Assembly: GCA_041576165.1 (NCBI GenBank)
Contig: JBFGLM010000027.1
Coordinates: 1 to 62,355, forward strand
DNA from: Acidimicrobiia bacterium
GTDB taxonomy: Bacteria > Actinomycetota > Acidimicrobiia > Spongiisociales > Spongiisociaceae
Length of the DNA stretch: 62,355 bases
Direction of reading: 5' to 3'
Shown one piece after another: positions 1 through 62,355 of the stretch; the first letter of the stretch is position 1; each line of letters starts with the position of its first letter. The notes under the pieces were generated by a model, which saw only the letters and a list, made by a program, of their open reading frames with translations, was not told the origin of the DNA and did not search any database. The position numbers were made by a program, and so were the translations under genes.

Positions 1-2
1 AT

Positions 3-719
3 TTCGTCGCCCGCGGACATGCCGCCGGGGTCGACGCGGCCATCGTGTGTGAGCCAGAAGGCGGCGAGGTCTGTGCCGTGCAGAAGGGAGCGATGCGCCT
101 GCGGATCGACCTGGCCGGCGAGATGGCCCACGGAGCGATGCCGCACGAGGGCCGCAACCCGCTGTTGGCAGCCAGCCGGTTCCTCGACGAGGTTGAGGCC
201 ATCGAAGCCGACCTCCAGGCCACCCACGGCGAGCACGAACACCTGGGTCACGTCTATCTCACCCCCACGCACGTGGCCGCCGGCTCGCTCCGCCAGCTCA
301 ATGTGATCCCCGGCGGCGGTTTGCTCACCCTCGACATCAGAACGCTGCCCGGAGTCGATCATCCCGCCCTGTTCGACCGGCTGCGGGCCGCGGCAACCGA
401 CGTCAGCGACGAGACCGGGGTCGATTTCGAGTTCTCCACCCTGGTCGATCGACCCCCAACCGAGACACCCATGGATCATCCGGTAGTGCAAGCGATCGCC
501 GACGCCCACCGGACCGTCACCGGGCAAGAACCCCGCTACGGCGGCGTCCCCGGCACCACCGACGGCACGATCCTGTGGCGCGACGCCGGCATCCCGGTCG
601 TCGTCTACGGCCCCGGCGACAAATGGATCGCCCACCAAAGAGACGAGTACGTCGAGATCGAGGATCTGGTGACTGCGGCGGAGGTCTATGTCGAAGCGGC
701 GGTGCGGTTCCTGCAGTAG
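3..719 (+). CDS. M20/ArgE/DapE family metallopeptidase (5'-truncated by the window edge)
   Basis: Frame is open from base 3 (FVARGHAAGVDAAIVCEPE); motifs AHGAMP, GRNP, NVIPG, DIRTLP, GTTDG, GPG..AHQRDE. Confidence 0.85.
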   Translation, partial: FVARGHAAGVDAAIVCEPEGGEVCAVQKGAMRLRIDLAGEMAHGAMPHEGRNPLLAASRFLDEVEAIEADLQATHGEHEHLGHVYLTPTHVAAGSLRQLNVIPGGGLLTLDIRTLPGVDHPALFDRLRAAATDVSDETGVDFEFSTLVDRPPTETPMDHPVVQAIADAHRTVTGQEPRYGGVPGTTDGTILWRDAGIPVVVYGPGDKWIAHQRDEYVEIEDLVTAAEVYVEAAVRFLQ

Positions 720-866
720 GCCGGGCCGGCGAAGCCCCGGGCCGGCGGCGGCGGATCGACATTGGGTGTCGGGCACAAGCCGTCCTGGAAGGCAGGTGCG
801 TTCGTCCCTTGCGCCAAGGCCCCTCCCGAGCCATGGTGTCCGGGGAAACGACACCACGAGGTTTCG

Positions 867-1337
867 ATGTCAGACAAGAAACCGAGGCTTCCACCCCGAT
901 GGTTCGTGCGTGCCGCGTGGTCGGTGCACCGAACTCTGTACCGCATCACCGGTGGCCGCTTCGGGTTGCGCCGCGCCAAGCCCGGCCGCTGGGGCATGAT
1001 GCGCCTCACCACGGTTGGGCGTCGCACCGGCCGGGAGCGGACCGTCATCCTGGGCTACTTCGATGACGGCCCAAATCTCGTGACGATGGCGATGAACGGT
1101 TGGGACACCCGGGAGCCGGCTTGGTGGCTCAACCTGCAGGCGCAACCCGAGGCCAGCGCCCATCTCGTTGGCGGGCGGCGCATGGTGCGCGGGAGAGCTG
1201 CTGAGGGTGAAGAGCGAGAGCGGCTCTGGGACCGCTGGAGGGAACTGGACAAGGACCTGGACGCTTACGCCGCCCTTCGCGCCTCGGAAACTGCGGTCGT
1301 TGTACTCGAACCTCTCGATAGCGCTCCCGCCCCCTGA
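867..1337 (+). CDS. Deazaflavin(F420)-dependent nitroreductase (DDN) family protein
   Basis: LTTVGRRTGRERT..LGY, M(A)MNGW...EPAWWLNL..P, Y..R.SE..VVVLEP; ATG at 867. Confidence 0.85.
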   Translation: MSDKKPRLPPRWFVRAAWSVHRTLYRITGGRFGLRRAKPGRWGMMRLTTVGRRTGRERTVILGYFDDGPNLVTMAMNGWDTREPAWWLNLQAQPEASAHLVGGRRMVRGRAAEGEERERLWDRWRELDKDLDAYAALRASETAVVVLEPLDSAPAP

Positions 1338-1352
1338 CCTACAGCCAGACCG

Positions 1353-1488
1353 GCGAAGCCGAAGGCGAGCTGGGGCGCCACGGCCAGGCCGCAGCCACGG
1401 CCACAGCCGGACCGGGCAAGCGAAGCCGAAGGCGAGCGGGGGGCGCCACAGCCCCAGCCCGACAGCGCGAGCGAAGCCGAAGGCGAGC
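1353..1488. repeat. Three exact copies of the 18-mer GCGAAGCCGAAGGCGAGC (REP-like palindromic repeats)
   Basis: Copies at 1353-1370, 1420-1437 and 1471-1488; the first two are followed by GGGGCGCCAC(G/A)GCC. Confidence 0.85.
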
Positions 1489-1630
1489 GGGCCAGCGAAA
1501 GGGGGGTGGGGAAACCGGCTCCAGCCGTCCCCCTCGCACTGGGACGGAGCGACCTGCGCGGTGCGGCCCAGCGAAAATGAACGCGGCCGAAGGCCGCTCA
1601 ATCAAAGAACGCCACCGAAGGTGGCGCCAC

Positions 1631-1654
1631 TCGCCGCCGGCCCGCCGGCGGCGA
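1631..1654 (-). terminator. GC-rich hairpin just downstream of tRNA-Arg
   Basis: TCGCCGCCGG-CCCG-CCGGCGGCGA perfect 10-bp stem; no clear U-tract. Confidence 0.5.
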
Positions 1655-1666
1655 AACTTCCAACGG

Positions 1667-1738
<72 letters not shown>

Positions 1739-1825
1739 TGTGTGCCGCAGTGTACCAGTGCGGTTGGGCCTGCCCGGCGGGAGCGCGTTGCGCCCACTGG
1801 TTCCAGAGGGGCACGACTGCCGGTA

Positions 1826-1999
1826 TGACCGGCGAGTGACACCCGGCCACGTTGGCTCGGCCAGATCGGGGATCTTGACGGATGGGAGCCGAGCCAGAGC
1901 GGGAACCGGTCACCTGCGACCCCAAGGGGGAAGGGGCGCACGGATGACCGGCTCACCGTCTTTGGTCCCGCTGTCTTTGGTTCGTTCACAGCTGGAAGC
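1826..1999 (-). ncRNA. Candidate structured sRNA with three hairpins and C-rich loops
   Basis: Hairpins at 1903-1954, 1853-1896 and 1826-1849; the G-U wobbles work only on the minus strand; TAACGT -10 candidate at 2006-2011. Confidence 0.4.
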
Positions 2000-2146
2000 G
2001 CTACCACGTTACCGGATGTCGATCATCTCATCGGGGAAGATCAGAGGCATTTTCTAATTCTCCCGGGGGACTAGTTCGAGCGTGGTTCTACGGATCTAGG
2101 GACGTGCACGCGCCCGGATGTCCCACGTTTCGTCCATAATTCAGCT

Positions 2147-2932
2147 ATGCGTGCAATCTGGAAAGGCGCAATCAGCTTCGGCCTGGTGACCATCCCGGTG
2201 GGGTTGTACTCGGCAACCGAGAACCGGCGGCCCAAGTTCAAGCTGCTGCGCGAAAAGGACCACAGTCCGGTCAAGTACAAGCGAGTGGCCGAATCCGATG
2301 GCGAGGAGGTGGCCTGGGAAGAAATCGTCCGGGGCTACGAGGTCGAAAAAGGCCGCTACGTCGTTTTCACCGACGACGAGTTGCAGGCGGCGTCGGAGAC
2401 CGGCAGCTCCAAGTTGGTTGACGTCGTCCAGTTCGTGGACGCCTCCGAGATCGATCCGATCCACTACCGACAGTCGTACTACCTCGCACCCGAGAAGACC
2501 GGGTTGAAGGCGTACCAGATACTCCTGCGGGCGCTGCAGGAAAAGGGCCGGGTAGGGCTGGCCAAGGTTGCGATTCGCGACAAAGAGCATTTAGCGACAT
2601 TGCGGGCCGACGGCGACGTGCTGGTCCTGGAGACGATGTTCTGGCCCGATGAGATCCGCACACCGGACTTCGATGAGCTCGAAACGGACGTGGACGTCCG
2701 CCAAGAAGAAGTGGCGATGGCCGAAATGATCATCGACAACCTCACGGCGGAATTCGAACCTTCGGCCTGGAAGGACGAGAGCCGGGAGGCAATCGAGGAA
2801 CTGGCCCGCAAGAAGATCGAGGGCGAAGAGATCGTCGCGCCGGAATCACCCGAGCCCACGAAGGTCGTGGATCTCCTCGACGCCCTCAAGGCCAGTGTCG
2901 AGGCCACCAAGGCAAAACGCGCAGCCAGCTGA
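2147..2932 (+). CDS. ku: Non-homologous end joining protein Ku
   Basis: MRAIWKGAISFGLVTIPV.LYSAT, IVRGYE, IDPI.Y..SYYLAP, VVDLLDALKAS. Confidence 0.97.
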   Translation: MRAIWKGAISFGLVTIPVGLYSATENRRPKFKLLREKDHSPVKYKRVAESDGEEVAWEEIVRGYEVEKGRYVVFTDDELQAASETGSSKLVDVVQFVDASEIDPIHYRQSYYLAPEKTGLKAYQILLRALQEKGRVGLAKVAIRDKEHLATLRADGDVLVLETMFWPDEIRTPDFDELETDVDVRQEEVAMAEMIIDNLTAEFEPSAWKDESREAIEELARKKIEGEEIVAPESPEPTKVVDLLDALKASVEATKAKRAAS

Positions 2933-3005
2933 CGGTCGAGCTGGTGGTTTGGTGCAACTCCAATCCCGGTACGATGCGGTTGTTCAGCGCCCAAGGAGTG
3001 ACGCC

Positions 3006-3236
3006 GTGCAGGTGAGAATCGGGATAGGTGATGGCGCCCGCGAGATGGATCTCGAGGTGGAGGACGCGGCCGGCGTCGCTGAGAGCATCGAAGCTGCCCT
3101 CACCGACGGCTTCAGCGGGCTGGTCTGGATCACCGATATCAGAGGTCGCCGGGTGGGGATACCCGGCAACCGGATCGCGTATCTAGAGATCGAATCGCAG
3201 GAAAAGGCCTCCGTAGGGTTCGGCGGTGGCGGCTGA
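3006..3236 (+). CDS. DUF3107 domain-containing protein
   Basis: MQVRIGI...RE..L, D.RGRRV.IP...IAYLEI...VGFG; SD AAGGAG before GTG at 3006. Confidence 0.85.
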   Translation: MQVRIGIGDGAREMDLEVEDAAGVAESIEAALTDGFSGLVWITDIRGRRVGIPGNRIAYLEIESQEKASVGFGGGG

Positions 3237-3280
3237 GCAGAATATCTCCCGAGCCGTGGGCTACGCCGGCCCACACTGCG

Positions 3281-3307
3281 GAAAGGCGCCGGACCCCGGC
3301 GCCTTTC
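3281..3307. terminator. Bidirectional intrinsic terminator between convergent DUF3107 and whiB genes
   Basis: GAAAGGCGCCGG-ACC-CCGGCGCCTTTC perfect stem. Confidence 0.7.
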
Positions 3308-3328
3308 GTTCGTTGGGTGCTATGAACT

Positions 3329-3607
3329 TCAGGAGGCGGCGGCCCGACGGCGGCGCTCGGCCAGCCACCGCTTGCGCAGCCGGCGACGCTCGTCTTCGGC
3401 ATACCCGCCCCACACGCCGGCCTCCTGATTGCTCTCCAGTGCATACTGGAGGCATTCCTCTTGGACGCCGCAAGAGGCACAGATGGCCTTCGCTTCGACG
3501 ATCTGTTCAACAGCGGGGCCGGTGGTGCCAATCGGGAAGAAGAGATTGGCCTCGGAGTCGCGGCAGGCGGCGAGATCTCGCCATTCAGTGACGGTTAGGG
3601 TCAGCAC
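3329..3607 (-). CDS. whiB1: WhiB family Fe-S transcriptional regulator (WhiB1/WblE-like)
   Basis: WR..AACR...LFFPIGTTGPA..Q..EAKAIC..C.V..ECL.YAL..NQ.AGVWGG..EDERR; four Cys; start GTG at 3607 inferred from SD GAGAGG. Confidence 0.9.
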   Translation of the reverse strand: MLTLTVTEWRDLAACRDSEANLFFPIGTTGPAVEQIVEAKAICASCGVQEECLQYALESNQEAGVWGGYAEDERRRLRKRWLAERRRRAAAS

Positions 3608-3639
3608 GTCAATTCCTCTCAAGTCCACGAATCAGGATC

Positions 3640-3657
3640 TAGTGAAAACTTTCACAA
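3640..3657. promoter_or_regulatory. Rex-operator / CRP-type palindrome upstream of whiB1
   Basis: TAGTGAA-AACT-TTCACAA: 13/14 match to Rex TTGTGAA-N4-TTCACAA and 9/10 to CRP TGTGA-N6-TCACA. Confidence 0.7.
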
Positions 3658-3789
3658 AGCCACTCAGATTCGCAGTGAATGTGTATAGGGGTGTCGGCCG
3701 AGACGATACCCACCCGCCCACGCCGCCGCAAGGGAAAATTTTCACTTGGTTTTAGCGATAAATATCGTCGAGGGGTAAAGGAGTTCGGT

Positions 3790-4476
3790 ATGGCGACGGA
3801 ACCCGGCGCGAAAACGCTGGTCGTGGGTCATCGGGGCAACCCCGCCCGCTTCCCCGATAACTCGATACAGGGGATCCTCGATGCTCGATCGGTCGCCGAC
3901 ATGGTGGAGATCGACGTACGGCGCACCGCGGACGGCATACTGGTGCTCAGCCATGACGCCCACATCGGAGACCGGGTCATCGTGGAGAGCGACTATGAGA
4001 GTTTCCCGGGCCTCGACCGCTTCACCGACCTGTTGGACGCGATCGGTTCCTTTCCGCTCAACATCGAGATCAAGAACTGGCCCGCGGACCCGGACTTCGA
4101 CCCGTCACTGGAGACCGCTCGACGTATAGCTGACCACGCGCGACCGATCGACTTGATCACATCGTTTCACTGGCCCACGGTTGAGGCCGTCCGCGCCACC
4201 CGTCCCGACGTTCCCACCGGTCTGCTGATCAATGGAGGGGGGCGCATCGACGAGGCATTGGCCGCCGCCCGGACCGGCGGGCACGAGGCGGTGGCACCTC
4301 ATTGGAGTCTGATCGAAGACCCGGATCTGGTGATGGCCGCTGCCGGCGGCCTGTCTGTCATCGCGTGGACGGTCAACGACGACAGCGTCGCCCGGCGGCT
4401 CATCGATGGTGGGATCACCGCCGTCATCTCGGACGATCCCGCCAGAATGCGCGAACTCGTAGAGGAGACCCCATGA
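3790..4476 (+). CDS. Glycerophosphodiester phosphodiesterase
   Basis: VVGHRG...PDNS, VEIDVRRTADG.LVLSHD, NIEIK, AWTVND, ISDDP. Confidence 0.92.
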   Translation: MATEPGAKTLVVGHRGNPARFPDNSIQGILDARSVADMVEIDVRRTADGILVLSHDAHIGDRVIVESDYESFPGLDRFTDLLDAIGSFPLNIEIKNWPADPDFDPSLETARRIADHARPIDLITSFHWPTVEAVRATRPDVPTGLLINGGGRIDEALAAARTGGHEAVAPHWSLIEDPDLVMAAAGGLSVIAWTVNDDSVARRLIDGGITAVISDDPARMRELVEETP

Positions 4477-4928
4477 CGATCCGAGACGAGCTCGCCGCTG
4501 AGCTCAAAGACGCCCTCAGGGCGAAAGACCGGCCCCGGCTCGACGTGATCCGTCAAATCACGACCGAAGTCTCGAAGGCGGCGGCGGCCCCCGGCTTCAC
4601 GGGCGAGCCGGACGACGACCTCTACAGGCAGCTCATCGCCGGGTACACCAAGAAGATGGAAAAGGCCCGGGCCGAGTACGAGGGCTACGGCGACCGGGGA
4701 GCCGAAATGGCGGCCAAACTCGCCTACGAGATCGAATACCTGTCCCGCTGGCTTCCGAAGGGTGCGTCGGAGGATGAAATCCGTGGGATCGTGGCGGAGG
4801 CCATCACCACCCTGGGCGCCACCGGTGCCACGCAGGCCGGCAGAGTCATCGGCCACATCATGAAGTCCCACGCCGGGCTCGACGGGGCGAAGGTGAACGC
4901 AGCCGTGCGCGAGGCGCTCGGCGGGTGA
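4473..4928 (+). CDS. GatB/YqeY domain-containing protein
   Basis: L.DALRAKD..RL..IR, E..YL..WLP...SEDEI, GRVIG..MK...DG..VN..VR; ATGA overlap with the upstream gene. Confidence 0.88.
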   Translation: MTIRDELAAELKDALRAKDRPRLDVIRQITTEVSKAAAAPGFTGEPDDDLYRQLIAGYTKKMEKARAEYEGYGDRGAEMAAKLAYEIEYLSRWLPKGASEDEIRGIVAEAITTLGATGATQAGRVIGHIMKSHAGLDGAKVNAAVREALGG

Positions 4929-4998
4929 TGCTGGGACCCACCGGCCATCAGCCGCGAATGGCCGCTGGTTTGACCATGAACGCCGGTCGCCGCGCCTC

Positions 4999-5955
4999 AT
5001 GATGTACGAACCGATGCTGGCGGTGAGCTGGGAACGCCCATTCTCCGACCCGGCCTGGGTGTTCGAGCCGAAATTCGACGGCGTGCGGGCCTTGGCACAT
5101 GTCGACGGCGACGATCTGGTAATCCGCTCCCGCAGCAGCCGAGTCATCACCGACACGTACCCGGAGCTTTCCAGTTTGCGTGGCAGGAAGCTGGTGCTGG
5201 ACGGCGAGATCGTTGCATATGACGAACGGGGGCGACCGTCGTTTGAACGGCTCCAGGGACGGATACATGCCCGGGGCCGACGCGCTCTCGAGCTGAGCGC
5301 GACCATCCCCATCGGCTATCTGGTGTTCGACCTGCTGGACCTGGACGGCCGCCCCCGAATCGAGCTTCCGATCGAGGCCCGGGCTGAACTCTTGGCCGGC
5401 CTCGAGCTGCCGGACTGCGCCGTGCGAGTCGAACAGATCGCCGAACACGGCGAAGCCCTGTTCGACGCCGTGGGCGCCCGAGGGCTGGAAGGGATGGTGG
5501 CCAAGCGGCTTGGGTCCCCGTACCGGCCGGGCGTGCGCAGCGCCGACTGGCGCAAGGTGCCCCATGTCCGACGCGTGCGGGCCGTGGTCGGGGGCTTCAC
5601 ACCCGGGGAGGGAGGCCGTTCGGGCAGTTTCGGGGCGCTGCTGATCGGCATGTGGGACGGCCCCCGCCTCCGTTGGGCGGGCGGGGTGGGTACCGGTTTC
5701 GACACGAAGACGCTACGGGCGATCCGGGCTGCACTCGACGAGATGACCACCGACGCCTGCCCCTTCCATCCGGGTCGAGACCTGCCCCGGGATGCAGTCT
5801 GGGTCGATCCGCAACTGGTCGCCGAGATTGCCTTCAAGGAGTGGACCTCGGTCGGCCGTCTCCGCGCCCCCTCCTTCAAGGGTTTCTCCGACCAGCCGGT
5901 CTCCTCCATCACCTGGGAGGCGGAGGGCGGCCCGGCGGAACCATCTGCCAAATAG
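4999..5955 (+). CDS. ligD: ATP-dependent DNA ligase (stand-alone LigD ligase domain)
   Basis: PMLA, FEPKFDGVR (adenylated Lys), LDGEIV, FDLL, EGMVAKR..SPYRPG.RS.DW.K, GTGF, RLRAPSFKG. Confidence 0.9.
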   Translation: MMYEPMLAVSWERPFSDPAWVFEPKFDGVRALAHVDGDDLVIRSRSSRVITDTYPELSSLRGRKLVLDGEIVAYDERGRPSFERLQGRIHARGRRALELSATIPIGYLVFDLLDLDGRPRIELPIEARAELLAGLELPDCAVRVEQIAEHGEALFDAVGARGLEGMVAKRLGSPYRPGVRSADWRKVPHVRRVRAVVGGFTPGEGGRSGSFGALLIGMWDGPRLRWAGGVGTGFDTKTLRAIRAALDEMTTDACPFHPGRDLPRDAVWVDPQLVAEIAFKEWTSVGRLRAPSFKGFSDQPVSSITWEAEGGPAEPSAK

Positions 5956-5978
5956 CGATATTTTACCATATTTACAGA

Positions 5979-6008
5979 TTGACAAAGGTTTATTTAGAGC
6001 GATATTGT
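5979..6008 (+). promoter_or_regulatory. SigA-type promoter of the LysM gene (probably leaderless)
   Basis: TTGACA (5979-5984), 18-bp spacer, TATTGT (6003-6008), GTG start 6 nt later. Confidence 0.65.
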
Positions 6009-6014
6009 CCTTCT

Positions 6015-6821
6015 GTGATCCAGACAGTTCGCTGCCAGACCGAGAACCCGTCCGCCCCCCGACGCACACAGGTCGGACGAGCACGGGTCGGGCTGGTGAT
6101 GCTGGTAGCGGCCGACGTGGCGGTGCTGGTCGCTCTCCACGGCGCCGCCCGATGGGCGTCGGTCGATTGGCTGGATCGAAGCAGCTGGACGGCGACACCG
6201 CCTGACGTGGTAGCGGCCGCAGCCGTGCGGCTCGCCGCCCTCGGTGCCGCCTACTGGATAGCGGCAGTCATCGCCTGGGCGGTCCTGACGCATCGGCGGC
6301 CCGCTGCCACCTGCGCCCGGCACTGGACGGCGCTCCCCGGAATTCGTCGCCTGGTCGATCGCGCTCTCACCGTCGGCCTCGCAGCCTCGACTCTGCTGGC
6401 GCCGGCCACGGCGTCCGCAGTGCAAACACCCCCGATCCCCGTCATCGTCGAATCCGAGACCTTGACCGAACCGCGGCCCGCCACCGAGGCGCCGGCGGCA
6501 ACCGCCTCTGTTCGCGCCGCCCCCAGCCAACTGCCCCGTCCGCTCCCCGAAATCGCCGTTCCGGCCGGAACGGCTCGGGCGCCCGCGGCGGCGGCTCAGA
6601 GCCCCGAAGCACCGGCCCGCACCCACACCGTGCAACCGGGTGAGCACATGTGGCTGATCGCCGCCCGGCATCTCGAATCGCTCGGCGCCCCCGCCTCCGA
6701 TTCCGATGTTGCGCCATATTGGGTCCGGATGATCGACGCCAACTGCGCAGTGATCCGGTCCGGCGACCCGGACCTGATCTATCCGGGCGAGGTGCTGGCG
6801 CTGCCCGAGGTGGCCGGATGA
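6015..6821 (+). CDS. LysM peptidoglycan-binding membrane protein
   Basis: N-terminal hydrophobic segments, Pro/Ala linker, C-terminal HTVQPGEHMW.IA...I.AN...I.SGDPDLIYPGEVL.LP. Confidence 0.85.
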   Translation: MIQTVRCQTENPSAPRRTQVGRARVGLVMLVAADVAVLVALHGAARWASVDWLDRSSWTATPPDVVAAAAVRLAALGAAYWIAAVIAWAVLTHRRPAATCARHWTALPGIRRLVDRALTVGLAASTLLAPATASAVQTPPIPVIVESETLTEPRPATEAPAATASVRAAPSQLPRPLPEIAVPAGTARAPAAAAQSPEAPARTHTVQPGEHMWLIAARHLESLGAPASDSDVAPYWVRMIDANCAVIRSGDPDLIYPGEVLALPEVAG

Positions 6822-7294
6822 GCGCCATCGTCACTCCGATCCCCGAGCCGCTGCCGGCCCCCGGCGTCCCGGAGCTTTCGGCCGAGCCGAGCCGGTCCCG
6901 CTACTTCCGACCGGTGGCGGCGGCGGTGGTGCTCACCCTGCTGGCACTCGCGACGATCGTCGCCTGGGAGCGGCTGGCACCGGATCCGTCGCCGTCCGCC
7001 ATGGATCCTTCCGCCGCCAGCCTGCAGTGGATGTTCGAGGCCACGCTCACCTATCCGGGCGCCAGCCGCAATGGTGGCGCTTCCCCTCCCCCCTTCGACG
7101 AATTCTCCGTCCAAGCGGTGACCATCGTCGACCCGGCGTCCGGACCGATCCTGGTCGTGGGTCGAGCGACGCAACCGGACGGCACTGTCGAGGATGTCAC
7201 GTACCGAATAGAGGTCATCCGGACGGGGGACGGCTGGGCGGTCGAGGCCCGTCGAATGATCGCCGCCGAACGTCTCAACCGGGGAGAAAGCTGA
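6818..7294 (+). CDS. Hypothetical single-TM protein coupled to the LysM gene
   Basis: ATGA overlap with the LysM stop codon; hydrophobic VAAAVVLTLLALATIVAW. Confidence 0.6.
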   Translation: MSAIVTPIPEPLPAPGVPELSAEPSRSRYFRPVAAAVVLTLLALATIVAWERLAPDPSPSAMDPSAASLQWMFEATLTYPGASRNGGASPPPFDEFSVQAVTIVDPASGPILVVGRATQPDGTVEDVTYRIEVIRTGDGWAVEARRMIAAERLNRGES

Positions 7295-7679
7295 GACGAA
7301 CGCTGCGGGTGCGATTGTCGCCATTGGGGTCGACAAGACACACCGACTGCCAGGTGCCCAACGCCAGCGATCCCCCCATCACGGGAATCGTGATGCTCGG
7401 GCTGATGAATGCCGGCAGCACATGGTCGACCCCGTGCCCCGGCGAACCGTGCCGGTGCAGCCACCGATCGTCGCGAGGAAACAGGCTTTCGAGATGATTG
7501 AGCAGGTCGGTGTCCGAACCGGCTCCGGTTTCGATGATGGCCACGCCGGCGGTGGCATGCGGGACGAAGACCGAAAGGATGCCGTCACCCCGACCACCGA
7601 CGAAATCGCCGAGCTGCCGGGTCAGATCGACGACCGTGGGGCTGGCGCCGGTTTCGAGGTGGAGCACTGTGCTCTCCAC
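7275..7679 (-). CDS. yjbQ: YjbQ/UPF0047 family protein
   Basis: FVPHATAG..IIE, HRHGSPGHG.DH, LALGTWQS..LVD.N. Confidence 0.9.
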   Translation of the reverse strand: MESTVLHLETGASPTVVDLTRQLGDFVGGRGDGILSVFVPHATAGVAIIETGAGSDTDLLNHLESLFPRDDRWLHRHGSPGHGVDHVLPAFISPSITIPVMGGSLALGTWQSVCLVDPNGDNRTRSVRLSFLPG

Positions 7680-7680
7680 G

Positions 7681-8652
7681 TCAGATGTTCTCTCCCAGGA
7701 AGATGTCGCTGACCGAGCTGTCCATGAAGATCGCCTGCAGCGCCTCCGCCACGATCGGTGCTACCGACAGGATCTTGAGGTTGTCCAGCTTGGTGGCGTC
7801 ATCTGGGATGGGCAGAGTATTGGTGACGATCACCTCGTCCAGCGGCGCATTCTTCAATCGATCGATCGCAGGGCCGGACAGGATCCCGTGCGTGGCGGCA
7901 ACCCGAACACTACGAGCCCCCTTGTCGCGCAGCAGTCGGGCTCCATTCGTGACCGTGCCGGCGGTGTCGATCATGTCGTCGATGATCACGACGTGGCGAC
8001 CACGGACCGCACCGATCACGGCCATGGCCCTGGACCTGTTGTGCTCGTCCACTTCACGGCGTTTGTGAATGAACGCGACATATGCGTCGAGGTGGCGGGC
8101 GAATCGCTCGGCCCGCTTCACCCCTCCAGCGTCGGGCGACACGATCGTCGTTGGCCCATCGAGCTGATCCTTGAGGTGATCCAGAAAGATCGGCATCGCC
8201 GTGAGGTGGTCGAATGGCATGTCGACGAAACCCTGGATCTGACCCGTATGGAGGTCGACCGAAACTACGCGATCGGCGCCGGCGGTCACCAGCAGGTCGC
8301 CCATCAAGCGGGCGCTGATCGGCTCCCGGGGCAGGACCTTCTTGTCCTGGCGAGCGTATCCGTAGGAAGGCACCACCGCCGTGATCCGGCGAGCCGACGC
8401 TCGCTTGAGGGCGTCGATCATGATCAGCTGCTCCATGATGTGATAGTTGATCGGATCCGAATGGCTCTGGATCACAAAGCAGTCCGCGCCCCGGACACTC
8501 TCGGCCGGGCGCACGTAGATCTCACCGTTGGCGAACACCGAGCGCCGGCACTCACCGACTCTCACGCCGAGCTCGTCGGCCACTTCATCGGCCAGCTGGG
8601 GATTCGCCGATCCGCTGAAGAGCATGAACCGTTTGCGGTTGACCAACTCCAT
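7681..8652 (-). CDS. prs: Ribose-phosphate pyrophosphokinase
   Basis: FANGEIYVR..ESVRG, YGYARQDKK, DLHTGQIQGF, VSPDAGG, IIDDMIDTAGT. Confidence 0.98.
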   Translation of the reverse strand: MELVNRKRFMLFSGSANPQLADEVADELGVRVGECRRSVFANGEIYVRPAESVRGADCFVIQSHSDPINYHIMEQLIMIDALKRASARRITAVVPSYGYARQDKKVLPREPISARLMGDLLVTAGADRVVSVDLHTGQIQGFVDMPFDHLTAMPIFLDHLKDQLDGPTTIVSPDAGGVKRAERFARHLDAYVAFIHKRREVDEHNRSRAMAVIGAVRGRHVVIIDDMIDTAGTVTNGARLLRDKGARSVRVAATHGILSGPAIDRLKNAPLDEVIVTNTLPIPDDATKLDNLKILSVAPIVAEALQAIFMDSSVSDIFLGENI

Positions 8653-8659
8653 CCGAGCG

Positions 8660-10054
8660 TCAGTCCTCCTTGCCAGACTCCGCTTCCTTGCGGCGACGCC
8701 GCCGCTCAGCGTAGTCGGCTATCTCGCGCTGATCAGATCGCTCGATGGCGAGGGCTCCCGGGCTGACATCCTTGGAGATCGTCGATCCGGCCCCAGTGTA
8801 CGCGCCCCTACCAATCTCGACCGGGGCCACCAGCATCGTGGCGGAGCCGATGAAGGCCTCCTCCCCAATGAGGGTGCGGTATTTGTCGAACCCGTCGTAG
8901 TTGCACGTGATCGAACCGGCCCCAATGTTGGCCCCGGCGCCAACCTCGGCGTCTCCCATGTAGGACAGGTGGGGCACCTTGGCACCCTCTCCCACCACGG
9001 TGTTCTTCATCTCGACGAAGGTGCCGGCTTTCGCCTTCCGCCCCAGGCGGGCTCCGGGGCGCAAACTGACGTACGGGCCCACCTCGGCCTCCGGCCCCAC
9101 CGACGCGTCCCGCAGCACCGCGTACCACACTCTTGCGTCCGGGCCGATCTCGCTGTTGCGGGCAAAGACGTCGGGCCCGACCTCCGCGCCGGCACCGACA
9201 ACCGTCGCGCCTTCCAGGTGGACGCCGGCGTAGAGGCGGGCACCCGCCTCGAGCTGAACCGCGGCATCGACGTAGGTGCGGTTGGGGTCCTGCATCCAAA
9301 CGCCGATCCGCATCCAGGCCTGGTTGATCCGGCGCCGCAGGATCTCCCCGGCCGCGGCCAGCTGATCCTGTGAGTTCACCCCCGCCAGCTCCGATATCGT
9401 GGTGTTGACCGCGGCCAGCGGATGGCCGGCCTCTGCGATCAACGCCAGCGCATCGGTGAGGTAAAACTCGCCCTGAACGTTGTCGCGTGTGATCCGGCTC
9501 AAGGCATCGGCCAGCAGCCCCGCCGCGAAGACGTAGACGCCGCCGTTGATCTCTTTGATCTGACGCTGGACGCTGGTTGCGTCCTTGTGCTCCACGATCC
9601 CAGTCACATGTTCATGCTGATCCCGCAGGATGCGACCGTACCCGGTCGCATCCTCGACATCGGCCGTGAGCACGGTGGCGCCGGCGCCGGTGCGGTGATG
9701 CGTGGCGAGCAGTTCGGCAATCGTGTCGGGGGTCAGTAGTGGTGTATCCCCCGGCAGGATCAACACTGCGTCCTCACGGTCGAGGTCCAACGTATCGATC
9801 GCTACCTGGGTGGCGTGACCGGTACCCAGCTGTTCCTGCTGGAGGATGGCCGTGACATGCTGCGGCAGCGATGCCTCGACCAGATCCGAACCGGTACCAA
9901 CAACCACGGTTGTGTCCGTCGGATCAATCTTCTCCAGTGCGGACAACACCCACCCCACCAGTGGACGCCCGGCGATTTCGTGCAGCACCTTCGGCAGTGG
10001 CGACTTCATACGCTTGCCGACACCAGCGGCCAGCACTATGGCCCTCACGGCCAT
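8660..10054 (-). CDS. glmU: Bifunctional UDP-N-acetylglucosamine diphosphorylase / glucosamine-1-phosphate N-acetyltransferase
   Basis: IVLAAG.GKRMKS.LPKVLH, EQLGTGHA, GYGRI, EFYLTD, HLSYMGDA, ITCNYDG, hexapeptide repeats. Confidence 0.98.
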   Translation of the reverse strand: MAVRAIVLAAGVGKRMKSPLPKVLHEIAGRPLVGWVLSALEKIDPTDTTVVVGTGSDLVEASLPQHVTAILQQEQLGTGHATQVAIDTLDLDREDAVLILPGDTPLLTPDTIAELLATHHRTGAGATVLTADVEDATGYGRILRDQHEHVTGIVEHKDATSVQRQIKEINGGVYVFAAGLLADALSRITRDNVQGEFYLTDALALIAEAGHPLAAVNTTISELAGVNSQDQLAAAGEILRRRINQAWMRIGVWMQDPNRTYVDAAVQLEAGARLYAGVHLEGATVVGAGAEVGPDVFARNSEIGPDARVWYAVLRDASVGPEAEVGPYVSLRPGARLGRKAKAGTFVEMKNTVVGEGAKVPHLSYMGDAEVGAGANIGAGSITCNYDGFDKYRTLIGEEAFIGSATMLVAPVEIGRGAYTGAGSTISKDVSPGALAIERSDQREIADYAERRRRRKEAESGKED

Positions 10055-10079
10055 GTGACCCTCCTGTTGTGAGATGTCG

Positions 10080-10151
10080 CTGGGGGGACAGGAATCGAAC
10101 CCGTACCGGCGGGACCAAAACCCGCTGTGCTGCCTATTACACCACCCCCCA
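10080..10151 (-). tRNA. tRNA-Gln(TTG)
   Basis: Reverse complement TGGGGGGTGGTGTAATAGGCAGCACAGCGGGTTTTGGTCCCGCCGGTACGGGTTCGATTCCTGTCCCCCCAG; anticodon TTG; position upstream of glmU is typical of actinobacteria. Confidence 0.96.
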
Positions 10152-10183
10152 TCGGGGTAACGGCCGAGGAGGCCGTCGGCATT

Positions 10184-11044
10184 CTATCGGTCGTCGAGAT
10201 GTGCACCTCGACCTGTCGGCGCCGCTGCCGCGATCGCCCGGGCCTGGTGCGGGACGACCTGAACTGCCTCTCGGGCCTCATCCGCGTCACCAAAGTAGCC
10301 GAACAGCGTCGGACCGCTGCCGGAGAGCATCACCGGGCGGCCCCACCGGTCGGTCAGGTCGTCTGCCCAGTCGGCGACATCCGGTTTGCAGCGAACTGCC
10401 GCCGGATACAGGTCATTGATCAGCGGGGCGAACTGACGGAGGGACGGCGGCGTGGCCGGCATCGGGAGTTCCGGTCCGGACGGGCCATCCAACTCGTCCC
10501 ACATCCGATACACCGCTGCGGTTGCCAGCTCGAATGGCGGGACGGCCAGCACCAGCCAGTAGTCGTCGAACGGCTGCGCCACCGGCGTGAGTCTCTCTCC
10601 GTGCCCTTCCATCCACTGGGTGCCGCCGGCAAGGCAGAAGGGAACGTCTGAACCGATTCCAGCGGCAACCGTGTCGAGCGGATCGCCGTAGCCGACCAGG
10701 TGCGCGTATGCCAGGAGTGCCGCGGCGGCATCCGATGATCCACCTCCCACCCCGGCCGCCACCGGCAGGCGTTTGGTGAGCCGGACCGTCACCGGCTCCT
10801 GGGGCGCACCGGCGGCCCGCAACGCCTCGATCGCCCGCCAAACCAGGTTGTCCTCATCGGTTGGGAGGTCCGCGCCGACCACCTCTAGCTCGTCGGCGTC
10901 GGCTCGTTCGACGACCAGCCGGTCACACCATCCGATGGACTGCGCCAGCGAGCGGAGCGGATGCTTCCCACCCGCGTCGGCGGCCGCCACCCGCAGGGAC
11001 AGGTTGACCTTGGCCGGCGCCAGCGCTTCGACCAGCTCAATCAA
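10184..11044 (-). CDS. ispE: 4-diphosphocytidyl-2-C-methyl-D-erythritol kinase
   Basis: APAKVNLSL, KRLPVAAGVGGGSSDAAA, IGSDVPF, NDL, LSGSGPT; TTG start at 11044 after GGAGG. Confidence 0.93.
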   Translation of the reverse strand: MIELVEALAPAKVNLSLRVAAADAGGKHPLRSLAQSIGWCDRLVVERADADELEVVGADLPTDEDNLVWRAIEALRAAGAPQEPVTVRLTKRLPVAAGVGGGSSDAAAALLAYAHLVGYGDPLDTVAAGIGSDVPFCLAGGTQWMEGHGERLTPVAQPFDDYWLVLAVPPFELATAAVYRMWDELDGPSGPELPMPATPPSLRQFAPLINDLYPAAVRCKPDVADWADDLTDRWGRPVMLSGSGPTLFGYFGDADEAREAVQVVPHQARAIAAAAPTGRGAHLDDR

Positions 11045-11858
11045 CTTGCGCCTCCGCGTCGGCCAGGGCCAGATAGTCCCCCGGCGAAAGGTCCTCGGCC
11101 CGCCAGCTGGGCTCGACGCCTGCGATCTCGCACACGCGGTCCAGTACGGGCAACTCGTCCCGCAGCGACGACCGCAGCATCTTCCTTCGCTGGGAAAACG
11201 CCGCCCCGGCCAGTTCGGACGCCCGTTCCGGTATGGGAGCCGGCGGGCGATTGCGCACCATCCGCACCACGGCCGAACCGACTCGGGGTGGCGGAAGGAA
11301 CACTTGCGGCGGCACCGTGAACGCACGCCGCACGTCGCAGAACAGCTGCGCAACGACCGAAGGGACGCCATATTCCTTCGACCCGGGCCTCGCGGTGATG
11401 CGATCCGCCATCTCCCGCTGCACCATCACTACGAACTCGATAACGGACCCCTCCTTGCGCACGATGTCCAGCAGGATGGGCGTCCCCATGTTGTAGGGCA
11501 GGTTGGCGGCCAGCACCCACGGTCCCGGCCTGTCCAGCACCGCATTCGACGCGTCCTCCATCCTCAGCTCTACGTCATCGCGACCTCCGATCACCTCGCG
11601 CAAGACCGGCTCCAGGACCGGGTCGATCTCATATGCCACTACCGGGTAGCCTGCCTCGGCGAGCGCAAGCGTAAGCACGCCGGTACCGGCCCCCACTTCG
11701 AGCACCGTGGTGCCGGGAGGCGCTTCGATCAGCCGCACGATCCGATCCACGATGTTGGGATCGACCAGGAAATGCTGGCCGAGCCGCTTGCGGGGGACCA
11801 GGCCGTGGCGGGCGAGCAGCGCTCCCACGGCCGACCGACTGCGGGCTGCCTCAGACAT
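11037..11858 (-). CDS. rsmA: 16S rRNA dimethyladenosine transferase
   Basis: KRLGQHFL, VLEVGAG.G.LT, YEID, ANLPYN, MVQRE.A.RI.A.PG.K.YG, F.PPPRV.S, FSQRRKMLR. Confidence 0.96.
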   Translation of the reverse strand: MSEAARSRSAVGALLARHGLVPRKRLGQHFLVDPNIVDRIVRLIEAPPGTTVLEVGAGTGVLTLALAEAGYPVVAYEIDPVLEPVLREVIGGRDDVELRMEDASNAVLDRPGPWVLAANLPYNMGTPILLDIVRKEGSVIEFVVMVQREMADRITARPGSKEYGVPSVVAQLFCDVRRAFTVPPQVFLPPPRVGSAVVRMVRNRPPAPIPERASELAGAAFSQRRKMLRSSLRDELPVLDRVCEIAGVEPSWRAEDLSPGDYLALADAEAQVD

Positions 11859-12714
11859 CGCCGAACACCCGGGCGGCATTCCGGGTGGTGATAGTCGCCA
11901 CGGTGGCCACGTCCACTCCCCAGACGCCGGCCAGTGCCTCGCCCACCAGCGCGACTCGCGCCGGCACGTTTGTCTCACCTCGGTACGGCGGGGGCGACAG
12001 GTAGGGCGTGTCGGTTTCCACCAGCGCCCGGGATGGCGGAACGACCGCCGCGCCCCGGCGCACCGTGTCTCCCGTCTCGAACGCCACCGGCCCGGCGAAC
12101 GAGAACGTGACGCCGAGCTCGAGGAATCGCTTGGTCCATTTGGGCCCGCCGGTCCAACAGTGCAGCACCACCCACGCACCGGGCTCCTCCCCAGACAACG
12201 CGTCGTACGTTTCAGAGAACGCATCGCGGCAGTGAACGATCAGAGGGCGGCCGAGGCTGCGCGCCAGCCGTATCTGATCGGTGAAGGCTTCCAGCTGGCA
12301 CTCGCGGGGCGACAGGTTGCGGTAGAAGTCGAGCCCGGTTTCCCCCACGGCGGTCGCGTTCGCAGCCAGTTCCGCGATCTCGTCCCGGACGTCCGCCCAT
12401 GCCACAGCTTCGTGAGGATGAAGGCCGGCGCTCGACCGGATCCGATCCGGATGAGAGCGTTGGAGTTCCACGGATGCCTGCGAGGATTGGACGTCAACGC
12501 CGGGGGCAACCAACCACGCAACACCATCCATCCCATGCCGGAGAACCGCCGCAGGATCTGGGGTCAGTTGCACATGTCCGTGGGTGTCGACCCAGCGCAG
12601 ATCCGGGTCGCCGCCAGTACCAACGAGACGCGAGTCTCGCCGGCCAGATCTGGCACCAACGCGGTCGGAATGGGTCGCCCGGCCCATTTCGGCGGGCCCG
12701 GGATTGGAATTCAT
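11851..12714 (-). CDS. tatD: TatD family deoxyribonuclease (start uncertain)
   Basis: DTHGH, GLHPH, VGETGLDFY, IVHCRDA, LHCWTG, VETDTPYLSP. Confidence 0.92.
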   Translation of the reverse strand: MNSNPGPAEMGRATHSDRVGARSGRRDSRLVGTGGDPDLRWVDTHGHVQLTPDPAAVLRHGMDGVAWLVAPGVDVQSSQASVELQRSHPDRIRSSAGLHPHEAVAWADVRDEIAELAANATAVGETGLDFYRNLSPRECQLEAFTDQIRLARSLGRPLIVHCRDAFSETYDALSGEEPGAWVVLHCWTGGPKWTKRFLELGVTFSFAGPVAFETGDTVRRGAAVVPPSRALVETDTPYLSPPPYRGETNVPARVALVGEALAGVWGVDVATVATITTRNAARVFGDV

Positions 12715-12831
12715 TTCTAATGCTTTTCGGTCGGCTAGTGTCGAGCGTGACGGTAAACCACATTCTCGACGATCACCGCGGAACTGGGGCTCGTGGGGGG
12801 AATCGCCGACATGAGTTCGGAGGTTTAAACC

Positions 12832-13116
12832 ATGGACACTGGTATGGCGCGCAAGATCGATGATCTTGGGCGCATCGTGATCCCTGCGGAGACACGCCGC
12901 CTCTTCAACATTCGTGAGGGCGACCACCTCTCGATCTCCGTCGAAGGGGACCGCATCGTGCTCCGCAAAATGGAAACCACCGTGGCCGTGGGCGAACACG
13001 CATTTGAAATCGACCGCGACACCTATTTCAACTGGGAGCACCGGGTCAGCGAGGCGATCGGCAGCCGCGACCCGGAACGCATCTCCGAGGAGATCCGACG
13101 CCGCCTCGGCATGTGA
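12832..13116 (+). CDS. abrB: AbrB/MazE/SpoVT family DNA-binding protein (Bacillus AbrB-like N-terminus)
   Basis: TGMARKIDDLGRIVIPAETRR...I.EGD.L.I.VEGDRIVLRK; SD GGAGG. Confidence 0.88.
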   Translation: MDTGMARKIDDLGRIVIPAETRRLFNIREGDHLSISVEGDRIVLRKMETTVAVGEHAFEIDRDTYFNWEHRVSEAIGSRDPERISEEIRRRLGM

Positions 13117-13129
13117 GGAAACCCTGATT

Positions 13130-13963
13130 TCACTGCTCGTTTGAGGATCGCAGCGCGGCTTCGTAGAGCTCGCGGCGCCGGGTGCCCGTCACCTCTGCGA
13201 CCTCGCGTACCGCCCGCGACAACGACTCGCCGGCGGCGACGCGCGAGCGAACTTCGCCCACTGCGTCGGTGAGGCTGATCGCCTGCTCGGCCGCCCCGCC
13301 GAGAACGAGCGTGTATTCGCCTTTCGGCTGGCGGGCCGTCCACTCGGCCAGCGCGTCGCCCAAGCTGCCAGCCCAGATCTCCTCGTGGAGCTTGGTCAAT
13401 TCCCGAGCCACGACGATGGGGCGGTCAGAACCACAGCACTCGATCAGGTCGGTCAGGTCCCGGGTCAGACGGGATGGTGCCGCGAACAACACCACCGTCC
13501 GGGTTTCGCGGCCGATGTCGGCCAGGCGCGCCGCCCGCTCGTGTCCGCGTCTTGGCAAGAACCCCTCGAAAACGAACCTCTCGGCGGGAAACCCCGACAC
13601 CGACAGGGCGGCGGTCGCCGCACTCGGACCGGGCACCACCGAGATTTCGGCTCCGGCTTCCCGGGCGACCCGCACAGCGCTGAGCCCCGGATCGGAAATT
13701 GCGGGCGTCCCGGCATCGGTCAGCAACGCGATGTGCTCCCCCCGTGACAAACGTTCATGGATCTCGGCACCCTTGGCCGCCTCATTTCCCACGAAATAGG
13801 ACTCCAGCTCGGCGCCCGCTCCCAGTGAATCGAGCAAGATCCGGGCTCGGCGGGTGTCCTCCGCCAGCACGACGTCAGCGGACTGCAGGACCTCTCGCAA
13901 CCGGGGTGGGGCGTCACCGAGGTTGCCGATCGGAGTGGCACACACCGTCAAGCGACCGGTCAC
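13130..13963 (-). CDS. rsmI: 16S rRNA (cytidine1402-2'-O)-methyltransferase
   Basis: ATPIGNLGD, AEDTR, DAGTPAISDPG, VPGPSA, FEGFLP, ARELTKLHEE, KGEY. Confidence 0.97.
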   Translation of the reverse strand: MTGRLTVCATPIGNLGDAPPRLREVLQSADVVLAEDTRRARILLDSLGAGAELESYFVGNEAAKGAEIHERLSRGEHIALLTDAGTPAISDPGLSAVRVAREAGAEISVVPGPSAATAALSVSGFPAERFVFEGFLPRRGHERAARLADIGRETRTVVLFAAPSRLTRDLTDLIECCGSDRPIVVARELTKLHEEIWAGSLGDALAEWTARQPKGEYTLVLGGAAEQAISLTDAVGEVRSRVAAGESLSRAVREVAEVTGTRRRELYEAALRSSNEQ

Positions 13964-15408
13964 TGGCCGAACCCCCGAACGCCCGCTCGCACCGCCGTTC
14001 CGGTTGCCTCATCTGAGGCCGCAATGAACAGGGCGCGGTCGTTGATGCGCTGAACCTCGGCGTAGTCACTGCCGACATAGCGGCTGGTGCGCAGCTGTTC
14101 GAAGTGGAGGTCTACGTTCATCGCAGAGGCGACGAAGTCCTGTACAGCGCCGCCGAATTCGGAGGCGTCCTGCTGAGTGTCGCCAACGAACACCGAGACG
14201 AAGGCGACTTGATGCGTTTCCGGATTCCACAACAGCGCGTAGGAGTCACCGCCCCAGCCCTTGGCGGCGGCTGCGGCAGTTCCTCCGTTGAGGAACTGTC
14301 CGAATAGCGAGCGCCACCCGCGGGCTCCCCATGTGCCTCGCTCCACGATCTCGAAGCCAAACGGGGCCCTCAGCTGCAGTGCGGGATCGAGCGGCGTAAT
14401 GCCCTGCACGAACGCTTCGGGTTCGTAGATCTCCTCGGTCGTCACCGGTGGGTCCTCATAGGCGCGGTTGATGGCATCCATCCCACCTCGCTGATACAGG
14501 TAGAGGACGAACAACGATCCGTCTGTGTAGGGAAATCGAGAAACCGAGCGAAAAAATGATGGCGCGTCGGCGAACGTCGCATTGCGCCGCTGGTTGGCTT
14601 GCCGCTGGAGCTCGGCCCGTTCCTCACTGTTTAGCGTTTCGTAGAACAGCGACTGAACCAACACGGCTTCACCTTCGATGAGACCCAGCAGACCGCCGGC
14701 GACCTCGAACTGCCGGGTGTCGCCGAGCGCCCGATACTGCTCGGTCACCTCCGGGTACTGCTGATCGAGCAGTGCATGTGCCAGCTCGTGCACCATGATC
14801 CACTGCTCGTACGGCGTCAGCAGCTCACCAGAGATGGGGACTACCAGCTCGTGCTGCTCGAGGTCGTAAAACGCCAGCGTGGAGGCCGAGTAGAACTCCG
14901 TATAAAAGTCCTCCAGATCGACCGGCTCGTCGAAAATGCCGAAGAGGCGATACAGAGCCTCTTCCGGGGCAAAGTCGACATGGGCGAAGCTCTCCTCGAG
15001 TGATGCCGCTCGCCGGGCCACCACATCTTCGGGGCTCAGCGCCACGATCACGGGCGGTTCTTTGAATTCCAGCTCCCGCAGCGACTCGACCGTTGCGACC
15101 AGTCCCTCGATCTGAGCTTCGAGTGGCCCCGGCAGTGCGATGCCGGGCGCTGTGTCGGCCGGCTCCCGCTCGGAGCCGCCGACGGCCCGATCGGCGGTAT
15201 CGCCCAGGGGCGGCCGACGAGCTTCGCCCGGGCCATGGCCGATGGAGGGAGGTGGCGCACCGGCATCGCCGCCGTCAGAGCTGGCGGGAACCGGCTGGGT
15301 CGCCACCGGGATGGTCGAACCCACCTTCTCAGCACCGGCTTGGGTAGAGCAAGCGGTGGCTGTGAGAAGCGCGAAGACTGCCCAGCTGAGGACACCTCGT
15401 CTCGGCAT
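13960..15408 (-). CDS. Lipoprotein with a zincin-type metallopeptidase motif
   Basis: Lipobox-like LLTATAC; HELAHALLDQ followed by LIEGEA; FPY.DG..FV; PP.TTE.I..P; AA.GWGGD. Confidence 0.7.
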   Translation of the reverse strand: MPRRGVLSWAVFALLTATACSTQAGAEKVGSTIPVATQPVPASSDGGDAGAPPPSIGHGPGEARRPPLGDTADRAVGGSEREPADTAPGIALPGPLEAQIEGLVATVESLRELEFKEPPVIVALSPEDVVARRAASLEESFAHVDFAPEEALYRLFGIFDEPVDLEDFYTEFYSASTLAFYDLEQHELVVPISGELLTPYEQWIMVHELAHALLDQQYPEVTEQYRALGDTRQFEVAGGLLGLIEGEAVLVQSLFYETLNSEERAELQRQANQRRNATFADAPSFFRSVSRFPYTDGSLFVLYLYQRGGMDAINRAYEDPPVTTEEIYEPEAFVQGITPLDPALQLRAPFGFEIVERGTWGARGWRSLFGQFLNGGTAAAAAKGWGGDSYALLWNPETHQVAFVSVFVGDTQQDASEFGGAVQDFVASAMNVDLHFEQLRTSRYVGSDYAEVQRINDRALFIAASDEATGTAVRAGVRGFGQ

Positions 15409-15485
15409 GGCGCGAGGGTAGCGACCGCTTTGTGCTGTGCCCGCACACGATCGGCGGTCTGGCCTGGCGGGCCTACACTCGTTTG

Positions 15486-16856
15486 GTGCATCTCCTATTC
15501 GTCTCGACGTATGAGTTGGGCCGCCAGCCCCTGTCAGTGGCCACGGCCGTAGCCGCGCTGGATGGCGCCGGACACGAAATCACGACATTGGATCTGGCGG
15601 TGGATGAGTGGGACGACAGCAAGGTGGAGACGGCGGACGCCGTGGCGATCAGCGTCCCCATGCACACTGCGACCCGGCTGGCAAGCCAGGTGATCGAACG
15701 TCTCGAGACGGTTCGGCCGGGCGTGCCCATCGCGCTGTTTGGCCTGTACGCCACGGTGCCCGACCCGATCCCCGGTGTGGCCGCCATCGCCGGCGACTTC
15801 GGTGAAGAGCTGGCGAACTGGGTGCAACAGGTCGGTGGTGGCCAACCCGACGAGCGACGAGCTACCGTGCGCCGCCGAGCCGTCGGGCATGCGGTGCCCA
15901 GGCGAACCTCGCTGCCACCGCTGAGCCGTTACGCCAGGTTGCTGGTAGACGGTGAGCAGCGCTTGGCCGGTTATGTGGAGGCCTCTCACGGTTGCCGTCA
16001 CCGCTGCCGCCATTGCCCGGTGCCGGTGGTCTACGACGGGCGCATCAATATCGTGGATGTTGACGCCGTCATCGCGGATGTGGACCAACAAGTGTCGGCG
16101 GGAGCCCGGCACATCACCTTTGGTGACCCCGACTTCCTCAACGCTCCGGCCCACAGCCGCCGGGTTGTGGAGCGGCTCCACCGCCGCCATCCTTCGGTTA
16201 CCTTCGATGTGACGGTCAAGGTCGAGCACATCCTCGAACACGCGGACATCTGGCGTGAGTTCTCCGAGCAGGGCTGCATTTTCGTCATATCCGCGTTCGA
16301 GGTCCTGAACGATCGGATTCTGCAGATGCTCGACAAGGGCCATTCGGCCACGGACGCCGGTGTGGCCGTCCGCACCTTGCGGGATCACCGCATCGAGATC
16401 CGGCCCTCATGGTTGCCTTTCACGCCGTGGACCAGCATGGATGACGTGGTGGACATCTTCAGGTTCGTTGCCGACCACGACCTGGTCGAAAACACGGACC
16501 CGGTGCAGTTGTCGATCCGGCTTCTCATCCCGCCCGGGTCGTTGATCCTGGATCTGCCCGACACCGAGCGCTGGCTCGAAGCCTACGACCCGCACGCGCT
16601 CACCTACCGGTGGACGGCGCAGGATCCGGCCGTGGACCAACTCCAACGCGACCTGGCCGAGCTGGCCGAGGGTGGTCTACATCAGCCACCGCCGGACCTT
16701 TTCAGTGGGATGTGGCAGCGGGTGGCGGCGGGGGCGCGGATCGACCCGGCAAGTCTGGCGCTTCCCGCCCGCGCTACGGTTGGCCGGCCCCGTATGACCG
16801 AGGCGTGGTTCTGCTGAGCGGAGCCCACCGCGGGCCAGTCTGGCCCGATCCTTTGA
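15486..16856 (+). CDS. CUAEP/CCAEP-tail radical SAM (seleno)protein; UGA at 16815-16817 read as Sec
   Basis: STYELGRQP N-terminus, B12-binding-like region, ASHGCRHRCRHCP (CxxxCxxC), FGDPDFLN; C-terminus EAWFC-TGA-AEPTAGQSGPIL-stop with a hairpin after the UGA. Confidence 0.85.
16831..16847 (+). promoter_or_regulatory. Putative bacterial SECIS element
   Basis: CGGGCCA-GTC-TGGCCCG 7-bp stem with G-U in the apical loop, 13 nt after the in-frame TGA. Confidence 0.7.
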
Positions 16857-16946
16857 GCAAACCCGACCCGAAATAGCACGCCGAATGGCACTCAACGTGG
16901 CTGTGATCCGGCCGTCTATATACCTATACGAATCTGGATTGGAAGC

Positions 16947-17120
16947 ATGCTGGAAACCGTTCGACGGGCCATGTACCGGGTGGCACCGCACGACCACGAG
17001 TGGGCGACTCAGAACCTCGGAGGCGGTCTGGAGCGCAGCGTCTGCGAACGATGCGGTCAAATCGAAGTGAAGGACCTACCCCGCACCTCCGACCCTCGGC
17101 GCGATCACGACGCGGGTTGA
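16947..17120 (+). CDS. Small (57 aa) putative zinc-binding protein, not in the ORF track
   Basis: MLETVRRAMYRVAPHDHEWATQNLGGGLERSVCERCGQIEVKDLPRTSDPRRDHDAG; HxHxW...CxxCG motif. Confidence 0.55.
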   Translation: MLETVRRAMYRVAPHDHEWATQNLGGGLERSVCERCGQIEVKDLPRTSDPRRDHDAG

Positions 17121-18274
17121 TACGTGCGGCGCCGGTTCGCCGCAATGAAGCCACCGGCCATTGCCAGCCCGGCCGAGGCTACAAACACCGGCCAGAACGT
17201 ACCAAAAGTATCTGCGATCAGGCCGCCGAGCTGCGGGCCAAACACCTGCGCAACCCCGAACGCAAGAGTCGCCACACCGAAGGCGGCCCCGAAGCTCTGT
17301 ACATCCACGCTGTCAGCCACGAGCGCCGCAAGTGCGGTCGGCACGCCTGCGAAGCCGAGACCGAACACGACGGTCGCTAGCCCCACCACGACGGGTTCGC
17401 CGGCCAATACGACGATCGCGGCGGCAGCCATTCCGGAAAAAGCGATCGCCATCGCCCGCTCCCGGCCGACCCGATCGGCGAGTCTGCCGTACATGGGACC
17501 GCCCGCCACGGTGGCGAAGCCGAATATCAAGAACATGCGGGCTGCCCGCGAGGCGCCAAAACCGGCGTCGTCACGCAGCATGGCCGTGAGGAAGTTGACG
17601 AACAGCGACATCGACAGCCCGTACACCACATAGATGGCGAGCAGCGACCTCCAGCCGGGGATTGATCGAATGACGCGCAAACGGGGTCGAGCGGTGGCGA
17701 TCGCCCCGATGTCGCGTAGCACGGCGAACGCACCGGCGATTGCGACCAGCCCAATTGCTGCCTCTATCCGGTACACGCTCCGCCACTGGTCGTCCGCGAT
17801 CGTGCCGGCGACGAGGCTCACAAAAACCAGGCCCAGGCCGATACCCGTGCCGATGAAGCCGATGGCCAAGCCCCGGAGGCGGTTGGGCACAGCAATTGCT
17901 GCGATACCGGGTGAGGGAACCCACACGCCGGCGCCGGCCAGACCAGTCAGCACCATGCCCAACCACAGCCAGGCGATGCCTCGACCGTACGCCAGTACGG
18001 CAAGGCCGGCCGTGCTGCCCACCAACGACAGCTGCACCAGCCGCACCACCGACACCCGCGTGGTCGCCACCGCCACGAGCGCCGTGCCGATCAGGTACGC
18101 AACGAGATTGGCGGTACCGAGGCCACCGGCAAGCGTGTACGAGATCGAGAGGTCTCGCTGCACCGCCGGGAGGAGCACCGCGTAGGTGAAGCGGCCAAAC
18201 GCCTGCGCGGTCGCCGCGCCGGCCATCACGACCGCCACCACCATCACCACCCGGGCGCCGGGCGACAGTTTCAC
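17105..18274 (-). CDS. MFS transporter (YbfB/YjiJ-like)
   Basis: FGRFTY.VLLP....DL..SYT.AG.L.TANL.AYL.G; GRLADRVGR; about 12 hydrophobic segments. Confidence 0.88.
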   Translation of the reverse strand: MKLSPGARVVMVVAVVMAGAATAQAFGRFTYAVLLPAVQRDLSISYTLAGGLGTANLVAYLIGTALVAVATTRVSVVRLVQLSLVGSTAGLAVLAYGRGIAWLWLGMVLTGLAGAGVWVPSPGIAAIAVPNRLRGLAIGFIGTGIGLGLVFVSLVAGTIADDQWRSVYRIEAAIGLVAIAGAFAVLRDIGAIATARPRLRVIRSIPGWRSLLAIYVVYGLSMSLFVNFLTAMLRDDAGFGASRAARMFLIFGFATVAGGPMYGRLADRVGRERAMAIAFSGMAAAAIVVLAGEPVVVGLATVVFGLGFAGVPTALAALVADSVDVQSFGAAFGVATLAFGVAQVFGPQLGGLIADTFGTFWPVFVASAGLAMAGGFIAANRRRTYQPAS

Positions 18275-18344
18275 TGATCGGTCGCCGCTTCGCCCCCAAC
18301 CCGCCGGGACGCGAGGTCCGGCGCCAGACCAGCCCGACGCTGCG

Positions 18345-20051
18345 TCACGTCAAGCCGAGAAACTTGGCCATTGCGTCTGCGATGCGACCGGCCTCCGCCA
18401 CGAGCGCCGAATCCTGATCGAACAGTGCCGTCGCCGGATCGCGCTCGGCCCGGATGTCGACGTAGATCTTCAGCTTGGGCTCAGTGCCGCTGGGCCGGAC
18501 CAGCACGCGGGTCCCGTCCTCGAGGGTCAACACAACCAGGGCGGCGGCCGGCAGCCAGCGGGGCCGATCCTCGGCGCCCTGGCGGAAGTCTGTTGAATCG
18601 GTCACCCGCCGCCCGGCGAGCTCGTCGGGGATCTCGTCTGCCAGCAGTTGCATCGCCTGGTCGATCTCTGCCTTCCCGCTGGACCCGGGTCGAACGATGC
18701 TGAGTTGCGTTGAGGACGACAGCCCGTATGCAGCGGCGAGACCCTCCAGGAGGTCCTCGGCCGACCGGCCGCTTGCTTTCGCGTCGGCCATCAGGTCTGC
18801 GAAGACCACGGCGGCGCTGATGCCGTCCTTGTCGCGCACAACAGGTCCGACTGTGTAGCCCAGTGCCTCTTCATAGCCGAACACGAACTGACCAGCGCCA
18901 GCCGCCTCGAGGTCCAGCGCTGCGTTGGCGATCCATTTGAAGCCGGTGAGTGTCGTTTCGAATTGCGCACCATGCGCCTCGGCTATGACCTGCAGCATCG
19001 GGGACGAAACGATCGAGTTGATCACGATTGCCCGGCCGTCGCCCGACCAGCGGCCAAGAATGTAGTGGGCCAACAACTGGCCTATCTGATTGCCGGTCAG
19101 GGCCCGCCATCCCGACTCGGTGGGCACCGCAGCCGCCAACCGGTCGGCGTCCGGGTCGTTGGCGATGACAACGTCCGCCTGCCGGGCGGCAGCCAGGTCG
19201 AGCGCCAGATCGAGAGCTCCCTCTTCTTCGGGGTTGGGAAACGTCACAGTCGGGAAGGTGCCGTCCGGCTCGACCTGTTCGGGGACCGGATGCACGTCTT
19301 CGTAACCGGCCCGCCGCATCGCCGCCCGAACCGACTGCCATCCGACGCCATGGAGCGGCGTGTACACGACCCTGAGCGGGACGTCTCCGCGAGCGGGCGG
19401 GCGCACTGCGTCGACGTCGGTCAGGTACCGCTGGAACAACTCGACGTCGATCGGGGTGGCCAGGCCGGTAGGACCCTCGATGCGGGGAACCTCGTTGGCA
19501 GGCCCGACCTCGTCGATCGCGGCCGCGATGCTGCGGTCAATCGGGGGAACGATCTGGGCCGCATTGGCGTCGTACACCTTGTAGCCGTTGTCGTTTGGCG
19601 GATTGTGACTGGCCGTGATGACGATAGACGCAATGGCACCCACCACCTTCCCGGTGTAGGCCACCACCGGGGTCGGCATCTCCCCCTCCCAGAATCTGAC
19701 CGGGATCCCGGCCGCCGTCAGCACTCCGATCGTGTCCTGCATGAACTGCGGGCTCGACAGCCGGGCGTCGCGGCCGACCACCACCGGCTGGTCGGGTGAG
19801 GCCCCGTAACGGCCAATCAGGTAGTCGGCCAGACCCCGGGTTGTTTTGATCACGACTGCGCGGTTCATGCGATTGGAGCCGGCCTCGACCCGGCCCCGCA
19901 GGCCGGCGGTTCCAAACGCCAGCGTACCGTTCATCCGCTCGGACAGTTCGTCGAGCCGGTCGGCCTCGATCAGAGCGGCCAGCTCGTGGCGGGTCGCTGG
20001 ATCGGGATCGCCGTCGATCCATTCTTTGGCTCGCGTCACAACGTCGGTCAT
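18345..20051 (-). CDS. Phospho-sugar mutase (phosphomannomutase/phosphoglucomutase)
   Basis: FGTAGLRG, ITASHNP..DNGYKVY, FPNPEE, NDPDADR, TLTGFKWI, GYEEALG, DKDG, RPSGTEPKLK. Confidence 0.95.
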   Translation of the reverse strand: MTDVVTRAKEWIDGDPDPATRHELAALIEADRLDELSERMNGTLAFGTAGLRGRVEAGSNRMNRAVVIKTTRGLADYLIGRYGASPDQPVVVGRDARLSSPQFMQDTIGVLTAAGIPVRFWEGEMPTPVVAYTGKVVGAIASIVITASHNPPNDNGYKVYDANAAQIVPPIDRSIAAAIDEVGPANEVPRIEGPTGLATPIDVELFQRYLTDVDAVRPPARGDVPLRVVYTPLHGVGWQSVRAAMRRAGYEDVHPVPEQVEPDGTFPTVTFPNPEEEGALDLALDLAAARQADVVIANDPDADRLAAAVPTESGWRALTGNQIGQLLAHYILGRWSGDGRAIVINSIVSSPMLQVIAEAHGAQFETTLTGFKWIANAALDLEAAGAGQFVFGYEEALGYTVGPVVRDKDGISAAVVFADLMADAKASGRSAEDLLEGLAAAYGLSSSTQLSIVRPGSSGKAEIDQAMQLLADEIPDELAGRRVTDSTDFRQGAEDRPRWLPAAALVVLTLEDGTRVLVRPSGTEPKLKIYVDIRAERDPATALFDQDSALVAEAGRIADAMAKFLGLT

Positions 20052-20163
20052 GAGGCGCCACCCTAGGCCGACCGAGCGCGAGGCGGAAGATCGTGGTCGT
20101 GCCACTGGTGACGGGCCGCCGGAGCTTGCTCTAGAGCGGGCGGCGCCGATACGGTATGGGGCT

Positions 20164-20940
20164 GTGGGCCATCATCGACAGCTCCAGGCCCAGCTTCAGC
20201 GCACCGTCATGACAATGCTCGCGGTCGCTCTGCTGGTCGGTGCCTGGAACGCGACGACCTCCGGGTATTCCGCTGCCGCCCCGACGACGGTGTCTGCCGT
20301 ACCCGTCGAGGGCATCGGGTCGCGCACGGGCAGCCTCCTGGCCTATGCCCAAACCCAACTCGGGGAGGCTGCCACCACCTCGACTGCCACCCCACCGGCC
20401 ACCGCAACCACCACCACTGAACCGGCTTCGCTCCTCGCCGCCTCAGACGAATCGACCCCACCGTCCAGCGCGGCCACTACGACCACCACCGCCCCGACCA
20501 CAACGACCACCACGCCACCCACCACGACCACCCACACCCACGCCACGACCACCACCCACACCCACGCCACGACGACCACCACGACCCCGCCGACGACGAC
20601 TACCCACACCCACGCCACGACGACCACAACCAGCATCTCGATCCCACCGTCACCAGGGCGGCTCAGCGAGGAACAAGCGATCGCGCTGTTCTCGATCTAC
20701 TTCAAGCCCGAAGACGTTGACACGGCGCTGCGTGTGGCGAAATGCGAATCCAACCTCGATCCATCGGCCTGGAACCCCAACGGGCATGGGGGTCTGTTCC
20801 AGCACGCCATATCGGCGTGGGACAGCCGGGCCGAGGCAGCCGGATGGCCCGGTGCCTCCATCTTCGACGCCGAAGCGAACACCGCCGTGTCGGCCTGGCT
20901 GCTCTACAAAGACGGCTGGTGGCACTGGACCTGCTACTGA
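20164..20940 (+). CDS. Secreted lytic transglycosylase (SLT-like) protein with a Thr/His-rich linker
   Basis: Hydrophobic signal/TM segment, poly-Thr linker, C-terminal ALRVAKCES..DP.A.N...GLFQ...W...IFD.EAN...AWL...GW.HW.C; start may be 20209. Confidence 0.8.
   Translation: MGHHRQLQAQLQRTVMTMLAVALLVGAWNATTSGYSAAAPTTVSAVPVEGIGSRTGSLLAYAQTQLGEAATTSTATPPATATTTTEPASLLAASDESTPPSSAATTTTTAPTTTTTTPPTTTTHTHATTTTHTHATTTTTTPPTTTTHTHATTTTTSISIPPSPGRLSEEQAIALFSIYFKPEDVDTALRVAKCESNLDPSAWNPNGHGGLFQHAISAWDSRAEAAGWPGASIFDAEANTAVSAWLLYKDGWWHWTCY
20480..20630 (+). repeat. Low-complexity coding repeat (Thr runs with three THTHA units)
   Basis: ACCCACACCCACGCCAC occurs three times within ACC/ACG runs. Confidence 0.8.
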
Positions 20941-21009
20941 GCCGGGGCCCGGCACCCGGCTGTTCATATCTGATCGGTAGCCTCCGCCCGGACCAATCGG
21001 GAGATAGGC

Positions 21010-22956
21010 ATGGCCGGCAGCAGGCAGAGCATCGAGTGGCACAAGGTGGCGGAACTCGACGAGTTACCGGAGGGCCGGGTGATGACCGTCGCAGCCGGTC
21101 TGTACACCATCTGCCTGACCCGCTACCAGGGCCGGTATGGCGCGCTCGACAACCACTGCACCCACCAGGGCGGACCGCTGGGCGAAGGCTCGATCGAGAA
21201 GGGCTGGCTGCGGTGCCCGTGGCACGGGTACGACTTCAACCCGCTCGACGGCACACCGCCGGGCGGCTTCGACGACGGCGTCCCCACCTACGAGGTCGAA
21301 GAGCGACCGGATGGCATCTACATCGGGGTGCCGCCCGAGCCCCAACACCAGGAGACCGTGTCCGATGTACTCGTCCGGACGATGGTCAACTGGGGCATCG
21401 ATACCGTCTTTGGGATGGTCGGCCACTCCAACCTCGGTTTCGCCGACGCAATGCGCCGGGCCGAGCAACGAGGCGACCTGAAGTACATCGGGATCCGGCA
21501 CGAGGGTGCCGCGTCCTTTGCGGCATCGGCCTACGGCAAGCTCACCGGGCGGCCGGCCGCCTGTTTCGGGATCGCCGGGCCCGGCTCGACCAACCTGCTG
21601 ACCGGGCTGTATGACGCCAAGGTGGACCGGGCGCCGATCCTCGCCATCTCGGGCCAGGTCCCTTCCTCGGTCTTGGGCCGGGGGGCATTCCAGGATCTAC
21701 GGCTGCAGGGTGCGTTTGGGGACGTTGCCGCGTACTCCCGGGTCGTTCTGAATGGCTCTGATCCGGCCGAACTCATGTCTCTCGCCTGCAAAACGGCCAT
21801 CATCGAGCGCGACGTCGGGCACCTGATCCTGCCCGACGAGGTGCAGGTCCTCCCTTGCGACAAGGAACCCACCGGGCCGGAGGGACGGATGCCCGACCGC
21901 ACCGTTCCACCGCCGCCGGCAGCGCTCGCCCAAGCAAAAGACTTGCTGGCCGGAGCCAGCCGGCCGGTGATCGTCGTTGGCCACGGTGCCCGAGCCGACA
22001 TGTCAGAGATCGTTTCGTTGGCAGAGCGGCTCAACGCCCCCGTCCTGACCACGTTCAAGGCCAAGGGCGCCATCTCCGATCACCACCCGTTGGGCGCGGG
22101 TGTCCTGGGCCGCAGCGGGACACCTGTTGCGTCCTGGTTCATGAACGAGTCCGACCTGATGCTGGTGTTCGGCGCGTCCTTTTCGAACCACACCGGCATC
22201 GCAGACTACAAGCCGCTGATTCAAGTGGACCGAGACCCAATGGCTCTCGGACGGTTTCACCCGGTGACGGTGCCGGTGCTGGCGGACGTGGGGGTGGCAG
22301 CTGCGGCCTTGCGGGACGGGCTGGCCGAAGGGCATACGACCATCGACCAGCAGGCAGAGGTGGCCGAACGGTGGCGGATCTGGCGAACGGAGAAGGAGCG
22401 ACGGGTCGCCGACGATCGAGGCAAAGGCCTTCCGGCCGCAGCGGTGTTCGCGGCGATGACCCGCCACGTCGCCCCCGACGCAGTCATATGTGTGGACGTT
22501 GGCAACAACACGTATTCGTTTGGCCGCTACTTCGAGCCGACCGACCAGCAGGTCTTGATGTCGGGGTATCTGGGCTCTATCGGCTACGCGCTTCCGGCGG
22601 CCATGGGAGCGTGGGCCGCGGCGCCCGACCGCCAGATCGTCTCGGTGTCGGGCGACGGCGGCCTCGGTCAGTACCTGGCGGAGGTCACGACGGCAGTCAA
22701 ATACGACATGAACATCACCCATGTTGTCCTGAACAATGGCCAGCTCGGAAAGATCTCCAAGGAGCAACGGGATGCCCATTACGACGTCTGGCACACGTCC
22801 CTGGTCAATCCCGACTTCGCCGCATTCGCGCGGCTGTGCGGAGCTGAGGGTTTCCGGGTGGACAAGACCGAACAGCTCGAGGACGCCCTGCAGTCGGCCC
22901 TCGATCACGACGGGCCGGCGCTGGTAGAGATCACGCAGGACCCGCTGCTGCTGTGA
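21010..22956 (+). CDS. Rieske [2Fe-2S] domain fused to a TPP/FAD pyruvate oxidase / acetolactate synthase-like enzyme
   Basis: CTHQGGPL...RCPWHG (Rieske); IRHEGAA, GPGSTNL.TGLYDAK.D; GDGG...NN TPP motif. Confidence 0.9.
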   Translation: MAGSRQSIEWHKVAELDELPEGRVMTVAAGLYTICLTRYQGRYGALDNHCTHQGGPLGEGSIEKGWLRCPWHGYDFNPLDGTPPGGFDDGVPTYEVEERPDGIYIGVPPEPQHQETVSDVLVRTMVNWGIDTVFGMVGHSNLGFADAMRRAEQRGDLKYIGIRHEGAASFAASAYGKLTGRPAACFGIAGPGSTNLLTGLYDAKVDRAPILAISGQVPSSVLGRGAFQDLRLQGAFGDVAAYSRVVLNGSDPAELMSLACKTAIIERDVGHLILPDEVQVLPCDKEPTGPEGRMPDRTVPPPPAALAQAKDLLAGASRPVIVVGHGARADMSEIVSLAERLNAPVLTTFKAKGAISDHHPLGAGVLGRSGTPVASWFMNESDLMLVFGASFSNHTGIADYKPLIQVDRDPMALGRFHPVTVPVLADVGVAAAALRDGLAEGHTTIDQQAEVAERWRIWRTEKERRVADDRGKGLPAAAVFAAMTRHVAPDAVICVDVGNNTYSFGRYFEPTDQQVLMSGYLGSIGYALPAAMGAWAAAPDRQIVSVSGDGGLGQYLAEVTTAVKYDMNITHVVLNNGQLGKISKEQRDAHYDVWHTSLVNPDFAAFARLCGAEGFRVDKTEQLEDALQSALDHDGPALVEITQDPLLL

Positions 22957-22960
22957 AGGA

Positions 22961-23002
22961 GCGACGATGGCCGGTCCACTGGTGCGGGCCGGCCGTCGTC
23001 GC
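22961..23002. terminator. Long hairpin between convergent genes
   Basis: GCGACGATGGCCGGTCC...GGGCCGGCCGTCGTCGC. Confidence 0.65.
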
Positions 23003-23020
23003 AGGTTCGTCGCTTCTAGG

Positions 23021-23425
23021 TCACGACCAGGCGTAGGTGGTGGCTGATACCTTGCCGTCTTCGGCCACGTCGAACTCGTAAACGACCGAAATGCCGTTCA
23101 GCTTCGACCACGCCTCGACCTGGGTCGAGTAATAGATGGCACCCCGCCACTTGGCGCCCATCCCCTTGCCGGTCGGGATGCCGACACCGTTGCCCACCCA
23201 GGTGGCAACTTCACCGCTCGAACCCATCGACACTCCCTGGCCCACGCCATACATGCTGCCGTCCGGTCGCATCTCAGACGTGTAGGTCGCCATCTCCTGC
23301 GTGTCGACGCCAAGCAGGTGGCCTTCCGCCTGGAACGACACTTCGGCCTTCGGGGTTGGGCTCGTCTCGAGGATCCGAAGTCCTGTCATCTGTCCCGTGA
23401 GTTCTCCGACCTTGTCACCGAGCAT
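23021..23425 (-). CDS. Hypothetical beta-rich protein (134 aa)
   Basis: Strong SD AAGGAGG before ATG; natural-looking sequence MLGDKVGELTG...RPDGSMYG.GQG...WRGAIYY...LNG..VVYEF. Confidence 0.75.
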   Translation of the reverse strand: MLGDKVGELTGQMTGLRILETSPTPKAEVSFQAEGHLLGVDTQEMATYTSEMRPDGSMYGVGQGVSMGSSGEVATWVGNGVGIPTGKGMGAKWRGAIYYSTQVEAWSKLNGISVVYEFDVAEDGKVSATTYAWS

Positions 23426-23603
23426 TGATCTCTCCTCCTTTGAGCGAGATCCTGGATCACTGCCCCGCCGGATGGGTCCTACCTGCGGCGTGAGACGGCT
23501 GAGAACTCCTTTCCGGGGTGAATGTCTCCTCGTCGTTCCCGCGGCGGACTCCGCGGAGTATCGCGCCGCAGCGGCACGCAGTGGAAGATGGTTTCTGCGC
23601 TGC

Positions 23604-23984
23604 TCACGCCTCGGGTCTGTATGTCCCGAAACTCCAGAGGTTTCCCTCACCGTCTCTGGCCGTGTAGAGCCGCCCGCCGTAATCCTGATCTTCGACGGGC
23701 ATCACGATCTCGGCGCCCGCCGCCGCGGCTCGGTCGTGGTGGGCGTCGGCATCATCCACCACGACGTAGATCGACACCGGACCTTGTTTCGAAAACGCGT
23801 CATCCCGGTCGGTCCCCAGCATCACCATGCCGGTCCCGAATGTGAGCTGGGCATGGTCCACCGACCCGTCCTCCCGCTCGTAGACCGCGTTGCGCTCGAA
23901 ACCGAATGCGTTGACCAGCAAGTCGATGGCTGCATGGGTGTCCCGGTAGCGCAGCGCGGGGATGACGGGTGCGATATCGGCCAT
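23604..23984 (-). CDS. VOC (glyoxalase/bleomycin resistance) family protein
   Basis: P.LRYRD..AAID.L..AFGF, HAQL.FG, DAHH.RA.AAGAEI, DQDYGGR.Y.ARD.EGNLWSFGTY. Confidence 0.93.
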   Translation of the reverse strand: MADIAPVIPALRYRDTHAAIDLLVNAFGFERNAVYEREDGSVDHAQLTFGTGMVMLGTDRDDAFSKQGPVSIYVVVDDADAHHDRAAAAGAEIVMPVEDQDYGGRLYTARDGEGNLWSFGTYRPEA

Positions 23985-24127
23985 GCGTGTTCTCCTCGAT
24001 CTCGCTGCCGCCCAAACTACGCGCCGTGGCCTGACAGTGCATTCTGGAGTGGACACCATGTCGCGTAGAATCTGGCTGAATCTGCCCGTCCCAGCGCCGG
24101 ACGCCGCCCACGAATAGGCCCCTACGT

Positions 24128-24799
24128 ATGAGCGACCAGAACACCGATTCGAGCCTCGTGAATCGTGTGCTGACACACACCCGCCAGCGCATCCTCACGG
24201 GCGAATATGCTCCAGGGTCCCGTCTGCGGCTCCATCGTCTCGCCCAAGAATGCGGGGTCAGCTTGATCCCCGTACGCGAAGCGTTGCGGATCCTCGAGGC
24301 CGAACGCTTGGTACAAACCGTGCCGAACAAAGGCGCCACGGTCGCCGGCCTTTCTAGCGCGGATCTCAAGGACCTGTATGCAGTCCGCAAGCAGCTGGAA
24401 GCGGACGCGATCTTGAACTCGCCACCCTTGACCGCCGACGAGAACGACAAGCTGGAGACGATCCTCGAACAGTTGGCGATTGCCAACGAACGTAAGAACG
24501 TCGCGGCCGCCATGCAGTTGCATCGAGAATTCCACTTCTGCCTGTACGAGCGGAGCCGGTCGGAATGGCGGCTCCATCTCATCGAAGTGCTCTGGCATCA
24601 TGCCGAGCGTTACCAATGGCTGTCGCTCGCAGAACGCGAGGATGCGGCCTTTGCCGAACATCACCGGATCCTGGAGGAGCTGCGCAGAGGCCAACGCAAG
24701 CGGGCCGCCACTGCGCTACGCCAGCATCTGGGCACCACCCAGCGGCTCCTCGAAGCGGCCTACTCCGACGAGTCAGTGTTGCGAGCGATCGGGGGATGA
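24128..24799 (+). CDS. GntR family (FCD) transcriptional regulator
   Basis: IL.G.Y.PG.RL...LA...GVS.IPVREAL..LEAE.LV...PNKGA.V; REFH; EH..IL. Confidence 0.93.
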   Translation: MSDQNTDSSLVNRVLTHTRQRILTGEYAPGSRLRLHRLAQECGVSLIPVREALRILEAERLVQTVPNKGATVAGLSSADLKDLYAVRKQLEADAILNSPPLTADENDKLETILEQLAIANERKNVAAAMQLHREFHFCLYERSRSEWRLHLIEVLWHHAERYQWLSLAEREDAAFAEHHRILEELRRGQRKRAATALRQHLGTTQRLLEAAYSDESVLRAIGG

Positions 24800-24845
24800 C
24801 CACGCGACACCGGCCCGCATCTCGACTTCGACCCGTTACCGGCGA

Positions 24846-25661
24846 TCAGCTGCCCAGGAAGTCGAGGATCACCGCAACGGACTGGTCCGGCTGCTCGACG
24901 TAATGGCCGTGGCCGCTGCCCTCGAACACTTCCAGGCGACCGTGCGGCAGATGTTCCGCGACATATCGGGCACCGGCCCCACTCGGGCCCGCATCGAGCG
25001 GGGTCAACACGTCTTCCGAGCCCACCATTATCAGCGTTGGAGCTCGGACACGATCTAGAACGTCGCGCACGTCTGTGTCGATCATGGCCTGGCAGGCGTC
25101 GAGGAAGGTTCCCAAGGGAGCGTTGCGGGCGGTCATGTCCCGCATTTCCGTCAGGACGGCCTCTCCGACCGTGTCGAGGTACGATCGAGAGAACGCATGC
25201 GTGAGCAGCTCGCGCGCAAGCTGTTCGGAGTCCATGCCGTACGCAGTGGCGATCGCCTGCCAGATCCGGAACATGTGAATGCTCATGGCGTCACACTTCG
25301 CAACGGCGCCTGCTCCGAGCAGCAGCTTCTCGACGCGATCGGGAAACCGAACCGCGAAGTCAAGAGCGATGAAGCTGCCCATCGACCCGCCGTGGACGTG
25401 GACCCGGTCCAGCCCAAGCGCATCGAGCAAGCCAACGAGGTCTGCGCTCCAAAGTTCGATGTTGTAGCGAGCATCGGGCCGATCACTCCGGCCATAGCCG
25501 CGATGGTCGTAGTCGAGCACGCGATAGTGCTCGGCCAGCGCAGGTGTCACCGTGGCGTAGCCCTCGTGAGCGCTGACGGCTCCTCCTACCTGTACCACCG
25601 TTTCCCCGCTGCCGCTGAACTGGTACCACAGGTTCACGCCATTCACTGCAATGGTTGGCAC
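24846..25661 (-). CDS. Alpha/beta hydrolase
   Basis: YDHRGYGRS, GGSMGS nucleophile elbow, GSED, GSGH. Confidence 0.9.
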   Translation of the reverse strand: MPTIAVNGVNLWYQFSGSGETVVQVGGAVSAHEGYATVTPALAEHYRVLDYDHRGYGRSDRPDARYNIELWSADLVGLLDALGLDRVHVHGGSMGSFIALDFAVRFPDRVEKLLLGAGAVAKCDAMSIHMFRIWQAIATAYGMDSEQLARELLTHAFSRSYLDTVGEAVLTEMRDMTARNAPLGTFLDACQAMIDTDVRDVLDRVRAPTLIMVGSEDVLTPLDAGPSGAGARYVAEHLPHGRLEVFEGSGHGHYVEQPDQSVAVILDFLGS

Positions 25662-25746
25662 GCTTCACTCCTCTCCGGTGTCGGTGACACCGCGATCAGG
25701 ACGAACGGCTGCGCCAGCCCCGTGGATCCACCTCGCATACTGACCA

Positions 25747-26610
25747 TCACCGCGGCCCGTCGGAGCTCTCCTCCGACGCGGTTCGGGCGGCGATGACGGG
25801 GTTGCTGAGAGTGCCGATCCCCTCGATTTCCAGCGTCACCGTATCCCCCGGTTGCAGGAACTCGGGCGGCTGGCGCGCGAACCCGACGCCACTGGGCGTG
25901 CCGGTGGAGATCACCGTTCCGCGTTGAAGGGTCAGGGACCGCGAAAGATCAGACACGAGCGTGGGCACGTCAAAGATGAGATCTGCGGTGCTCGACGATT
26001 GCTTGAGCTCACCATTCACCCACAGCCGAACCGCGAGCGAATCGGCAGGACCCAGCTCGTCGACAGTCGTCATCCACGGGCCCATCGGTTTGAAGGTGTC
26101 AAACGATTTCGCTCGGCTCCACTGACCCTCTGCCCGCTGAACGTCGCGAGCTGACACATCGTTGACGATCGTGTACCCGGCGACGTGGCGTAATGCGTCC
26201 TCTGGAGCAATATCACGGCCGGGCGTGCCGATGACGATTCCCAGCTCTACTTCCCAGTCGACCTCGCGGCTGAAAGCCGGAAGCTCGATGGGTTGGTCCG
26301 GGTGCGCCACCGCGGACGAGTACAAGGGGAACGATACCGGGGCAGCCGGGATCTCGTTCCCACCCTCCATCGCGTGTTGCCGGTAGTTGAGTCCGATACC
26401 GATGAACTGAGCGGGACCTGGGATCGGCGCCAGCAGCCGAACTTGGTGCAGGGGTGCTATCGACTCGGTGCGCGCGGCCAGCACGACGAGGTCGGCATCA
26501 TCCTTCAAGGCCGGCTCGATGCTCGTACCAGGCTGAACTGCACATGCCGCCCCGTCACGGACAAAGCCCCACGACCGCACTCCGTCGAACTCAAAAAGCG
26601 CGACGTGCAT
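25747..26610 (-). CDS. Fumarylacetoacetate hydrolase family protein
   Basis: IGLNY.QH, VDWEVELG, GYTIVNDVSARD.Q, W..AKSFDTF.P.GP, TGTPSGVG. Confidence 0.93.
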   Translation of the reverse strand: MHVALFEFDGVRSWGFVRDGAACAVQPGTSIEPALKDDADLVVLAARTESIAPLHQVRLLAPIPGPAQFIGIGLNYRQHAMEGGNEIPAAPVSFPLYSSAVAHPDQPIELPAFSREVDWEVELGIVIGTPGRDIAPEDALRHVAGYTIVNDVSARDVQRAEGQWSRAKSFDTFKPMGPWMTTVDELGPADSLAVRLWVNGELKQSSSTADLIFDVPTLVSDLSRSLTLQRGTVISTGTPSGVGFARQPPEFLQPGDTVTLEIEGIGTLSNPVIAARTASEESSDGPR

Positions 26611-26683
26611 CCTCGCTCTCCCGACGGCGCCAGGCGTGGATTGTATATCATTCGGCCGAGCCCGGAAGGTATGGAGGACGCCG

Positions 26684-27067
26684 GTGGAAGCGATTGAGGT
26701 TGACGCAATGTGCCCGCCTCCGGAGCCGTACTCGTACGCAATCAAGGCTGGCGGGGTGATCTACCTCGCCGGACAGGTCTCCCTCGACGCTGCCGGCCAC
26801 GTGGTCGGCGACACCGTGGAAGCGCAGGCCCGCCAGGTCTGGCAAAACATCTCAGATGTGCTCGCAGCGTCCGGCAGCTCCATCGCAGACGTCGTCAAGA
26901 TCACCTACTACATGCAGGACATCCGGGAGATCGCCGAGGAGATCCCGATCCGGCGAGAACTGTTTGCCGGCCGCCCATTTCCTGCCGTGACTGCGGTACA
27001 GGCCGCAGCGCTGGGCTTGCCCGGACTGAAGATGGAGGTGGACGTGATCGCGGTGCCAAATGGCTGA
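26684..27067 (+). CDS. RidA/YjgF family protein
   Basis: PYS.AI, IYLAGQV, Q.RQV..NI..VL, DVVK.T.Y, FPA.TAV....L, EVD.IA. Confidence 0.9.
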   Translation: MEAIEVDAMCPPPEPYSYAIKAGGVIYLAGQVSLDAAGHVVGDTVEAQARQVWQNISDVLAASGSSIADVVKITYYMQDIREIAEEIPIRRELFAGRPFPAVTAVQAAALGLPGLKMEVDVIAVPNG

Positions 27068-27248
27068 TCTTTCGGTCGACGCAGTTCGTGAACTATTGCG
27101 CCGAAGTGGTTTGGACCACACCGTGTTCGATGTGGAAGACGTCACCACCGACCTCAACGCCGCGATCAAGCAGGCGACCGAGCTCGACACGCTCTTGGAA
27201 GGCGGACCGAGCGTGGACCCGAGCGCATTCGCCGTAGATTGGCGATGA
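27060..27248 (+). CDS. Small hypothetical protein translationally coupled to the amidase (possible GatC/AtzG-like partner)
   Basis: 62 aa; overlaps the ridA stop and has an ATGA overlap with the amidase start. Confidence 0.6.
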   Translation: MADLSVDAVRELLRRSGLDHTVFDVEDVTTDLNAAIKQATELDTLLEGGPSVDPSAFAVDWR

Positions 27249-28648
27249 TCGGGCGCACGATCTCGGACATGGCCACCGCGCTCCGGGCAGGCGATGTGAG
27301 CTCGGCCGATTTGACCGAAGCGGCATTGAGCGGCATCGCTCGGCTGGACGATCGCCTCAGAGCATTTGTGGTCACCGACCCGGATGGCGCGCAGGCCGCC
27401 GCCGCCGACGCCGACGCTGCCCTGGCGGCTGGCAACGATAGGGGCCCGCTCGTGGGGGTACCGGTGGCAGTCAAGGACATCATCGACATGCAGGGACTGC
27501 CTACTCGGTGCGGATCGCCAGCCTATCCGGAGGTGCCGTCCAGCCGGGACGCCTCCGTGGTATCCCGGCTCCGCTCGGCCGGCGCAGTGATCGTTGGCAA
27601 AACCACCGCACATGAATTGGCGTGCGGCGTCTACAGCCCGCCGGCCGTCAATCCGTGGGACGTCACACGTTTGCCGGGCGGATCGAGCGGAGGCTCGGGC
27701 GGGGCCGTCGCGGCCGGGCTGGTGGCGATGGCGTTGGGCAGCGATACCGGCGGATCGATCCGGATCCCGGCCGCGGTATGCGGGGTGACAGGACTCAAAC
27801 CTACGTACGGTCGGGTTTCACGCCATGGGGTCGAGCCGCTCTCATGGTCGCTCGACCACATCGGGCCTCTGGCGGCGTCTGTTCGCGATTGTGCCCTCAG
27901 CCTCGGCGCCATGGCCGGTGCCGACCCGGCCGATCCATCCACGGCGCAAGTTGCCGTGCCTGACTTCGCGGCTTCGCTCGATCGAGGCGTCGACGGCCTC
28001 CGGGTAGGCGTCCTGACAGGGCCGTCCTTCTCGCCGATGGCACCGGACGTCGAACGAGCGTTCTTGGCTGCGGTCGACCACCTCCGGTCGCACGGTGCCG
28101 AGCCGGTGACATTGGAAATCCCGGAGCTCGAATACACGCTGGCGGCCGAGTTCGCCATCGTCGGCGCCGAAGCCGCTCATTACCATCGCCGCCTCCTGCG
28201 CGAGCAGCCCGATCGCATCGATCCCGGCATCCGGACGCTCCTTGTGACCGGCACGCTGCGTCCTGCCGCCGACTACCTCAAAGGGCTGTCGGCCCGCACG
28301 GTCGTCCGAGATGCGATTCGCAGGACCTTCGAGGAACACCGGCTGGATGTCGTTGCGACCCCGACGCTCCCCGAAACCGCTGGCGGTCTCGAGCAGACAG
28401 AATTCGAGATCGAGGGCGCGCGAGAGCAGGTCACGAGCGCCTATGTGAGAACAACCGCTCCATTCAATCTGTCGGGGCTGCCGGCGTTGTCAGTTCCGTG
28501 TGGGATCGATGGCAACGGTCTGCCGATCGGCCTGCAACTGGCGGGACGGCCGTTCGCCGAGGAGACGGTGCTCCAGGTTGGTGCGGCCTACGAATCCACA
28601 ACCACGTGGTCGCAACGCCGGCCGCCGATCCATGTCGCCGCCGCATGA
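27245..28648 (+). CDS. Amidase signature family enzyme (GatA/AtzE-like)
   Basis: GPL.GVPVAVKD, GKT..HE.A.G, PGGSSGGSG.AVAAG, GSDTGGSIRIPA..CG..GLKPTYGRVS. Confidence 0.95.
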   Translation: MIGRTISDMATALRAGDVSSADLTEAALSGIARLDDRLRAFVVTDPDGAQAAAADADAALAAGNDRGPLVGVPVAVKDIIDMQGLPTRCGSPAYPEVPSSRDASVVSRLRSAGAVIVGKTTAHELACGVYSPPAVNPWDVTRLPGGSSGGSGGAVAAGLVAMALGSDTGGSIRIPAAVCGVTGLKPTYGRVSRHGVEPLSWSLDHIGPLAASVRDCALSLGAMAGADPADPSTAQVAVPDFAASLDRGVDGLRVGVLTGPSFSPMAPDVERAFLAAVDHLRSHGAEPVTLEIPELEYTLAAEFAIVGAEAAHYHRRLLREQPDRIDPGIRTLLVTGTLRPAADYLKGLSARTVVRDAIRRTFEEHRLDVVATPTLPETAGGLEQTEFEIEGAREQVTSAYVRTTAPFNLSGLPALSVPCGIDGNGLPIGLQLAGRPFAEETVLQVGAAYESTTTWSQRRPPIHVAAA

Positions 28649-28717
28649 CCCCGGAGCCAGCAACGCTCGGGAGCCGGCGTCGATCCGTACCGTCACCGCC
28701 CGCACCCGGGAGAGGTC

Positions 28718-29371
28718 ATGGAAGGTGAACCCGACCTAGCCCGGCGACTGACGGCAGTCCACACCGCTCTGCTGTGCGATTCGCTCGACTCGCTCGGATT
28801 CCGAGACGCTGCGCTGGGCCCTGACATCCAGGCGCTCGGTCGGACAAGGGCAATGGTGGGCCGGGCGTTCACGATCCGGTGCGAAGCTGCGACGCAGCTT
28901 CCGACATCGCCGTACGAACATCTCATCGCCGCGTTCGATCATCTTGCCGAGGGCGACGTGATCGTGATTCAGACCGGCGAGCAGGTCTCGGCCATGTGGG
29001 GTGAGCTGCTGACTACAGCCGCCATCGCAGCCGGAGTCCGCGGAGCCGTGATGGATGGGCTGGCCCGGGACCTCGACGACATCGACGCAATGAGCTTTCC
29101 CGTGTTCGGGACCGGAATATCGCCGATGGACTCTGCCGGCCGCCAGGACGTCGTCGAATACGGCCGCACCATCACATGTGGAAATGCGGATGTCCGTCTG
29201 GGTGACTGGATCGTCGGCGACACGATGGGCGTGGTCGTGGTCCCGGTCGAACTGGCCGAGGACGCCACGGCACTGGCGGAACAGAAGCTGGGATCTGAGT
29301 CAACCGTGAGAGAGGAACTCGCCCGGGGCGACTCTCTCGAGGAGGTGTTTCGAAGGCATGGCGTTCTGTGA
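28718..29371 (+). CDS. RraA family / HMG-aldolase-like protein
   Basis: DSLD, GRAFT, WGEL, GAVMDG..RD, FPVF, GD..GVVVVP. Confidence 0.88.
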   Translation: MEGEPDLARRLTAVHTALLCDSLDSLGFRDAALGPDIQALGRTRAMVGRAFTIRCEAATQLPTSPYEHLIAAFDHLAEGDVIVIQTGEQVSAMWGELLTTAAIAAGVRGAVMDGLARDLDDIDAMSFPVFGTGISPMDSAGRQDVVEYGRTITCGNADVRLGDWIVGDTMGVVVVPVELAEDATALAEQKLGSESTVREELARGDSLEEVFRRHGVL

Positions 29372-29471
29372 GCATCCAGATCGGGCGTCTCACCAGGACC
29401 CGGCGCATCCCTCGACAGGTCGAGATTGCGAGGCCACGCCACAACGCCTCCGTAGCGAAAGGAGCTGACCC

Positions 29472-30299
29472 GTGCCGATGACCACTCTTCCCACCGGCAT
29501 CGACATGTATTACGAGACGGCAGGAGCCGGCGATCCCCTACTCCTCATCATGGGTACGGCAGCCGATCACAGCACGTGGGCCGCCCAGGTTGAGGCGTAC
29601 CAGGACGATTACACGGTCATCACGTACGACGCTCGCGGCACAGGGCAGTCCACCCACCCCTCTGACCCCACGACCTACTCGATGAGGGTGCTGGCCGATG
29701 ACGCCGCCGCGTTGCTCGATCACCTCGGAATCAGCCGGGCGCACGTGTCGGGCCTGTCACTCGGCAGCGCCACCGCTCAGGAGCTGGCGATCAACCATCC
29801 CGACATGGTCGCCACCCTTCAGCTGCACTGCACCTGGGGCCGGTCAGACGAGTGGTTCAATCGCATGATCGACACCAATGCGCTGCCCGTCCAGCTCGAC
29901 GATTTCGAGCGGTACATCCGGACGGCTTTGTTATGGGTGGCAAGTCCCCAGTTCATCAATGAGCGGCCCGATGATGTAGCCGCGTTCGAACGTGGGTTCA
30001 TCCTGGAGAACCCTCATCCGCCCAGCCAAGAAGGCATGCTCGGCCATTTCCATGCCGATCAGACCCACGACACGCTTGATCGGCTGCATCACATCGCCGT
30101 ACCGACGCTGATCACGTCAGGTGAGGTCGACTGGCAGGTCCCGACCCGCTACGGACTCGACGTGCAAGCACGAATACCCGGCTCGACCATGCACGTGTTT
30201 CGCGGTCCGGCCTCTAGTCACATCGCGTTCGTCGAAATGGTTGACGAATGGAATGACTTCACACTCGCCTGGCTTCGTCGGCTCGGGCCAATTCGCTGA
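29472..30299 (+). CDS. Alpha/beta hydrolase (enol-lactonase/RutD-like)
   Basis: YDARGTGQS, GLSLGS, GEVD, SSH; SD AAGGAG. Confidence 0.9.
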   Translation: MPMTTLPTGIDMYYETAGAGDPLLLIMGTAADHSTWAAQVEAYQDDYTVITYDARGTGQSTHPSDPTTYSMRVLADDAAALLDHLGISRAHVSGLSLGSATAQELAINHPDMVATLQLHCTWGRSDEWFNRMIDTNALPVQLDDFERYIRTALLWVASPQFINERPDDVAAFERGFILENPHPPSQEGMLGHFHADQTHDTLDRLHHIAVPTLITSGEVDWQVPTRYGLDVQARIPGSTMHVFRGPASSHIAFVEMVDEWNDFTLAWLRRLGPIR

Positions 30300-31076
30300 T
30301 CAGTGGGCCGTCCACCCGCCGTCAACCACGAGCACCGAACCCGTCATATAGCTCGATGCATCCGAGGCGAGGAAGAGCGCGGCACCCTGTATCTCGTGTA
30401 GTTCCCCCCACCGACGCAGCGCCACCTCCTGGTTGATGACCCGGCGAGCATGCTCGGTGTCTCGAAACGGAATGTTCATCTCAGTCAGGAAAGGCCCGGG
30501 GGCCAGCGCGTTCACCGTGATCGCAGCATCCGCCCACTCCATAGCCAGTGCCCGGGTGAGCTGTATCACCGCGCCTTTCGAGGTCGTGTAGGCGGTCCGG
30601 TCAGGTGCCGCCACCAGTCCGAAAGTCGACGCAATGTTGATGACGCGTCCGTGACGGGATGCCTTCAGGTAAGGGGCGGCAGCCCGGCACAGCGCCCAGG
30701 CACCGGTCACGTTGACGGCCAGGGAGCGTTCGAAGTCGGTCTTCTCCAGCTGCTCGATTGCTCCTCGCACGTTGATGCCGGCATTGTTGACGAGGATGTC
30801 GAGGCCACCGAACTCTGCGACGGCCCGTTCGACCGCACGCGACACGTCGGCATCCTGCGCGACGTCACCCGCTACCGCCAGCGCCGGCCCACCGGTGGCA
30901 TCGGTGATCGCGCGGGCGGCCCGAGCCAGGGCCCGCTCGTCGCGGCTCATCACGGCCACTGAGGCACCTGCCCACGACAGCGCCTCGGCAATTGCGGCTC
31001 CCAGACCCCGAGAGCCGCCGGTTACGAGTGCGGTTCGGCCGTCAAGCCGGAAGAGCTCGAGTGGATCAGCGGCCGT
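30300..31076 (-). CDS. SDR family oxidoreductase (gluconate 5-dehydrogenase-like); the only plausible start is ACG
   Basis: LF.LDGRTALVTGGSRGLG, LVNNAG, NIAS, YTTSK, VNALAPG, VDGG; no ATG/GTG/TTG upstream of the Rossmann motif in frame. Confidence 0.85.
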   Translation of the reverse strand, partial: TAADPLELFRLDGRTALVTGGSRGLGAAIAEALSWAGASVAVMSRDERALARAARAITDATGGPALAVAGDVAQDADVSRAVERAVAEFGGLDILVNNAGINVRGAIEQLEKTDFERSLAVNVTGAWALCRAAAPYLKASRHGRVINIASTFGLVAAPDRTAYTTSKGAVIQLTRALAMEWADAAITVNALAPGPFLTEMNIPFRDTEHARRVINQEVALRRWGELHEIQGAALFLASDASSYMTGSVLVVDGGWTAH

Positions 31077-31605
31077 GCGCCTCCTCGTAGGTTGCCCCGC
31101 CGGTGTCCTCCACCCAGTATTTGCGAGCCCAGCCGACGCCCTGCCAGCTCTTGACCTCAGTCGGTGTCATCTTGATCAGCCAGCGTGGCTGCTTGATAGT
31201 GCCCTGTAGATACTCGGGGCCGTTGGGGCCGAGATAGCGGTAGGACATCTGCTCGGCGATCTCGACCCACTTACCTCCGACGTTCGGTTCCTCGGCGATC
31301 TCGGCGATGCCCTGCATGAAGACTTTGGGAATCTCCATGGATTTGCCCGACTCGTCGGGCGGTGAGTGCGGAGCGTCGATCACGACCGAGACGCGCCCGT
31401 CGTTCTTGATGTACTCGCACCAGACGGCCTTTTGCCGCCCGACGAACCACATGAACTCCCCGTCCCACTGGTACCACACAGGAATCACATACGGCGCACC
31501 ATCGGGCGTGAGCACGGCCAGCCGAGCGATCTCGGGCCCCGCCAGAAAGGCCTCGAATTCGTTCTCGGCGAGGGCACCGAGCTTGCCTCGAAAGTCGTCT
31601 GCCAT
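31066..31605 (-). CDS. Pyridoxamine 5'-phosphate oxidase-like (PPOX, flavin/F420-binding) protein
   Basis: FL....IARLA....DG.PYVIPVWY.WDG, I.ND.RVSVVID. Confidence 0.85.
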   Translation of the reverse strand: MADDFRGKLGALAENEFEAFLAGPEIARLAVLTPDGAPYVIPVWYQWDGEFMWFVGRQKAVWCEYIKNDGRVSVVIDAPHSPPDESGKSMEIPKVFMQGIAEIAEEPNVGGKWVEIAEQMSYRYLGPNGPEYLQGTIKQPRWLIKMTPTEVKSWQGVGWARKYWVEDTGGATYEEAHGR

Positions 31606-31810
31606 GCGCATCCCTTCCGGTCGTCGATCGTTGCCGGTGCCGCTCCGAGCTGCTGTTGACCAGCACGCATCCTGTTGTGCCGGCTGAGCACCGCGGGTCC
31701 AAAGATTATAATATTTCGCATGCCGGTGCCCTCGATCCCGCCTCTCGGTTTGCTCCGGCAGGGCGAACCTGCGAATCGCGAAAGCTAGATTCGGTGCAAC
31801 GGGAGGCTTT

Positions 31811-32869
31811 GTGACGCACGGCGACGGCAGTTCCATCAGCACCACGCAGCCCAACGTCGCACTCTCGGTGCGCGACCTCGTGAAGACGTTCCGGGTGGGT
31901 GGCGGGATGTTCAGTCGTGACGAGGGTGAGGTATCCGCCGTTGCTGGCGTCTCGTTCGACATCGATTCAGGCAGGACGCTCGGCCTCGTCGGTGAATCGG
32001 GTTGCGGCAAATCGACGACTGCGCGGTGCATCCTGCGGCTCATCGAACCCACTTCGGGGGAGGTCGTGCTCAACCGTGTGCTCGACAATGGAAGCCGGGA
32101 ACGCATCGATATCATCTCCGCCGACCGCAAGCAGCTTCGGGCGCTGCGCAAGCAGATGCAGATCGTGTTTCAGGATCCGTTCGCATCGCTCAACCCTCGT
32201 ATGACCGTTGGCACTGCGATCGGTGAGTTGATGGCCGTCCACACGGACATGTCGGCCGGGGAGCGGGCAGCCGCGGTCGGTGACATCCTCGGGCTCGTCG
32301 GTATGAATCCCAACGTCGCCAACCGGTATCCACATGAATTCTCCGGTGGCCAGCGGCAGCGGATCGGCGTCGCCCGGGCCCTGGCGCTGAATCCCGATTT
32401 CCTCATCTTGGACGAGCCGGTATCGGCGCTCGACGTGTCCATTCAAGCCCAGGTGCTGAACCTGTTCGACGAGCTCCAGGATGAGCTCGGCCTCACATAC
32501 CTGTTCATCGCCCACGATCTCGCGGTCGTGCGTCACATCTGTGATGACACCGCCGTGATGTACCTCGGCAAGATCGTCGAGCGGACAAGCACCGACCGCT
32601 TGTTCAGCGAACCGATGCACCCATATACGCATGCGTTGCTCTCCGCTGTACCGGTGCCGGACCCACGTCACCAGCGGCAGCGCTCCCGCATCCTGCTCGA
32701 GGGTGATGTCCCCAGCCCACTCAACCCGCCGTCCGGGTGCCGATTCCACACGCGGTGTCCGGTGGGCAAGGACAAGGAGATCTGCCGGGCCGAAGAGCCG
32801 CCGCTGCTGGAAGTATCAGCGGGCCACGCAGTGGCCTGTCACTTCCCCGAAGTGAAGTCCATCGTCTGA
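31811..32869 (+). CDS. Peptide/opine/nickel ABC transporter ATP-binding subunit (DppF/OppF-like)
   Basis: [54 protein letters not shown]. Confidence 0.96.
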   Translation: MTHGDGSSISTTQPNVALSVRDLVKTFRVGGGMFSRDEGEVSAVAGVSFDIDSGRTLGLVGESGCGKSTTARCILRLIEPTSGEVVLNRVLDNGSRERIDIISADRKQLRALRKQMQIVFQDPFASLNPRMTVGTAIGELMAVHTDMSAGERAAAVGDILGLVGMNPNVANRYPHEFSGGQRQRIGVARALALNPDFLILDEPVSALDVSIQAQVLNLFDELQDELGLTYLFIAHDLAVVRHICDDTAVMYLGKIVERTSTDRLFSEPMHPYTHALLSAVPVPDPRHQRQRSRILLEGDVPSPLNPPSGCRFHTRCPVGKDKEICRAEEPPLLEVSAGHAVACHFPEVKSIV

Positions 32870-33657
32870 TGCCGATGCCCGACGTTCGCGAAGGCAACCC
32901 GGTGAAGGATCGCCTGGCGGACGGGGGCACGGTTGTCGGCTCGTTTCTCCGAATGCCGGCTGCCGAGATCGCCGAACTGTGCGGGCACGCCGGATGCGAC
33001 TTCGTGCTCATCGATCTCGAGCACGGCGCGCTCTCGTGGGAGCGGGTTGCCGCCCTGATAAGTGCTGCCGAGTCCGCCGGCGCCGCCCCCATCGTCCGAC
33101 TTCCGACCACCGCCCGCGACCCGATCACCCGCGCGCTCGACATCGGCGCGCACGGCGTCATGGTCGCGCGAGTCGACACCGCCGAGGAAGCTCAGGTAGT
33201 GGCCGATGCCGCCCGTTACGGGTCGGGAGGAACCAGAGGTGCCGCGGGCAACCGTCGTACCGGGTACGGACTCCGGATGGGCCTCGGTGAGTTCGTCGCT
33301 GCCGCCAACCGCGCAACCTTCGTGTCGGTGCAGATCGAGACAATGCGGGCAGTGCACAATGCCGAAGCCATCGCCGCAGTTCCGGGTCTCGATTGCCTCT
33401 TCATGGGGCTCTCCGATCTATCGGTCGACCTCGATATTCCGGGCCAGTGGACCCACGACGACGTTCTGGAAGCGACAGCTTCCGTTCGATCGGCCTGCGA
33501 TCGTCATCGCGTGGCGCTCGGTGTGCCGGCCCCCGACGTAAGGTTCGCTCAACAGTTCGCAGAGCATGGGGCGCGGCTGATCGCATGCGGGGACACCGGT
33601 GTGTTCGGCCAGGCGATGCGCTCCTTCGTGGACGGAGTCCGATCATTCACCGATTGA
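32869..33657 (+). CDS. HpcH/HpaI class II aldolase family protein
   Basis: DFV.IDLEHG, VRLP, LD.GA.GVM, RG, VQIET..AV.N.EAI.AV.G.D.LF.G..DLS. Confidence 0.92.
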   Translation: MPMPDVREGNPVKDRLADGGTVVGSFLRMPAAEIAELCGHAGCDFVLIDLEHGALSWERVAALISAAESAGAAPIVRLPTTARDPITRALDIGAHGVMVARVDTAEEAQVVADAARYGSGGTRGAAGNRRTGYGLRMGLGEFVAAANRATFVSVQIETMRAVHNAEAIAAVPGLDCLFMGLSDLSVDLDIPGQWTHDDVLEATASVRSACDRHRVALGVPAPDVRFAQQFAEHGARLIACGDTGVFGQAMRSFVDGVRSFTD

Positions 33658-34568
33658 GCCGCAAGGCCACCCAGTTCCTCTTCGATCCGACCATAGAACC
33701 GATCCTGACGGTACAGCCGGGGGAATCGATCATCGTCGAGACCCAGGACGCGCACAGCGGCACCATCACCGGTCCGGACGTGGTCTACGAGACACTCGAC
33801 GATGTCATGCACCGGATCGGTGGCGCCAATCCGGTCACCGGCCCGATCGCCATCGACGGGGTCGGCGCCGGTGACTGTATCGCGGTCCACATCGAGCACG
33901 TCGAGGGTGCTCCCGTCACCGGTTTCGGCTACATGAACACCACACCAACGCTGCACCCGGACTTCCGGGCCGAGACCACCATCTGTCGCCGCATAGGCGA
34001 TCACGTCGAGATCCCCACGGCCCTGGGACCGATCATGATTCCGCTGCGCCCTTTCGTGGGGACCATCGGAGTCGCTCCGGCCGGAGATCCCATCGAATCG
34101 TTCCGGCAGGGCCGCACGATCCTCGGCAACGTCGACATGCCCGATGTCGCGCGCGGCGCAACTGTGGTGATGCGCGCCAACGTCGATGGGGCGTTGCTGT
34201 CACTCGGCGACGCCCATCTGTCACAGGGCGACGCAGAGATTCATCGCTCGGCCATCGAAACCCAGGCCGACGTGCAGCTGCACGTCGACCACGTCCAGCC
34301 CGATGATGTGCACTATGCCGGCTTGCCGCAGATCAACACCGCCGACTCGTGGGGCAGCGTGGCGCCGGGCCCCGGGCACCTCGAAGATCTGGTTCGGGAC
34401 GCCTATGACGACCTGGCCGAGAGAATGCGTCGCACCGGTCGATACACGCTTGCTGAGGCCTACCGGCTCCTCGGCGCGGCTGGCACTGTCCGCATCGGCC
34501 AAGTGGTACCGCCCGTGTACTCAGCGATGGCCAAGATCGAGCGCCGCTACGTGGAGGAACTCACATGA
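33654..34568 (+). CDS. Acetamidase/formamidase family protein
   Basis: V.PGE...VET.DA, NPVTGPI.I.G...GD, PF.GTIGVAP, GN.D, GALLSLGD.H..QGD.E; start TTG at 33654 inferred. Confidence 0.88.
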   Translation: MSRKATQFLFDPTIEPILTVQPGESIIVETQDAHSGTITGPDVVYETLDDVMHRIGGANPVTGPIAIDGVGAGDCIAVHIEHVEGAPVTGFGYMNTTPTLHPDFRAETTICRRIGDHVEIPTALGPIMIPLRPFVGTIGVAPAGDPIESFRQGRTILGNVDMPDVARGATVVMRANVDGALLSLGDAHLSQGDAEIHRSAIETQADVQLHVDHVQPDDVHYAGLPQINTADSWGSVAPGPGHLEDLVRDAYDDLAERMRRTGRYTLAEAYRLLGAAGTVRIGQVVPPVYSAMAKIERRYVEELT

Positions 34569-35728
34569 AGCCGTCACGCGCCATCGAAGCCCTGCCACGC
34601 TCCGGGATACGCAAGATCATGGAGCTGGCTTGGACGACCGAGGGATGCCTTCACCTGGAAGTGGGTGAACCCAACTTTCCCACGCCCGACCACGTGATCG
34701 AAGCCGCCCACCGCGGCGCCCTCGACGGCTATACCAAATACACGCCGAATGCCGGGATCCCACCTCTGCGGGAGGCACTGGCTGCCAAGGTCCGCACCCG
34801 GAACGGGATCGACGCCACGCCAGATCAGATCATCGTTACACCCGGCGCCGTCGCCGGCATCTACAGCTCTTTCGCCGCGCTGGCCGATCCCGGTGACGAG
34901 ATTCTCCTTTCGGACCCGGCGTGGCCGAATTACCAGCTCATGACGGATCTGCTCGGGATGACCGCAGCCATCTTCCCGCTCCGTGCGGAAGATGGCCTCG
35001 TGCCGCGGGCGGAGCAGATCGAGCGGCACATCACGGAGCGGACCCGTGTGCTCGTTCTCAACTCGCCGGGCAATCCGACCGGAGCCTCCACGCCGCCCGA
35101 TGTGCTCGCAGAGCTCATGGAACTCGCCCGGCGCTACGACCTCTGGGTGCTCTCCGATGAGGTGTACGACGAGATCTGGTATGAAGCACCGCCGGAGTCG
35201 ATCGCCCGCTACGACACCGACGGACGGGTCGTCACCTTCTTCTCGTTCTCGAAGACATACGCGATGACCGGATGGCGCGTGGGGTACATGGTGGCCCCTC
35301 CGGAGATCACCTCATACATCATCAAGGCGCAGGAGCCGATCACGTCCTGTGTCAACGCCCCCGCTCAGACGGCCGCCATTGCTGCAGTCACCGGGCCGCA
35401 AGACGTGGTCGCAGCCATGCGGCAGGCATACCACGAGCGCCGGGACCTGGTGCTCGATACGCTCAACAGCGCCGGGATCCCCCACGTTCGGCCCCAGGGC
35501 GCCTTCTACCTCTTCGCAGACGTGAGTGGGAGCGGCCTGACCGACACCGAGTTCTGTGAACGCCTGGTGCTCGAACGAGGCGTAGCGGCCGCTCCCGGCT
35601 CGACATTCGGTCCCGCTAGCGGAGCGTTTGCTCGCATTTCGTTTGCGGCTGCTCCCGAGGTTCTGGTCGAAGGCGTGCAGCGGATGGCGGATGCCGTGGC
35701 CGAATGGCGTGCCTCCAGCCGGCGTTAG
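34565..35728 (+). CDS. PLP-dependent aminotransferase class I/II
   Basis: GEPNF.TP, Y.PNAG...LR, NSPGNPTG, SDEVY, SFSKTYAMTGWRVGY, GAFY. Confidence 0.95.
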   Translation: MKPSRAIEALPRSGIRKIMELAWTTEGCLHLEVGEPNFPTPDHVIEAAHRGALDGYTKYTPNAGIPPLREALAAKVRTRNGIDATPDQIIVTPGAVAGIYSSFAALADPGDEILLSDPAWPNYQLMTDLLGMTAAIFPLRAEDGLVPRAEQIERHITERTRVLVLNSPGNPTGASTPPDVLAELMELARRYDLWVLSDEVYDEIWYEAPPESIARYDTDGRVVTFFSFSKTYAMTGWRVGYMVAPPEITSYIIKAQEPITSCVNAPAQTAAIAAVTGPQDVVAAMRQAYHERRDLVLDTLNSAGIPHVRPQGAFYLFADVSGSGLTDTEFCERLVLERGVAAAPGSTFGPASGAFARISFAAAPEVLVEGVQRMADAVAEWRASSRR

Positions 35729-36597
35729 AACTCGAACAACGACATCGCGGTCCCGCCCCGGATCGCCGCTCGCTCGCCCTCCGTGAGCTCCGGCAGGTGG
35801 TGATCGACGACGGCCAGGGTCTGGGCGTGTCCGGGATTGACCTGAATCCAGGGCCAGTCGGATGCCATCAGCATCCGATTCGCACCAAAGGCTTCGTAGA
35901 TCCGATGGGAGACTTCTTGGAGATCCAGGTACGGGTACGGGCTTCCACTGAACGCGTAGTGACCAGAGAAGTGGACGTACAGATCCTGCGGATGTTTGGC
36001 GGCCATCTCTTCGATCAGAGTCAGTGAATCGGGCGGAAGCGGGATGTCAAACTGGGGCCGGGCGTCATCATCGATGACCAACTCCATCCAGATGTCAGGG
36101 CAGAAACCGAGGTGGTTGAGCACGACCCTGAGCCCGGGAAGCCGCTGCATCACGCCGTCCAGCAAACGGACCTGATCGGGAGAGCCATAAAACCACAACT
36201 TCTGATTGAGCTCGCGCATTGCTTCGAGTACGGGAAAGACGGCCAGCGACTCAACCTCCTGACCCTCGTCGGCGGCAAATCCGTAGAACCGCAAACCCTG
36301 AATCCCGACATCCGTAGCACGGCGGGCCACCTGGCCGGCACCGTCGGGTGCCGCGGCGTCGTAGACACCTACCCCGGCGAACTTCCCGGGGAAGTCTCGG
36401 AGAATCTCGGCCAGGTAGTCGTCGGGAACCGACACCGGAACGACGATCGCGTGGTCCACCCCGGACGCGTCCATCGCATCGATGAACTTCTCGGCCGGTT
36501 CTTCGCGTTCAGGCGGCGTCATCCCTTCGAAGACGTCCCGGGGGTACCGGTCGCTCTTGGCTTTGAACAAGTGGAGATGGGCGTCGACGACGGCCAT
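35725..36597 (-). CDS. Amidohydrolase-2 family protein (lactonase-like)
   Basis: VDAHLH, GVD.AI.V, VLNHLG, FGANR.L.ASDWP, IRGGTA..LF. Confidence 0.9.
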   Translation of the reverse strand: MAVVDAHLHLFKAKSDRYPRDVFEGMTPPEREEPAEKFIDAMDASGVDHAIVVPVSVPDDYLAEILRDFPGKFAGVGVYDAAAPDGAGQVARRATDVGIQGLRFYGFAADEGQEVESLAVFPVLEAMRELNQKLWFYGSPDQVRLLDGVMQRLPGLRVVLNHLGFCPDIWMELVIDDDARPQFDIPLPPDSLTLIEEMAAKHPQDLYVHFSGHYAFSGSPYPYLDLQEVSHRIYEAFGANRMLMASDWPWIQVNPGHAQTLAVVDHHLPELTEGERAAIRGGTAMSLFEF

Positions 36598-36608
36598 GTT
36601 TCATCCCT

Positions 36609-37301
36609 TCAGTCTGTGCCGGGGGCGGTTTGCTGGTGAGCTCCGGCGGCTTCGATCTGGTCGGCGTGTTCCGCAATCCATTGGAGGTGAGGTCCGGTGA
36701 GGTACCGGCGGACGAACATGACGAGGTGCTCGAGGAGCTGCGGTTGATCCGCCAGCAGGTCGGGCCCGGTGGCCGCCGACGCGGCAGTCACCAGCATGCG
36801 GGGACCAAGCAGTTTCGGATAGATCGCCTCGACATGGCCGTGAGCTCCGGCGTTCAAGGTGCCACTGAGCACGAGGCGGCTGGCGTGAGTCGTAGCAGCC
36901 CAGTCGATCCCAGCAGGATGCAGCGGCGACGGGCTGACCATGACCTGAACCGGAACTCCGGTCGAGTCACCGTGGTCGAGCAGCAACTCGGCGACACTGC
37001 CGTACGTGGCCACAGCCACCGGCCCGAACGAGCCGCACACCTCACGCAGCATCATGCCGATCTGCTGCCCGAGTGCGGCCAGGTCCACGTCGCCGTCCGA
37101 CAACCCGTGACCGGGCAGTTCGACGCTGATGACGCGGAACCCGTGGTCCGCGACCCGTCCCGTGATACTCCCCCAGGAATCGAGATCGTCGCCGAGATCG
37201 TGAAGAAAGAGCACCGCCGGGCCATCGACGGACCATTCATGCCCCCGCAGCACCACGTCACTGTCGAGACGGATGGCGATCGGGAGGGGTCGGGTGGTCA
37301 T
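36609..37301 (-). CDS. Alpha/beta hydrolase-fold protein lacking the GxSxG nucleophile
   Basis: [22 protein letters not shown]; elbow reads ATYGS. Confidence 0.65.
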
Positions 37302-38329
37302 CGATCGAACGGCCGCGGGTTGAAGCAACGGAGTGTGCGGTCGCTGTCGCTGCTCACGAGGGGTGGGTGTTCCAACCAGCACTGGTCGAGGGCGTGCGGA
37401 CACCTGGGCGCGAAATGGCAGCCGTCCGGCATGAGCTGGGGCGGAGGAACGATTCCGGGGATCGGGTACAGCCGCTCCCTCTTCATGCTCACGTGGGGCA
37501 GCGCTCGGAGCAAGCCCTGGGTATACGGGTGCTTCGGATCTGCAAACAGCTCATCCACCGGTGCCTGCTCAACGATCTCGCCCGCGTACATGACCGCGAC
37601 CCGGTCGGCCACTGCTGCGACGACGGCCAGGTCATGGGTGATCAGGAGCATCGACATGTCGCGCTCTTGTTGCTCGGACAGAAGCCGGTCGAGAATCTGA
37701 GCCTGTACCGTTACATCGAGTGCCGTGGTCGGCTCGTCGGCGATCAGAATGTCGGGGTCAAGCACCAGCGCCATGGCAATCATGACTCGTTGCCGCATGC
37801 CACCCGACAGCTGATGCGGATACGAGTCAAGACGCCGTTCCGGGTCCGGCAGGCCAACCTCGCGTAACACCTCGACCGCCATGTCTCTTGCCGCCATCCT
37901 GCTGATCGTCCTGTGCGCCCGGATCACCTCGGTGATCACGTGACCCACGGTGAACACCGGATCCAGCGACGTGAGAGGGTCCTGAAAGATCATCGAGATG
38001 GAATCGGAGCGCACCTCCCGCATCTCGCGCCTGCTGAGCGACAGCAGATCCCGGCCCCCGTACGTGATCTCACCGCCCCGGACCCGGACCGGCGGGCTGG
38101 GAAGCAAGCGCATGATCGACAACGCAGTCACGCTCTTCCCGCAGCCGCTCTCACCCACCAGGCACAGGATCTCGTTGCGATAGATGTCGAGCGAAAGACC
38201 CCGGACGATGTCGAAGGACTCTCCTCGACTCGTCACCGAGGTCCGCAGGTCGCGAACCGACAGGAGAGGCGTCCTTGCTGCTTCCGGGCTGGGCGGTGGA
38301 TCGCCGACTTGCTCTGCTGCCTGGGTCAT
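37298..38329 (-). CDS. Peptide ABC transporter ATP-binding subunit (DppD/OppD-like)
   Basis: [43 protein letters not shown]. Confidence 0.96.
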
Positions 38330-38332
38330 CGT

Positions 38333-39250
38333 TCAGGCCTTGCGCAATCGCGGATTGACGACGGTATAACCGATGTCTGCCAGCCAGTTGCTCAACACGA
38401 CGATCGTGACGAGCACGAGCGAGAAGAACTGGGCAACCGGGTAGTCGCGCCGCAGCACCGCATTGACGAGCACCTGTCCCAGACCCGGCCAGCCGAAGAT
38501 GGTCTCTACGACGAGAGCGTATCCGACGATCTGACCGATCCGGAGGCCGGCGAGCGACACTATCGGAACCAGCGCATTGCGGAATACGTGCTTACCGACC
38601 ACGCGAACCTCACCGAGTCCCCCCGCCCGCAGCGTCCGGACGAAATCCTGGCCCAGGTTCTCGAGCATGGCGGAACGGGTCATGCGAACAGTCAGCGCTA
38701 TGCCTTCCATCGCCAGCACGACGGCCGGCAGGATGAGTTGCTTGAAACTGCAACATCCGGCGGAGGGGAGCCACCTGAGGATCGAGGCGAACAGCCACAC
38801 GACGAGCAGTGCCAGCCAGAAATTGGGCACGGCCATGCCCGCGACCGAAAAGGTCATGATCCCGCCGTCCATCCACGAATTGCGTTTCACGGACGCGATG
38901 ATGCCCAGCGGTATGCCGATCGCGAACACGAGCACGAACGCGGCGGCGCCGAGGACCAGGCTGTTCTGCCCGTGCTCGCGCACCATCGTCTGTATGGACG
39001 CATTGTTGGTCAACGAGGTGCCGAGGTCGCCGGTGAGAACCCTGCTCATGTACCCGAAGTACTGCTGGTAGATGGGGTCGTTCAGGCCGAGTTGCTCACG
39101 AAAAGCCTCCCGATCAGCGGCGGACGCCGAGGCCGGCAGACGAGCGGCCGTGGCGTCACCGCCGGAGAGGCGAATGGCGTAGAAGACGGCGATCGACGAC
39201 AGCAGCAGCACGATCAGCGTGTAGACACTCCGGGCGACCAGACGCTTCAC
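38333..39250 (-). CDS. Peptide ABC transporter permease (DppB/OppB-like)
   Basis: GLNDP...QY, GDLG.S, P.FW, RMTRS.MLE.L.QDFVRT.RA.G, HVFRNAL.P, ETIF.WPG.G. Confidence 0.95.
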   Translation of the reverse strand: MKRLVARSVYTLIVLLLSSIAVFYAIRLSGGDATAARLPASASAADREAFREQLGLNDPIYQQYFGYMSRVLTGDLGTSLTNNASIQTMVREHGQNSLVLGAAAFVLVFAIGIPLGIIASVKRNSWMDGGIMTFSVAGMAVPNFWLALLVVWLFASILRWLPSAGCCSFKQLILPAVVLAMEGIALTVRMTRSAMLENLGQDFVRTLRAGGLGEVRVVGKHVFRNALVPIVSLAGLRIGQIVGYALVVETIFGWPGLGQVLVNAVLRRDYPVAQFFSLVLVTIVVLSNWLADIGYTVVNPRLRKA

Positions 39251-40188
39251 GGCTCGTCCACGCCTTTCGCCTCGTGCCGGAGCCGTGGGTCGAACACGTC
39301 ACGGAGCCCGTCGCCAATAAGGGACACCGACAACACCAGCAGCACGATCGTCAGTCCCGGGATCGTGGACTCCCAATGGTTGAGCTGCAGGAAGTTGCGG
39401 CCGTCGGAGACCATCCCGCCGAGGCTCGGAGTGGGTGGCTGGGCACCCAGGCCGATGAAGGACAGCGCCGCCTCGGCGATGATCGCCACTGCCACGTAGT
39501 ACGAGGCGAGGACGAAAGCCGGCGCCAGAATGTTTGGGAAGAGGTGGCGCCACATGATGCGCTGCGTCGACAGGCCTCCGGCACGGGCGGCCTCGATGAA
39601 CTCACGCTCACTCAGCGCCAGAACCTCGCCGCGCACCACCCGCGCGATTGCGGCGGTGTTCACAAGCCCAACCGCCAGGATCACCGGGACGAGGCCCTCC
39701 CCCAGGCCGCCTGCAAACAATACGGCGACGAGAATCAGCGGGAATCCCCAGACGAAATCAACGACGCCTCGGATGGTGCGGTCCTGCCAGCCGCCGATGA
39801 AACCGCCAATCATTCCTATCACGATGCCGAGGATCAGCGAAAGCAACGTGACGCCGGCCGCTACGATGAGGCTGACCCTGATGCCGATGAAGAGCCGAAC
39901 GGCCAGATCCCGGCCGAGCTGGTCGGTGCCGAGGAGGTGCCCTTCGCTGCCTGGCGGGAGATGCGTCTCTGAGAAGCTCTGCGCCGTCGGATCCGCGCCG
40001 GACACCATGGGGCCAAAGATGGCGGTCAGCAACACCGCAATTCCCAGCACACTTCCGAACAGGAGCATCTTGTTGTGGCGCATCCGTCGCAGTGCGGCGC
40101 GGAATGCGCTCACATGCTGGCCGGCTTCGTAGTCTGCCAGCCGCTGACTCCACGCGTCGAGATGGCTCGACGTCCGCTCAGCTACCAA
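39247..40188 (-). CDS. Peptide ABC transporter permease (DppC/OppC-like)
   Basis: HLLGTD.LGRD, AR.VRG..L...EREFIEAARA.G, RH.FPN, EAALSF.GLG.QPPTPS.G. Confidence 0.95.
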   Translation of the reverse strand: MVAERTSSHLDAWSQRLADYEAGQHVSAFRAALRRMRHNKMLLFGSVLGIAVLLTAIFGPMVSGADPTAQSFSETHLPPGSEGHLLGTDQLGRDLAVRLFIGIRVSLIVAAGVTLLSLILGIVIGMIGGFIGGWQDRTIRGVVDFVWGFPLILVAVLFAGGLGEGLVPVILAVGLVNTAAIARVVRGEVLALSEREFIEAARAGGLSTQRIMWRHLFPNILAPAFVLASYYVAVAIIAEAALSFIGLGAQPPTPSLGGMVSDGRNFLQLNHWESTIPGLTIVLLVLSVSLIGDGLRDVFDPRLRHEAKGVDEP

Positions 40189-40265
40189 ACACGCAGCTCC
40201 TCATCCTCCGATCCTACGCACACCCGCATCGTGGGCGACCGGCGCCCGCGGGCGTTCCCAGTCGA

Positions 40266-42083
40266 TCAGGCCTCGATCCAGGTGTCGTTGTAGTACGGGT
40301 AGAGGTTCCAGACGAACGGCTGCCAGCCATGCACCCCGTTGTGGTGCACGAACGTGGCGTTCTGGTTCATGATCGGCAGGTACGGCAGTTGCTCAGCCCA
40401 CGCAAGCTGGAACTCGGACGAGGCGGCTTGCGCCTCTTCGTCGGTGGCCGAGTTCAACCAGTTCTCTATGGCGGTGTCGACCCTCGGTTCGATGGCGTGG
40501 CTGAAGTTCGGCACCGGAATGAACTGCGACCCGCCGAACAGGATCAGGACGTCGAGGGGGATCGGCCAGAGCCAGAAGAAACCTGACATGGGCGGCCCAT
40601 CCCGTCCCTCCTTGGCCTGCTCCTCGAACACACGGGCCCGGTCGATCACGCTCAGGTTGGCAGTCACCCCGACCACGGAGAACTGCTGGGCGACGGCCTC
40701 AGCCACAGCCCGCTGGACGGTCTCGTCCTCCACGATGTAGTCGAACTCGAACCTCGTCCCTTCACGCTCGCGTACCCCGTCGCTGCCCAGCACCCATCCT
40801 GCTTCGTCGAGCTTCTGGTTGGCGAGGTCGACGTCGAACTGGTTGAACGCTTCTACTGCCGGGTCGTACTGCCGGTCGGTTGTCGGGAAGGGGCCGAATG
40901 TGGGAGCGCCGTTGCCGAACAAGATGGCGTCGACCATGCCCTGGCGGTCGAGTGCATGCGACAGACCCTGACGGGTGAGCACGTCACCGAAGAACTCGTC
41001 GTAATCCCGGTTCATCGCCAGGTGGTACCCGGACCACTCCGGGTGCCGAATTGTGGTCAGATCGGGGTTCGATTCGAGACGCCCGATGTCCTGAGGTGCC
41101 GGCCCGATGAGCGTATCGATGTCGCCATTCTCGAGCTGGGTGGCCCGCTGCCCGGCCTCAGTGATCACCGTCCAGCGGATTGCATCAAGTCGCGCGGCGC
41201 CTTGGTTTTCGAAGAAGGGTGTCTGCGACCCCGGGTAGTCGTCCCAGCGGTTGACGAGCACGTGGCTACCAGGGACCCACTCCTCGTGCGTGAACGGACC
41301 GGTGCCATCGGCAAACTCGGTTCCGTAGGTCGACTCGACGTTCAGGGTTCCGTCGGCGTTGAGCGACGATTCGTTCCACGTGTCTATGTTGAGAATCCGC
41401 CAGTACCCGGTCTTGTGCGGCCCCAATGCGCCGATCCACGCGTTCTTCATGGTCATCACGACCTCATTGCCTTCTGCCGTGTACGTGTCGACCGGCGCGG
41501 CCAGGCCCGCGATGAAGCTGAATGCCTGGATCGCGCGGTAGAACTCGGCAACCTTCTCTGCGTCGATGGTGCCCCCCGAGTGGGAGAGCTTTCCCTCGGG
41601 GATGGTGAAGCGGTACTCGAGTCCATCATCGGACACGGACCAGTCCGAGGCGAACTGGGGAACAGTGTTGCCATCGGGATCGTTCGACAGAATTGCCTCG
41701 TAAATCGCGAAGAAAGCCGGGTCGTACCAGTTGGTGGTGAGCGGGTCGTGCTTGGAGACGTCCCGGTTGTATCCCTCGCGCAACGTTCCCCCGACGACGG
41801 GGGCCATCGCATCCGCAGCGGTGGTGCCTGTAGTCGCTTCAGTTCCGGCATCCCCGGTGGTGGCCGCAGTTGTGTCGCCGGCATCGCCGGTTGTGGCGCC
41901 GGTGGTGTCGCCGCCCGAGTCGTCGCCGCATGCCGCCAGAATCGTGGCGGCGGCCGCCACCCCAAAGCCGGCGGCACCCATTCGTTTCATGAATTCCCGC
42001 CGCGTCAGCGCTCTGGCCTGGTACTGATCAGTGAGCCGAGCCACCTCGTCGCCGTACTCGGACTTGATCCACGAGCTACCCAT
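40266..42083 (-). CDS. Peptide ABC transporter substrate-binding lipoprotein (family 5), Tat-exported
   Basis: TRREFMKR twin-Arg signal, LAAC lipobox, Thr/Gly linker, GTGPF, RQ.LS.A.DR, L.EAGW..G.DGVRE. Confidence 0.92.
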   Translation of the reverse strand: MGSSWIKSEYGDEVARLTDQYQARALTRREFMKRMGAAGFGVAAAATILAACGDDSGGDTTGATTGDAGDTTAATTGDAGTEATTGTTAADAMAPVVGGTLREGYNRDVSKHDPLTTNWYDPAFFAIYEAILSNDPDGNTVPQFASDWSVSDDGLEYRFTIPEGKLSHSGGTIDAEKVAEFYRAIQAFSFIAGLAAPVDTYTAEGNEVVMTMKNAWIGALGPHKTGYWRILNIDTWNESSLNADGTLNVESTYGTEFADGTGPFTHEEWVPGSHVLVNRWDDYPGSQTPFFENQGAARLDAIRWTVITEAGQRATQLENGDIDTLIGPAPQDIGRLESNPDLTTIRHPEWSGYHLAMNRDYDEFFGDVLTRQGLSHALDRQGMVDAILFGNGAPTFGPFPTTDRQYDPAVEAFNQFDVDLANQKLDEAGWVLGSDGVREREGTRFEFDYIVEDETVQRAVAEAVAQQFSVVGVTANLSVIDRARVFEEQAKEGRDGPPMSGFFWLWPIPLDVLILFGGSQFIPVPNFSHAIEPRVDTAIENWLNSATDEEAQAASSEFQLAWAEQLPYLPIMNQNATFVHHNGVHGWQPFVWNLYPYYNDTWIEA

Positions 42084-42175
42084 CTCATCCTCCTCGCACG
42101 CCGCGTCCTGGGGGACCCTGCGGGCAGATATTATACGATTTGACATTGCGCGGGCGTGATGGGGAGGAAGGGTTG

Positions 42176-43153
42176 ATGGCTGGTGAACACGAACGCATGC
42201 TCGTCACAGGGGCCGCCGGATGTATCGGCGCATGGGCCGTTCACGAACTTGTCAACCAGGGAGCCCAGGCGGTCGCATTCGACGTGAGCGAGGATCACCA
42301 CCGGCTCCGGCTTCTGCTCGACGACGATCAGATGGGCCGGGTGACCTTCCGTCAAGGTGATCTCCGCGATCAGCAGACGGTCGAAGACGTGGTCGCGGAG
42401 GAGCACATAACCCACGTAGTTCACCTCGCCGCTCTTCAAGTCCCATTCTGTGTCGCCGATCCAGTGCTGGGTTCGCAAGTCAACGTAACGGGAACCGTGA
42501 ATGTGCTCGAGGCAGCGCGCCGGGCAGGCGGCACGGTGCGGGGTATCGCCTACGCATCGTCGATCGCCGTCTTCGGTCCGGCCGAGCTGTACGAGGGCGG
42601 CGTTGCCAGAGACGACTCACCGATGGCGCCGGCAACGCTGTACGGCTCATACAAGGTGGCGAACGAATGGACTGCGGCCGTGTACGCAGCAGATTGGGGT
42701 GTCGGATCGGTTGGGTTGCGTCCGAGCGTGATCTACGGGCCAGGACGCGACCAGGGTCTCACCTCGGATCCGACCAAAGCAATGCTTGCCACGGCCGCCG
42801 GCCGCGACAGCCACATTGCATTCGGCGGCGCAACGACCTACCAGCACGCCCAGGACGCCGCCGCATGCTTCATCGCGACCGCCCGTCTCGAACGTGGTAC
42901 GGCGCACGTATACAACATCGGCGGCCCGTCGGCGCCGATCGACGAGGTCGCGGCCGCCATCGACGCCGCCGGCTCGGGAACGACCACGACGTTCGCCGAC
43001 ACCCCTCTCCCGCTGCCGGCGCATATAGACGGCTCCAATCTCGACCAGCTAATCGATGTCAAACACCGGCCCCTGACCGAAGGAATCGCTGAATCAGTCG
43101 ACCATTTCGCACGCCTTTTGCGGGCCGGGCTGATCGAGGCCTCGCCCCCGTGA
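42176..43153 (+). CDS. NAD-dependent epimerase/dehydratase
   Basis: LVTGAAGCIG, HLAA, VNV.GT.NVLEA, ASS.AV, YGSYK, YGPGRD. Confidence 0.92.
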   Translation: MAGEHERMLVTGAAGCIGAWAVHELVNQGAQAVAFDVSEDHHRLRLLLDDDQMGRVTFRQGDLRDQQTVEDVVAEEHITHVVHLAALQVPFCVADPVLGSQVNVTGTVNVLEAARRAGGTVRGIAYASSIAVFGPAELYEGGVARDDSPMAPATLYGSYKVANEWTAAVYAADWGVGSVGLRPSVIYGPGRDQGLTSDPTKAMLATAAGRDSHIAFGGATTYQHAQDAAACFIATARLERGTAHVYNIGGPSAPIDEVAAAIDAAGSGTTTTFADTPLPLPAHIDGSNLDQLIDVKHRPLTEGIAESVDHFARLLRAGLIEASPP

Positions 43154-43191
43154 CAACCCGTAGCTGCCACCAGGCAAGGAGGGAGATCTAG

Positions 43192-44001
43192 ATGTGCACG
43201 ACCGGTGTCCTGAGGTTTGGCCCGGACGACTACCTCCTCTTCAAGAACAAGGACTTCGGCCGCGCCCACTTCGACGATCGCATCGTCGTCGAGCCCAACG
43301 TATTCGGCGTCGAGGGCATCACCACCTGGGCCGGATCAAACCCCGATCTCGACCATTTCTCGGGCTTCTCGATCGGCGCCAACGCTTCGGGGATACTTGC
43401 CTGCGACTCGAACGTGCGCACCCTCCCGGACCACGCCAATTACGACGATCTCGTGGAGATCGCGCTTCGCTCCGGCACCGACGTCGCTTCCGGCGTGGCC
43501 GCCGTCGCGGCGGCCGTGGCGGTGGGCCCGTACCTGTGGGGCAACCTGATCCTCATCGACGGCGAGTCCGCAGCCGCCATCGAGGTGCGAGAAAGCGAGC
43601 TCGCGGTGCTGCCAATCACCGGGCCCACCGCTCGCACCAACCACCACACCAAGCTGGGCACTCATCCGGACAACGACGATTCTTCCACGACCGAGGCGCG
43701 GCTGGAGGCTGCGCAGCGTTACATTGCGGACGCCTCCTCACTCGACGACGTGTTCGCCCTACTCCGGTCCCACGATCAGGGCGACACCGGCATCTGCAAC
43801 CACGCCCTCCATCAGACCGTGTACCGCTATGTCCTGCGCCGGAAGGACGGGATGACCACTTTGCACGTTCGCCAGGGCCGCCCATGTGAGGACGGAACCG
43901 ACGTGACGCTCGCATTGCCGCTCGGTGATAGGTGGACGGTGGAGGCGGCGGCGTCGTTTCGATCCGCTTACCCCTCGAACCGATCGATGCAGCCCAGCTA
44001 G
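43192..44001 (+). CDS. Ntn-hydrolase, C45 / acyl-CoA:6-APA acyltransferase-like
   Basis: N-terminal M-C-T nucleophile, FKNKD, G.N..G, RTNH, S...R, HD....ICNH. Confidence 0.75.
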   Translation: MCTTGVLRFGPDDYLLFKNKDFGRAHFDDRIVVEPNVFGVEGITTWAGSNPDLDHFSGFSIGANASGILACDSNVRTLPDHANYDDLVEIALRSGTDVASGVAAVAAAVAVGPYLWGNLILIDGESAAAIEVRESELAVLPITGPTARTNHHTKLGTHPDNDDSSTTEARLEAAQRYIADASSLDDVFALLRSHDQGDTGICNHALHQTVYRYVLRRKDGMTTLHVRQGRPCEDGTDVTLALPLGDRWTVEAAASFRSAYPSNRSMQPS

Positions 44002-44006
44002 GTTCC

Positions 44007-45482
44007 GTGCCGCCGAATGCCGGTCGCCCGCGAGCGCCACGCGTCGCAGTCGCGTCAGTGCTTCAGGAATCGAATACGTTCGCCCCCGGGCGATGCCGGT
44101 GGTCCGATTTCACCGTTGTCTTCGACGAGCAGGCGGAGATCTTCGTCCGGGGCACCAACTCCGAGATGGCCGGAGCTCTCGCCGAGCTGTCGGCCGCCGG
44201 CGCGGAGCCGCATCCGCTGGTCTTTGCGTGGGCAATGCCCAGCGCACCGGTCGACCACGACGACTACCTTGCGCTCCGCGACGAACTCCTGAACCGTCTC
44301 GACGGCGCGCGCTGGGACGCGGTCGTGCTTTCGCTCCACGGAGCGATGGCGACCACCCTGGAGGCCGACGCCGACGGTGCGCTGGCGGCGGCGATCCGGG
44401 CCGCAATCGGCGACGTCCCGCTCGTGATGTGTCTTGACCTCCACGCAAATGTCACCCGGCGGATGGTCGGCGCCAGCGACGCCATCATCGGCTACCACAC
44501 CGACCCACATGTCGATCAGGCCGACACCGGCCGGCGTGCAGCGCGTCTGGCCCTTGCAGTCATAGAAGGACGCGTCCGACCCGTCACCGCGATGGCCAAG
44601 CGGCCCATGCTGATGCCGGCCGAGGCCATGAACACAACCAGCGGACCGCTGGGCGCAGTACGCCGGCACTGGGACACAGCGTTGCCCAACGCGGTTCTCG
44701 ACCTGTCGTTGTTCCCTGTCCAACCATGGCTCGACGTTCCAGAACTCGGATTCGGCGTCCTGGTTACGACAGACGGAGACGGATCGCTCGCAGAATCGGC
44801 GGCGGAGAGCGTCGCCGACGAGGCATATCGACTCCGGGAGAGCTTCGCGGTGGATCTTGTGGACCCCGAGGGTGCGATCGTGGCTGCCAGGCGCAGTTCG
44901 ATCCGCCCCTTCATCGTGTCGCACTCAGCGGACGCGCCGACCGCCGGCGCGGCCGGAGACAACCCGGCGATGATTCGTGCGCTGGTAACCGCCGCGCCGG
45001 ATCTGCGGGCGCTCGTGCCGATCGTCGACGCTCCAGCGGTCGGGTCCGCGCATCGAAGCGGGGCGGGCGCGGCCCTGGAGCTGGAAATCGGCGCATCCAT
45101 CGACGACCGCTGGGAGCCGCCCTTCTCGGTCGTGGCCACGGTCGAACGCGTCGGCGACGACCCGTATATCCTGCGCGGCGCCTCGTACACCGGAATGAAG
45201 GTGTCGATGGGCCGATTCGCCGTGCTGGCAGCACAGGAACTCCGCATCCTCGTCACCGAACGCCCAGCCTGGTCGGCTGATCCTGCAGCGTTTCTCCACG
45301 CTGGCCTGGACCCGGCCGGTGCCGACCTTGTTGTCGTTCGATCATGTAGTGACTTCCGTCCGAACTACCCGACCAGCGCGGGTGCGGTCACGCTCGATGT
45401 CCCGGGCCCGGCCACGCCCAACCTCCGGTCGCTCACGTTCGAGCGGGCGCCGCGCCCGCTGTGGCCGCTCGATCCCGTTTGA
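44007..45482 (+). CDS. M81 family metallopeptidase (MlrC-like)
   Basis: QESNTF, LSLHGAM, DADG, LDLHAN, YHT.PHVD, PWLDV..LG, AD.P.AG..GD; start approximate. Confidence 0.9.
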   Translation: MPPNAGRPRAPRVAVASVLQESNTFAPGRCRWSDFTVVFDEQAEIFVRGTNSEMAGALAELSAAGAEPHPLVFAWAMPSAPVDHDDYLALRDELLNRLDGARWDAVVLSLHGAMATTLEADADGALAAAIRAAIGDVPLVMCLDLHANVTRRMVGASDAIIGYHTDPHVDQADTGRRAARLALAVIEGRVRPVTAMAKRPMLMPAEAMNTTSGPLGAVRRHWDTALPNAVLDLSLFPVQPWLDVPELGFGVLVTTDGDGSLAESAAESVADEAYRLRESFAVDLVDPEGAIVAARRSSIRPFIVSHSADAPTAGAAGDNPAMIRALVTAAPDLRALVPIVDAPAVGSAHRSGAGAALELEIGASIDDRWEPPFSVVATVERVGDDPYILRGASYTGMKVSMGRFAVLAAQELRILVTERPAWSADPAAFLHAGLDPAGADLVVVRSCSDFRPNYPTSAGAVTLDVPGPATPNLRSLTFERAPRPLWPLDPV

Positions 45483-45491
45483 CGGTTACGC

Positions 45492-46277
45492 TCACTCTTC
45501 GGGAACGTCGTAGGTCTGCGCCGTCAACGCCCCGTCCACCACGAGGTTGATCCCGCTCACGTACCTGGCAGCATCCGACGCCAGATAGACGAACGCTTCG
45601 GCAATGTCGATGTCGTCGGCGAGGCGGTTCATAGGAACCACCGGAAAGCCATGGGTGCGCCACTTCTCCATCAGCTCCTCGCCCACGAGGTCGACGGACT
45701 GCTGGGTGTCGGCCGGCCCCGGGGCCACACAGTTGGCCCGGATGTTGTACGGCGCACACTCGACGGCGAACGCTTTCGCCAGCGACACCACGCCCGCTTT
45801 GGAAACGTTGTACGGCGTGAAGCCGCGCCCGTGGCCGAGGGCGACGATCGACGATGTGAACAACAACACACCGCCGCCGGTCTCCTTCATCGACCGCGCC
45901 GCGTCGCGCCCGAGCACGAAGTACGCGTCCAGATTCACCGAAAGAACCCGCCGCCAGTCTTCATTCGACAGATCGATCACCGGTGCTTCGACCCAGGCCG
46001 CGGCGTTGGCGATCATCACGTCGAGGCGCGGATCCACCTCGACGGCGCGAGCGATGGCGGCTTCGCAGTTGGCCATGTCGCCGAGATCCAGATTGAACTT
46101 GTGGGCGGTAGCACCGTGCTCCTCGACTTGAGGAGCGGTGGCGTCGAGCCGATCCTGTTTGTAGTCCACCAAATAGACGTTGTTGGCGCCTTCCTCGGCG
46201 AACCGGAGCGCGGTGCGACGCCCAAATCCGCTGCCGGCGCCGGTCACGAAAACGTTCTTACCCTCGAAACGACGCAT
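45492..46277 (-). CDS. SDR family oxidoreductase
   Basis: VTGAGSGFG, ANAA, YNVSK, IRANCVAPG, VDG. Confidence 0.93.
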   Translation of the reverse strand: MRRFEGKNVFVTGAGSGFGRRTALRFAEEGANNVYLVDYKQDRLDATAPQVEEHGATAHKFNLDLGDMANCEAAIARAVEVDPRLDVMIANAAAWVEAPVIDLSNEDWRRVLSVNLDAYFVLGRDAARSMKETGGGVLLFTSSIVALGHGRGFTPYNVSKAGVVSLAKAFAVECAPYNIRANCVAPGPADTQQSVDLVGEELMEKWRTHGFPVVPMNRLADDIDIAEAFVYLASDAARYVSGINLVVDGALTAQTYDVPEE

Positions 46278-46298
46278 CGTCGACCTCCCGGAGCCTGA

Positions 46299-46640
46299 TC
46301 ACCACGTCGACGGCCGGTGCGGTGGCGGCATGATCACATGCTCTTTGACGACCCAGAAGGTGCCGGTCGTCTTGGCATACCGCTGGACGTCCTCCCAGGC
46401 GTCCGCCAGCTGTTGAGACTCACCGGCCCGGGCGAATGCCTCCTCGTCGTCGTACCACTGCTCGACGAACGCCTCTGTCTCCAGCTCACCTTGCAGCTTG
46501 CTGATGACCTCGGACACGACGTAACCGCGCACGCCCGGGACTTGCCGTGAGATCGGCGCGTGGACATCGCGCCAGTACTCGAAGAAGCCTTCCTTGGTGA
46601 AGTCGTCGCGCTTGTAGGCCGTGCCGATCAGCTTGATCAT
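46299..46640 (-). CDS. EthD family protein
   Basis: MIKL....KR..F..E.F..YW..VHAP....VPG.RGY; SD GGAGG. Confidence 0.85.
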   Translation of the reverse strand: MIKLIGTAYKRDDFTKEGFFEYWRDVHAPISRQVPGVRGYVVSEVISKLQGELETEAFVEQWYDDEEAFARAGESQQLADAWEDVQRYAKTTGTFWVVKEHVIMPPPHRPSTW

Positions 46641-46697
46641 CCCGTTCCTCCCCGGATCGCCTGTTCGGAATTTATCAAATCTCGTAGTCTGCTCGCC

Positions 46698-48230
46698 GTG
46701 GCCACGATCACCTTCGACGCCGGCATCAGGGTCCCAATGGCAGACGGCGTGGAACTGGCGACCGATGTCATGCGACCCGCTGGGCCCAGCGCCGGGCCGG
46801 CAATCCTGATGCGCACGGCCTACGACCGGACGACGCCGGCGTCGCGGGCGCTCCAGGTCGACGCGGTGGCGCTCGCCCAGGCCGGTTACGCGGTGGTGCT
46901 CCAAGACGTGCGCGGCAGGTTCGAGTCGGCCGGTGAGTTCGTTCCGTTCGTAAACGAGGGGGCTGACGGGTCGGCGACGCTGGAGTGGATTCGCGACCAG
47001 TCCTGGTGCAACGGAAGCGTGGCGATGGCGGGCATCAGCTACAACGCCTTCTGCCAGTTGGCGGCCGCGGTGAGCGATTCCGGGTGTCTGCAGGCCATGG
47101 CGCCCGGGCTGGGTCCGTTCGACATCCGCACCAGCTGGCTGCGGGTAGGAGGCGTCGACAACCTGGCGCTCAACCTCAGCTGGCTGGTGGGTTCGCTACT
47201 TCCCACTGATCCCCGCACGCCGGACCCGGAGCTGCTGCTGCGGGCGTGGGACAACCCGCGGGCCACCGCCCGCGCCGGCCTGGCGAACCCGGCGCTGGAC
47301 GACACCCCGGCCGCCGCATGGATCAAGGAGTGGATGCAGCCCGTCCCTTACGCCGGAAACGCCGGGGTCCCTGACAAAGAGATGCTCGGTGATCTTCGGA
47401 TCCCTGCGCTGGTCGTGGCCGGATGGTACGACGTGTTTGCCGCCGGATCCCTCGATCTAGCCGCCAGCCTCAGCAACGCGGCCCTGGTAGCCGGGCCATG
47501 GGATCACTCAGGTCTCCCGCTGGGACGGCGAGCGGGCGATCGCGACCATGGCCACACCGCGGCTGTCTCGCTCGGCCACCTACAGCGGGCCTGGTACGAC
47601 CTGCATTTGCGGGGGTGGGGCGACCAACCGCCGCCGGCCCGGGTGTTCGTGACGGGCGCCAACCGATGGGTCGACTACCCAGACTGGCCACCGGGCTGCC
47701 ACCGGGTGACCCTGTTGCCGGCACCCGGCGGACTTCTGGTCGCGACGGAGGCGCCGGCGGACACGATCGAGGTTGACGTGAGAGACGACGATCCGACGCC
47801 GGCCGCCGGCGGTCAGGTATATCCATGGGAGCCGGTGCTCCGGTCCGGCGCCTTCGACCAATCCGCCCGACGGGCCCGTAGCGACGTGTGTTCGTTCGTC
47901 GGTGAGCCGCTGTCCCGCTCTCGGCGGTTTGTCGGCAAGGCGGCGGCAACGTTGTCGGTTGAGGCCGAACCAGGCGCACATCTGTTCGTCACGGTCGTCG
48001 ACGTCCATCCTGACGGGTCGGCCTGGAACGTTGCTGAGGGCGTCGCTCGGACCGCGTCGGACGGGCTGACTGAGGTCGATCTCGGGTATCTCGGCCATCA
48101 GTTCGGTCCCGGCCACGCCATCGGTGTGGACATATCGGGAGCCGCTTGGCCACGGTTCCCGTTAGTCACCGGGCTTCGCCGGATTCGGCTCGGGGCCAGC
48201 TTCGTTTCGCTTCCGGAGGTTCCGAAGTGA
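46698..48230 (+). CDS. CocE/NonD family hydrolase
   Basis: PM.DGVELATDV.RP, RT.Y, QDVRGRF.S.G.F, W..DQ.W.NG.V.M.GISY, GWYD.F, GPWDH. Confidence 0.92.
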   Translation: MATITFDAGIRVPMADGVELATDVMRPAGPSAGPAILMRTAYDRTTPASRALQVDAVALAQAGYAVVLQDVRGRFESAGEFVPFVNEGADGSATLEWIRDQSWCNGSVAMAGISYNAFCQLAAAVSDSGCLQAMAPGLGPFDIRTSWLRVGGVDNLALNLSWLVGSLLPTDPRTPDPELLLRAWDNPRATARAGLANPALDDTPAAAWIKEWMQPVPYAGNAGVPDKEMLGDLRIPALVVAGWYDVFAAGSLDLAASLSNAALVAGPWDHSGLPLGRRAGDRDHGHTAAVSLGHLQRAWYDLHLRGWGDQPPPARVFVTGANRWVDYPDWPPGCHRVTLLPAPGGLLVATEAPADTIEVDVRDDDPTPAAGGQVYPWEPVLRSGAFDQSARRARSDVCSFVGEPLSRSRRFVGKAAATLSVEAEPGAHLFVTVVDVHPDGSAWNVAEGVARTASDGLTEVDLGYLGHQFGPGHAIGVDISGAAWPRFPLVTGLRRIRLGASFVSLPEVPK

Positions 48231-49231
48231 GGGCGGCCGTCATGAACCATGTCTCGGAAACTCTGATCGGACCGCTCGTGGCCATTGAAGATCGGGAACA
48301 ACCATCCCCGGTCGAGCCGTATGACGTCGTGGTGCGGGTGGCGGGAGCCGGGGTATGCCGGACCGAGTTGCACATCTTGCGGGGCGAACTGGACACCTCG
48401 CTTCCCCACGTCCTCGGCCACGAGAACGCGGGCTACGTTGCCGCGGTCGGGGAGAAAGTGACCACGGTGCAGGTCGGCGATCCCGTCGTGTGTTATCCGT
48501 TCCTGTCTGACGGTTTGAGCCGGGCTGAGCGAGGAGGGGTCGACTCGAATGCTCCCGGCCGGGTCACGCCCGGCATCGATGCCCCCGGCGGGTTCGCCGA
48601 GTATTTCCTGTCCACCGAACGGGCAATGCTCCGGCTACCCGCCGGGACGGACCCGATCCCGTTCGCGCCTCTGACTGATGCCGGTCTGGCCGCGTACCGG
48701 GCGTGCCGCAAGCTCGACTTGGCACCCGGCGCGACGGTGGTCGTGACCGGGGTGGGCGGCCTCGGCCACCTCGCCATCCAAATACTTCGTGCGATCTCAG
48801 CGGTCCGGATCGTTGCGGTCGATCCGAGACCGGCCGCCCGGCAACTCGCCAGCGAGTGTGGCGCCGACGTGGCCGTGGCGCCGGATGATCTGCCTGCTGC
48901 GCTCGATGCGCCGGCCGCCGCCGCCGTCGACTTCGTCGGCTCTGACGAATCGCTGCGAGCATCGTTCGAATCACTGGGCTTCGGCGGCCACCTCGTCGCG
49001 GTGGGAGTCGGCGGCAATCTGGACCTCCCTATCCTGGATGTGGTGACTACCGAACGAAAGATCGAAGGGACCTACGTCGGCACATATCAGGATCTGGCCG
49101 AAGTCACCGATCTGGCCGTCTCCGGCGCCGTCCGGCCGTCGATCGTGCGGTACCCGCTGAACGCCGCCGCACAGGCGTTGGCCGACCTGGCGGCGGGAGA
49201 CATCGTCGGTCGGGCGGTGCTGATTCCCTGA
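48227..49231 (+). CDS. Zinc-type (MDR) alcohol dehydrogenase lacking the structural-Zn cysteines
   Basis: GVCRTELH, LGHENAG, GVGGLGH, DFVGS, GRAVL; structural-Zn segment reads SDGLSRAERGGVDSNA. Confidence 0.88.
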   Translation: MRAAVMNHVSETLIGPLVAIEDREQPSPVEPYDVVVRVAGAGVCRTELHILRGELDTSLPHVLGHENAGYVAAVGEKVTTVQVGDPVVCYPFLSDGLSRAERGGVDSNAPGRVTPGIDAPGGFAEYFLSTERAMLRLPAGTDPIPFAPLTDAGLAAYRACRKLDLAPGATVVVTGVGGLGHLAIQILRAISAVRIVAVDPRPAARQLASECGADVAVAPDDLPAALDAPAAAAVDFVGSDESLRASFESLGFGGHLVAVGVGGNLDLPILDVVTTERKIEGTYVGTYQDLAEVTDLAVSGAVRPSIVRYPLNAAAQALADLAAGDIVGRAVLIP

Positions 49232-50989
49232 TCAGCCGCGCAGCACCGGGAGGCTCACGCGACTGGGGTATGCCCGGGAGTGGAGGATCGTCTGGGTGGC
49301 CGGCGTCGAATCGAGTGGACCGTCGGTGAGTGGAACGTTCCCGGTGTTCAGATTCCGGTCCCACATGGGGAAGTCCGAACTCGAGATGTCCAGCCGAAGC
49401 CGCGAACCGGCTTCGACGGTCGCCCCTACCGGGCCGAGCTCGACCGTGAGTTCGTACACCTCACCCGGCTTCAGAAGCTTCGGATCCGAGAGCGAGTCCC
49501 GGTAGCGGGCGCGCAGGATCCCCTCCTGGAGATTGACGCTCGTGCCGGCCGGGTCCACGACACAGAGACGCGCGGTGAAGTCGGTGTCGGTCGCCGATGT
49601 GGCCGCAAACAACGTCACTGTCACGTCACCAACCAGCGTGATGTCCTTCTCCAAGGGGTCAGAGGTGTAGACGAGCATCATGCGTGACACCTCGGCTCCG
49701 TGTTGATCCGCCGGGCCCATCGGGGTGATCGTATCGAAGCAGCAGGAGTGTCCACCCATCGAAGGAACCGGCACCCCCGGCTCGTACACGTAGAGATCGG
49801 GCGGTTCATCTTCCGGCGGAAGCCCGTCGAGCCGTCCGTCGCCGAACTTCGAATTCGCCCGGCCGCCCGAGTGGATGTACCAGTCTTCTGACCGGACGGC
49901 GGCCGGCGGCCACGTGTCGAACTCCTGCCAGCCGCCGTCGAGCGTGAAGGCGGTCACGGCGCGGTCGAGAACACCGGTCTCGACGCCCTTGAGCGTGTGA
50001 TCGAACCACCGAATGAGCCATTCGTCGATATCCATCGTTGACGGGCCGCTCGATCCCAGCCGGCTGACCGGCGTCCACGGCATGTGGGCCCACGGGCCGA
50101 TGACCAGCTTCTGCGCGTCCCGGGTCGCGTCGCTGCCACCTCGCTCCCTCACGCCGGTGAAATTCTTGACCGTGCCGGAGATGAACACGTCGTACCAACC
50201 TCCGACATGCAGGGCCGGGACATCGATCCGGCTGTAATCCTCATCGATGCTCCACCGCCGCCAGTAGTCGTCGTAGGTGCTGTGCGCGACCCAGTCGTGG
50301 AAATACGGCGCGTAGGGCATCTGCAGGGGCGGGTACTCCGAGATCGGCAGCGACCAGTACCAGGCAGGTGCGTTGCCGAGAGCGGCCCCCAGCTGGGATC
50401 TGACCTCGATGTCTCCAGCTCGCTCGGCCGTTTCCATCGCCAGCAGGTTGGCCCAGTAGCCGATGAAAGCCAGGGCGAACGCCCCACTGTTGTACGTCCA
50501 GCCGTCGTAGTACTGCGAAGCCGTGAATGCAGGCGTGATCGATGCGAGGGACGGTGGCCGCATCACTGCGGCCAGCAGCTGAGTGGCGCCGACGTAGGAA
50601 AAACCCATCATCCCCACCCGTCCGCTGGACCCCGGCAGCGTGGCCGCCCACTCGACCGAGTCGTATCCGTCTTCCATCTCGTGCAAGTACGGGTAGAAAT
50701 CACCGTCCGACGCGTAGCGGCCCCGGCAGTCCTGGACCGCGACCACATAGCCCTGGGCGGCAAACCATGCGGGATGTGCGCTGCCGAAGGTCGGCGTCCC
50801 GGATCGTTTGTCGTAGATCGTCCGCATCAACAGGACGGGGAGAGCTGCGCTCGTCTGCGGCCGGTACACGTCGGCCCGCAGCACGGTCCCATCACGCATC
50901 GCTGCCGACACGTCCCGCTCGATCGTGACCCCCAGGCCGGGAAGCTTCTCAGTCGTTGGGTCGATCCCGGATGCTTCGTCTACCTGCAT
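49232..50989 (-). CDS. CocE/NonD family hydrolase
   Basis: MRDG..LRADVYRP, QD.RGRY.S.G.F, DGYD.VEWAA, GFSY.G, GGWYD.F, IGPW.H, ISSS.FP..DRNLNTG. Confidence 0.95.
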   Translation of the reverse strand: MQVDEASGIDPTTEKLPGLGVTIERDVSAAMRDGTVLRADVYRPQTSAALPVLLMRTIYDKRSGTPTFGSAHPAWFAAQGYVVAVQDCRGRYASDGDFYPYLHEMEDGYDSVEWAATLPGSSGRVGMMGFSYVGATQLLAAVMRPPSLASITPAFTASQYYDGWTYNSGAFALAFIGYWANLLAMETAERAGDIEVRSQLGAALGNAPAWYWSLPISEYPPLQMPYAPYFHDWVAHSTYDDYWRRWSIDEDYSRIDVPALHVGGWYDVFISGTVKNFTGVRERGGSDATRDAQKLVIGPWAHMPWTPVSRLGSSGPSTMDIDEWLIRWFDHTLKGVETGVLDRAVTAFTLDGGWQEFDTWPPAAVRSEDWYIHSGGRANSKFGDGRLDGLPPEDEPPDLYVYEPGVPVPSMGGHSCCFDTITPMGPADQHGAEVSRMMLVYTSDPLEKDITLVGDVTVTLFAATSATDTDFTARLCVVDPAGTSVNLQEGILRARYRDSLSDPKLLKPGEVYELTVELGPVGATVEAGSRLRLDISSSDFPMWDRNLNTGNVPLTDGPLDSTPATQTILHSRAYPSRVSLPVLRG

Positions 50990-51112
50990 AGTCACGGATC
51001 CTCCGAACACCCGCCCGGTGCGCGCCGGGCCCGATTTGATAACATTCTGACGCCCCGCCGCCGGCCCGGGCAACCGGCAGGCGACGAACCCACATCACAT
51101 GAGGATCTTCGG

Positions 51113-51676
51113 ATGAGCGACTTCAAGCAGGAGACCTATTACGAGGAGGGATCGGACGCCGGCGGCATGCCGCAATCCCATATCGAGGAGTTCCTGGCCG
51201 GGCCGGACTCCACATGGCTCCTCAAGCTCGCATTCACAAAGGCCGACGGCTGGCCCATGGTGGTGCCGCTGTGGTACCAGTGGGACGGTGAGGCCTTCTA
51301 TGTCGTCGGCCGGAAGCGGTCCGAGTGGGTCCAAGACCTGATCCGCAACCCGCAGTGCGCAGTTTGCATCGAGGAGACCGCCCATCCCCGGATCCGAAAA
51401 GTGCTCGCGCAATGTACGGCCGATGTGGTCGAGGGCCCGGCCAAAGGTGGAGGCTCGCAGTGGGTACCCGTCGCCGACGAGATGGCCACGCGGTACACGG
51501 GGCCGACCGGCCCGGAGCAGCTCAAGGCCTCGTGGGACTGGGATCGCTATCTCGTGAAGCTGGTTCCGCGGGACGGCAAGCTGACCACCTGGCAGGGCGC
51601 CGACTGGGCGCTGCGGTATTTCGACCCAGGTCAACGCCCCGACCTCGAGGCCAAGGCCGCGCGGCGCTCGTCGTGA
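51113..51676 (+). CDS. Pyridoxamine 5'-phosphate oxidase-like (PPOX) protein, paralog of 31066-31605
   Basis: DG.PMVVPLWYQWDGE, RNP..AVCI, WQG..WA.RY. Confidence 0.82.
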   Translation: MSDFKQETYYEEGSDAGGMPQSHIEEFLAGPDSTWLLKLAFTKADGWPMVVPLWYQWDGEAFYVVGRKRSEWVQDLIRNPQCAVCIEETAHPRIRKVLAQCTADVVEGPAKGGGSQWVPVADEMATRYTGPTGPEQLKASWDWDRYLVKLVPRDGKLTTWQGADWALRYFDPGQRPDLEAKAARRSS

Positions 51677-52836
51677 GGGGCCACGCCCGCCGGGCGCTCG
51701 GGCTGCGCCGCTCCGACATCCGAATCCTGTTCGACGCCGCCGATCGAATCCCCGACGCAATCCGGCTCGAGGTAGGTGAGCCGAGCTTCACGACGCCGGC
51801 CCACATCATCGCCGCCGCAGCGAGCGCCGCCCAGGACGGCTGGACCCAGTACGGTCCGAACGGGGGTTTGGCCTCGCTACGTGAGTTGCTGGCGGACAAG
51901 ATCGCCCGGGTCGACGGGTTCACAGTCGATCCCGCACAGGTAGTGGTGACGCCCGGTGGCATGAATGCGCTGTTCTCGACCTATCTGGCGTTGCTCAACC
52001 CGGGGGACGAGGTGCTGCTGCCCGCACCAGGCTTCCCGAATATGGACGAGATGGTGCGGCTCATCGGCGGCACCCCGGTGTTCTACCCGCTGTCCGCAGC
52101 CGATGGCTGGGCGCCCGACCTCGAACGGCTCGAATCGCTGGTGACCGACCGCACGACGATGCTGTTCGTCAACACGCCGGCCAACCCGACGGGCGCAGTC
52201 TTTGGAGAGGCCGTCATGCAGGCGCTGGTCGAGTTCTGCAACCAACACGATTTGTGGATGCTGTCCGACGAGGTGTACGACGAGATGATCTTGGATCATG
52301 ATGCCCGTCACACCGCTGCTGCTCGCTTCGACGAAGCGAACCGAGTCATCACTGTCTACAGCTTCTCCAAGATCTACGCCATGACCGGCTGGCGAGTCGG
52401 CTACGCGGCCGCGCCTGCCGAAATCGCGGAGCTGCTGCGCACCTTGCAGGAACCACAGGTGTCATGCCCCAGCACGATTTCACAGAAAGCGGCGGAGGCC
52501 GCCCTCACCGGACCCCAGGAACCCATCCGGGCGATGGTCGACGCCTACCGCCGGAGACGCCACCTGGCCCTCGAAGTCGCCCGCGAGGTCGGGCTCGTTG
52601 CGGTGCCCCCGCCCGGCACGATGTACATGCTCCTCGAGATCGACCCAGGCGGCCGGTCGTCGCTGGAATTTGCGCTGCACCTGCTGCAGCAGCATGAGGT
52701 GAGCGTCGCTCCGGGCGCCGTCTTCGGTCCTGGATCCGACGGCTACGTGCGGATCTCCCTCGCGGCCGAGGAGGGGCACATAGCCGAGGGTCTCCGGCGG
52801 ATCGCCAAAGCCGCGGAACCGGCCGGCACCAGATGA
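51673..52836 (+). CDS. PLP-dependent aminotransferase class I/II, paralog of 34565-35728
   Basis: LEVGEPSF.TP, NTPANPTG, SDEVYDE, SFSK.YAMTGWRVGY; GTGA overlap. Confidence 0.95.
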   Translation: MRGHARRALGLRRSDIRILFDAADRIPDAIRLEVGEPSFTTPAHIIAAAASAAQDGWTQYGPNGGLASLRELLADKIARVDGFTVDPAQVVVTPGGMNALFSTYLALLNPGDEVLLPAPGFPNMDEMVRLIGGTPVFYPLSAADGWAPDLERLESLVTDRTTMLFVNTPANPTGAVFGEAVMQALVEFCNQHDLWMLSDEVYDEMILDHDARHTAAARFDEANRVITVYSFSKIYAMTGWRVGYAAAPAEIAELLRTLQEPQVSCPSTISQKAAEAALTGPQEPIRAMVDAYRRRRHLALEVAREVGLVAVPPPGTMYMLLEIDPGGRSSLEFALHLLQQHEVSVAPGAVFGPGSDGYVRISLAAEEGHIAEGLRRIAKAAEPAGTR

Positions 52837-54065
52837 GCATCGAAGCCACGGTCACGACCTATCTCGACGCGCGGGCGGCGGATGTACTCGAGTTCGCCCG
52901 CGACCTCATCCGGACGCCGTCGCCCAACCCGCCCGGCGACGAACGGGCGGTTGCAGACGCGGTCACAACCCGTCTGCGAGAGCTGGGAGTGGATCACGTC
53001 GAGCGGGTCGGGGCCGCCGAAGAACGGCCCAACCTCATCGTGCGGGTCCCGGGTTCATCGCCCGGGCCGAGGTTGATGCTGTCCGGCCACCTGGATACGA
53101 AACCGGCCGGTGACCTGACAGCGTGGGAGACTGATCCCTGGGACCCGGTCGTAGACGACGGCCGGCTCATTGGCCTGGGATCGGGCGACATGAAAGCTGC
53201 GGTGGCGGCCATGGTCTACGCCCTCGGCGCCGTGGCACACGCAGGTGACTTTCCGGGCGAGCTCGTGGCGGTGTTCACCGCCGACGAAGAGGCCGGTTCG
53301 GTGCTCGGGTCCAAATGGATGGCGGAGCAGGGGTTGCTGGACGCCGACGCTGCGATCATCGGGGAGCCGAGCGGTATCGAGCGTGAGTGGGAGTCAATCC
53401 ATCTGGTCTCCCGCGGCGCGGCCCTGTTCAAAGTCAAGTTGACCGGGACCCAGATGCATAGTTCGATCTCCGATCGGATTCGCGGCATCAACGCGACGCT
53501 GAAGATGGCCGAGCTGATGCTCCGGATGGACCGCGATCTCAAGTCATATCTGACATTCGAGCCCCATCCGCTGTGTCCGACCGGACCAACCATCAATGTC
53601 GGTGTCATGGCCGAGGCCGGTGTCTTCTACGGCGTGTATCCGGGCAATGCTGAGTTCGCCTGCGACGTGCGCACGCTGCCCGGGATGACGGAAGAACAGA
53701 TGCAGGCGGACATCGGGCGGTTCCTCGCCGACGCCATGGCGGACGACCCGGAAATCCGCGCCGTCCTGGCCTGGGAGATCATGGTGCCGGCGACGGAGAT
53801 CCCGGCCGGGGAGCCGATCATCGAGGTACTGCAACAGGCCGGACGCGAGGTGCTCGGCACCGCACCCAAGCTGGACGCATTTCCCGGGGCCACCGATGCC
53901 CCCCACTTTCAACTCACCGCCGGCATCCCCTGTGTCGCAGCTTTCGGGCCCGGCATGCTGCCGCGAGCACACAGCCCCAACGAGCACATGGCGGCCGCCA
54001 GCGTCGCCCAGGCGGCCATGATCTACGGACTCGCCGCCACCCGCTATCTGGAGCGCGGGCGGTGA
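52833..54065 (+). CDS. M20/ArgE/DapE family deacylase
   Basis: SGHLDT, GLGS.DMK, DEEAG, IGEPS, HSS, GATD, GPG...AH.PNE. Confidence 0.93.
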   Translation: MSIEATVTTYLDARAADVLEFARDLIRTPSPNPPGDERAVADAVTTRLRELGVDHVERVGAAEERPNLIVRVPGSSPGPRLMLSGHLDTKPAGDLTAWETDPWDPVVDDGRLIGLGSGDMKAAVAAMVYALGAVAHAGDFPGELVAVFTADEEAGSVLGSKWMAEQGLLDADAAIIGEPSGIEREWESIHLVSRGAALFKVKLTGTQMHSSISDRIRGINATLKMAELMLRMDRDLKSYLTFEPHPLCPTGPTINVGVMAEAGVFYGVYPGNAEFACDVRTLPGMTEEQMQADIGRFLADAMADDPEIRAVLAWEIMVPATEIPAGEPIIEVLQQAGREVLGTAPKLDAFPGATDAPHFQLTAGIPCVAAFGPGMLPRAHSPNEHMAAASVAQAAMIYGLAATRYLERGR

Positions 54066-54730
54066 CGACCACGGCCGATTTGTGTGCTCGCTACCGCCGG
54101 CTCTACATGCCGGCCGTGGCGGACGCGCTCTATTCATTGGGAATGCCCGAACAGGTTCTGCCGACCACGCTGCGTCCGCTGTTTTCCGAGGAACGCATCG
54201 CCGGTATCGCCTTCACCCTGCAAGGGGCGCCTATCGAACCACACATCGATTGGGAAACGGGGATAGAGCGGATCACCTCCTACCTCGAGGTGTTCGAGCA
54301 CCTAACGCCGGACACTGTCATCGTTTCCGTCAACCCGAACAGCCACGTGGGTCACTTCGGCGAGCTAACGGGAAACTCCGCGCAACAGCATGGCTGTGTC
54401 GGGGTGATCCTCGATGGGAATCTGCGGGATATCGAAGGGCTGCGCGATATCGGCCTCCAGGTGTTCTACCGGGATCTGTCACCGCTCAACGCGATCGGAC
54501 GGTGGGAGATGGTGGCGTCACAGATACCCGTGACGATCGGCGATGTCACGATTCATCCCGGGGACGTCATCATCGGAGAATTCGACGGCGTGCTGGTGGT
54601 TCCCGGGGCGGACGCAGAGACCGTCCTGCTCAGGGCCGAGGAGATCGTCGCCGCCGAGAAGCTGGTGCGCTCTGAGATGCAAGCCGGCGAATCGCCGCTG
54701 TCCAGCCTCGACCGCCACGGGCACATCTGA
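54062..54730 (+). CDS. RraA family / HMG-aldolase-like protein
   Basis: VADAL, G.AFT, FGEL, DGN.RD, IHPGD.I.G..DGVLVVP. Confidence 0.88.
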   Translation: MTTTADLCARYRRLYMPAVADALYSLGMPEQVLPTTLRPLFSEERIAGIAFTLQGAPIEPHIDWETGIERITSYLEVFEHLTPDTVIVSVNPNSHVGHFGELTGNSAQQHGCVGVILDGNLRDIEGLRDIGLQVFYRDLSPLNAIGRWEMVASQIPVTIGDVTIHPGDVIIGEFDGVLVVPGADAETVLLRAEEIVAAEKLVRSEMQAGESPLSSLDRHGHI

Positions 54731-54969
54731 TGTCGGGGCGGGTCCCGCTGGTCGTGCCCCAACTCGGGGTCGTGGAGGAGATCGTGGTTCTGGAATGGCT
54801 GGTGGAGGACGACGCGCGCGTCGAGGTCGGCCAGGAGGTGGTGTCCATCGACACGGAGAAGGCCGACGTGATGCTGGAAGCGCCCGCGACGGGGACGCTG
54901 ACCATCGTCGTGCGCGAATCAGACGAGACGGTACCGGTCGGCGCCACGCTGGCCTACGTAACGCCGTGA
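54730..54969 (+). CDS. Free-standing lipoyl-carrier domain protein
   Basis: VPQLG...E..V.EWLV..V..GQ.VV.IDTEKA...LEAPA.G.L...ETVPVG..LA; lipoyl-Lys in TEKA. Confidence 0.88.
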   Translation: MSGRVPLVVPQLGVVEEIVVLEWLVEDDARVEVGQEVVSIDTEKADVMLEAPATGTLTIVVRESDETVPVGATLAYVTP

Positions 54970-55718
54970 CCCTCGATCAGTTCTCGTTAGCCGGGCGGGT
55001 GGCGGTCATCACCGGTGGGGCCGGCGGCCTTGGTCAAGCGATCGCCCGTACGTTCCATGCGGCCGGTGCGGAGGTCGTGAGCTTCGACACCGACGCAGAA
55101 TCGAACCGGAGATTGGCGGCCGAGCTTGACGGAAGTGCGTTCACCGTCGACGTGACCGACCCGCCTGCGACCGAGCAGGCCACAGCAGAGGTGCTTGCCA
55201 CATGGGGTCGGATCGATGTTCTCGTCAACACCGCCGGCCTCGGCGGCCGCGGCCGCGCCGAGCATTACCCTCGAGATCTGCTGGACCGCGTGGTAGAGGT
55301 CAACTTGAAAGGATCGCTCTTCATGTGTCAGGCCGTTGGGCGGTCTATGCGCACCATCGGTTCAGGCTCCATCGTGAATATCGCATCCATCGGCGGTCTG
55401 GTCGGTTATCCCGGGAGCGTCGGATACCAGATGAGCAAGGGCGGGGTCGTGCAGATGACCCGCACGCTGGCGGTGGAGTGGGCTGCCTCCGGAGTTCGGG
55501 TCAATGCCGTCGCACCGGGGCACGTCGGTACCGACATGGTGCAAGAGATGTGGAAGACAGAACCGGAGCTGAAGGAGTTCTTTCTCTCCCGCACACCGAT
55601 GAGTCGCCTCGCCGACCCCGGTGACGTTGCGCTCCCGGTCCTGTTCCTGGCTTCTGACGCGGCCGCCATGATCACCGGGCAGGTGCTCTCGGTCGACGGC
55701 GGATACACGGCGCAATGA
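54966..55718 (+). CDS. SDR family oxidoreductase
   Basis: F.L.GRVAVITGGAGGLG, LVN.AG, NIAS, YQMSK, VRVNAVAPG, VDGG. Confidence 0.93.
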   Translation: MTLDQFSLAGRVAVITGGAGGLGQAIARTFHAAGAEVVSFDTDAESNRRLAAELDGSAFTVDVTDPPATEQATAEVLATWGRIDVLVNTAGLGGRGRAEHYPRDLLDRVVEVNLKGSLFMCQAVGRSMRTIGSGSIVNIASIGGLVGYPGSVGYQMSKGGVVQMTRTLAVEWAASGVRVNAVAPGHVGTDMVQEMWKTEPELKEFFLSRTPMSRLADPGDVALPVLFLASDAAAMITGQVLSVDGGYTAQ

Positions 55719-56695
55719 CGGACCGGACCGTGTCTCCCGAGGTTGGTCGCCGGCTCCATGCCACCATGGTCCTCATCCGCGTGTTTGAGACGAGGGTGGA
55801 GGAGCTCTTCAGGGTGGGCGAACTTCCGGGCTTCGTGCACACATATCTGGGCGAGGAGGCGATCGCCGCCGGAGTGTGCGCGGCCCTCCGCGAGGACGAC
55901 TACATCACTTCGACGCACCGGGGCCACGGACACGCGATCGCCAAAGGCATGGATCCCAAGGCGATCATGGCTGAGCTGTACGGAAAAGAGACGGGCGCCT
56001 GCCGGGGTCGAGGCGGCTCGATGCACGTCGCCGATTTTTCGATCGGGATGCTGGGCGCCAACGGTATCGTCGCCGGCGGCTTGGGAATCGCAGCTGGGGC
56101 CGCTTTGTCCGCACGGGCCCGAGGGTCAGACCGGGTTGCGGTCGCCTTCTTCGGCGACGGCGGTATCAACAAAGGCACGTTCCACGAAGCCCTGAACTTC
56201 GCGGCCGTGCACCGCCTGCCCGTCGTGTTCGCATGCGAGAACAACCAGTACGCGCAGTTCACAGCACGGGAGCGCACGACGGCGGTCGAGGATCTGGCGA
56301 TGCGGGCCACCGCCTACGGAGTACCGGGAATCACCATCGACGGCAACGACGTCGCCGCCACCCACCTCGAAACCGCGGCAGCCGTGGCCGCTGCTCGCCG
56401 CGGACTTGGGCCTGCCCTCCTCAACATGGAGACGTACCGGTATGGCGGGCACTACGTCGGCGACGCCGAGGTCTATCGAGACGCCGCCGAAGTCGATGCC
56501 CGGCGGCGGGACGATCCCATCGAACGCTGGGAGGCAAATCTGCAGGAACGCGGCTGGATCGACGCAAGGGCCATCGAAGCGGTGTGGGAGTCTGCCCGCG
56601 ACACCGTGGCAGAAGCTGAGGCTTTCGCCGCGTCGAGTCCCGATCCCGCTCCTGACACGGCCCTCGACGCCGTCTTCAGCGATGGGCCGCCATGA
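55715..56695 (+). CDS. TPP-dependent dehydrogenase E1 alpha subunit (AcoA/PdhA-like)
   Basis: R.FE, GF.H.Y.GEEA, STHRGHGH, GRGGSMH, FFGDG...G.FHE.LN, ENNQY, TYR..GH. Confidence 0.95.
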   Translation: MTDRTVSPEVGRRLHATMVLIRVFETRVEELFRVGELPGFVHTYLGEEAIAAGVCAALREDDYITSTHRGHGHAIAKGMDPKAIMAELYGKETGACRGRGGSMHVADFSIGMLGANGIVAGGLGIAAGAALSARARGSDRVAVAFFGDGGINKGTFHEALNFAAVHRLPVVFACENNQYAQFTARERTTAVEDLAMRATAYGVPGITIDGNDVAATHLETAAAVAAARRGLGPALLNMETYRYGGHYVGDAEVYRDAAEVDARRRDDPIERWEANLQERGWIDARAIEAVWESARDTVAEAEAFAASSPDPAPDTALDAVFSDGPP

Positions 56696-57672
56696 CCGAG
56701 CAGCGTATGACCTTCGGCCAGGCCACGGTCGACGCGACCCGGTCCGCGATGCGAGAAAACGAACGGGTGATCGTGCTGGGTGAAGATATCTCGTGGGGCG
56801 GCAACTTCGGACAATTCCGGGGACTCGTCGACGAGTTCGGTCCCGACCGTGTGATCGACATGCCCATCTCCGAGGCGATCATCATGGCCACCGCGGTTGG
56901 TGCCGCGATCACCGGTATGCGGCCTGTGGCGTCGATGAGCTTCGTCGAGTTCACGCTCGGCGCCATGGACGAGATCGTCAACCAGGCGTCCAAGTTCAGG
57001 TACATGTTCGGTGGCCAGGTCTCGGTTCCCCTGGTGTTGCGAGCGTCGGACGGAATACTGCGATCGTCGGCGGGCCAGCACTCGTCAAGCCTCGAAGGCC
57101 TGTTCACCCACATTCCGGGACTCAAAGTAGTGGCGCCCTCCAATCCGGCCGATGCCAAGGGGCTGCTGCGGTCGGCGATCGACGACGACGATCCAGTCAT
57201 CTACCTCGAAAACAAGAGGATCACCGCCAAGCGCGGGCAAGTCCCGACCGGAGACCACCGTGTGCCGCTCGGAGCGGCGGCCGTCCGCCGGGTCGGCACC
57301 CATGTCACGGTTGTCTCGTACTCGGTGATGGCGCTGCACGCCGCAGCCGCATGTGAAGAACTAGCCGAGGAAGGCATCGAGGCGGAACTGATCGATCTGC
57401 GTTCCCTCGTTCCATTCGACGCAGAGACCGTGCTCGAATCGGTGGCGAGGACGGGCCGGTTAGTCATGGCGCACGAGGCCTGGACGTTCGGCGGCTTCGG
57501 CGCCGAGGTGGTGGCGGCTGTGACAGAGAACGTGTTCGATCGCCTCAAGGCGGCCCCGGCCCGGGTGGGGGCGGCCCCGGCCCCGATCCCCTTCAGCCCG
57601 CCCCTCGAAGCAGCGGTGGTGCCTGGTCCCGACGCGGTGACGGACGCTGTTCGCCGGGTCATGTCCGACTGA
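56692..57672 (+). CDS. TPP-dependent dehydrogenase E1 beta subunit (AcoB/PdhB-like)
   Basis: GEDI, FG..RVID.PISE, G.RPV, DEIVNQA.K..YMFGG, QHS, PGLKVV.PS.P.DAKGLL, IDLRSL.P.D. Confidence 0.95.
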   Translation: MTEQRMTFGQATVDATRSAMRENERVIVLGEDISWGGNFGQFRGLVDEFGPDRVIDMPISEAIIMATAVGAAITGMRPVASMSFVEFTLGAMDEIVNQASKFRYMFGGQVSVPLVLRASDGILRSSAGQHSSSLEGLFTHIPGLKVVAPSNPADAKGLLRSAIDDDDPVIYLENKRITAKRGQVPTGDHRVPLGAAAVRRVGTHVTVVSYSVMALHAAAACEELAEEGIEAELIDLRSLVPFDAETVLESVARTGRLVMAHEAWTFGGFGAEVVAAVTENVFDRLKAAPARVGAAPAPIPFSPPLEAAVVPGPDAVTDAVRRVMSD

Positions 57673-58452
57673 TCAGCCTGTCTCGTCGACGTCGTTCCAG
57701 GTGGTGAGACCGGTCCCGCCCACCCGGTGATAGGCTATCGCCCGCTCCGACGATGACGATCCGGGTCCGGCGTGGTAGACGCCGGATGCCCGATGGACGT
57801 ACGAGCCCGGTAGGTAGACCTGTTCGATGGGGCGGCCCTCCACATTCTCGAGAACGGTGAACGACCCGTCCAGCACGAACATCTCCTCGGGCCCGTCGTG
57901 GTAGTGCCAGGGCCCCCCGTCATTCGCCCACTCCCTGGCGCCCGAGATATAGACCGCGCCCGCCGGACCTTGCGCGAGTTCACGTACGTACCGGCCCGGC
58001 AGCCGATCGACCGCCGCCCAGGTTTCTTCGGCCGCCCGGGCCACCTGCGGCTGGGCGAGCGCTCCCCCGGCCGATGTGTCGTAGCGGATGGGCGCGGAGG
58101 TCATGAGCAGCGCAACGGCCGGCGTGTCGGCGCGGAGCCCGCGTATGAGCTGACCGGCCCGCACGGCGAAGTAGTCGTACTGCCCGATCTCATGTCCGGC
58201 GACGGTGAGGCGGCCCTCGATCACAAACAACTCGATATCGGCGGTGAACGCGCCGGACTGTGCGGTGCCCCATCCCAGCGGCACACGCACCAACCGGGTC
58301 GCCGGCCCGGAGTGATCCTTCGACAGAATGCGCGCATCGAGCCTGCCGTCTAGTCCCGAGATCACCATCGTTCTGACCGGCAGATCGAAGTCGGCCGCCA
58401 CGATCAGCTGGTGATGCCGTCGATCGACGACTGCCGGATCGGACGTCGCCAT
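57673..58452 (-). CDS. Cupin-fold (ChrR/DUF4437-like) protein
   Basis: Two cupin-like repeats: ELFV.EG.L...G.YDY and HYH...EEMFVLDG...PGSYVHR..GVYH.GP. Confidence 0.7.
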   Translation of the reverse strand: MATSDPAVVDRRHHQLIVAADFDLPVRTMVISGLDGRLDARILSKDHSGPATRLVRVPLGWGTAQSGAFTADIELFVIEGRLTVAGHEIGQYDYFAVRAGQLIRGLRADTPAVALLMTSAPIRYDTSAGGALAQPQVARAAEETWAAVDRLPGRYVRELAQGPAGAVYISGAREWANDGGPWHYHDGPEEMFVLDGSFTVLENVEGRPIEQVYLPGSYVHRASGVYHAGPGSSSSERAIAYHRVGGTGLTTWNDVDETG

Positions 58453-59321
58453 CACGCAGTGCGCAGGACGGGGAGCACGTCCGCCGCCACTCGTTCGAGC
58501 ACCTCCCGCTGCCCCGGGGCCGGCTGGTCCATGATGAACTCGTTGATTCCGACCTCGACGTAGCGACCCACGACTTCTTCGAAGGCTCCCACACTCGACC
58601 ACGGGTCGGGCATCCCTTGCGCCTCCATCATGGACGACCAGCAGTAGAGCGAGCGCCGGATGGCGGCGCTCGCCCGGCCAACGTCCGAGCAATGCTCGTC
58701 CAGCAAGTTGTTTCGGGCTGCGATCTCGTCCACCGACCCGAATGAGTTCCAGCTATCGGCGTACTCCGCACAGATGCGCAGCATGCGGGTGCGATGGGCC
58801 CCGAGCACGAGTGGTGGCCGCGGCCGCTGGACTGGTCTGGGCCGGATCGAGGCGCCGTCGAGCTGATAGTGGGTTCCGGAGAACGAAACCGACTCATCCC
58901 GCAACAACGCGTCGAGCACCCGCACCGCCTCTTCGAATATGGCGACCCGCTTCCCCGGGTCGGGAAAGTCGATGCCGAAACGCTGATGCTCCGGGACATA
59001 CCAGCCGGCACCGAGCCCGAGCTCCAGCCGGCCGCCGGAGATGTGGTCGACGGTCGTTGCTTGCTGGGCGAGCAGCGCCGGATGCCGGAATGTGTTGGAG
59101 CTGACGAGTACCCCCAGCCGGATCGTCGAGGTCCGGGCCGCGAGCGCGGACAGAAGTGTCCAGCCTTCGAAATACGGCCCGTCGGGCTGGCTCGGTTGAT
59201 TGAAGTGATCGCAATCCCACACGCTGTCAAAGCCCAGCTCCTCGAACAGCTGCCAGCGGCGCGCTAGATCTTCAAACGGCTGGTTCTGATCCGTGCAGAT
59301 GCCGAATCGGATCACGACCAC
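58452..59321 (-). CDS. LLM class flavin/F420-dependent oxidoreductase
   Basis: ELGFDS.W.CDH, EGWT.L.ALAA.T..IRLG.LV..N.FRHPA.LA..A.T.DHIS.GRL.LG.GAGW..EH, PRP.Q.P.PP. Confidence 0.92.
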   Translation of the reverse strand: MVVIRFGICTDQNQPFEDLARRWQLFEELGFDSVWDCDHFNQPSQPDGPYFEGWTLLSALAARTSTIRLGVLVSSNTFRHPALLAQQATTVDHISGGRLELGLGAGWYVPEHQRFGIDFPDPGKRVAIFEEAVRVLDALLRDESVSFSGTHYQLDGASIRPRPVQRPRPPLVLGAHRTRMLRICAEYADSWNSFGSVDEIAARNNLLDEHCSDVGRASAAIRRSLYCWSSMMEAQGMPDPWSSVGAFEEVVGRYVEVGINEFIMDQPAPGQREVLERVAADVLPVLRTA

Positions 59322-59412
59322 GCAACCTCCCCGCCGTCGCGGACGCTGGCTCAGCCTACGGCGTGGGCGGCGCGAGGGTCGGCATAGATCGCGTCCAGGA
59401 TGGAATCCCGCC

Positions 59413-60138
59413 TCAGCCCATACCCGATCTGACCCGGTTGAAGTCGTTGAACGCGAAGAGGAGGAACAGGATCGGTGCGAACAAAAAGCCCCGCTGGAAG
59501 AACCAGATTGCAGCGACCACCGCGAAGATGATGCCGATGACCGCGGCGTGGAACGCCCCACGCGGTCCCAGGAATTTGACGAGCATTTCGCTGAGCATCC
59601 GTGATCCGTCGAGCCCGCCGATGGGGAGCCAGTTGACCAGGCCCCACACCACGCTCACCCAGATGAAGGTGCCTAGGAAAAACAGCCCGTACTCCCCCAG
59701 CCGGTCCATATCACCGAGAAAGATGCGCCACGGGGTTTCGATCAGGAGGTCGGCGAACCGACCGAACACGCCGGCCTTCACCAGCAGGAAGAGCCCCGCA
59801 GCGATGATGAGACCGGTCCCGGATCCGGCTGCTGCTACGAGGAAACGCTTGAAGCCGCTCATCTTCTTGGTTTCCCGCCACATGGTCACGCCGCCGAGGG
59901 CGTGGATCGTGATACCCGCGACCTGACCGCCGAAGGCCCGGGCGGTGAAGGCGTGGCCCAGCTCATGAATGAGCACCGACAGGAACGCGGCTGCGACCCA
60001 CAGGCCGATGGCGACGCCGCTCAGACCGCTGTCGATCACGAAGATCACGAGGATCAGGAACGTGAGCTGGATCTCGACGTCGAAGCCGAACAGACGGACT
60101 CTGAACACCTGGCTCCATGGATAGGGGGCTCTCAGCAT
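59413..60138 (-). CDS. Site-2 protease (peptidase M50) family membrane protein
   Basis: LIHELGHA, AAG, NWLPIGGLDG; multiple TM segments; start approximate. Confidence 0.88.
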   Translation of the reverse strand: MLRAPYPWSQVFRVRLFGFDVEIQLTFLILVIFVIDSGLSGVAIGLWVAAAFLSVLIHELGHAFTARAFGGQVAGITIHALGGVTMWRETKKMSGFKRFLVAAAGSGTGLIIAAGLFLLVKAGVFGRFADLLIETPWRIFLGDMDRLGEYGLFFLGTFIWVSVVWGLVNWLPIGGLDGSRMLSEMLVKFLGPRGAFHAAVIGIIFAVVAAIWFFQRGFLFAPILFLLFAFNDFNRVRSGMG

Positions 60139-60265
60139 ATTCGGGGTCGGACCTTTCGCGAACATTGGCGGTCCGGGGATGCGCAGGAAGACGGACAAGA
60201 TGCCTGCGTTGGGGCGACATGGCCGACGACAGGATGGTTGACTTCCTCCGACGCGGGAGGGAATC

Positions 60266-61837
60266 GTGCAGTACGACTTCATAGTGATCGGAGCCGGCTC
60301 GGCCGGATGCGTGCTGGCCAACCGGCTCAGCGCAGACCCCGCCCGCAGCGTGCTTGTCCTGGAAGCGGGCGGCTCAGACCGCAATCTGAATGTCAGGATT
60401 CCGGCTGCGTTCTACAAGCTGTTCAAGACGGGGCGCGACTGGGATTTCCATGCCGAGCCGGAAGCCAACCTGAAAGGCCGTGAGCTGTTCATTCCACGCG
60501 GGAAGATGCTGGGCGGCAGCTCGTCGATGAACGCCATGATCTACATCCGGGGCCGGCGAGAAGACTACGACGGCTGGGCGGCCGGCGGCTGCTCCGGGTG
60601 GAGCTACGACGAGGTTCTGCCCTTCTTCAAACGGTCGGAACACAATGAGCGGATCCACGACGAATACCACGGCGTGGGCGGTGAACTCAATGTCGCAGAT
60701 CTCATCAGTCCCAACCCGCTCAGTGAAGCGTTTGTGGACGCCGCCGCCGAGTGGGGCCTGGTCCGCAGCAGCGATTTCAACGGTGCCAGCCAATTGGGCG
60801 CGGGGCTGTACCAAGTGACCCAGAAGAACGCCGGCCGCTGGAGCGCGGCCAGTGCCTTCCTGAGGCCGGCCCTGAAACGCGACAACCTGACGCTGGTCAC
60901 AAACGCGCTCGTCACCAGGATCAACGTCGTCGAGGGCCGGGCGGTGTCGGTCGAGTACCAGGCGGGCGGTGACCTCGAGGTGGCGCATGCTGCGGGTGAG
61001 ATCGTGGTTTCGGCCGGCGCGATCAACTCGCCCCAGATCCTGATGCTCTCCGGCATAGGACCGGCCGCGCATCTTCGGGAAACGGGAATCGAGCCCGTGG
61101 TTGACCTTCCCGTCGGGCAAGGTCTGCAGGACCATCCGGCGGTACTCATGGCCTACGAGAGCACGGCAGCGGTCGGAATCGACGACGCCGAGAAACCCAG
61201 GTACCTGGTCGAATACGCCTTGCGCCAACGCGGAAAGCTGAGCTCGAACATCGGTGAGGCGGGGGGGTTCGTGCGGTCTCGCGACGACTTGGCGGTGGCC
61301 GATCTCCAATTCCATTTCGCTCCGGGTTACTTCCACAACCACGGATTCACCACTCGGGAGGGATTCGCGTTCTCGCTCGGCCCTACGCTCATATCGGTCG
61401 AGAGCCGCGGCCGGGTCCAGCTGCGGTCGGCCGATCCGTCAGAGCACGTACGGATCGAGGGCAACTATCTGGACTCGCGCGCCGATGTGGATTCCCTGAT
61501 AACCGGCGTCAAGATCGGGCGGGAGATCCTGGCCCAATCGGGGCTCGACCCGTTCCGAGGGGCCGAGCTGCACCCGGGACCGGACTACGCCTCGGACGCG
61601 GAAATCGAGGACTACATCCGCGAGGAAGTAGAGATGCTGTATCACCCCGTCGGCACCTGCGCGATGGGCCCCCCGGGTCGGGCCGTGGTGGATCCCGAGC
61701 TCCGTGTCAACGGCGTCGAGGCGTTGCGGGTGGCCGATGCTTCGATCATGCCCGCGATCGTGGGCGGCAACACCAATGCCCCGGCGATCATGATCGGAGA
61801 GAAGGCCGCCGACCTGATCTGGTCGGCGGCCTCCTGA
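60266..61837 (+). CDS. GMC oxidoreductase (choline dehydrogenase-like)
   Basis: YDFIVIGAGSAGCVLANRLS, RGK.LGGSSS.N.M.Y.RG, AGAINSPQ.LMLSGIG, LQDH, YHP.GTC.MG, RVADAS.MP, GNTNAP.IMI.EKA. Confidence 0.96.
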   Translation: MQYDFIVIGAGSAGCVLANRLSADPARSVLVLEAGGSDRNLNVRIPAAFYKLFKTGRDWDFHAEPEANLKGRELFIPRGKMLGGSSSMNAMIYIRGRREDYDGWAAGGCSGWSYDEVLPFFKRSEHNERIHDEYHGVGGELNVADLISPNPLSEAFVDAAAEWGLVRSSDFNGASQLGAGLYQVTQKNAGRWSAASAFLRPALKRDNLTLVTNALVTRINVVEGRAVSVEYQAGGDLEVAHAAGEIVVSAGAINSPQILMLSGIGPAAHLRETGIEPVVDLPVGQGLQDHPAVLMAYESTAAVGIDDAEKPRYLVEYALRQRGKLSSNIGEAGGFVRSRDDLAVADLQFHFAPGYFHNHGFTTREGFAFSLGPTLISVESRGRVQLRSADPSEHVRIEGNYLDSRADVDSLITGVKIGREILAQSGLDPFRGAELHPGPDYASDAEIEDYIREEVEMLYHPVGTCAMGPPGRAVVDPELRVNGVEALRVADASIMPAIVGGNTNAPAIMIGEKAADLIWSAAS

Positions 61838-61847
61838 CCGTGCGTAA

Positions 61848-62355
61848 TCACGCGTGGTCGTGGTCGGCCGGGGCCACCGGGGTGCCCGCCTGGGTCACCT
61901 CACTCGGTGCGTTGGCCGCGACCGGCTCACCTTCGACGATCACCGCCGTCACCATCCCGAACATGCCTTCTTCCCGTTCGACGTGGGTCAGGATGTGGCA
62001 GTGCCACGCCCACACGCCCGGATCGGTCGCCTGGAAGAGCACGGTGTAACGCTCACCCGGCGCCACGTTCAGTGTGTCGACCCAATACGGGTAGTCGAGC
62101 GGAATCCCATCCTTGGCGATCACCAACTGGGGGAACTGATGCATGTGCATCGGATGGATCTGAAGTCCCTCGTTGTAATAGTGGATCATGCCCCACTCGC
62201 CGGTCTGGAACACGTACGGTTCGGTGGCCGGGAAGGACTTGCCGTTGAGCGAGTATCCGATGACGCCGGCGTCGTTGAGCACCATCGGGATCTCCTGGGC
62301 GATCTCGAGATCGTTCGGGATCTCGACGCCGCTCACGGTTTGACCCCGGGGGATC
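61848..62355 (-). CDS. Multicopper oxidase domain protein (5'-truncated by the window edge)
   Basis: LNGKSFP, HPMHMH, DT.NVAPGERY, PG.WAWHCHILTH...GM; C-terminal DHDHA. Confidence 0.88.
   Translation of the reverse strand, partial: IPRGQTVSGVEIPNDLEIAQEIPMVLNDAGVIGYSLNGKSFPATEPYVFQTGEWGMIHYYNEGLQIHPMHMHQFPQLVIAKDGIPLDYPYWVDTLNVAPGERYTVLFQATDPGVWAWHCHILTHVEREEGMFGMVTAVIVEGEPVAANAPSEVTQAGTPVAPADHDHA

Follow-up and report, generated by a model that had tools for sequence, protein, structure and literature searches.

A conserved gene block of marine Acidimicrobiia that joins a Dpp/Nik-type importer to a battery of hydrolases

We identified a block of 37 genes (~35 kb, positions 24128-59321; genes called by third-position GC) within a 62,355-nucleotide stretch of a marine Acidimicrobiia genome, referred to here as the window. 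These genes stand together more than by chance, on the basis of their joint recurrence in other genomes, and the block is conserved throughout one family of Acidimicrobiia and recurs in three genomes from two further families. An operator common to five promoter regions and a gene order kept elsewhere support its being one functional block, and our analysis demonstrates both its co-regulation and its co-conservation. We rate at roughly even the chance that the region is a single catabolic regulon of ~34 genes in ten transcription units, controlled by a GntR regulator and equipped with a Dpp/Nik-type importer and a hydrolase battery.

An earlier note on this DNA had described about 38 contiguous genes; 37 were counted, and Pfam and NCBIfam scans of the called genes found every family named. 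The same note had termed the region an orphan island, and neither word holds. The solute-binding protein has an orthologue in 23 of 24 genomes of the same family, the ABC genes of the importer core (both permeases and the DppD/OppD-type ATPase) and the adjoining abH3 occur at 46/46 loci, and the Amidohydro_2 gene beside them at 44/46. The genome G256 keeps 32 of the 37 genes in the same order, and G114 and G118 belong to two other GTDB families and are nearly as complete; the conserved-neighbourhood search that had been proposed finds the same genes together, in the same order. The relatives carrying nearly the same block are uncultured bacteria. As for foreign origin, the codon-composition check speaks against it (GC3 0.792 in the block vs 0.794 in the flanks), and the borders of 24128-59321 are marked by neither a tRNA nor a repeat nor a mobility gene.

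Conservation is uneven from module to module. The most distant orthologue (L084) retains only the C45-like gene, the importer and abH3, and among eight genomes viewed over 80 kb, the E1 alpha and beta genes lie near the importer in one, the left arm lies there in four, and GntR and MlrC in none. In G015 the block is interrupted by unrelated genes (an SLH/LRR protein, YgjP, a DUF4143 ATPase, an S13 peptidase and a Gp49-like toxin), and therefore part of the linkage may reflect inheritance rather than selection.

New evidence for the unity of the block comes from its promoters. Gibbs sampling found an 18-nt AT-rich palindrome in all five divergent intergenic regions of the window: FAH/RidA (26638..26655; leave-one-out score 15.2, 18 better places in the genome), PPOX1/ATPaseF (31699..31716; 8 better places), SBP/epimerase (42126..42143; leave-one-out score 19.9, 0 better places), EthD/CocE1 (46665..46682; 15 better places) and CocE2/PPOX2 (51032..51049; 3 better places). 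In leave-one-out scoring over the whole genome (5.1 Mb), just 0 to 18 places outscored any one site, and the motif reached 14.5 bits at only 24 further places. The operator recurs in the GntR-keeping genomes, with four such places in G256, four in G118 and five in G114 within 37-40 kb, every one of them in a divergent intergenic region that corresponds to one in the window; orthologous sites were found in all three genomes for the second, third and fifth promoters, in G256 and G114 for the first, and in G118 and G114 for the fourth. Only 9/46 loci carry a site ahead of the SBP gene, and the operator is absent from most family genomes. The candidate repressor is a GntR/FCD transcription regulator (24128..24799, +; Pfam GntR 59 bits, FCD 68 bits), whose orthologues (52-56% identity) adjoin abH1 in G256, G114 and G118. 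It probably represses the regulon through putative binding to the palindrome in the five divergent promoters. On contig C41, a GntR paralogue has a similar site ~100 bp upstream.

All parts of the family-5 importer named in the earlier note are present, although the second ATPase lies outside the transporter operon. The solute-binding lipoprotein (40266..42083, -; SBP_bac_5 175 bits) carries a Tat signal with the motif TRREFMK, and its lipobox reads LAAC; its nearest sequence relatives are nickel binders, not peptide binders. It is followed by a C-type permease (39247..40188, -; BPD_transp_1 and OppC_N), a B-type permease (38333..39250, -; BPD_transp_1 146 bits) and a DppD/OppD-type ATPase (37298..38329, -; ABC_tran and oligo_HPY). 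The DppF/OppF-type ATPase (31811..32869, +; ABC_tran and oligo_HPY; NF008453 398 vs a cut-off of 408) heads a divergent enzyme operon, ATPaseF-HpcH-FmdA-AT1, 4.4 kb from the transporter operon. The latter ends with abH3 and the Amidohydro_2 gene. With weak Abhydrolase matches and a variable nucleophile position, abH3 (36609..37301, -) is likely a pseudo-enzyme, seemingly catalytically dead; two other alpha/beta hydrolases of the block are canonical, and this third alpha/beta-fold gene lacks a conserved nucleophile. The Amidohydro_2 protein (35725..36597, -; 88 bits), of lactonase or decarboxylase type, conserves the motifs HxH, NHLG and SDWPW, and has its top PDB match in 2ffi (putative 2-pyrone-4,6-dicarboxylate hydrolase).

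The C45-like Cys-Ntn hydrolase (43192..44001, +) is a rare protein: among 1.84 billion representatives it accounts for only 86 clusters. Its profile scores fall below both curated cut-offs (Pfam 16.2 vs 23.2; NCBIfam 37.2 vs 85), but the assignment is confirmed by the modelled fold and the Met-Cys N-terminus, the latter found in 39/39 distinct orthologous sequences. The structure model (pLDDT 94) matched 3gvz and 2x1d (IAT) in Foldseek with probability 1.0, and Cys2, K18 and D21 of the Ntn fold are conserved. A C45 gene lies within 10 kb at 36/46 loci. Its orientation in the window is inverted relative to G256, G114, G118 and the seven carriers among the eight genomes viewed over 80 kb. The adjoining slot is taken by M81 in the window, whereas G256, G118 and G015 have an M20-like peptidase in it; a metallopeptidase therefore seems to be required there.

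Further hydrolases are spread over the block. The M81/MlrC-family metallopeptidase (44007..45482, +; DUF1485 260 bits, MlrC_C 123 bits; NF041767 135 vs a cut-off of 999) has orthologues adjoining GntR in G256 and G118. The alpha/beta hydrolases are abH1 (24846..25661, -; Abhydrolase_1 77 bits), PcaD-like below the cut-off (TIGR02427 134 vs 256), and abH2 (29472..30299, +; Abhydrolase_1 92 bits), which is 77-81% identical in G015, G007, G019, G021, G114, G118 and G256. Two CocE/NonD (S15) hydrolases were found, one at 46701..48230 (+; TIGR00976 276 bits) and one at 49232..50989 (-; TIGR00976 422 bits), the second with cocaine esterase as its top PDB match (273 bits). The set also includes an FAH-family hydrolase (25747..26610, -; FAA_hydrolase 241 bits; NF053535 204 vs 500), an amidase-signature amidase that is AtzE-like below the cut-off (27239..28648, +; Amidase 378 bits; NF006631 356 vs 461), a short (~300 aa) FmdA/AmdA-family amidase (33654..34568, +; FmdA_AmdA 95 bits), whose closest PDB chains, 5ubu and 2ii1, are uncharacterised 'putative acetamidase/formamidase' entries, and an M20 ArgE/DapE-type deacylase (52833..54065, +; Peptidase_M20 122 bits; TIGR01910 213.2 vs 217.6).

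Nitrogen removal is represented by two class I aminotransferases, AT1 (34565..35728, +; Aminotran_1_2 240 bits) and AT2 (51673..52836, +; 234 bits), and a RidA-family imine deaminase (26684..27067, +; Ribonuc_L-PSP 98 bits). Candidate aldolases are an HpcH/HpaI class II pyruvate aldolase (32869..33657, +; HpcH_HpaI 124 bits, all equivalog scores below cut-offs) and two RraA-like proteins of the HMG/CHA-aldolase family, at 28718..29371 (+; RraA-like 125 bits) and 54062..54730 (+; 89 bits; PDB 3noj, a CHA aldolase, 64 bits). A set of hydrolase, nitrogen-removing enzyme and pyruvate aldolase occurs three times: FmdA/AT1/HpcH, M20/AT2/RraA2 and amidase/RidA/RraA1.

By sequence reading, stop/start codon overlaps run through an eight-gene operon, PPOX2-AT2-M20-RraA2-lipoyl-SDR3-E1a-E1b. 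Its first gene, hidden beneath longer ORFs, encodes the second of the two PPOX-family proteins noted earlier (51113..51676, +); the translation resembles the first, and tblastn gave a paralogue match at C27:51017. The first PPOX protein is of the F420-type class (31066..31611, -; PNPOx_N 38 bits; TIGR03618 52 vs 79). The operon further includes a free-standing 79-aa lipoyl-domain protein (54730..54969, +; Biotin_lipoyl 46 bits) that matches the lipoyl part of the AcoC model PRK14875 at 55 bits, SDR3 (54966..55718, +; adh_short_C2 220 bits), a TPP-dependent E1 alpha subunit (55715..56695, +; E1_dh 262 bits; TIGR03182 341 vs 394; top PDB match PDH E1 alpha, 193 bits) and E1 beta (56692..57672, +; Transket_pyr and Transketolase_C). 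No E2 catalytic domain or E3 was found in Pfam and NCBIfam scans of the window.

Further genes encode SDR1 (30300..31040, -; adh_short_C2 196 bits), which lacks a canonical start codon and whose N-terminus, with the Rossmann motif in frame, reaches further upstream than the first canonical start; SDR2 (45492..46277, -; 170 bits); an NAD-dependent epimerase/dehydratase-family protein (42176..43153, +; Epimerase 119 bits); a protein of the Zn-dependent alcohol dehydrogenase family (48227..49231, +; ADH_N and ADH_zinc_N); and an F420-type luciferase-like oxidoreductase (58452..59321, -; TIGR03560 236.7, above the cut-off of 231.4). An EthD-family protein (46299..46640, -; TIGR02118 56.5, above 30.5) is also present. 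The reported cupin (57673..58455, -) is a weak assignment, with Cupin_7 and Cupin_2 matches below Pfam cut-offs; homologues (39-44%) occupy the same cluster end in G114 and G118.

None of the 41 proteins scanned reached an NCBIfam equivalog cut-off; therefore the block has no match to a known pathway, and every assigned reaction is a family-level guess. A literature search did not find the gene combination described, in agreement with the earlier view that it is not a described pathway. The 'sugar-acid-type' label for the lower pathway comes down to family-level resemblance: a dehydratase is absent and none of the scores comes near its cut-off. The operon structure and the threefold enzyme sets agree with the broader scheme of import and deconjugation, followed by keto-acid aldol cleavage and oxidative decarboxylation.

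Judging by protein families and operon structure, the Tat-exported family-5 lipoprotein would pass a small hydrophilic compound to the Dpp/Nik-type importer. In the cytoplasm, the compound may be cleaved at amide and ester bonds by a battery led by the rare C45-like Cys-Ntn amidase, with M81, M20, the two CocE/NonD enzymes, the amidase-signature, short FmdA-type and alpha/beta hydrolases and the lactonase-type Amidohydro_2 protein. The two aminotransferases and RidA would take off nitrogen, and the resulting 2-oxo acids, probably 4-hydroxy-2-oxo acids, would be split by the class II pyruvate aldolases (HpcH and the two RraA-like proteins) and the FAH hydrolase. The fragments would then be oxidised by SDR, ADH and PPOX proteins and by the PDH/acetoin-type E1 alpha/beta, together with a lipoyl carrier of its own. 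The substrate class is most likely a small pseudo-peptide, that is, an N-acyl, aminoacyl or ester conjugate with a non-proteinogenic amino or hydroxy acid, possibly gamma-hydroxylated.

We identified 37 genes in the block at 24128-59321, which very probably form one co-regulated unit and which, with about an even chance, make up a catabolic regulon for a pseudo-peptide or an N-acyl or ester conjugate. The window is 65% G+C and its plain ORF lists were full of false frames; frames were chosen by third-position G+C, start sites were refined with conservation and ribosome-binding sites, and the proteins were scanned against Pfam and NCBIfam. All the families that an earlier note had listed for the block were recovered in these scans. 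The assignment of the cupin is weak, and the second PPOX protein is indeed present, at 51113-51676, where it had been masked under longer spurious ORFs. The view that the gene combination matches no characterised pathway was upheld, since none of the 41 scanned proteins reached any NCBIfam equivalog cut-off. Models that did pass their cut-offs among these 41 proteins were those of broad subfamilies only (CocE/NonD twice, EthD, one F420-LLM class and one SDR class). A literature search found no account of this cluster, and the portion of PMC11706023 available to us gives family names and nothing about this locus.

A common palindromic operator was found in the promoters of the block. Using a Gibbs sampler, an 18-nt AT-rich imperfect palindrome was recovered from five out of five divergent intergenic regions, at 26638, 31699, 42126, 46665 and 51032. 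An alignment of 18 sites drawn from four genomes shows an almost fixed GAT at positions 2-4 (G in 13, A in 18 and T in 17 sites), together with an invariant ATA (positions 8-10) and an invariant T (position 14). In leave-one-out ranking only 0, 3, 8, 15 or 18 other places in the 5.1-Mb genome scored as well, and the 24 other places in the genome at 14.5 bits correspond to about 0.2 expected per 40 kb. When the 62-kb window was scanned with the 18-site matrix, the places at or above 13 bits were the five sites only. A sixth, weaker match lies upstream of the GntR gene at 24066 and was left out of the count. The pattern recurs in three further genomes, G256, G118 and G114, which have 4, 4 and 5 such places in 37-40 kb, all of them in the corresponding divergent intergenic regions and many scoring on both strands.

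The gene at the left edge of the block (24128-24799) encodes a regulator with a GntR winged helix (59 bits in Pfam) and an FCD domain (68 bits). Motif and GntR orthologue beside abH1, the first of three alpha/beta-fold protein genes, occur together in four of four genomes (that of the window, G256, G118 and G114), and on contig C41 of the same genome an operator-like AT-rich palindrome precedes the gene of a GntR paralogue (34% identical) by about 100 bp. Both observations hint that the regulator and the sites belong together. Four GntR-less genomes of the same family were scanned (G015, G019, G013 and G002) and did not have such a site pattern, save one weak site upstream of the SBP (binding protein) gene in G013; a site upstream of the SBP gene was found in 9 of 46 loci from relatives. 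From sequence, we infer that the GntR/FCD protein is a putative repressor of ten transcription units comprising 34 genes. The paralogue on C41 (about 8.9-21.2 kb) is part of a paralogous group of genes for GntR, an alpha/beta hydrolase, an amidase, an SDR, E1 alpha, E1 beta and RidA.

The block had been described as an orphan, which was not borne out by comparison with its relatives. An SBP orthologue with 70-88% identity is present in 23 of the 24 genomes of the same GTDB family, the exception being 72% complete, and is absent from 16 genomes of eleven other families of the order (two of them, G028 and G039, flagged as unpublished), where the best match has 31% identity. Titles of records with orthologues name Candidatus Spongiisociaceae, Ca. 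Spongiisocius or Ca. Aldehydirespirator, or just Acidimicrobiia or Acidimicrobiales MAGs, and many relatives' public records bear sponge-associated names. Gene content was counted in 46 loci, two of which are apparently one isolate filed twice, over 10 kb on each side and at 50% identity or more unless stated. The four adjacent ABC genes and abH3 (at any identity) are present in all 46, followed by Amidohydro_2 (44), the C45-like gene (36), the ATPase gene ATPaseF (29), the aminotransferase gene AT1 (26), SDR2 (23), M20 (22), CocE2 and AT2 (21 each), the epimerase (19), the lipoyl protein and SDR3 (16 each), RraA2 (15) and E1 alpha (14); GntR, FAH, RidA, amidase and MlrC genes were found in none of the loci within these 10 kb. 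In 80-kb views, the left arm abH1-FAH-RidA-amidase-abH2 has the same position and orientation in four of eight genomes.

We also found nearly the whole block outside the family. A class-wide search with the C45 alignment gave strong matches in five of 301 genomes, and three of these five (G114, G118 and G256), placed in two other GTDB families in which most sampled members are without the block, each hold nearly all of it. In G256, 32 of the 37 genes are kept at 45% identity or more and in the order of the window, from abH1 to E1 beta, with the GntR gene and an MlrC orthologue directly beyond abH1, and G118 additionally has homologues of RraA1, the cupin and the LLM protein; the borders proposed in the earlier note, 24128 and 59321, were thus well chosen. 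Two local differences set the window apart. The C45 gene is inverted in the window relative to seven C45-carrying genomes in the 80-kb views and to G256, G114 and G118. In the window the MlrC (M81) gene adjoins it (43192-45482), whereas in G256 and G118 MlrC sits outside GntR; the slot next to C45 is taken by an M20-like peptidase gene in G256, G118 and G015. The overall reach of the comparison is one class, with 301 genomes and 57 loci.

These data bear on the possibility that the block is a mosaic of independent small pathways, brought together by descent and accretion, which act on different substrates and have only a regulator or a niche in common. Such pathways might comprise an importer plus two or three hydrolases, a unit for amino-acid deacylation, an E1 unit resembling that for acetoin, and an amidase/FAH unit. 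Module content does vary among genomes, and the most distant orthologous locus, L084 (SBP at 59% identity), which adjoins complex I genes, retains a minimal unit of C45, importer and abH3 only. Paralogous modules are numerous: E1 alpha and E1 beta each gave 10 tblastn matches in the genome, the window's own included, and the group on C41 is a second GntR-abH-amidase arrangement that includes E1 alpha/beta. Unrelated insertions in G015 leave the gene order undisturbed. The insertions, at its loci L009/L010, encode an SLH/LRR surface protein, a YgjP-like protein, a DUF4143 ATPase, an S13 D-Ala-D-Ala carboxypeptidase with an SLH domain and a Gp49-like toxin. However, the same operator is found in all five divergent promoters, an ATPase gene is parted from the transporter genes and heads an enzyme operon, and G256 keeps 32 of 37 genes in one order, with G114 and G118 nearly as complete, in families otherwise mostly without the block. 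A mosaic is possible but unlikely.

The reading as a regulon for a conjugate compound draws on the repetition of one enzyme trio. A C-N hydrolase, a nitrogen-removing protein and a class II pyruvate aldolase occur together in each of three operons, as FmdA/AT1/HpcH, M20/AT2/RraA2 and amidase/RidA/RraA1. HpcH and HMG/CHA aldolases cleave 4-hydroxy-2-oxo acids, so the released amino acids would be gamma-hydroxylated or become so, and a lactonase-type enzyme would suit acids that lactonise. In the proposed mechanism, a small pseudo-peptide or an N-acyl or ester conjugate would be imported and opened by an Ntn amidase together with metallo- and serine hydrolases. The products would then be transaminated, split to pyruvate and aldehydes, and oxidised, and the E1/lipoyl module may take a 2-oxo acid or an acyloin. 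The assignment of the substrate to this class, small pseudo-peptides or N-acyl or ester conjugates, is tentative and falls somewhat short of an even chance. The block may behave like catabolic clusters that are induced by their substrate and combine a family-5 importer with a GntR repressor. It is rather doubtful that the regulon is dedicated to one specific natural product or signal made by a host or neighbour, with C45 Cys-Ntn amidases of a new, propeptide-less subfamily for the entry step, a catalytically dead abH3 as fixed importer accessory and the whole as a trait that defines a group of marine and sponge-associated Acidimicrobiia. In that case the compound might be a small depsipeptide, a pantothenate-like amide, or a gamma-hydroxy amino acid (homoserine-lactone type) conjugated to an N-acyl or beta-alanyl group.

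The earlier note had seen a lower pathway of sugar-acid type, and a deoxy-sugar, sugar-acid or glycoconjugate pathway could run from a dehydrogenase through a lactonase and a 2-keto-3-deoxy acid to the aldolase and FAH proteins, fed by a sugar-binding family-5 SBP. Some family-5 binding proteins do bind oligosaccharides, and weak best matches point the same way, namely L-fucono-1,5-lactonase (42 bits), L-rhamnose 1-dehydrogenase (149 bits), 2,4-didehydro-3-deoxy-L-rhamnonate hydrolase (204 bits) and 2-keto-3-deoxy-L-rhamnonate aldolase (106 bits). These scores are far under the respective cut-offs of 400, 400, 500 and 441. In addition, the block has no sugar-acid dehydratase, kinase or glycoside hydrolase, a Pfam scan of 53 ORFs found no enolase-superfamily, IlvD/Edd or DapA-type protein, and at least nine C-N hydrolases and two aminotransferases would be left without a role. 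The sugar-acid claim was not supported, and such a pathway is improbable.

Other known systems also have features in common with the block. As in class II pyruvate aldolase pathways (LigK, HpaI/GarL/YfaU), RraA-like and HpcH proteins are encoded together with an FAH hydrolase and an Amidohydro_2 protein. Here, however, they are paired with aminotransferases and amidases, the block lacks a ring-cleavage dioxygenase as well as a sugar-acid dehydratase, and the scores are low (LigK 83 versus 304.5, HpaI 130 versus 369). The Amidohydro_2 protein retains the motifs HxH, NHLG and SDWPW, and its best match among solved structures is a putative 2-pyrone-4,6-dicarboxylate hydrolase (E = 3e-6); the FmdA-type protein falls in an uncharacterised 300-residue group. 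As in acetoin dehydrogenase (AcoA/AcoB/AcoC) and pyruvate dehydrogenase (PDH) E1, the E1 alpha and beta genes adjoin a butanediol-dehydrogenase-type SDR gene and a lipoyl domain. The proteins are heterodimeric TPP-dependent E1 subunits at family level only (E1_dh 262, Transket_pyr 126 and Transketolase_C 119 bits), and E1 alpha is closest to PDH E1 alpha. One half of the AcoC model PRK14875 is matched by the lipoyl protein and the other by the alpha/beta hydrolases, but the lipoyl domain is free-standing (79 aa) and an AcoC-type E2, in which this domain is fused to an alpha/beta-hydrolase fold, was not recovered (55 bits versus 307 for PRK14875); two further Aco/PDH scores are also below their cut-offs (341 versus 394 and 312 versus 321), and Pfam scans of the window revealed neither an E2 catalytic domain nor an E3. 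For the 1-carboxybiuret hydrolase AtzE, the scores of 356 and 355 fall below cut-offs of 461 and 426.

The block's M81/MlrC-family metallopeptidase gene adjoins a peptide-type transporter, as in the mlr cluster (MlrA-D). Its match to the microcystinase MlrC model NF041767 is only 134.7 bits against a cut-off of 999, with M81 domains recognised by Pfam at family level alone, and no MlrA-type or MlrB-type protein was found in Pfam scans of the window. The transporter also differs, being an ABC system here, while MlrD is a proton-dependent oligopeptide transporter. Judged by these sequence comparisons, the block belongs to none of the mlr, Aco, AtzE, Nik and deoxy-sugar systems.

The hydrolase called C45 in the earlier note (43192-44001) falls below the curated cut-offs for that family (PF03417, 16.2 versus 23.2; NF040521, 37.2 versus 85). 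Nevertheless, its predicted fold and its Cys2 indicate that it is a real Ntn hydrolase. All 39 distinct orthologues begin with Met-Cys or Val-Cys, which places the N-terminal nucleophile at residue 2. Residues C2, K18, D21, N64 and R170 are kept across a 34-member alignment, and in alignment A1 C2 is at least 90% conserved and K18 is invariant. The spacing of Cys, a basic residue at +16 and Asp at +19 is an arrangement known from choloylglycine hydrolases. The model (pLDDT 94.1) has the Ntn alpha-beta-beta-alpha fold, and Foldseek matched it with a probability of 1.0 to CV2077 (3gvz), isopenicillin-N acyltransferase (IAT; 2x1d), penicillin V acylase, bile salt hydrolases and NAAA, with TM scores of 0.65-0.69 to 2x1d and 3gvz; its Atlas neighbours carry PF03417. 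The protein resembles IAT and the C45 peptidases in its Ntn sandwich fold with a Cys nucleophile. Unlike them, it has no autoproteolytic propeptide, its Cys2 standing right behind the start Met, and it has 269 aa compared with about 350 in IAT. It also differs from C45 in scoring under the Pfam and NCBIfam cut-offs and in the small size of its family, for which 1.84 billion representatives include 86 clusters, a good number of these being fragments. The peptidase C45 family also includes insect Tan, a beta-alanyl-amine hydrolase.

The importer is complete, as the earlier note had stated. It consists of an SBP_bac_5 protein (40266-42083; PF00496, 175 bits versus a cut-off of 32) with an export signal, two BPD_transp_1 permeases (146 and 115 bits) and two ATPases with oligo_HPY domains (76 and 63 bits). 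The second ATPase gene, ATPaseF (31811-32869), lies outside the transporter operon and is the first gene of the divergent enzyme operon ATPaseF-HpcH-FmdA-AT1. The SBP has a Tat motif (TRREFMK) and a lipobox (LAAC) followed by a Thr/Gly/Asp-rich linker; an AlphaFold model built from 23 close orthologues reached a mean pLDDT of 42.6, too low to be of use. Like the Dpp/Opp/Nik family-5 importers that come with peptidase genes, for example E. coli ddpXABCDF and gsiABCD, the system combines one SBP, two permeases and two oligo_HPY ATPases, with hydrolases for the imported compound encoded beside the transporter. It is unlike them in that no equivalog cut-off is reached, one ATPase stands apart at the head of an enzyme operon, the transporter operon carries a probably dead alpha/beta-fold protein, and about 30 enzyme genes are attached in place of one or two.

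The importer might instead serve the uptake of a metal (nickel or cobalt), of a metal chelate or of an opine-like metallophore, with neighbouring enzymes that are unrelated or recycle the chelator. In the PDB, the SBP matches the nickel binder CcNikZ-II (8EFZ, 104 bits) best and NikA entries next, and the best NCBIfam models are NikA for the SBP and the Opp2B nickel permease for permease B (285 bits), with NikD ranking sixth for an ATPase (272 bits). All of these remain below their cut-offs (NikA 110 versus 393, Opp2B 285 versus 350, NikD 272 versus 319), and the transporter operon carries hydrolase-fold genes, with no nickel enzyme detected nearby by Pfam scan. A double-His prong near the C-terminus is treated as a signature of Ni(II) binding in the available part of the 8EFZ preprint (10.1101/2022.10.03.510666). 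This prong is not conserved here: 23 of 47 orthologues have HH and the remaining 24 have HN, YN or KN, and the nickel reading was rejected on this ground as very improbable.

The gene abH3 (36609-37301, minus strand) belongs to the transporter operon, is present in all 46 loci and is degenerate. Its nucleophile position is variable (S, R, T, A, G, K, W and others), and the usual Gly-His before the C-terminal helix reads Gly-Pro. The product is probably a pseudo-enzyme and not an enzyme.

A separate peculiarity concerns SDR1 (30300-31066, minus strand; orthologues L025-L083), which has no canonical start codon but a conserved N-terminal peptide in frame. The Rossmann motif TGGSRGLG is in frame, and in 12 of 14 distinct orthologous sequences no ATG, GTG or TTG precedes it; inspection by eye, limited to a few sequences, showed no CTG or ATH codon either. 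At 8 codons ahead of a conserved Leu-Phe there is a conserved AGGAGG or AAGGAG, which in the window overlaps the end of PPOX1; SDR1 is read in the +1 frame with respect to PPOX1. Non-canonical initiation or a frameshift fusion could be involved.

The composition of the block is that of its genome. G+C is flat along the window, block and flanks have GC3 values of 0.792 and 0.794 (Mann-Whitney p = 0.84), codon frequencies of block and flanks correlate at r = 0.98, and the tetranucleotide profile correlates with that of the genome at r = 0.992, where random 35-kb pieces span 0.982-0.994. The only tRNA genes in the window are at 1665 and 10079, away from the block borders, no repeats flank the block, and Pfam scans of the window found no integrase or transposase domain. 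With neither deviant composition nor mobility marks at its borders, the block is most improbably a recently acquired mobile genomic island, and the word island is not supported in the sense of foreign DNA, even though the block is patchy outside the family (strong C45 matches in the five of 301 class genomes, among them 2 of the 35 genomes sampled from family f4 and 1 of the 16 from f2) and its flanks are not common to other genomes.

Left of 24 kb, Pfam and NCBIfam recognised actinobacterial housekeeping genes (Ku, LigD, WhiB, PRPP synthetase, GlmU, IspE, KsgA, TatD and RsmI). Two markers from this flank, GlmU and PGM (8660-10054 and 18345-20105), have 54-60% identity to G015 and G002 of the same family and 54-57% to G114 and G256 of other families; in G118, GlmU was matched only in part (45%) and PGM not at all. 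Since these identities overlap within and between families, the two markers do not separate the families and say nothing on transfer. The cluster proteins are more conserved than GlmU and PGM (SBP 73-78%, permease B 80-85%, importer proteins 73-85%). The same flank encodes, at 21010-22956 on the plus strand, a 648-aa protein with an N-terminal Rieske [2Fe-2S] domain fused to a complete three-domain TPP enzyme of acetolactate-synthase type; this gene has 7 tblastn matches in its own genome, one being the gene itself and the rest paralogues with about 30% identity. Right of the block, at 59413-62354, are genes for an M50 peptidase, a choline-dehydrogenase-like GMC oxidoreductase (583 bits versus a cut-off of 605) and a multicopper oxidase fragment, which are unlinked to the block elsewhere save for single M50 homologues in G020 and one of the 46 loci.

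In conclusion, our analyses overturn and contradict nothing known about catabolic gene clusters, and the block is well delimited and conserved. Of wider use may be an uncharacterised branch of peptidase C45 with 86 clusters, a conserved probable pseudo-hydrolase encoded within a transporter operon, and a family of SDR genes that lack a canonical start codon. All that is known of these Acidimicrobiia comes from metagenome-assembled genomes, and their diet is largely guesswork. A large, well-delimited and apparently single-regulon catabolic locus would mean that about 0.7% of the genome is given to one compound class, and the soluble binding protein, the regulator with its five defined candidate operator sites and the small, confidently modelled Ntn amidase would each provide a handle on the compound.
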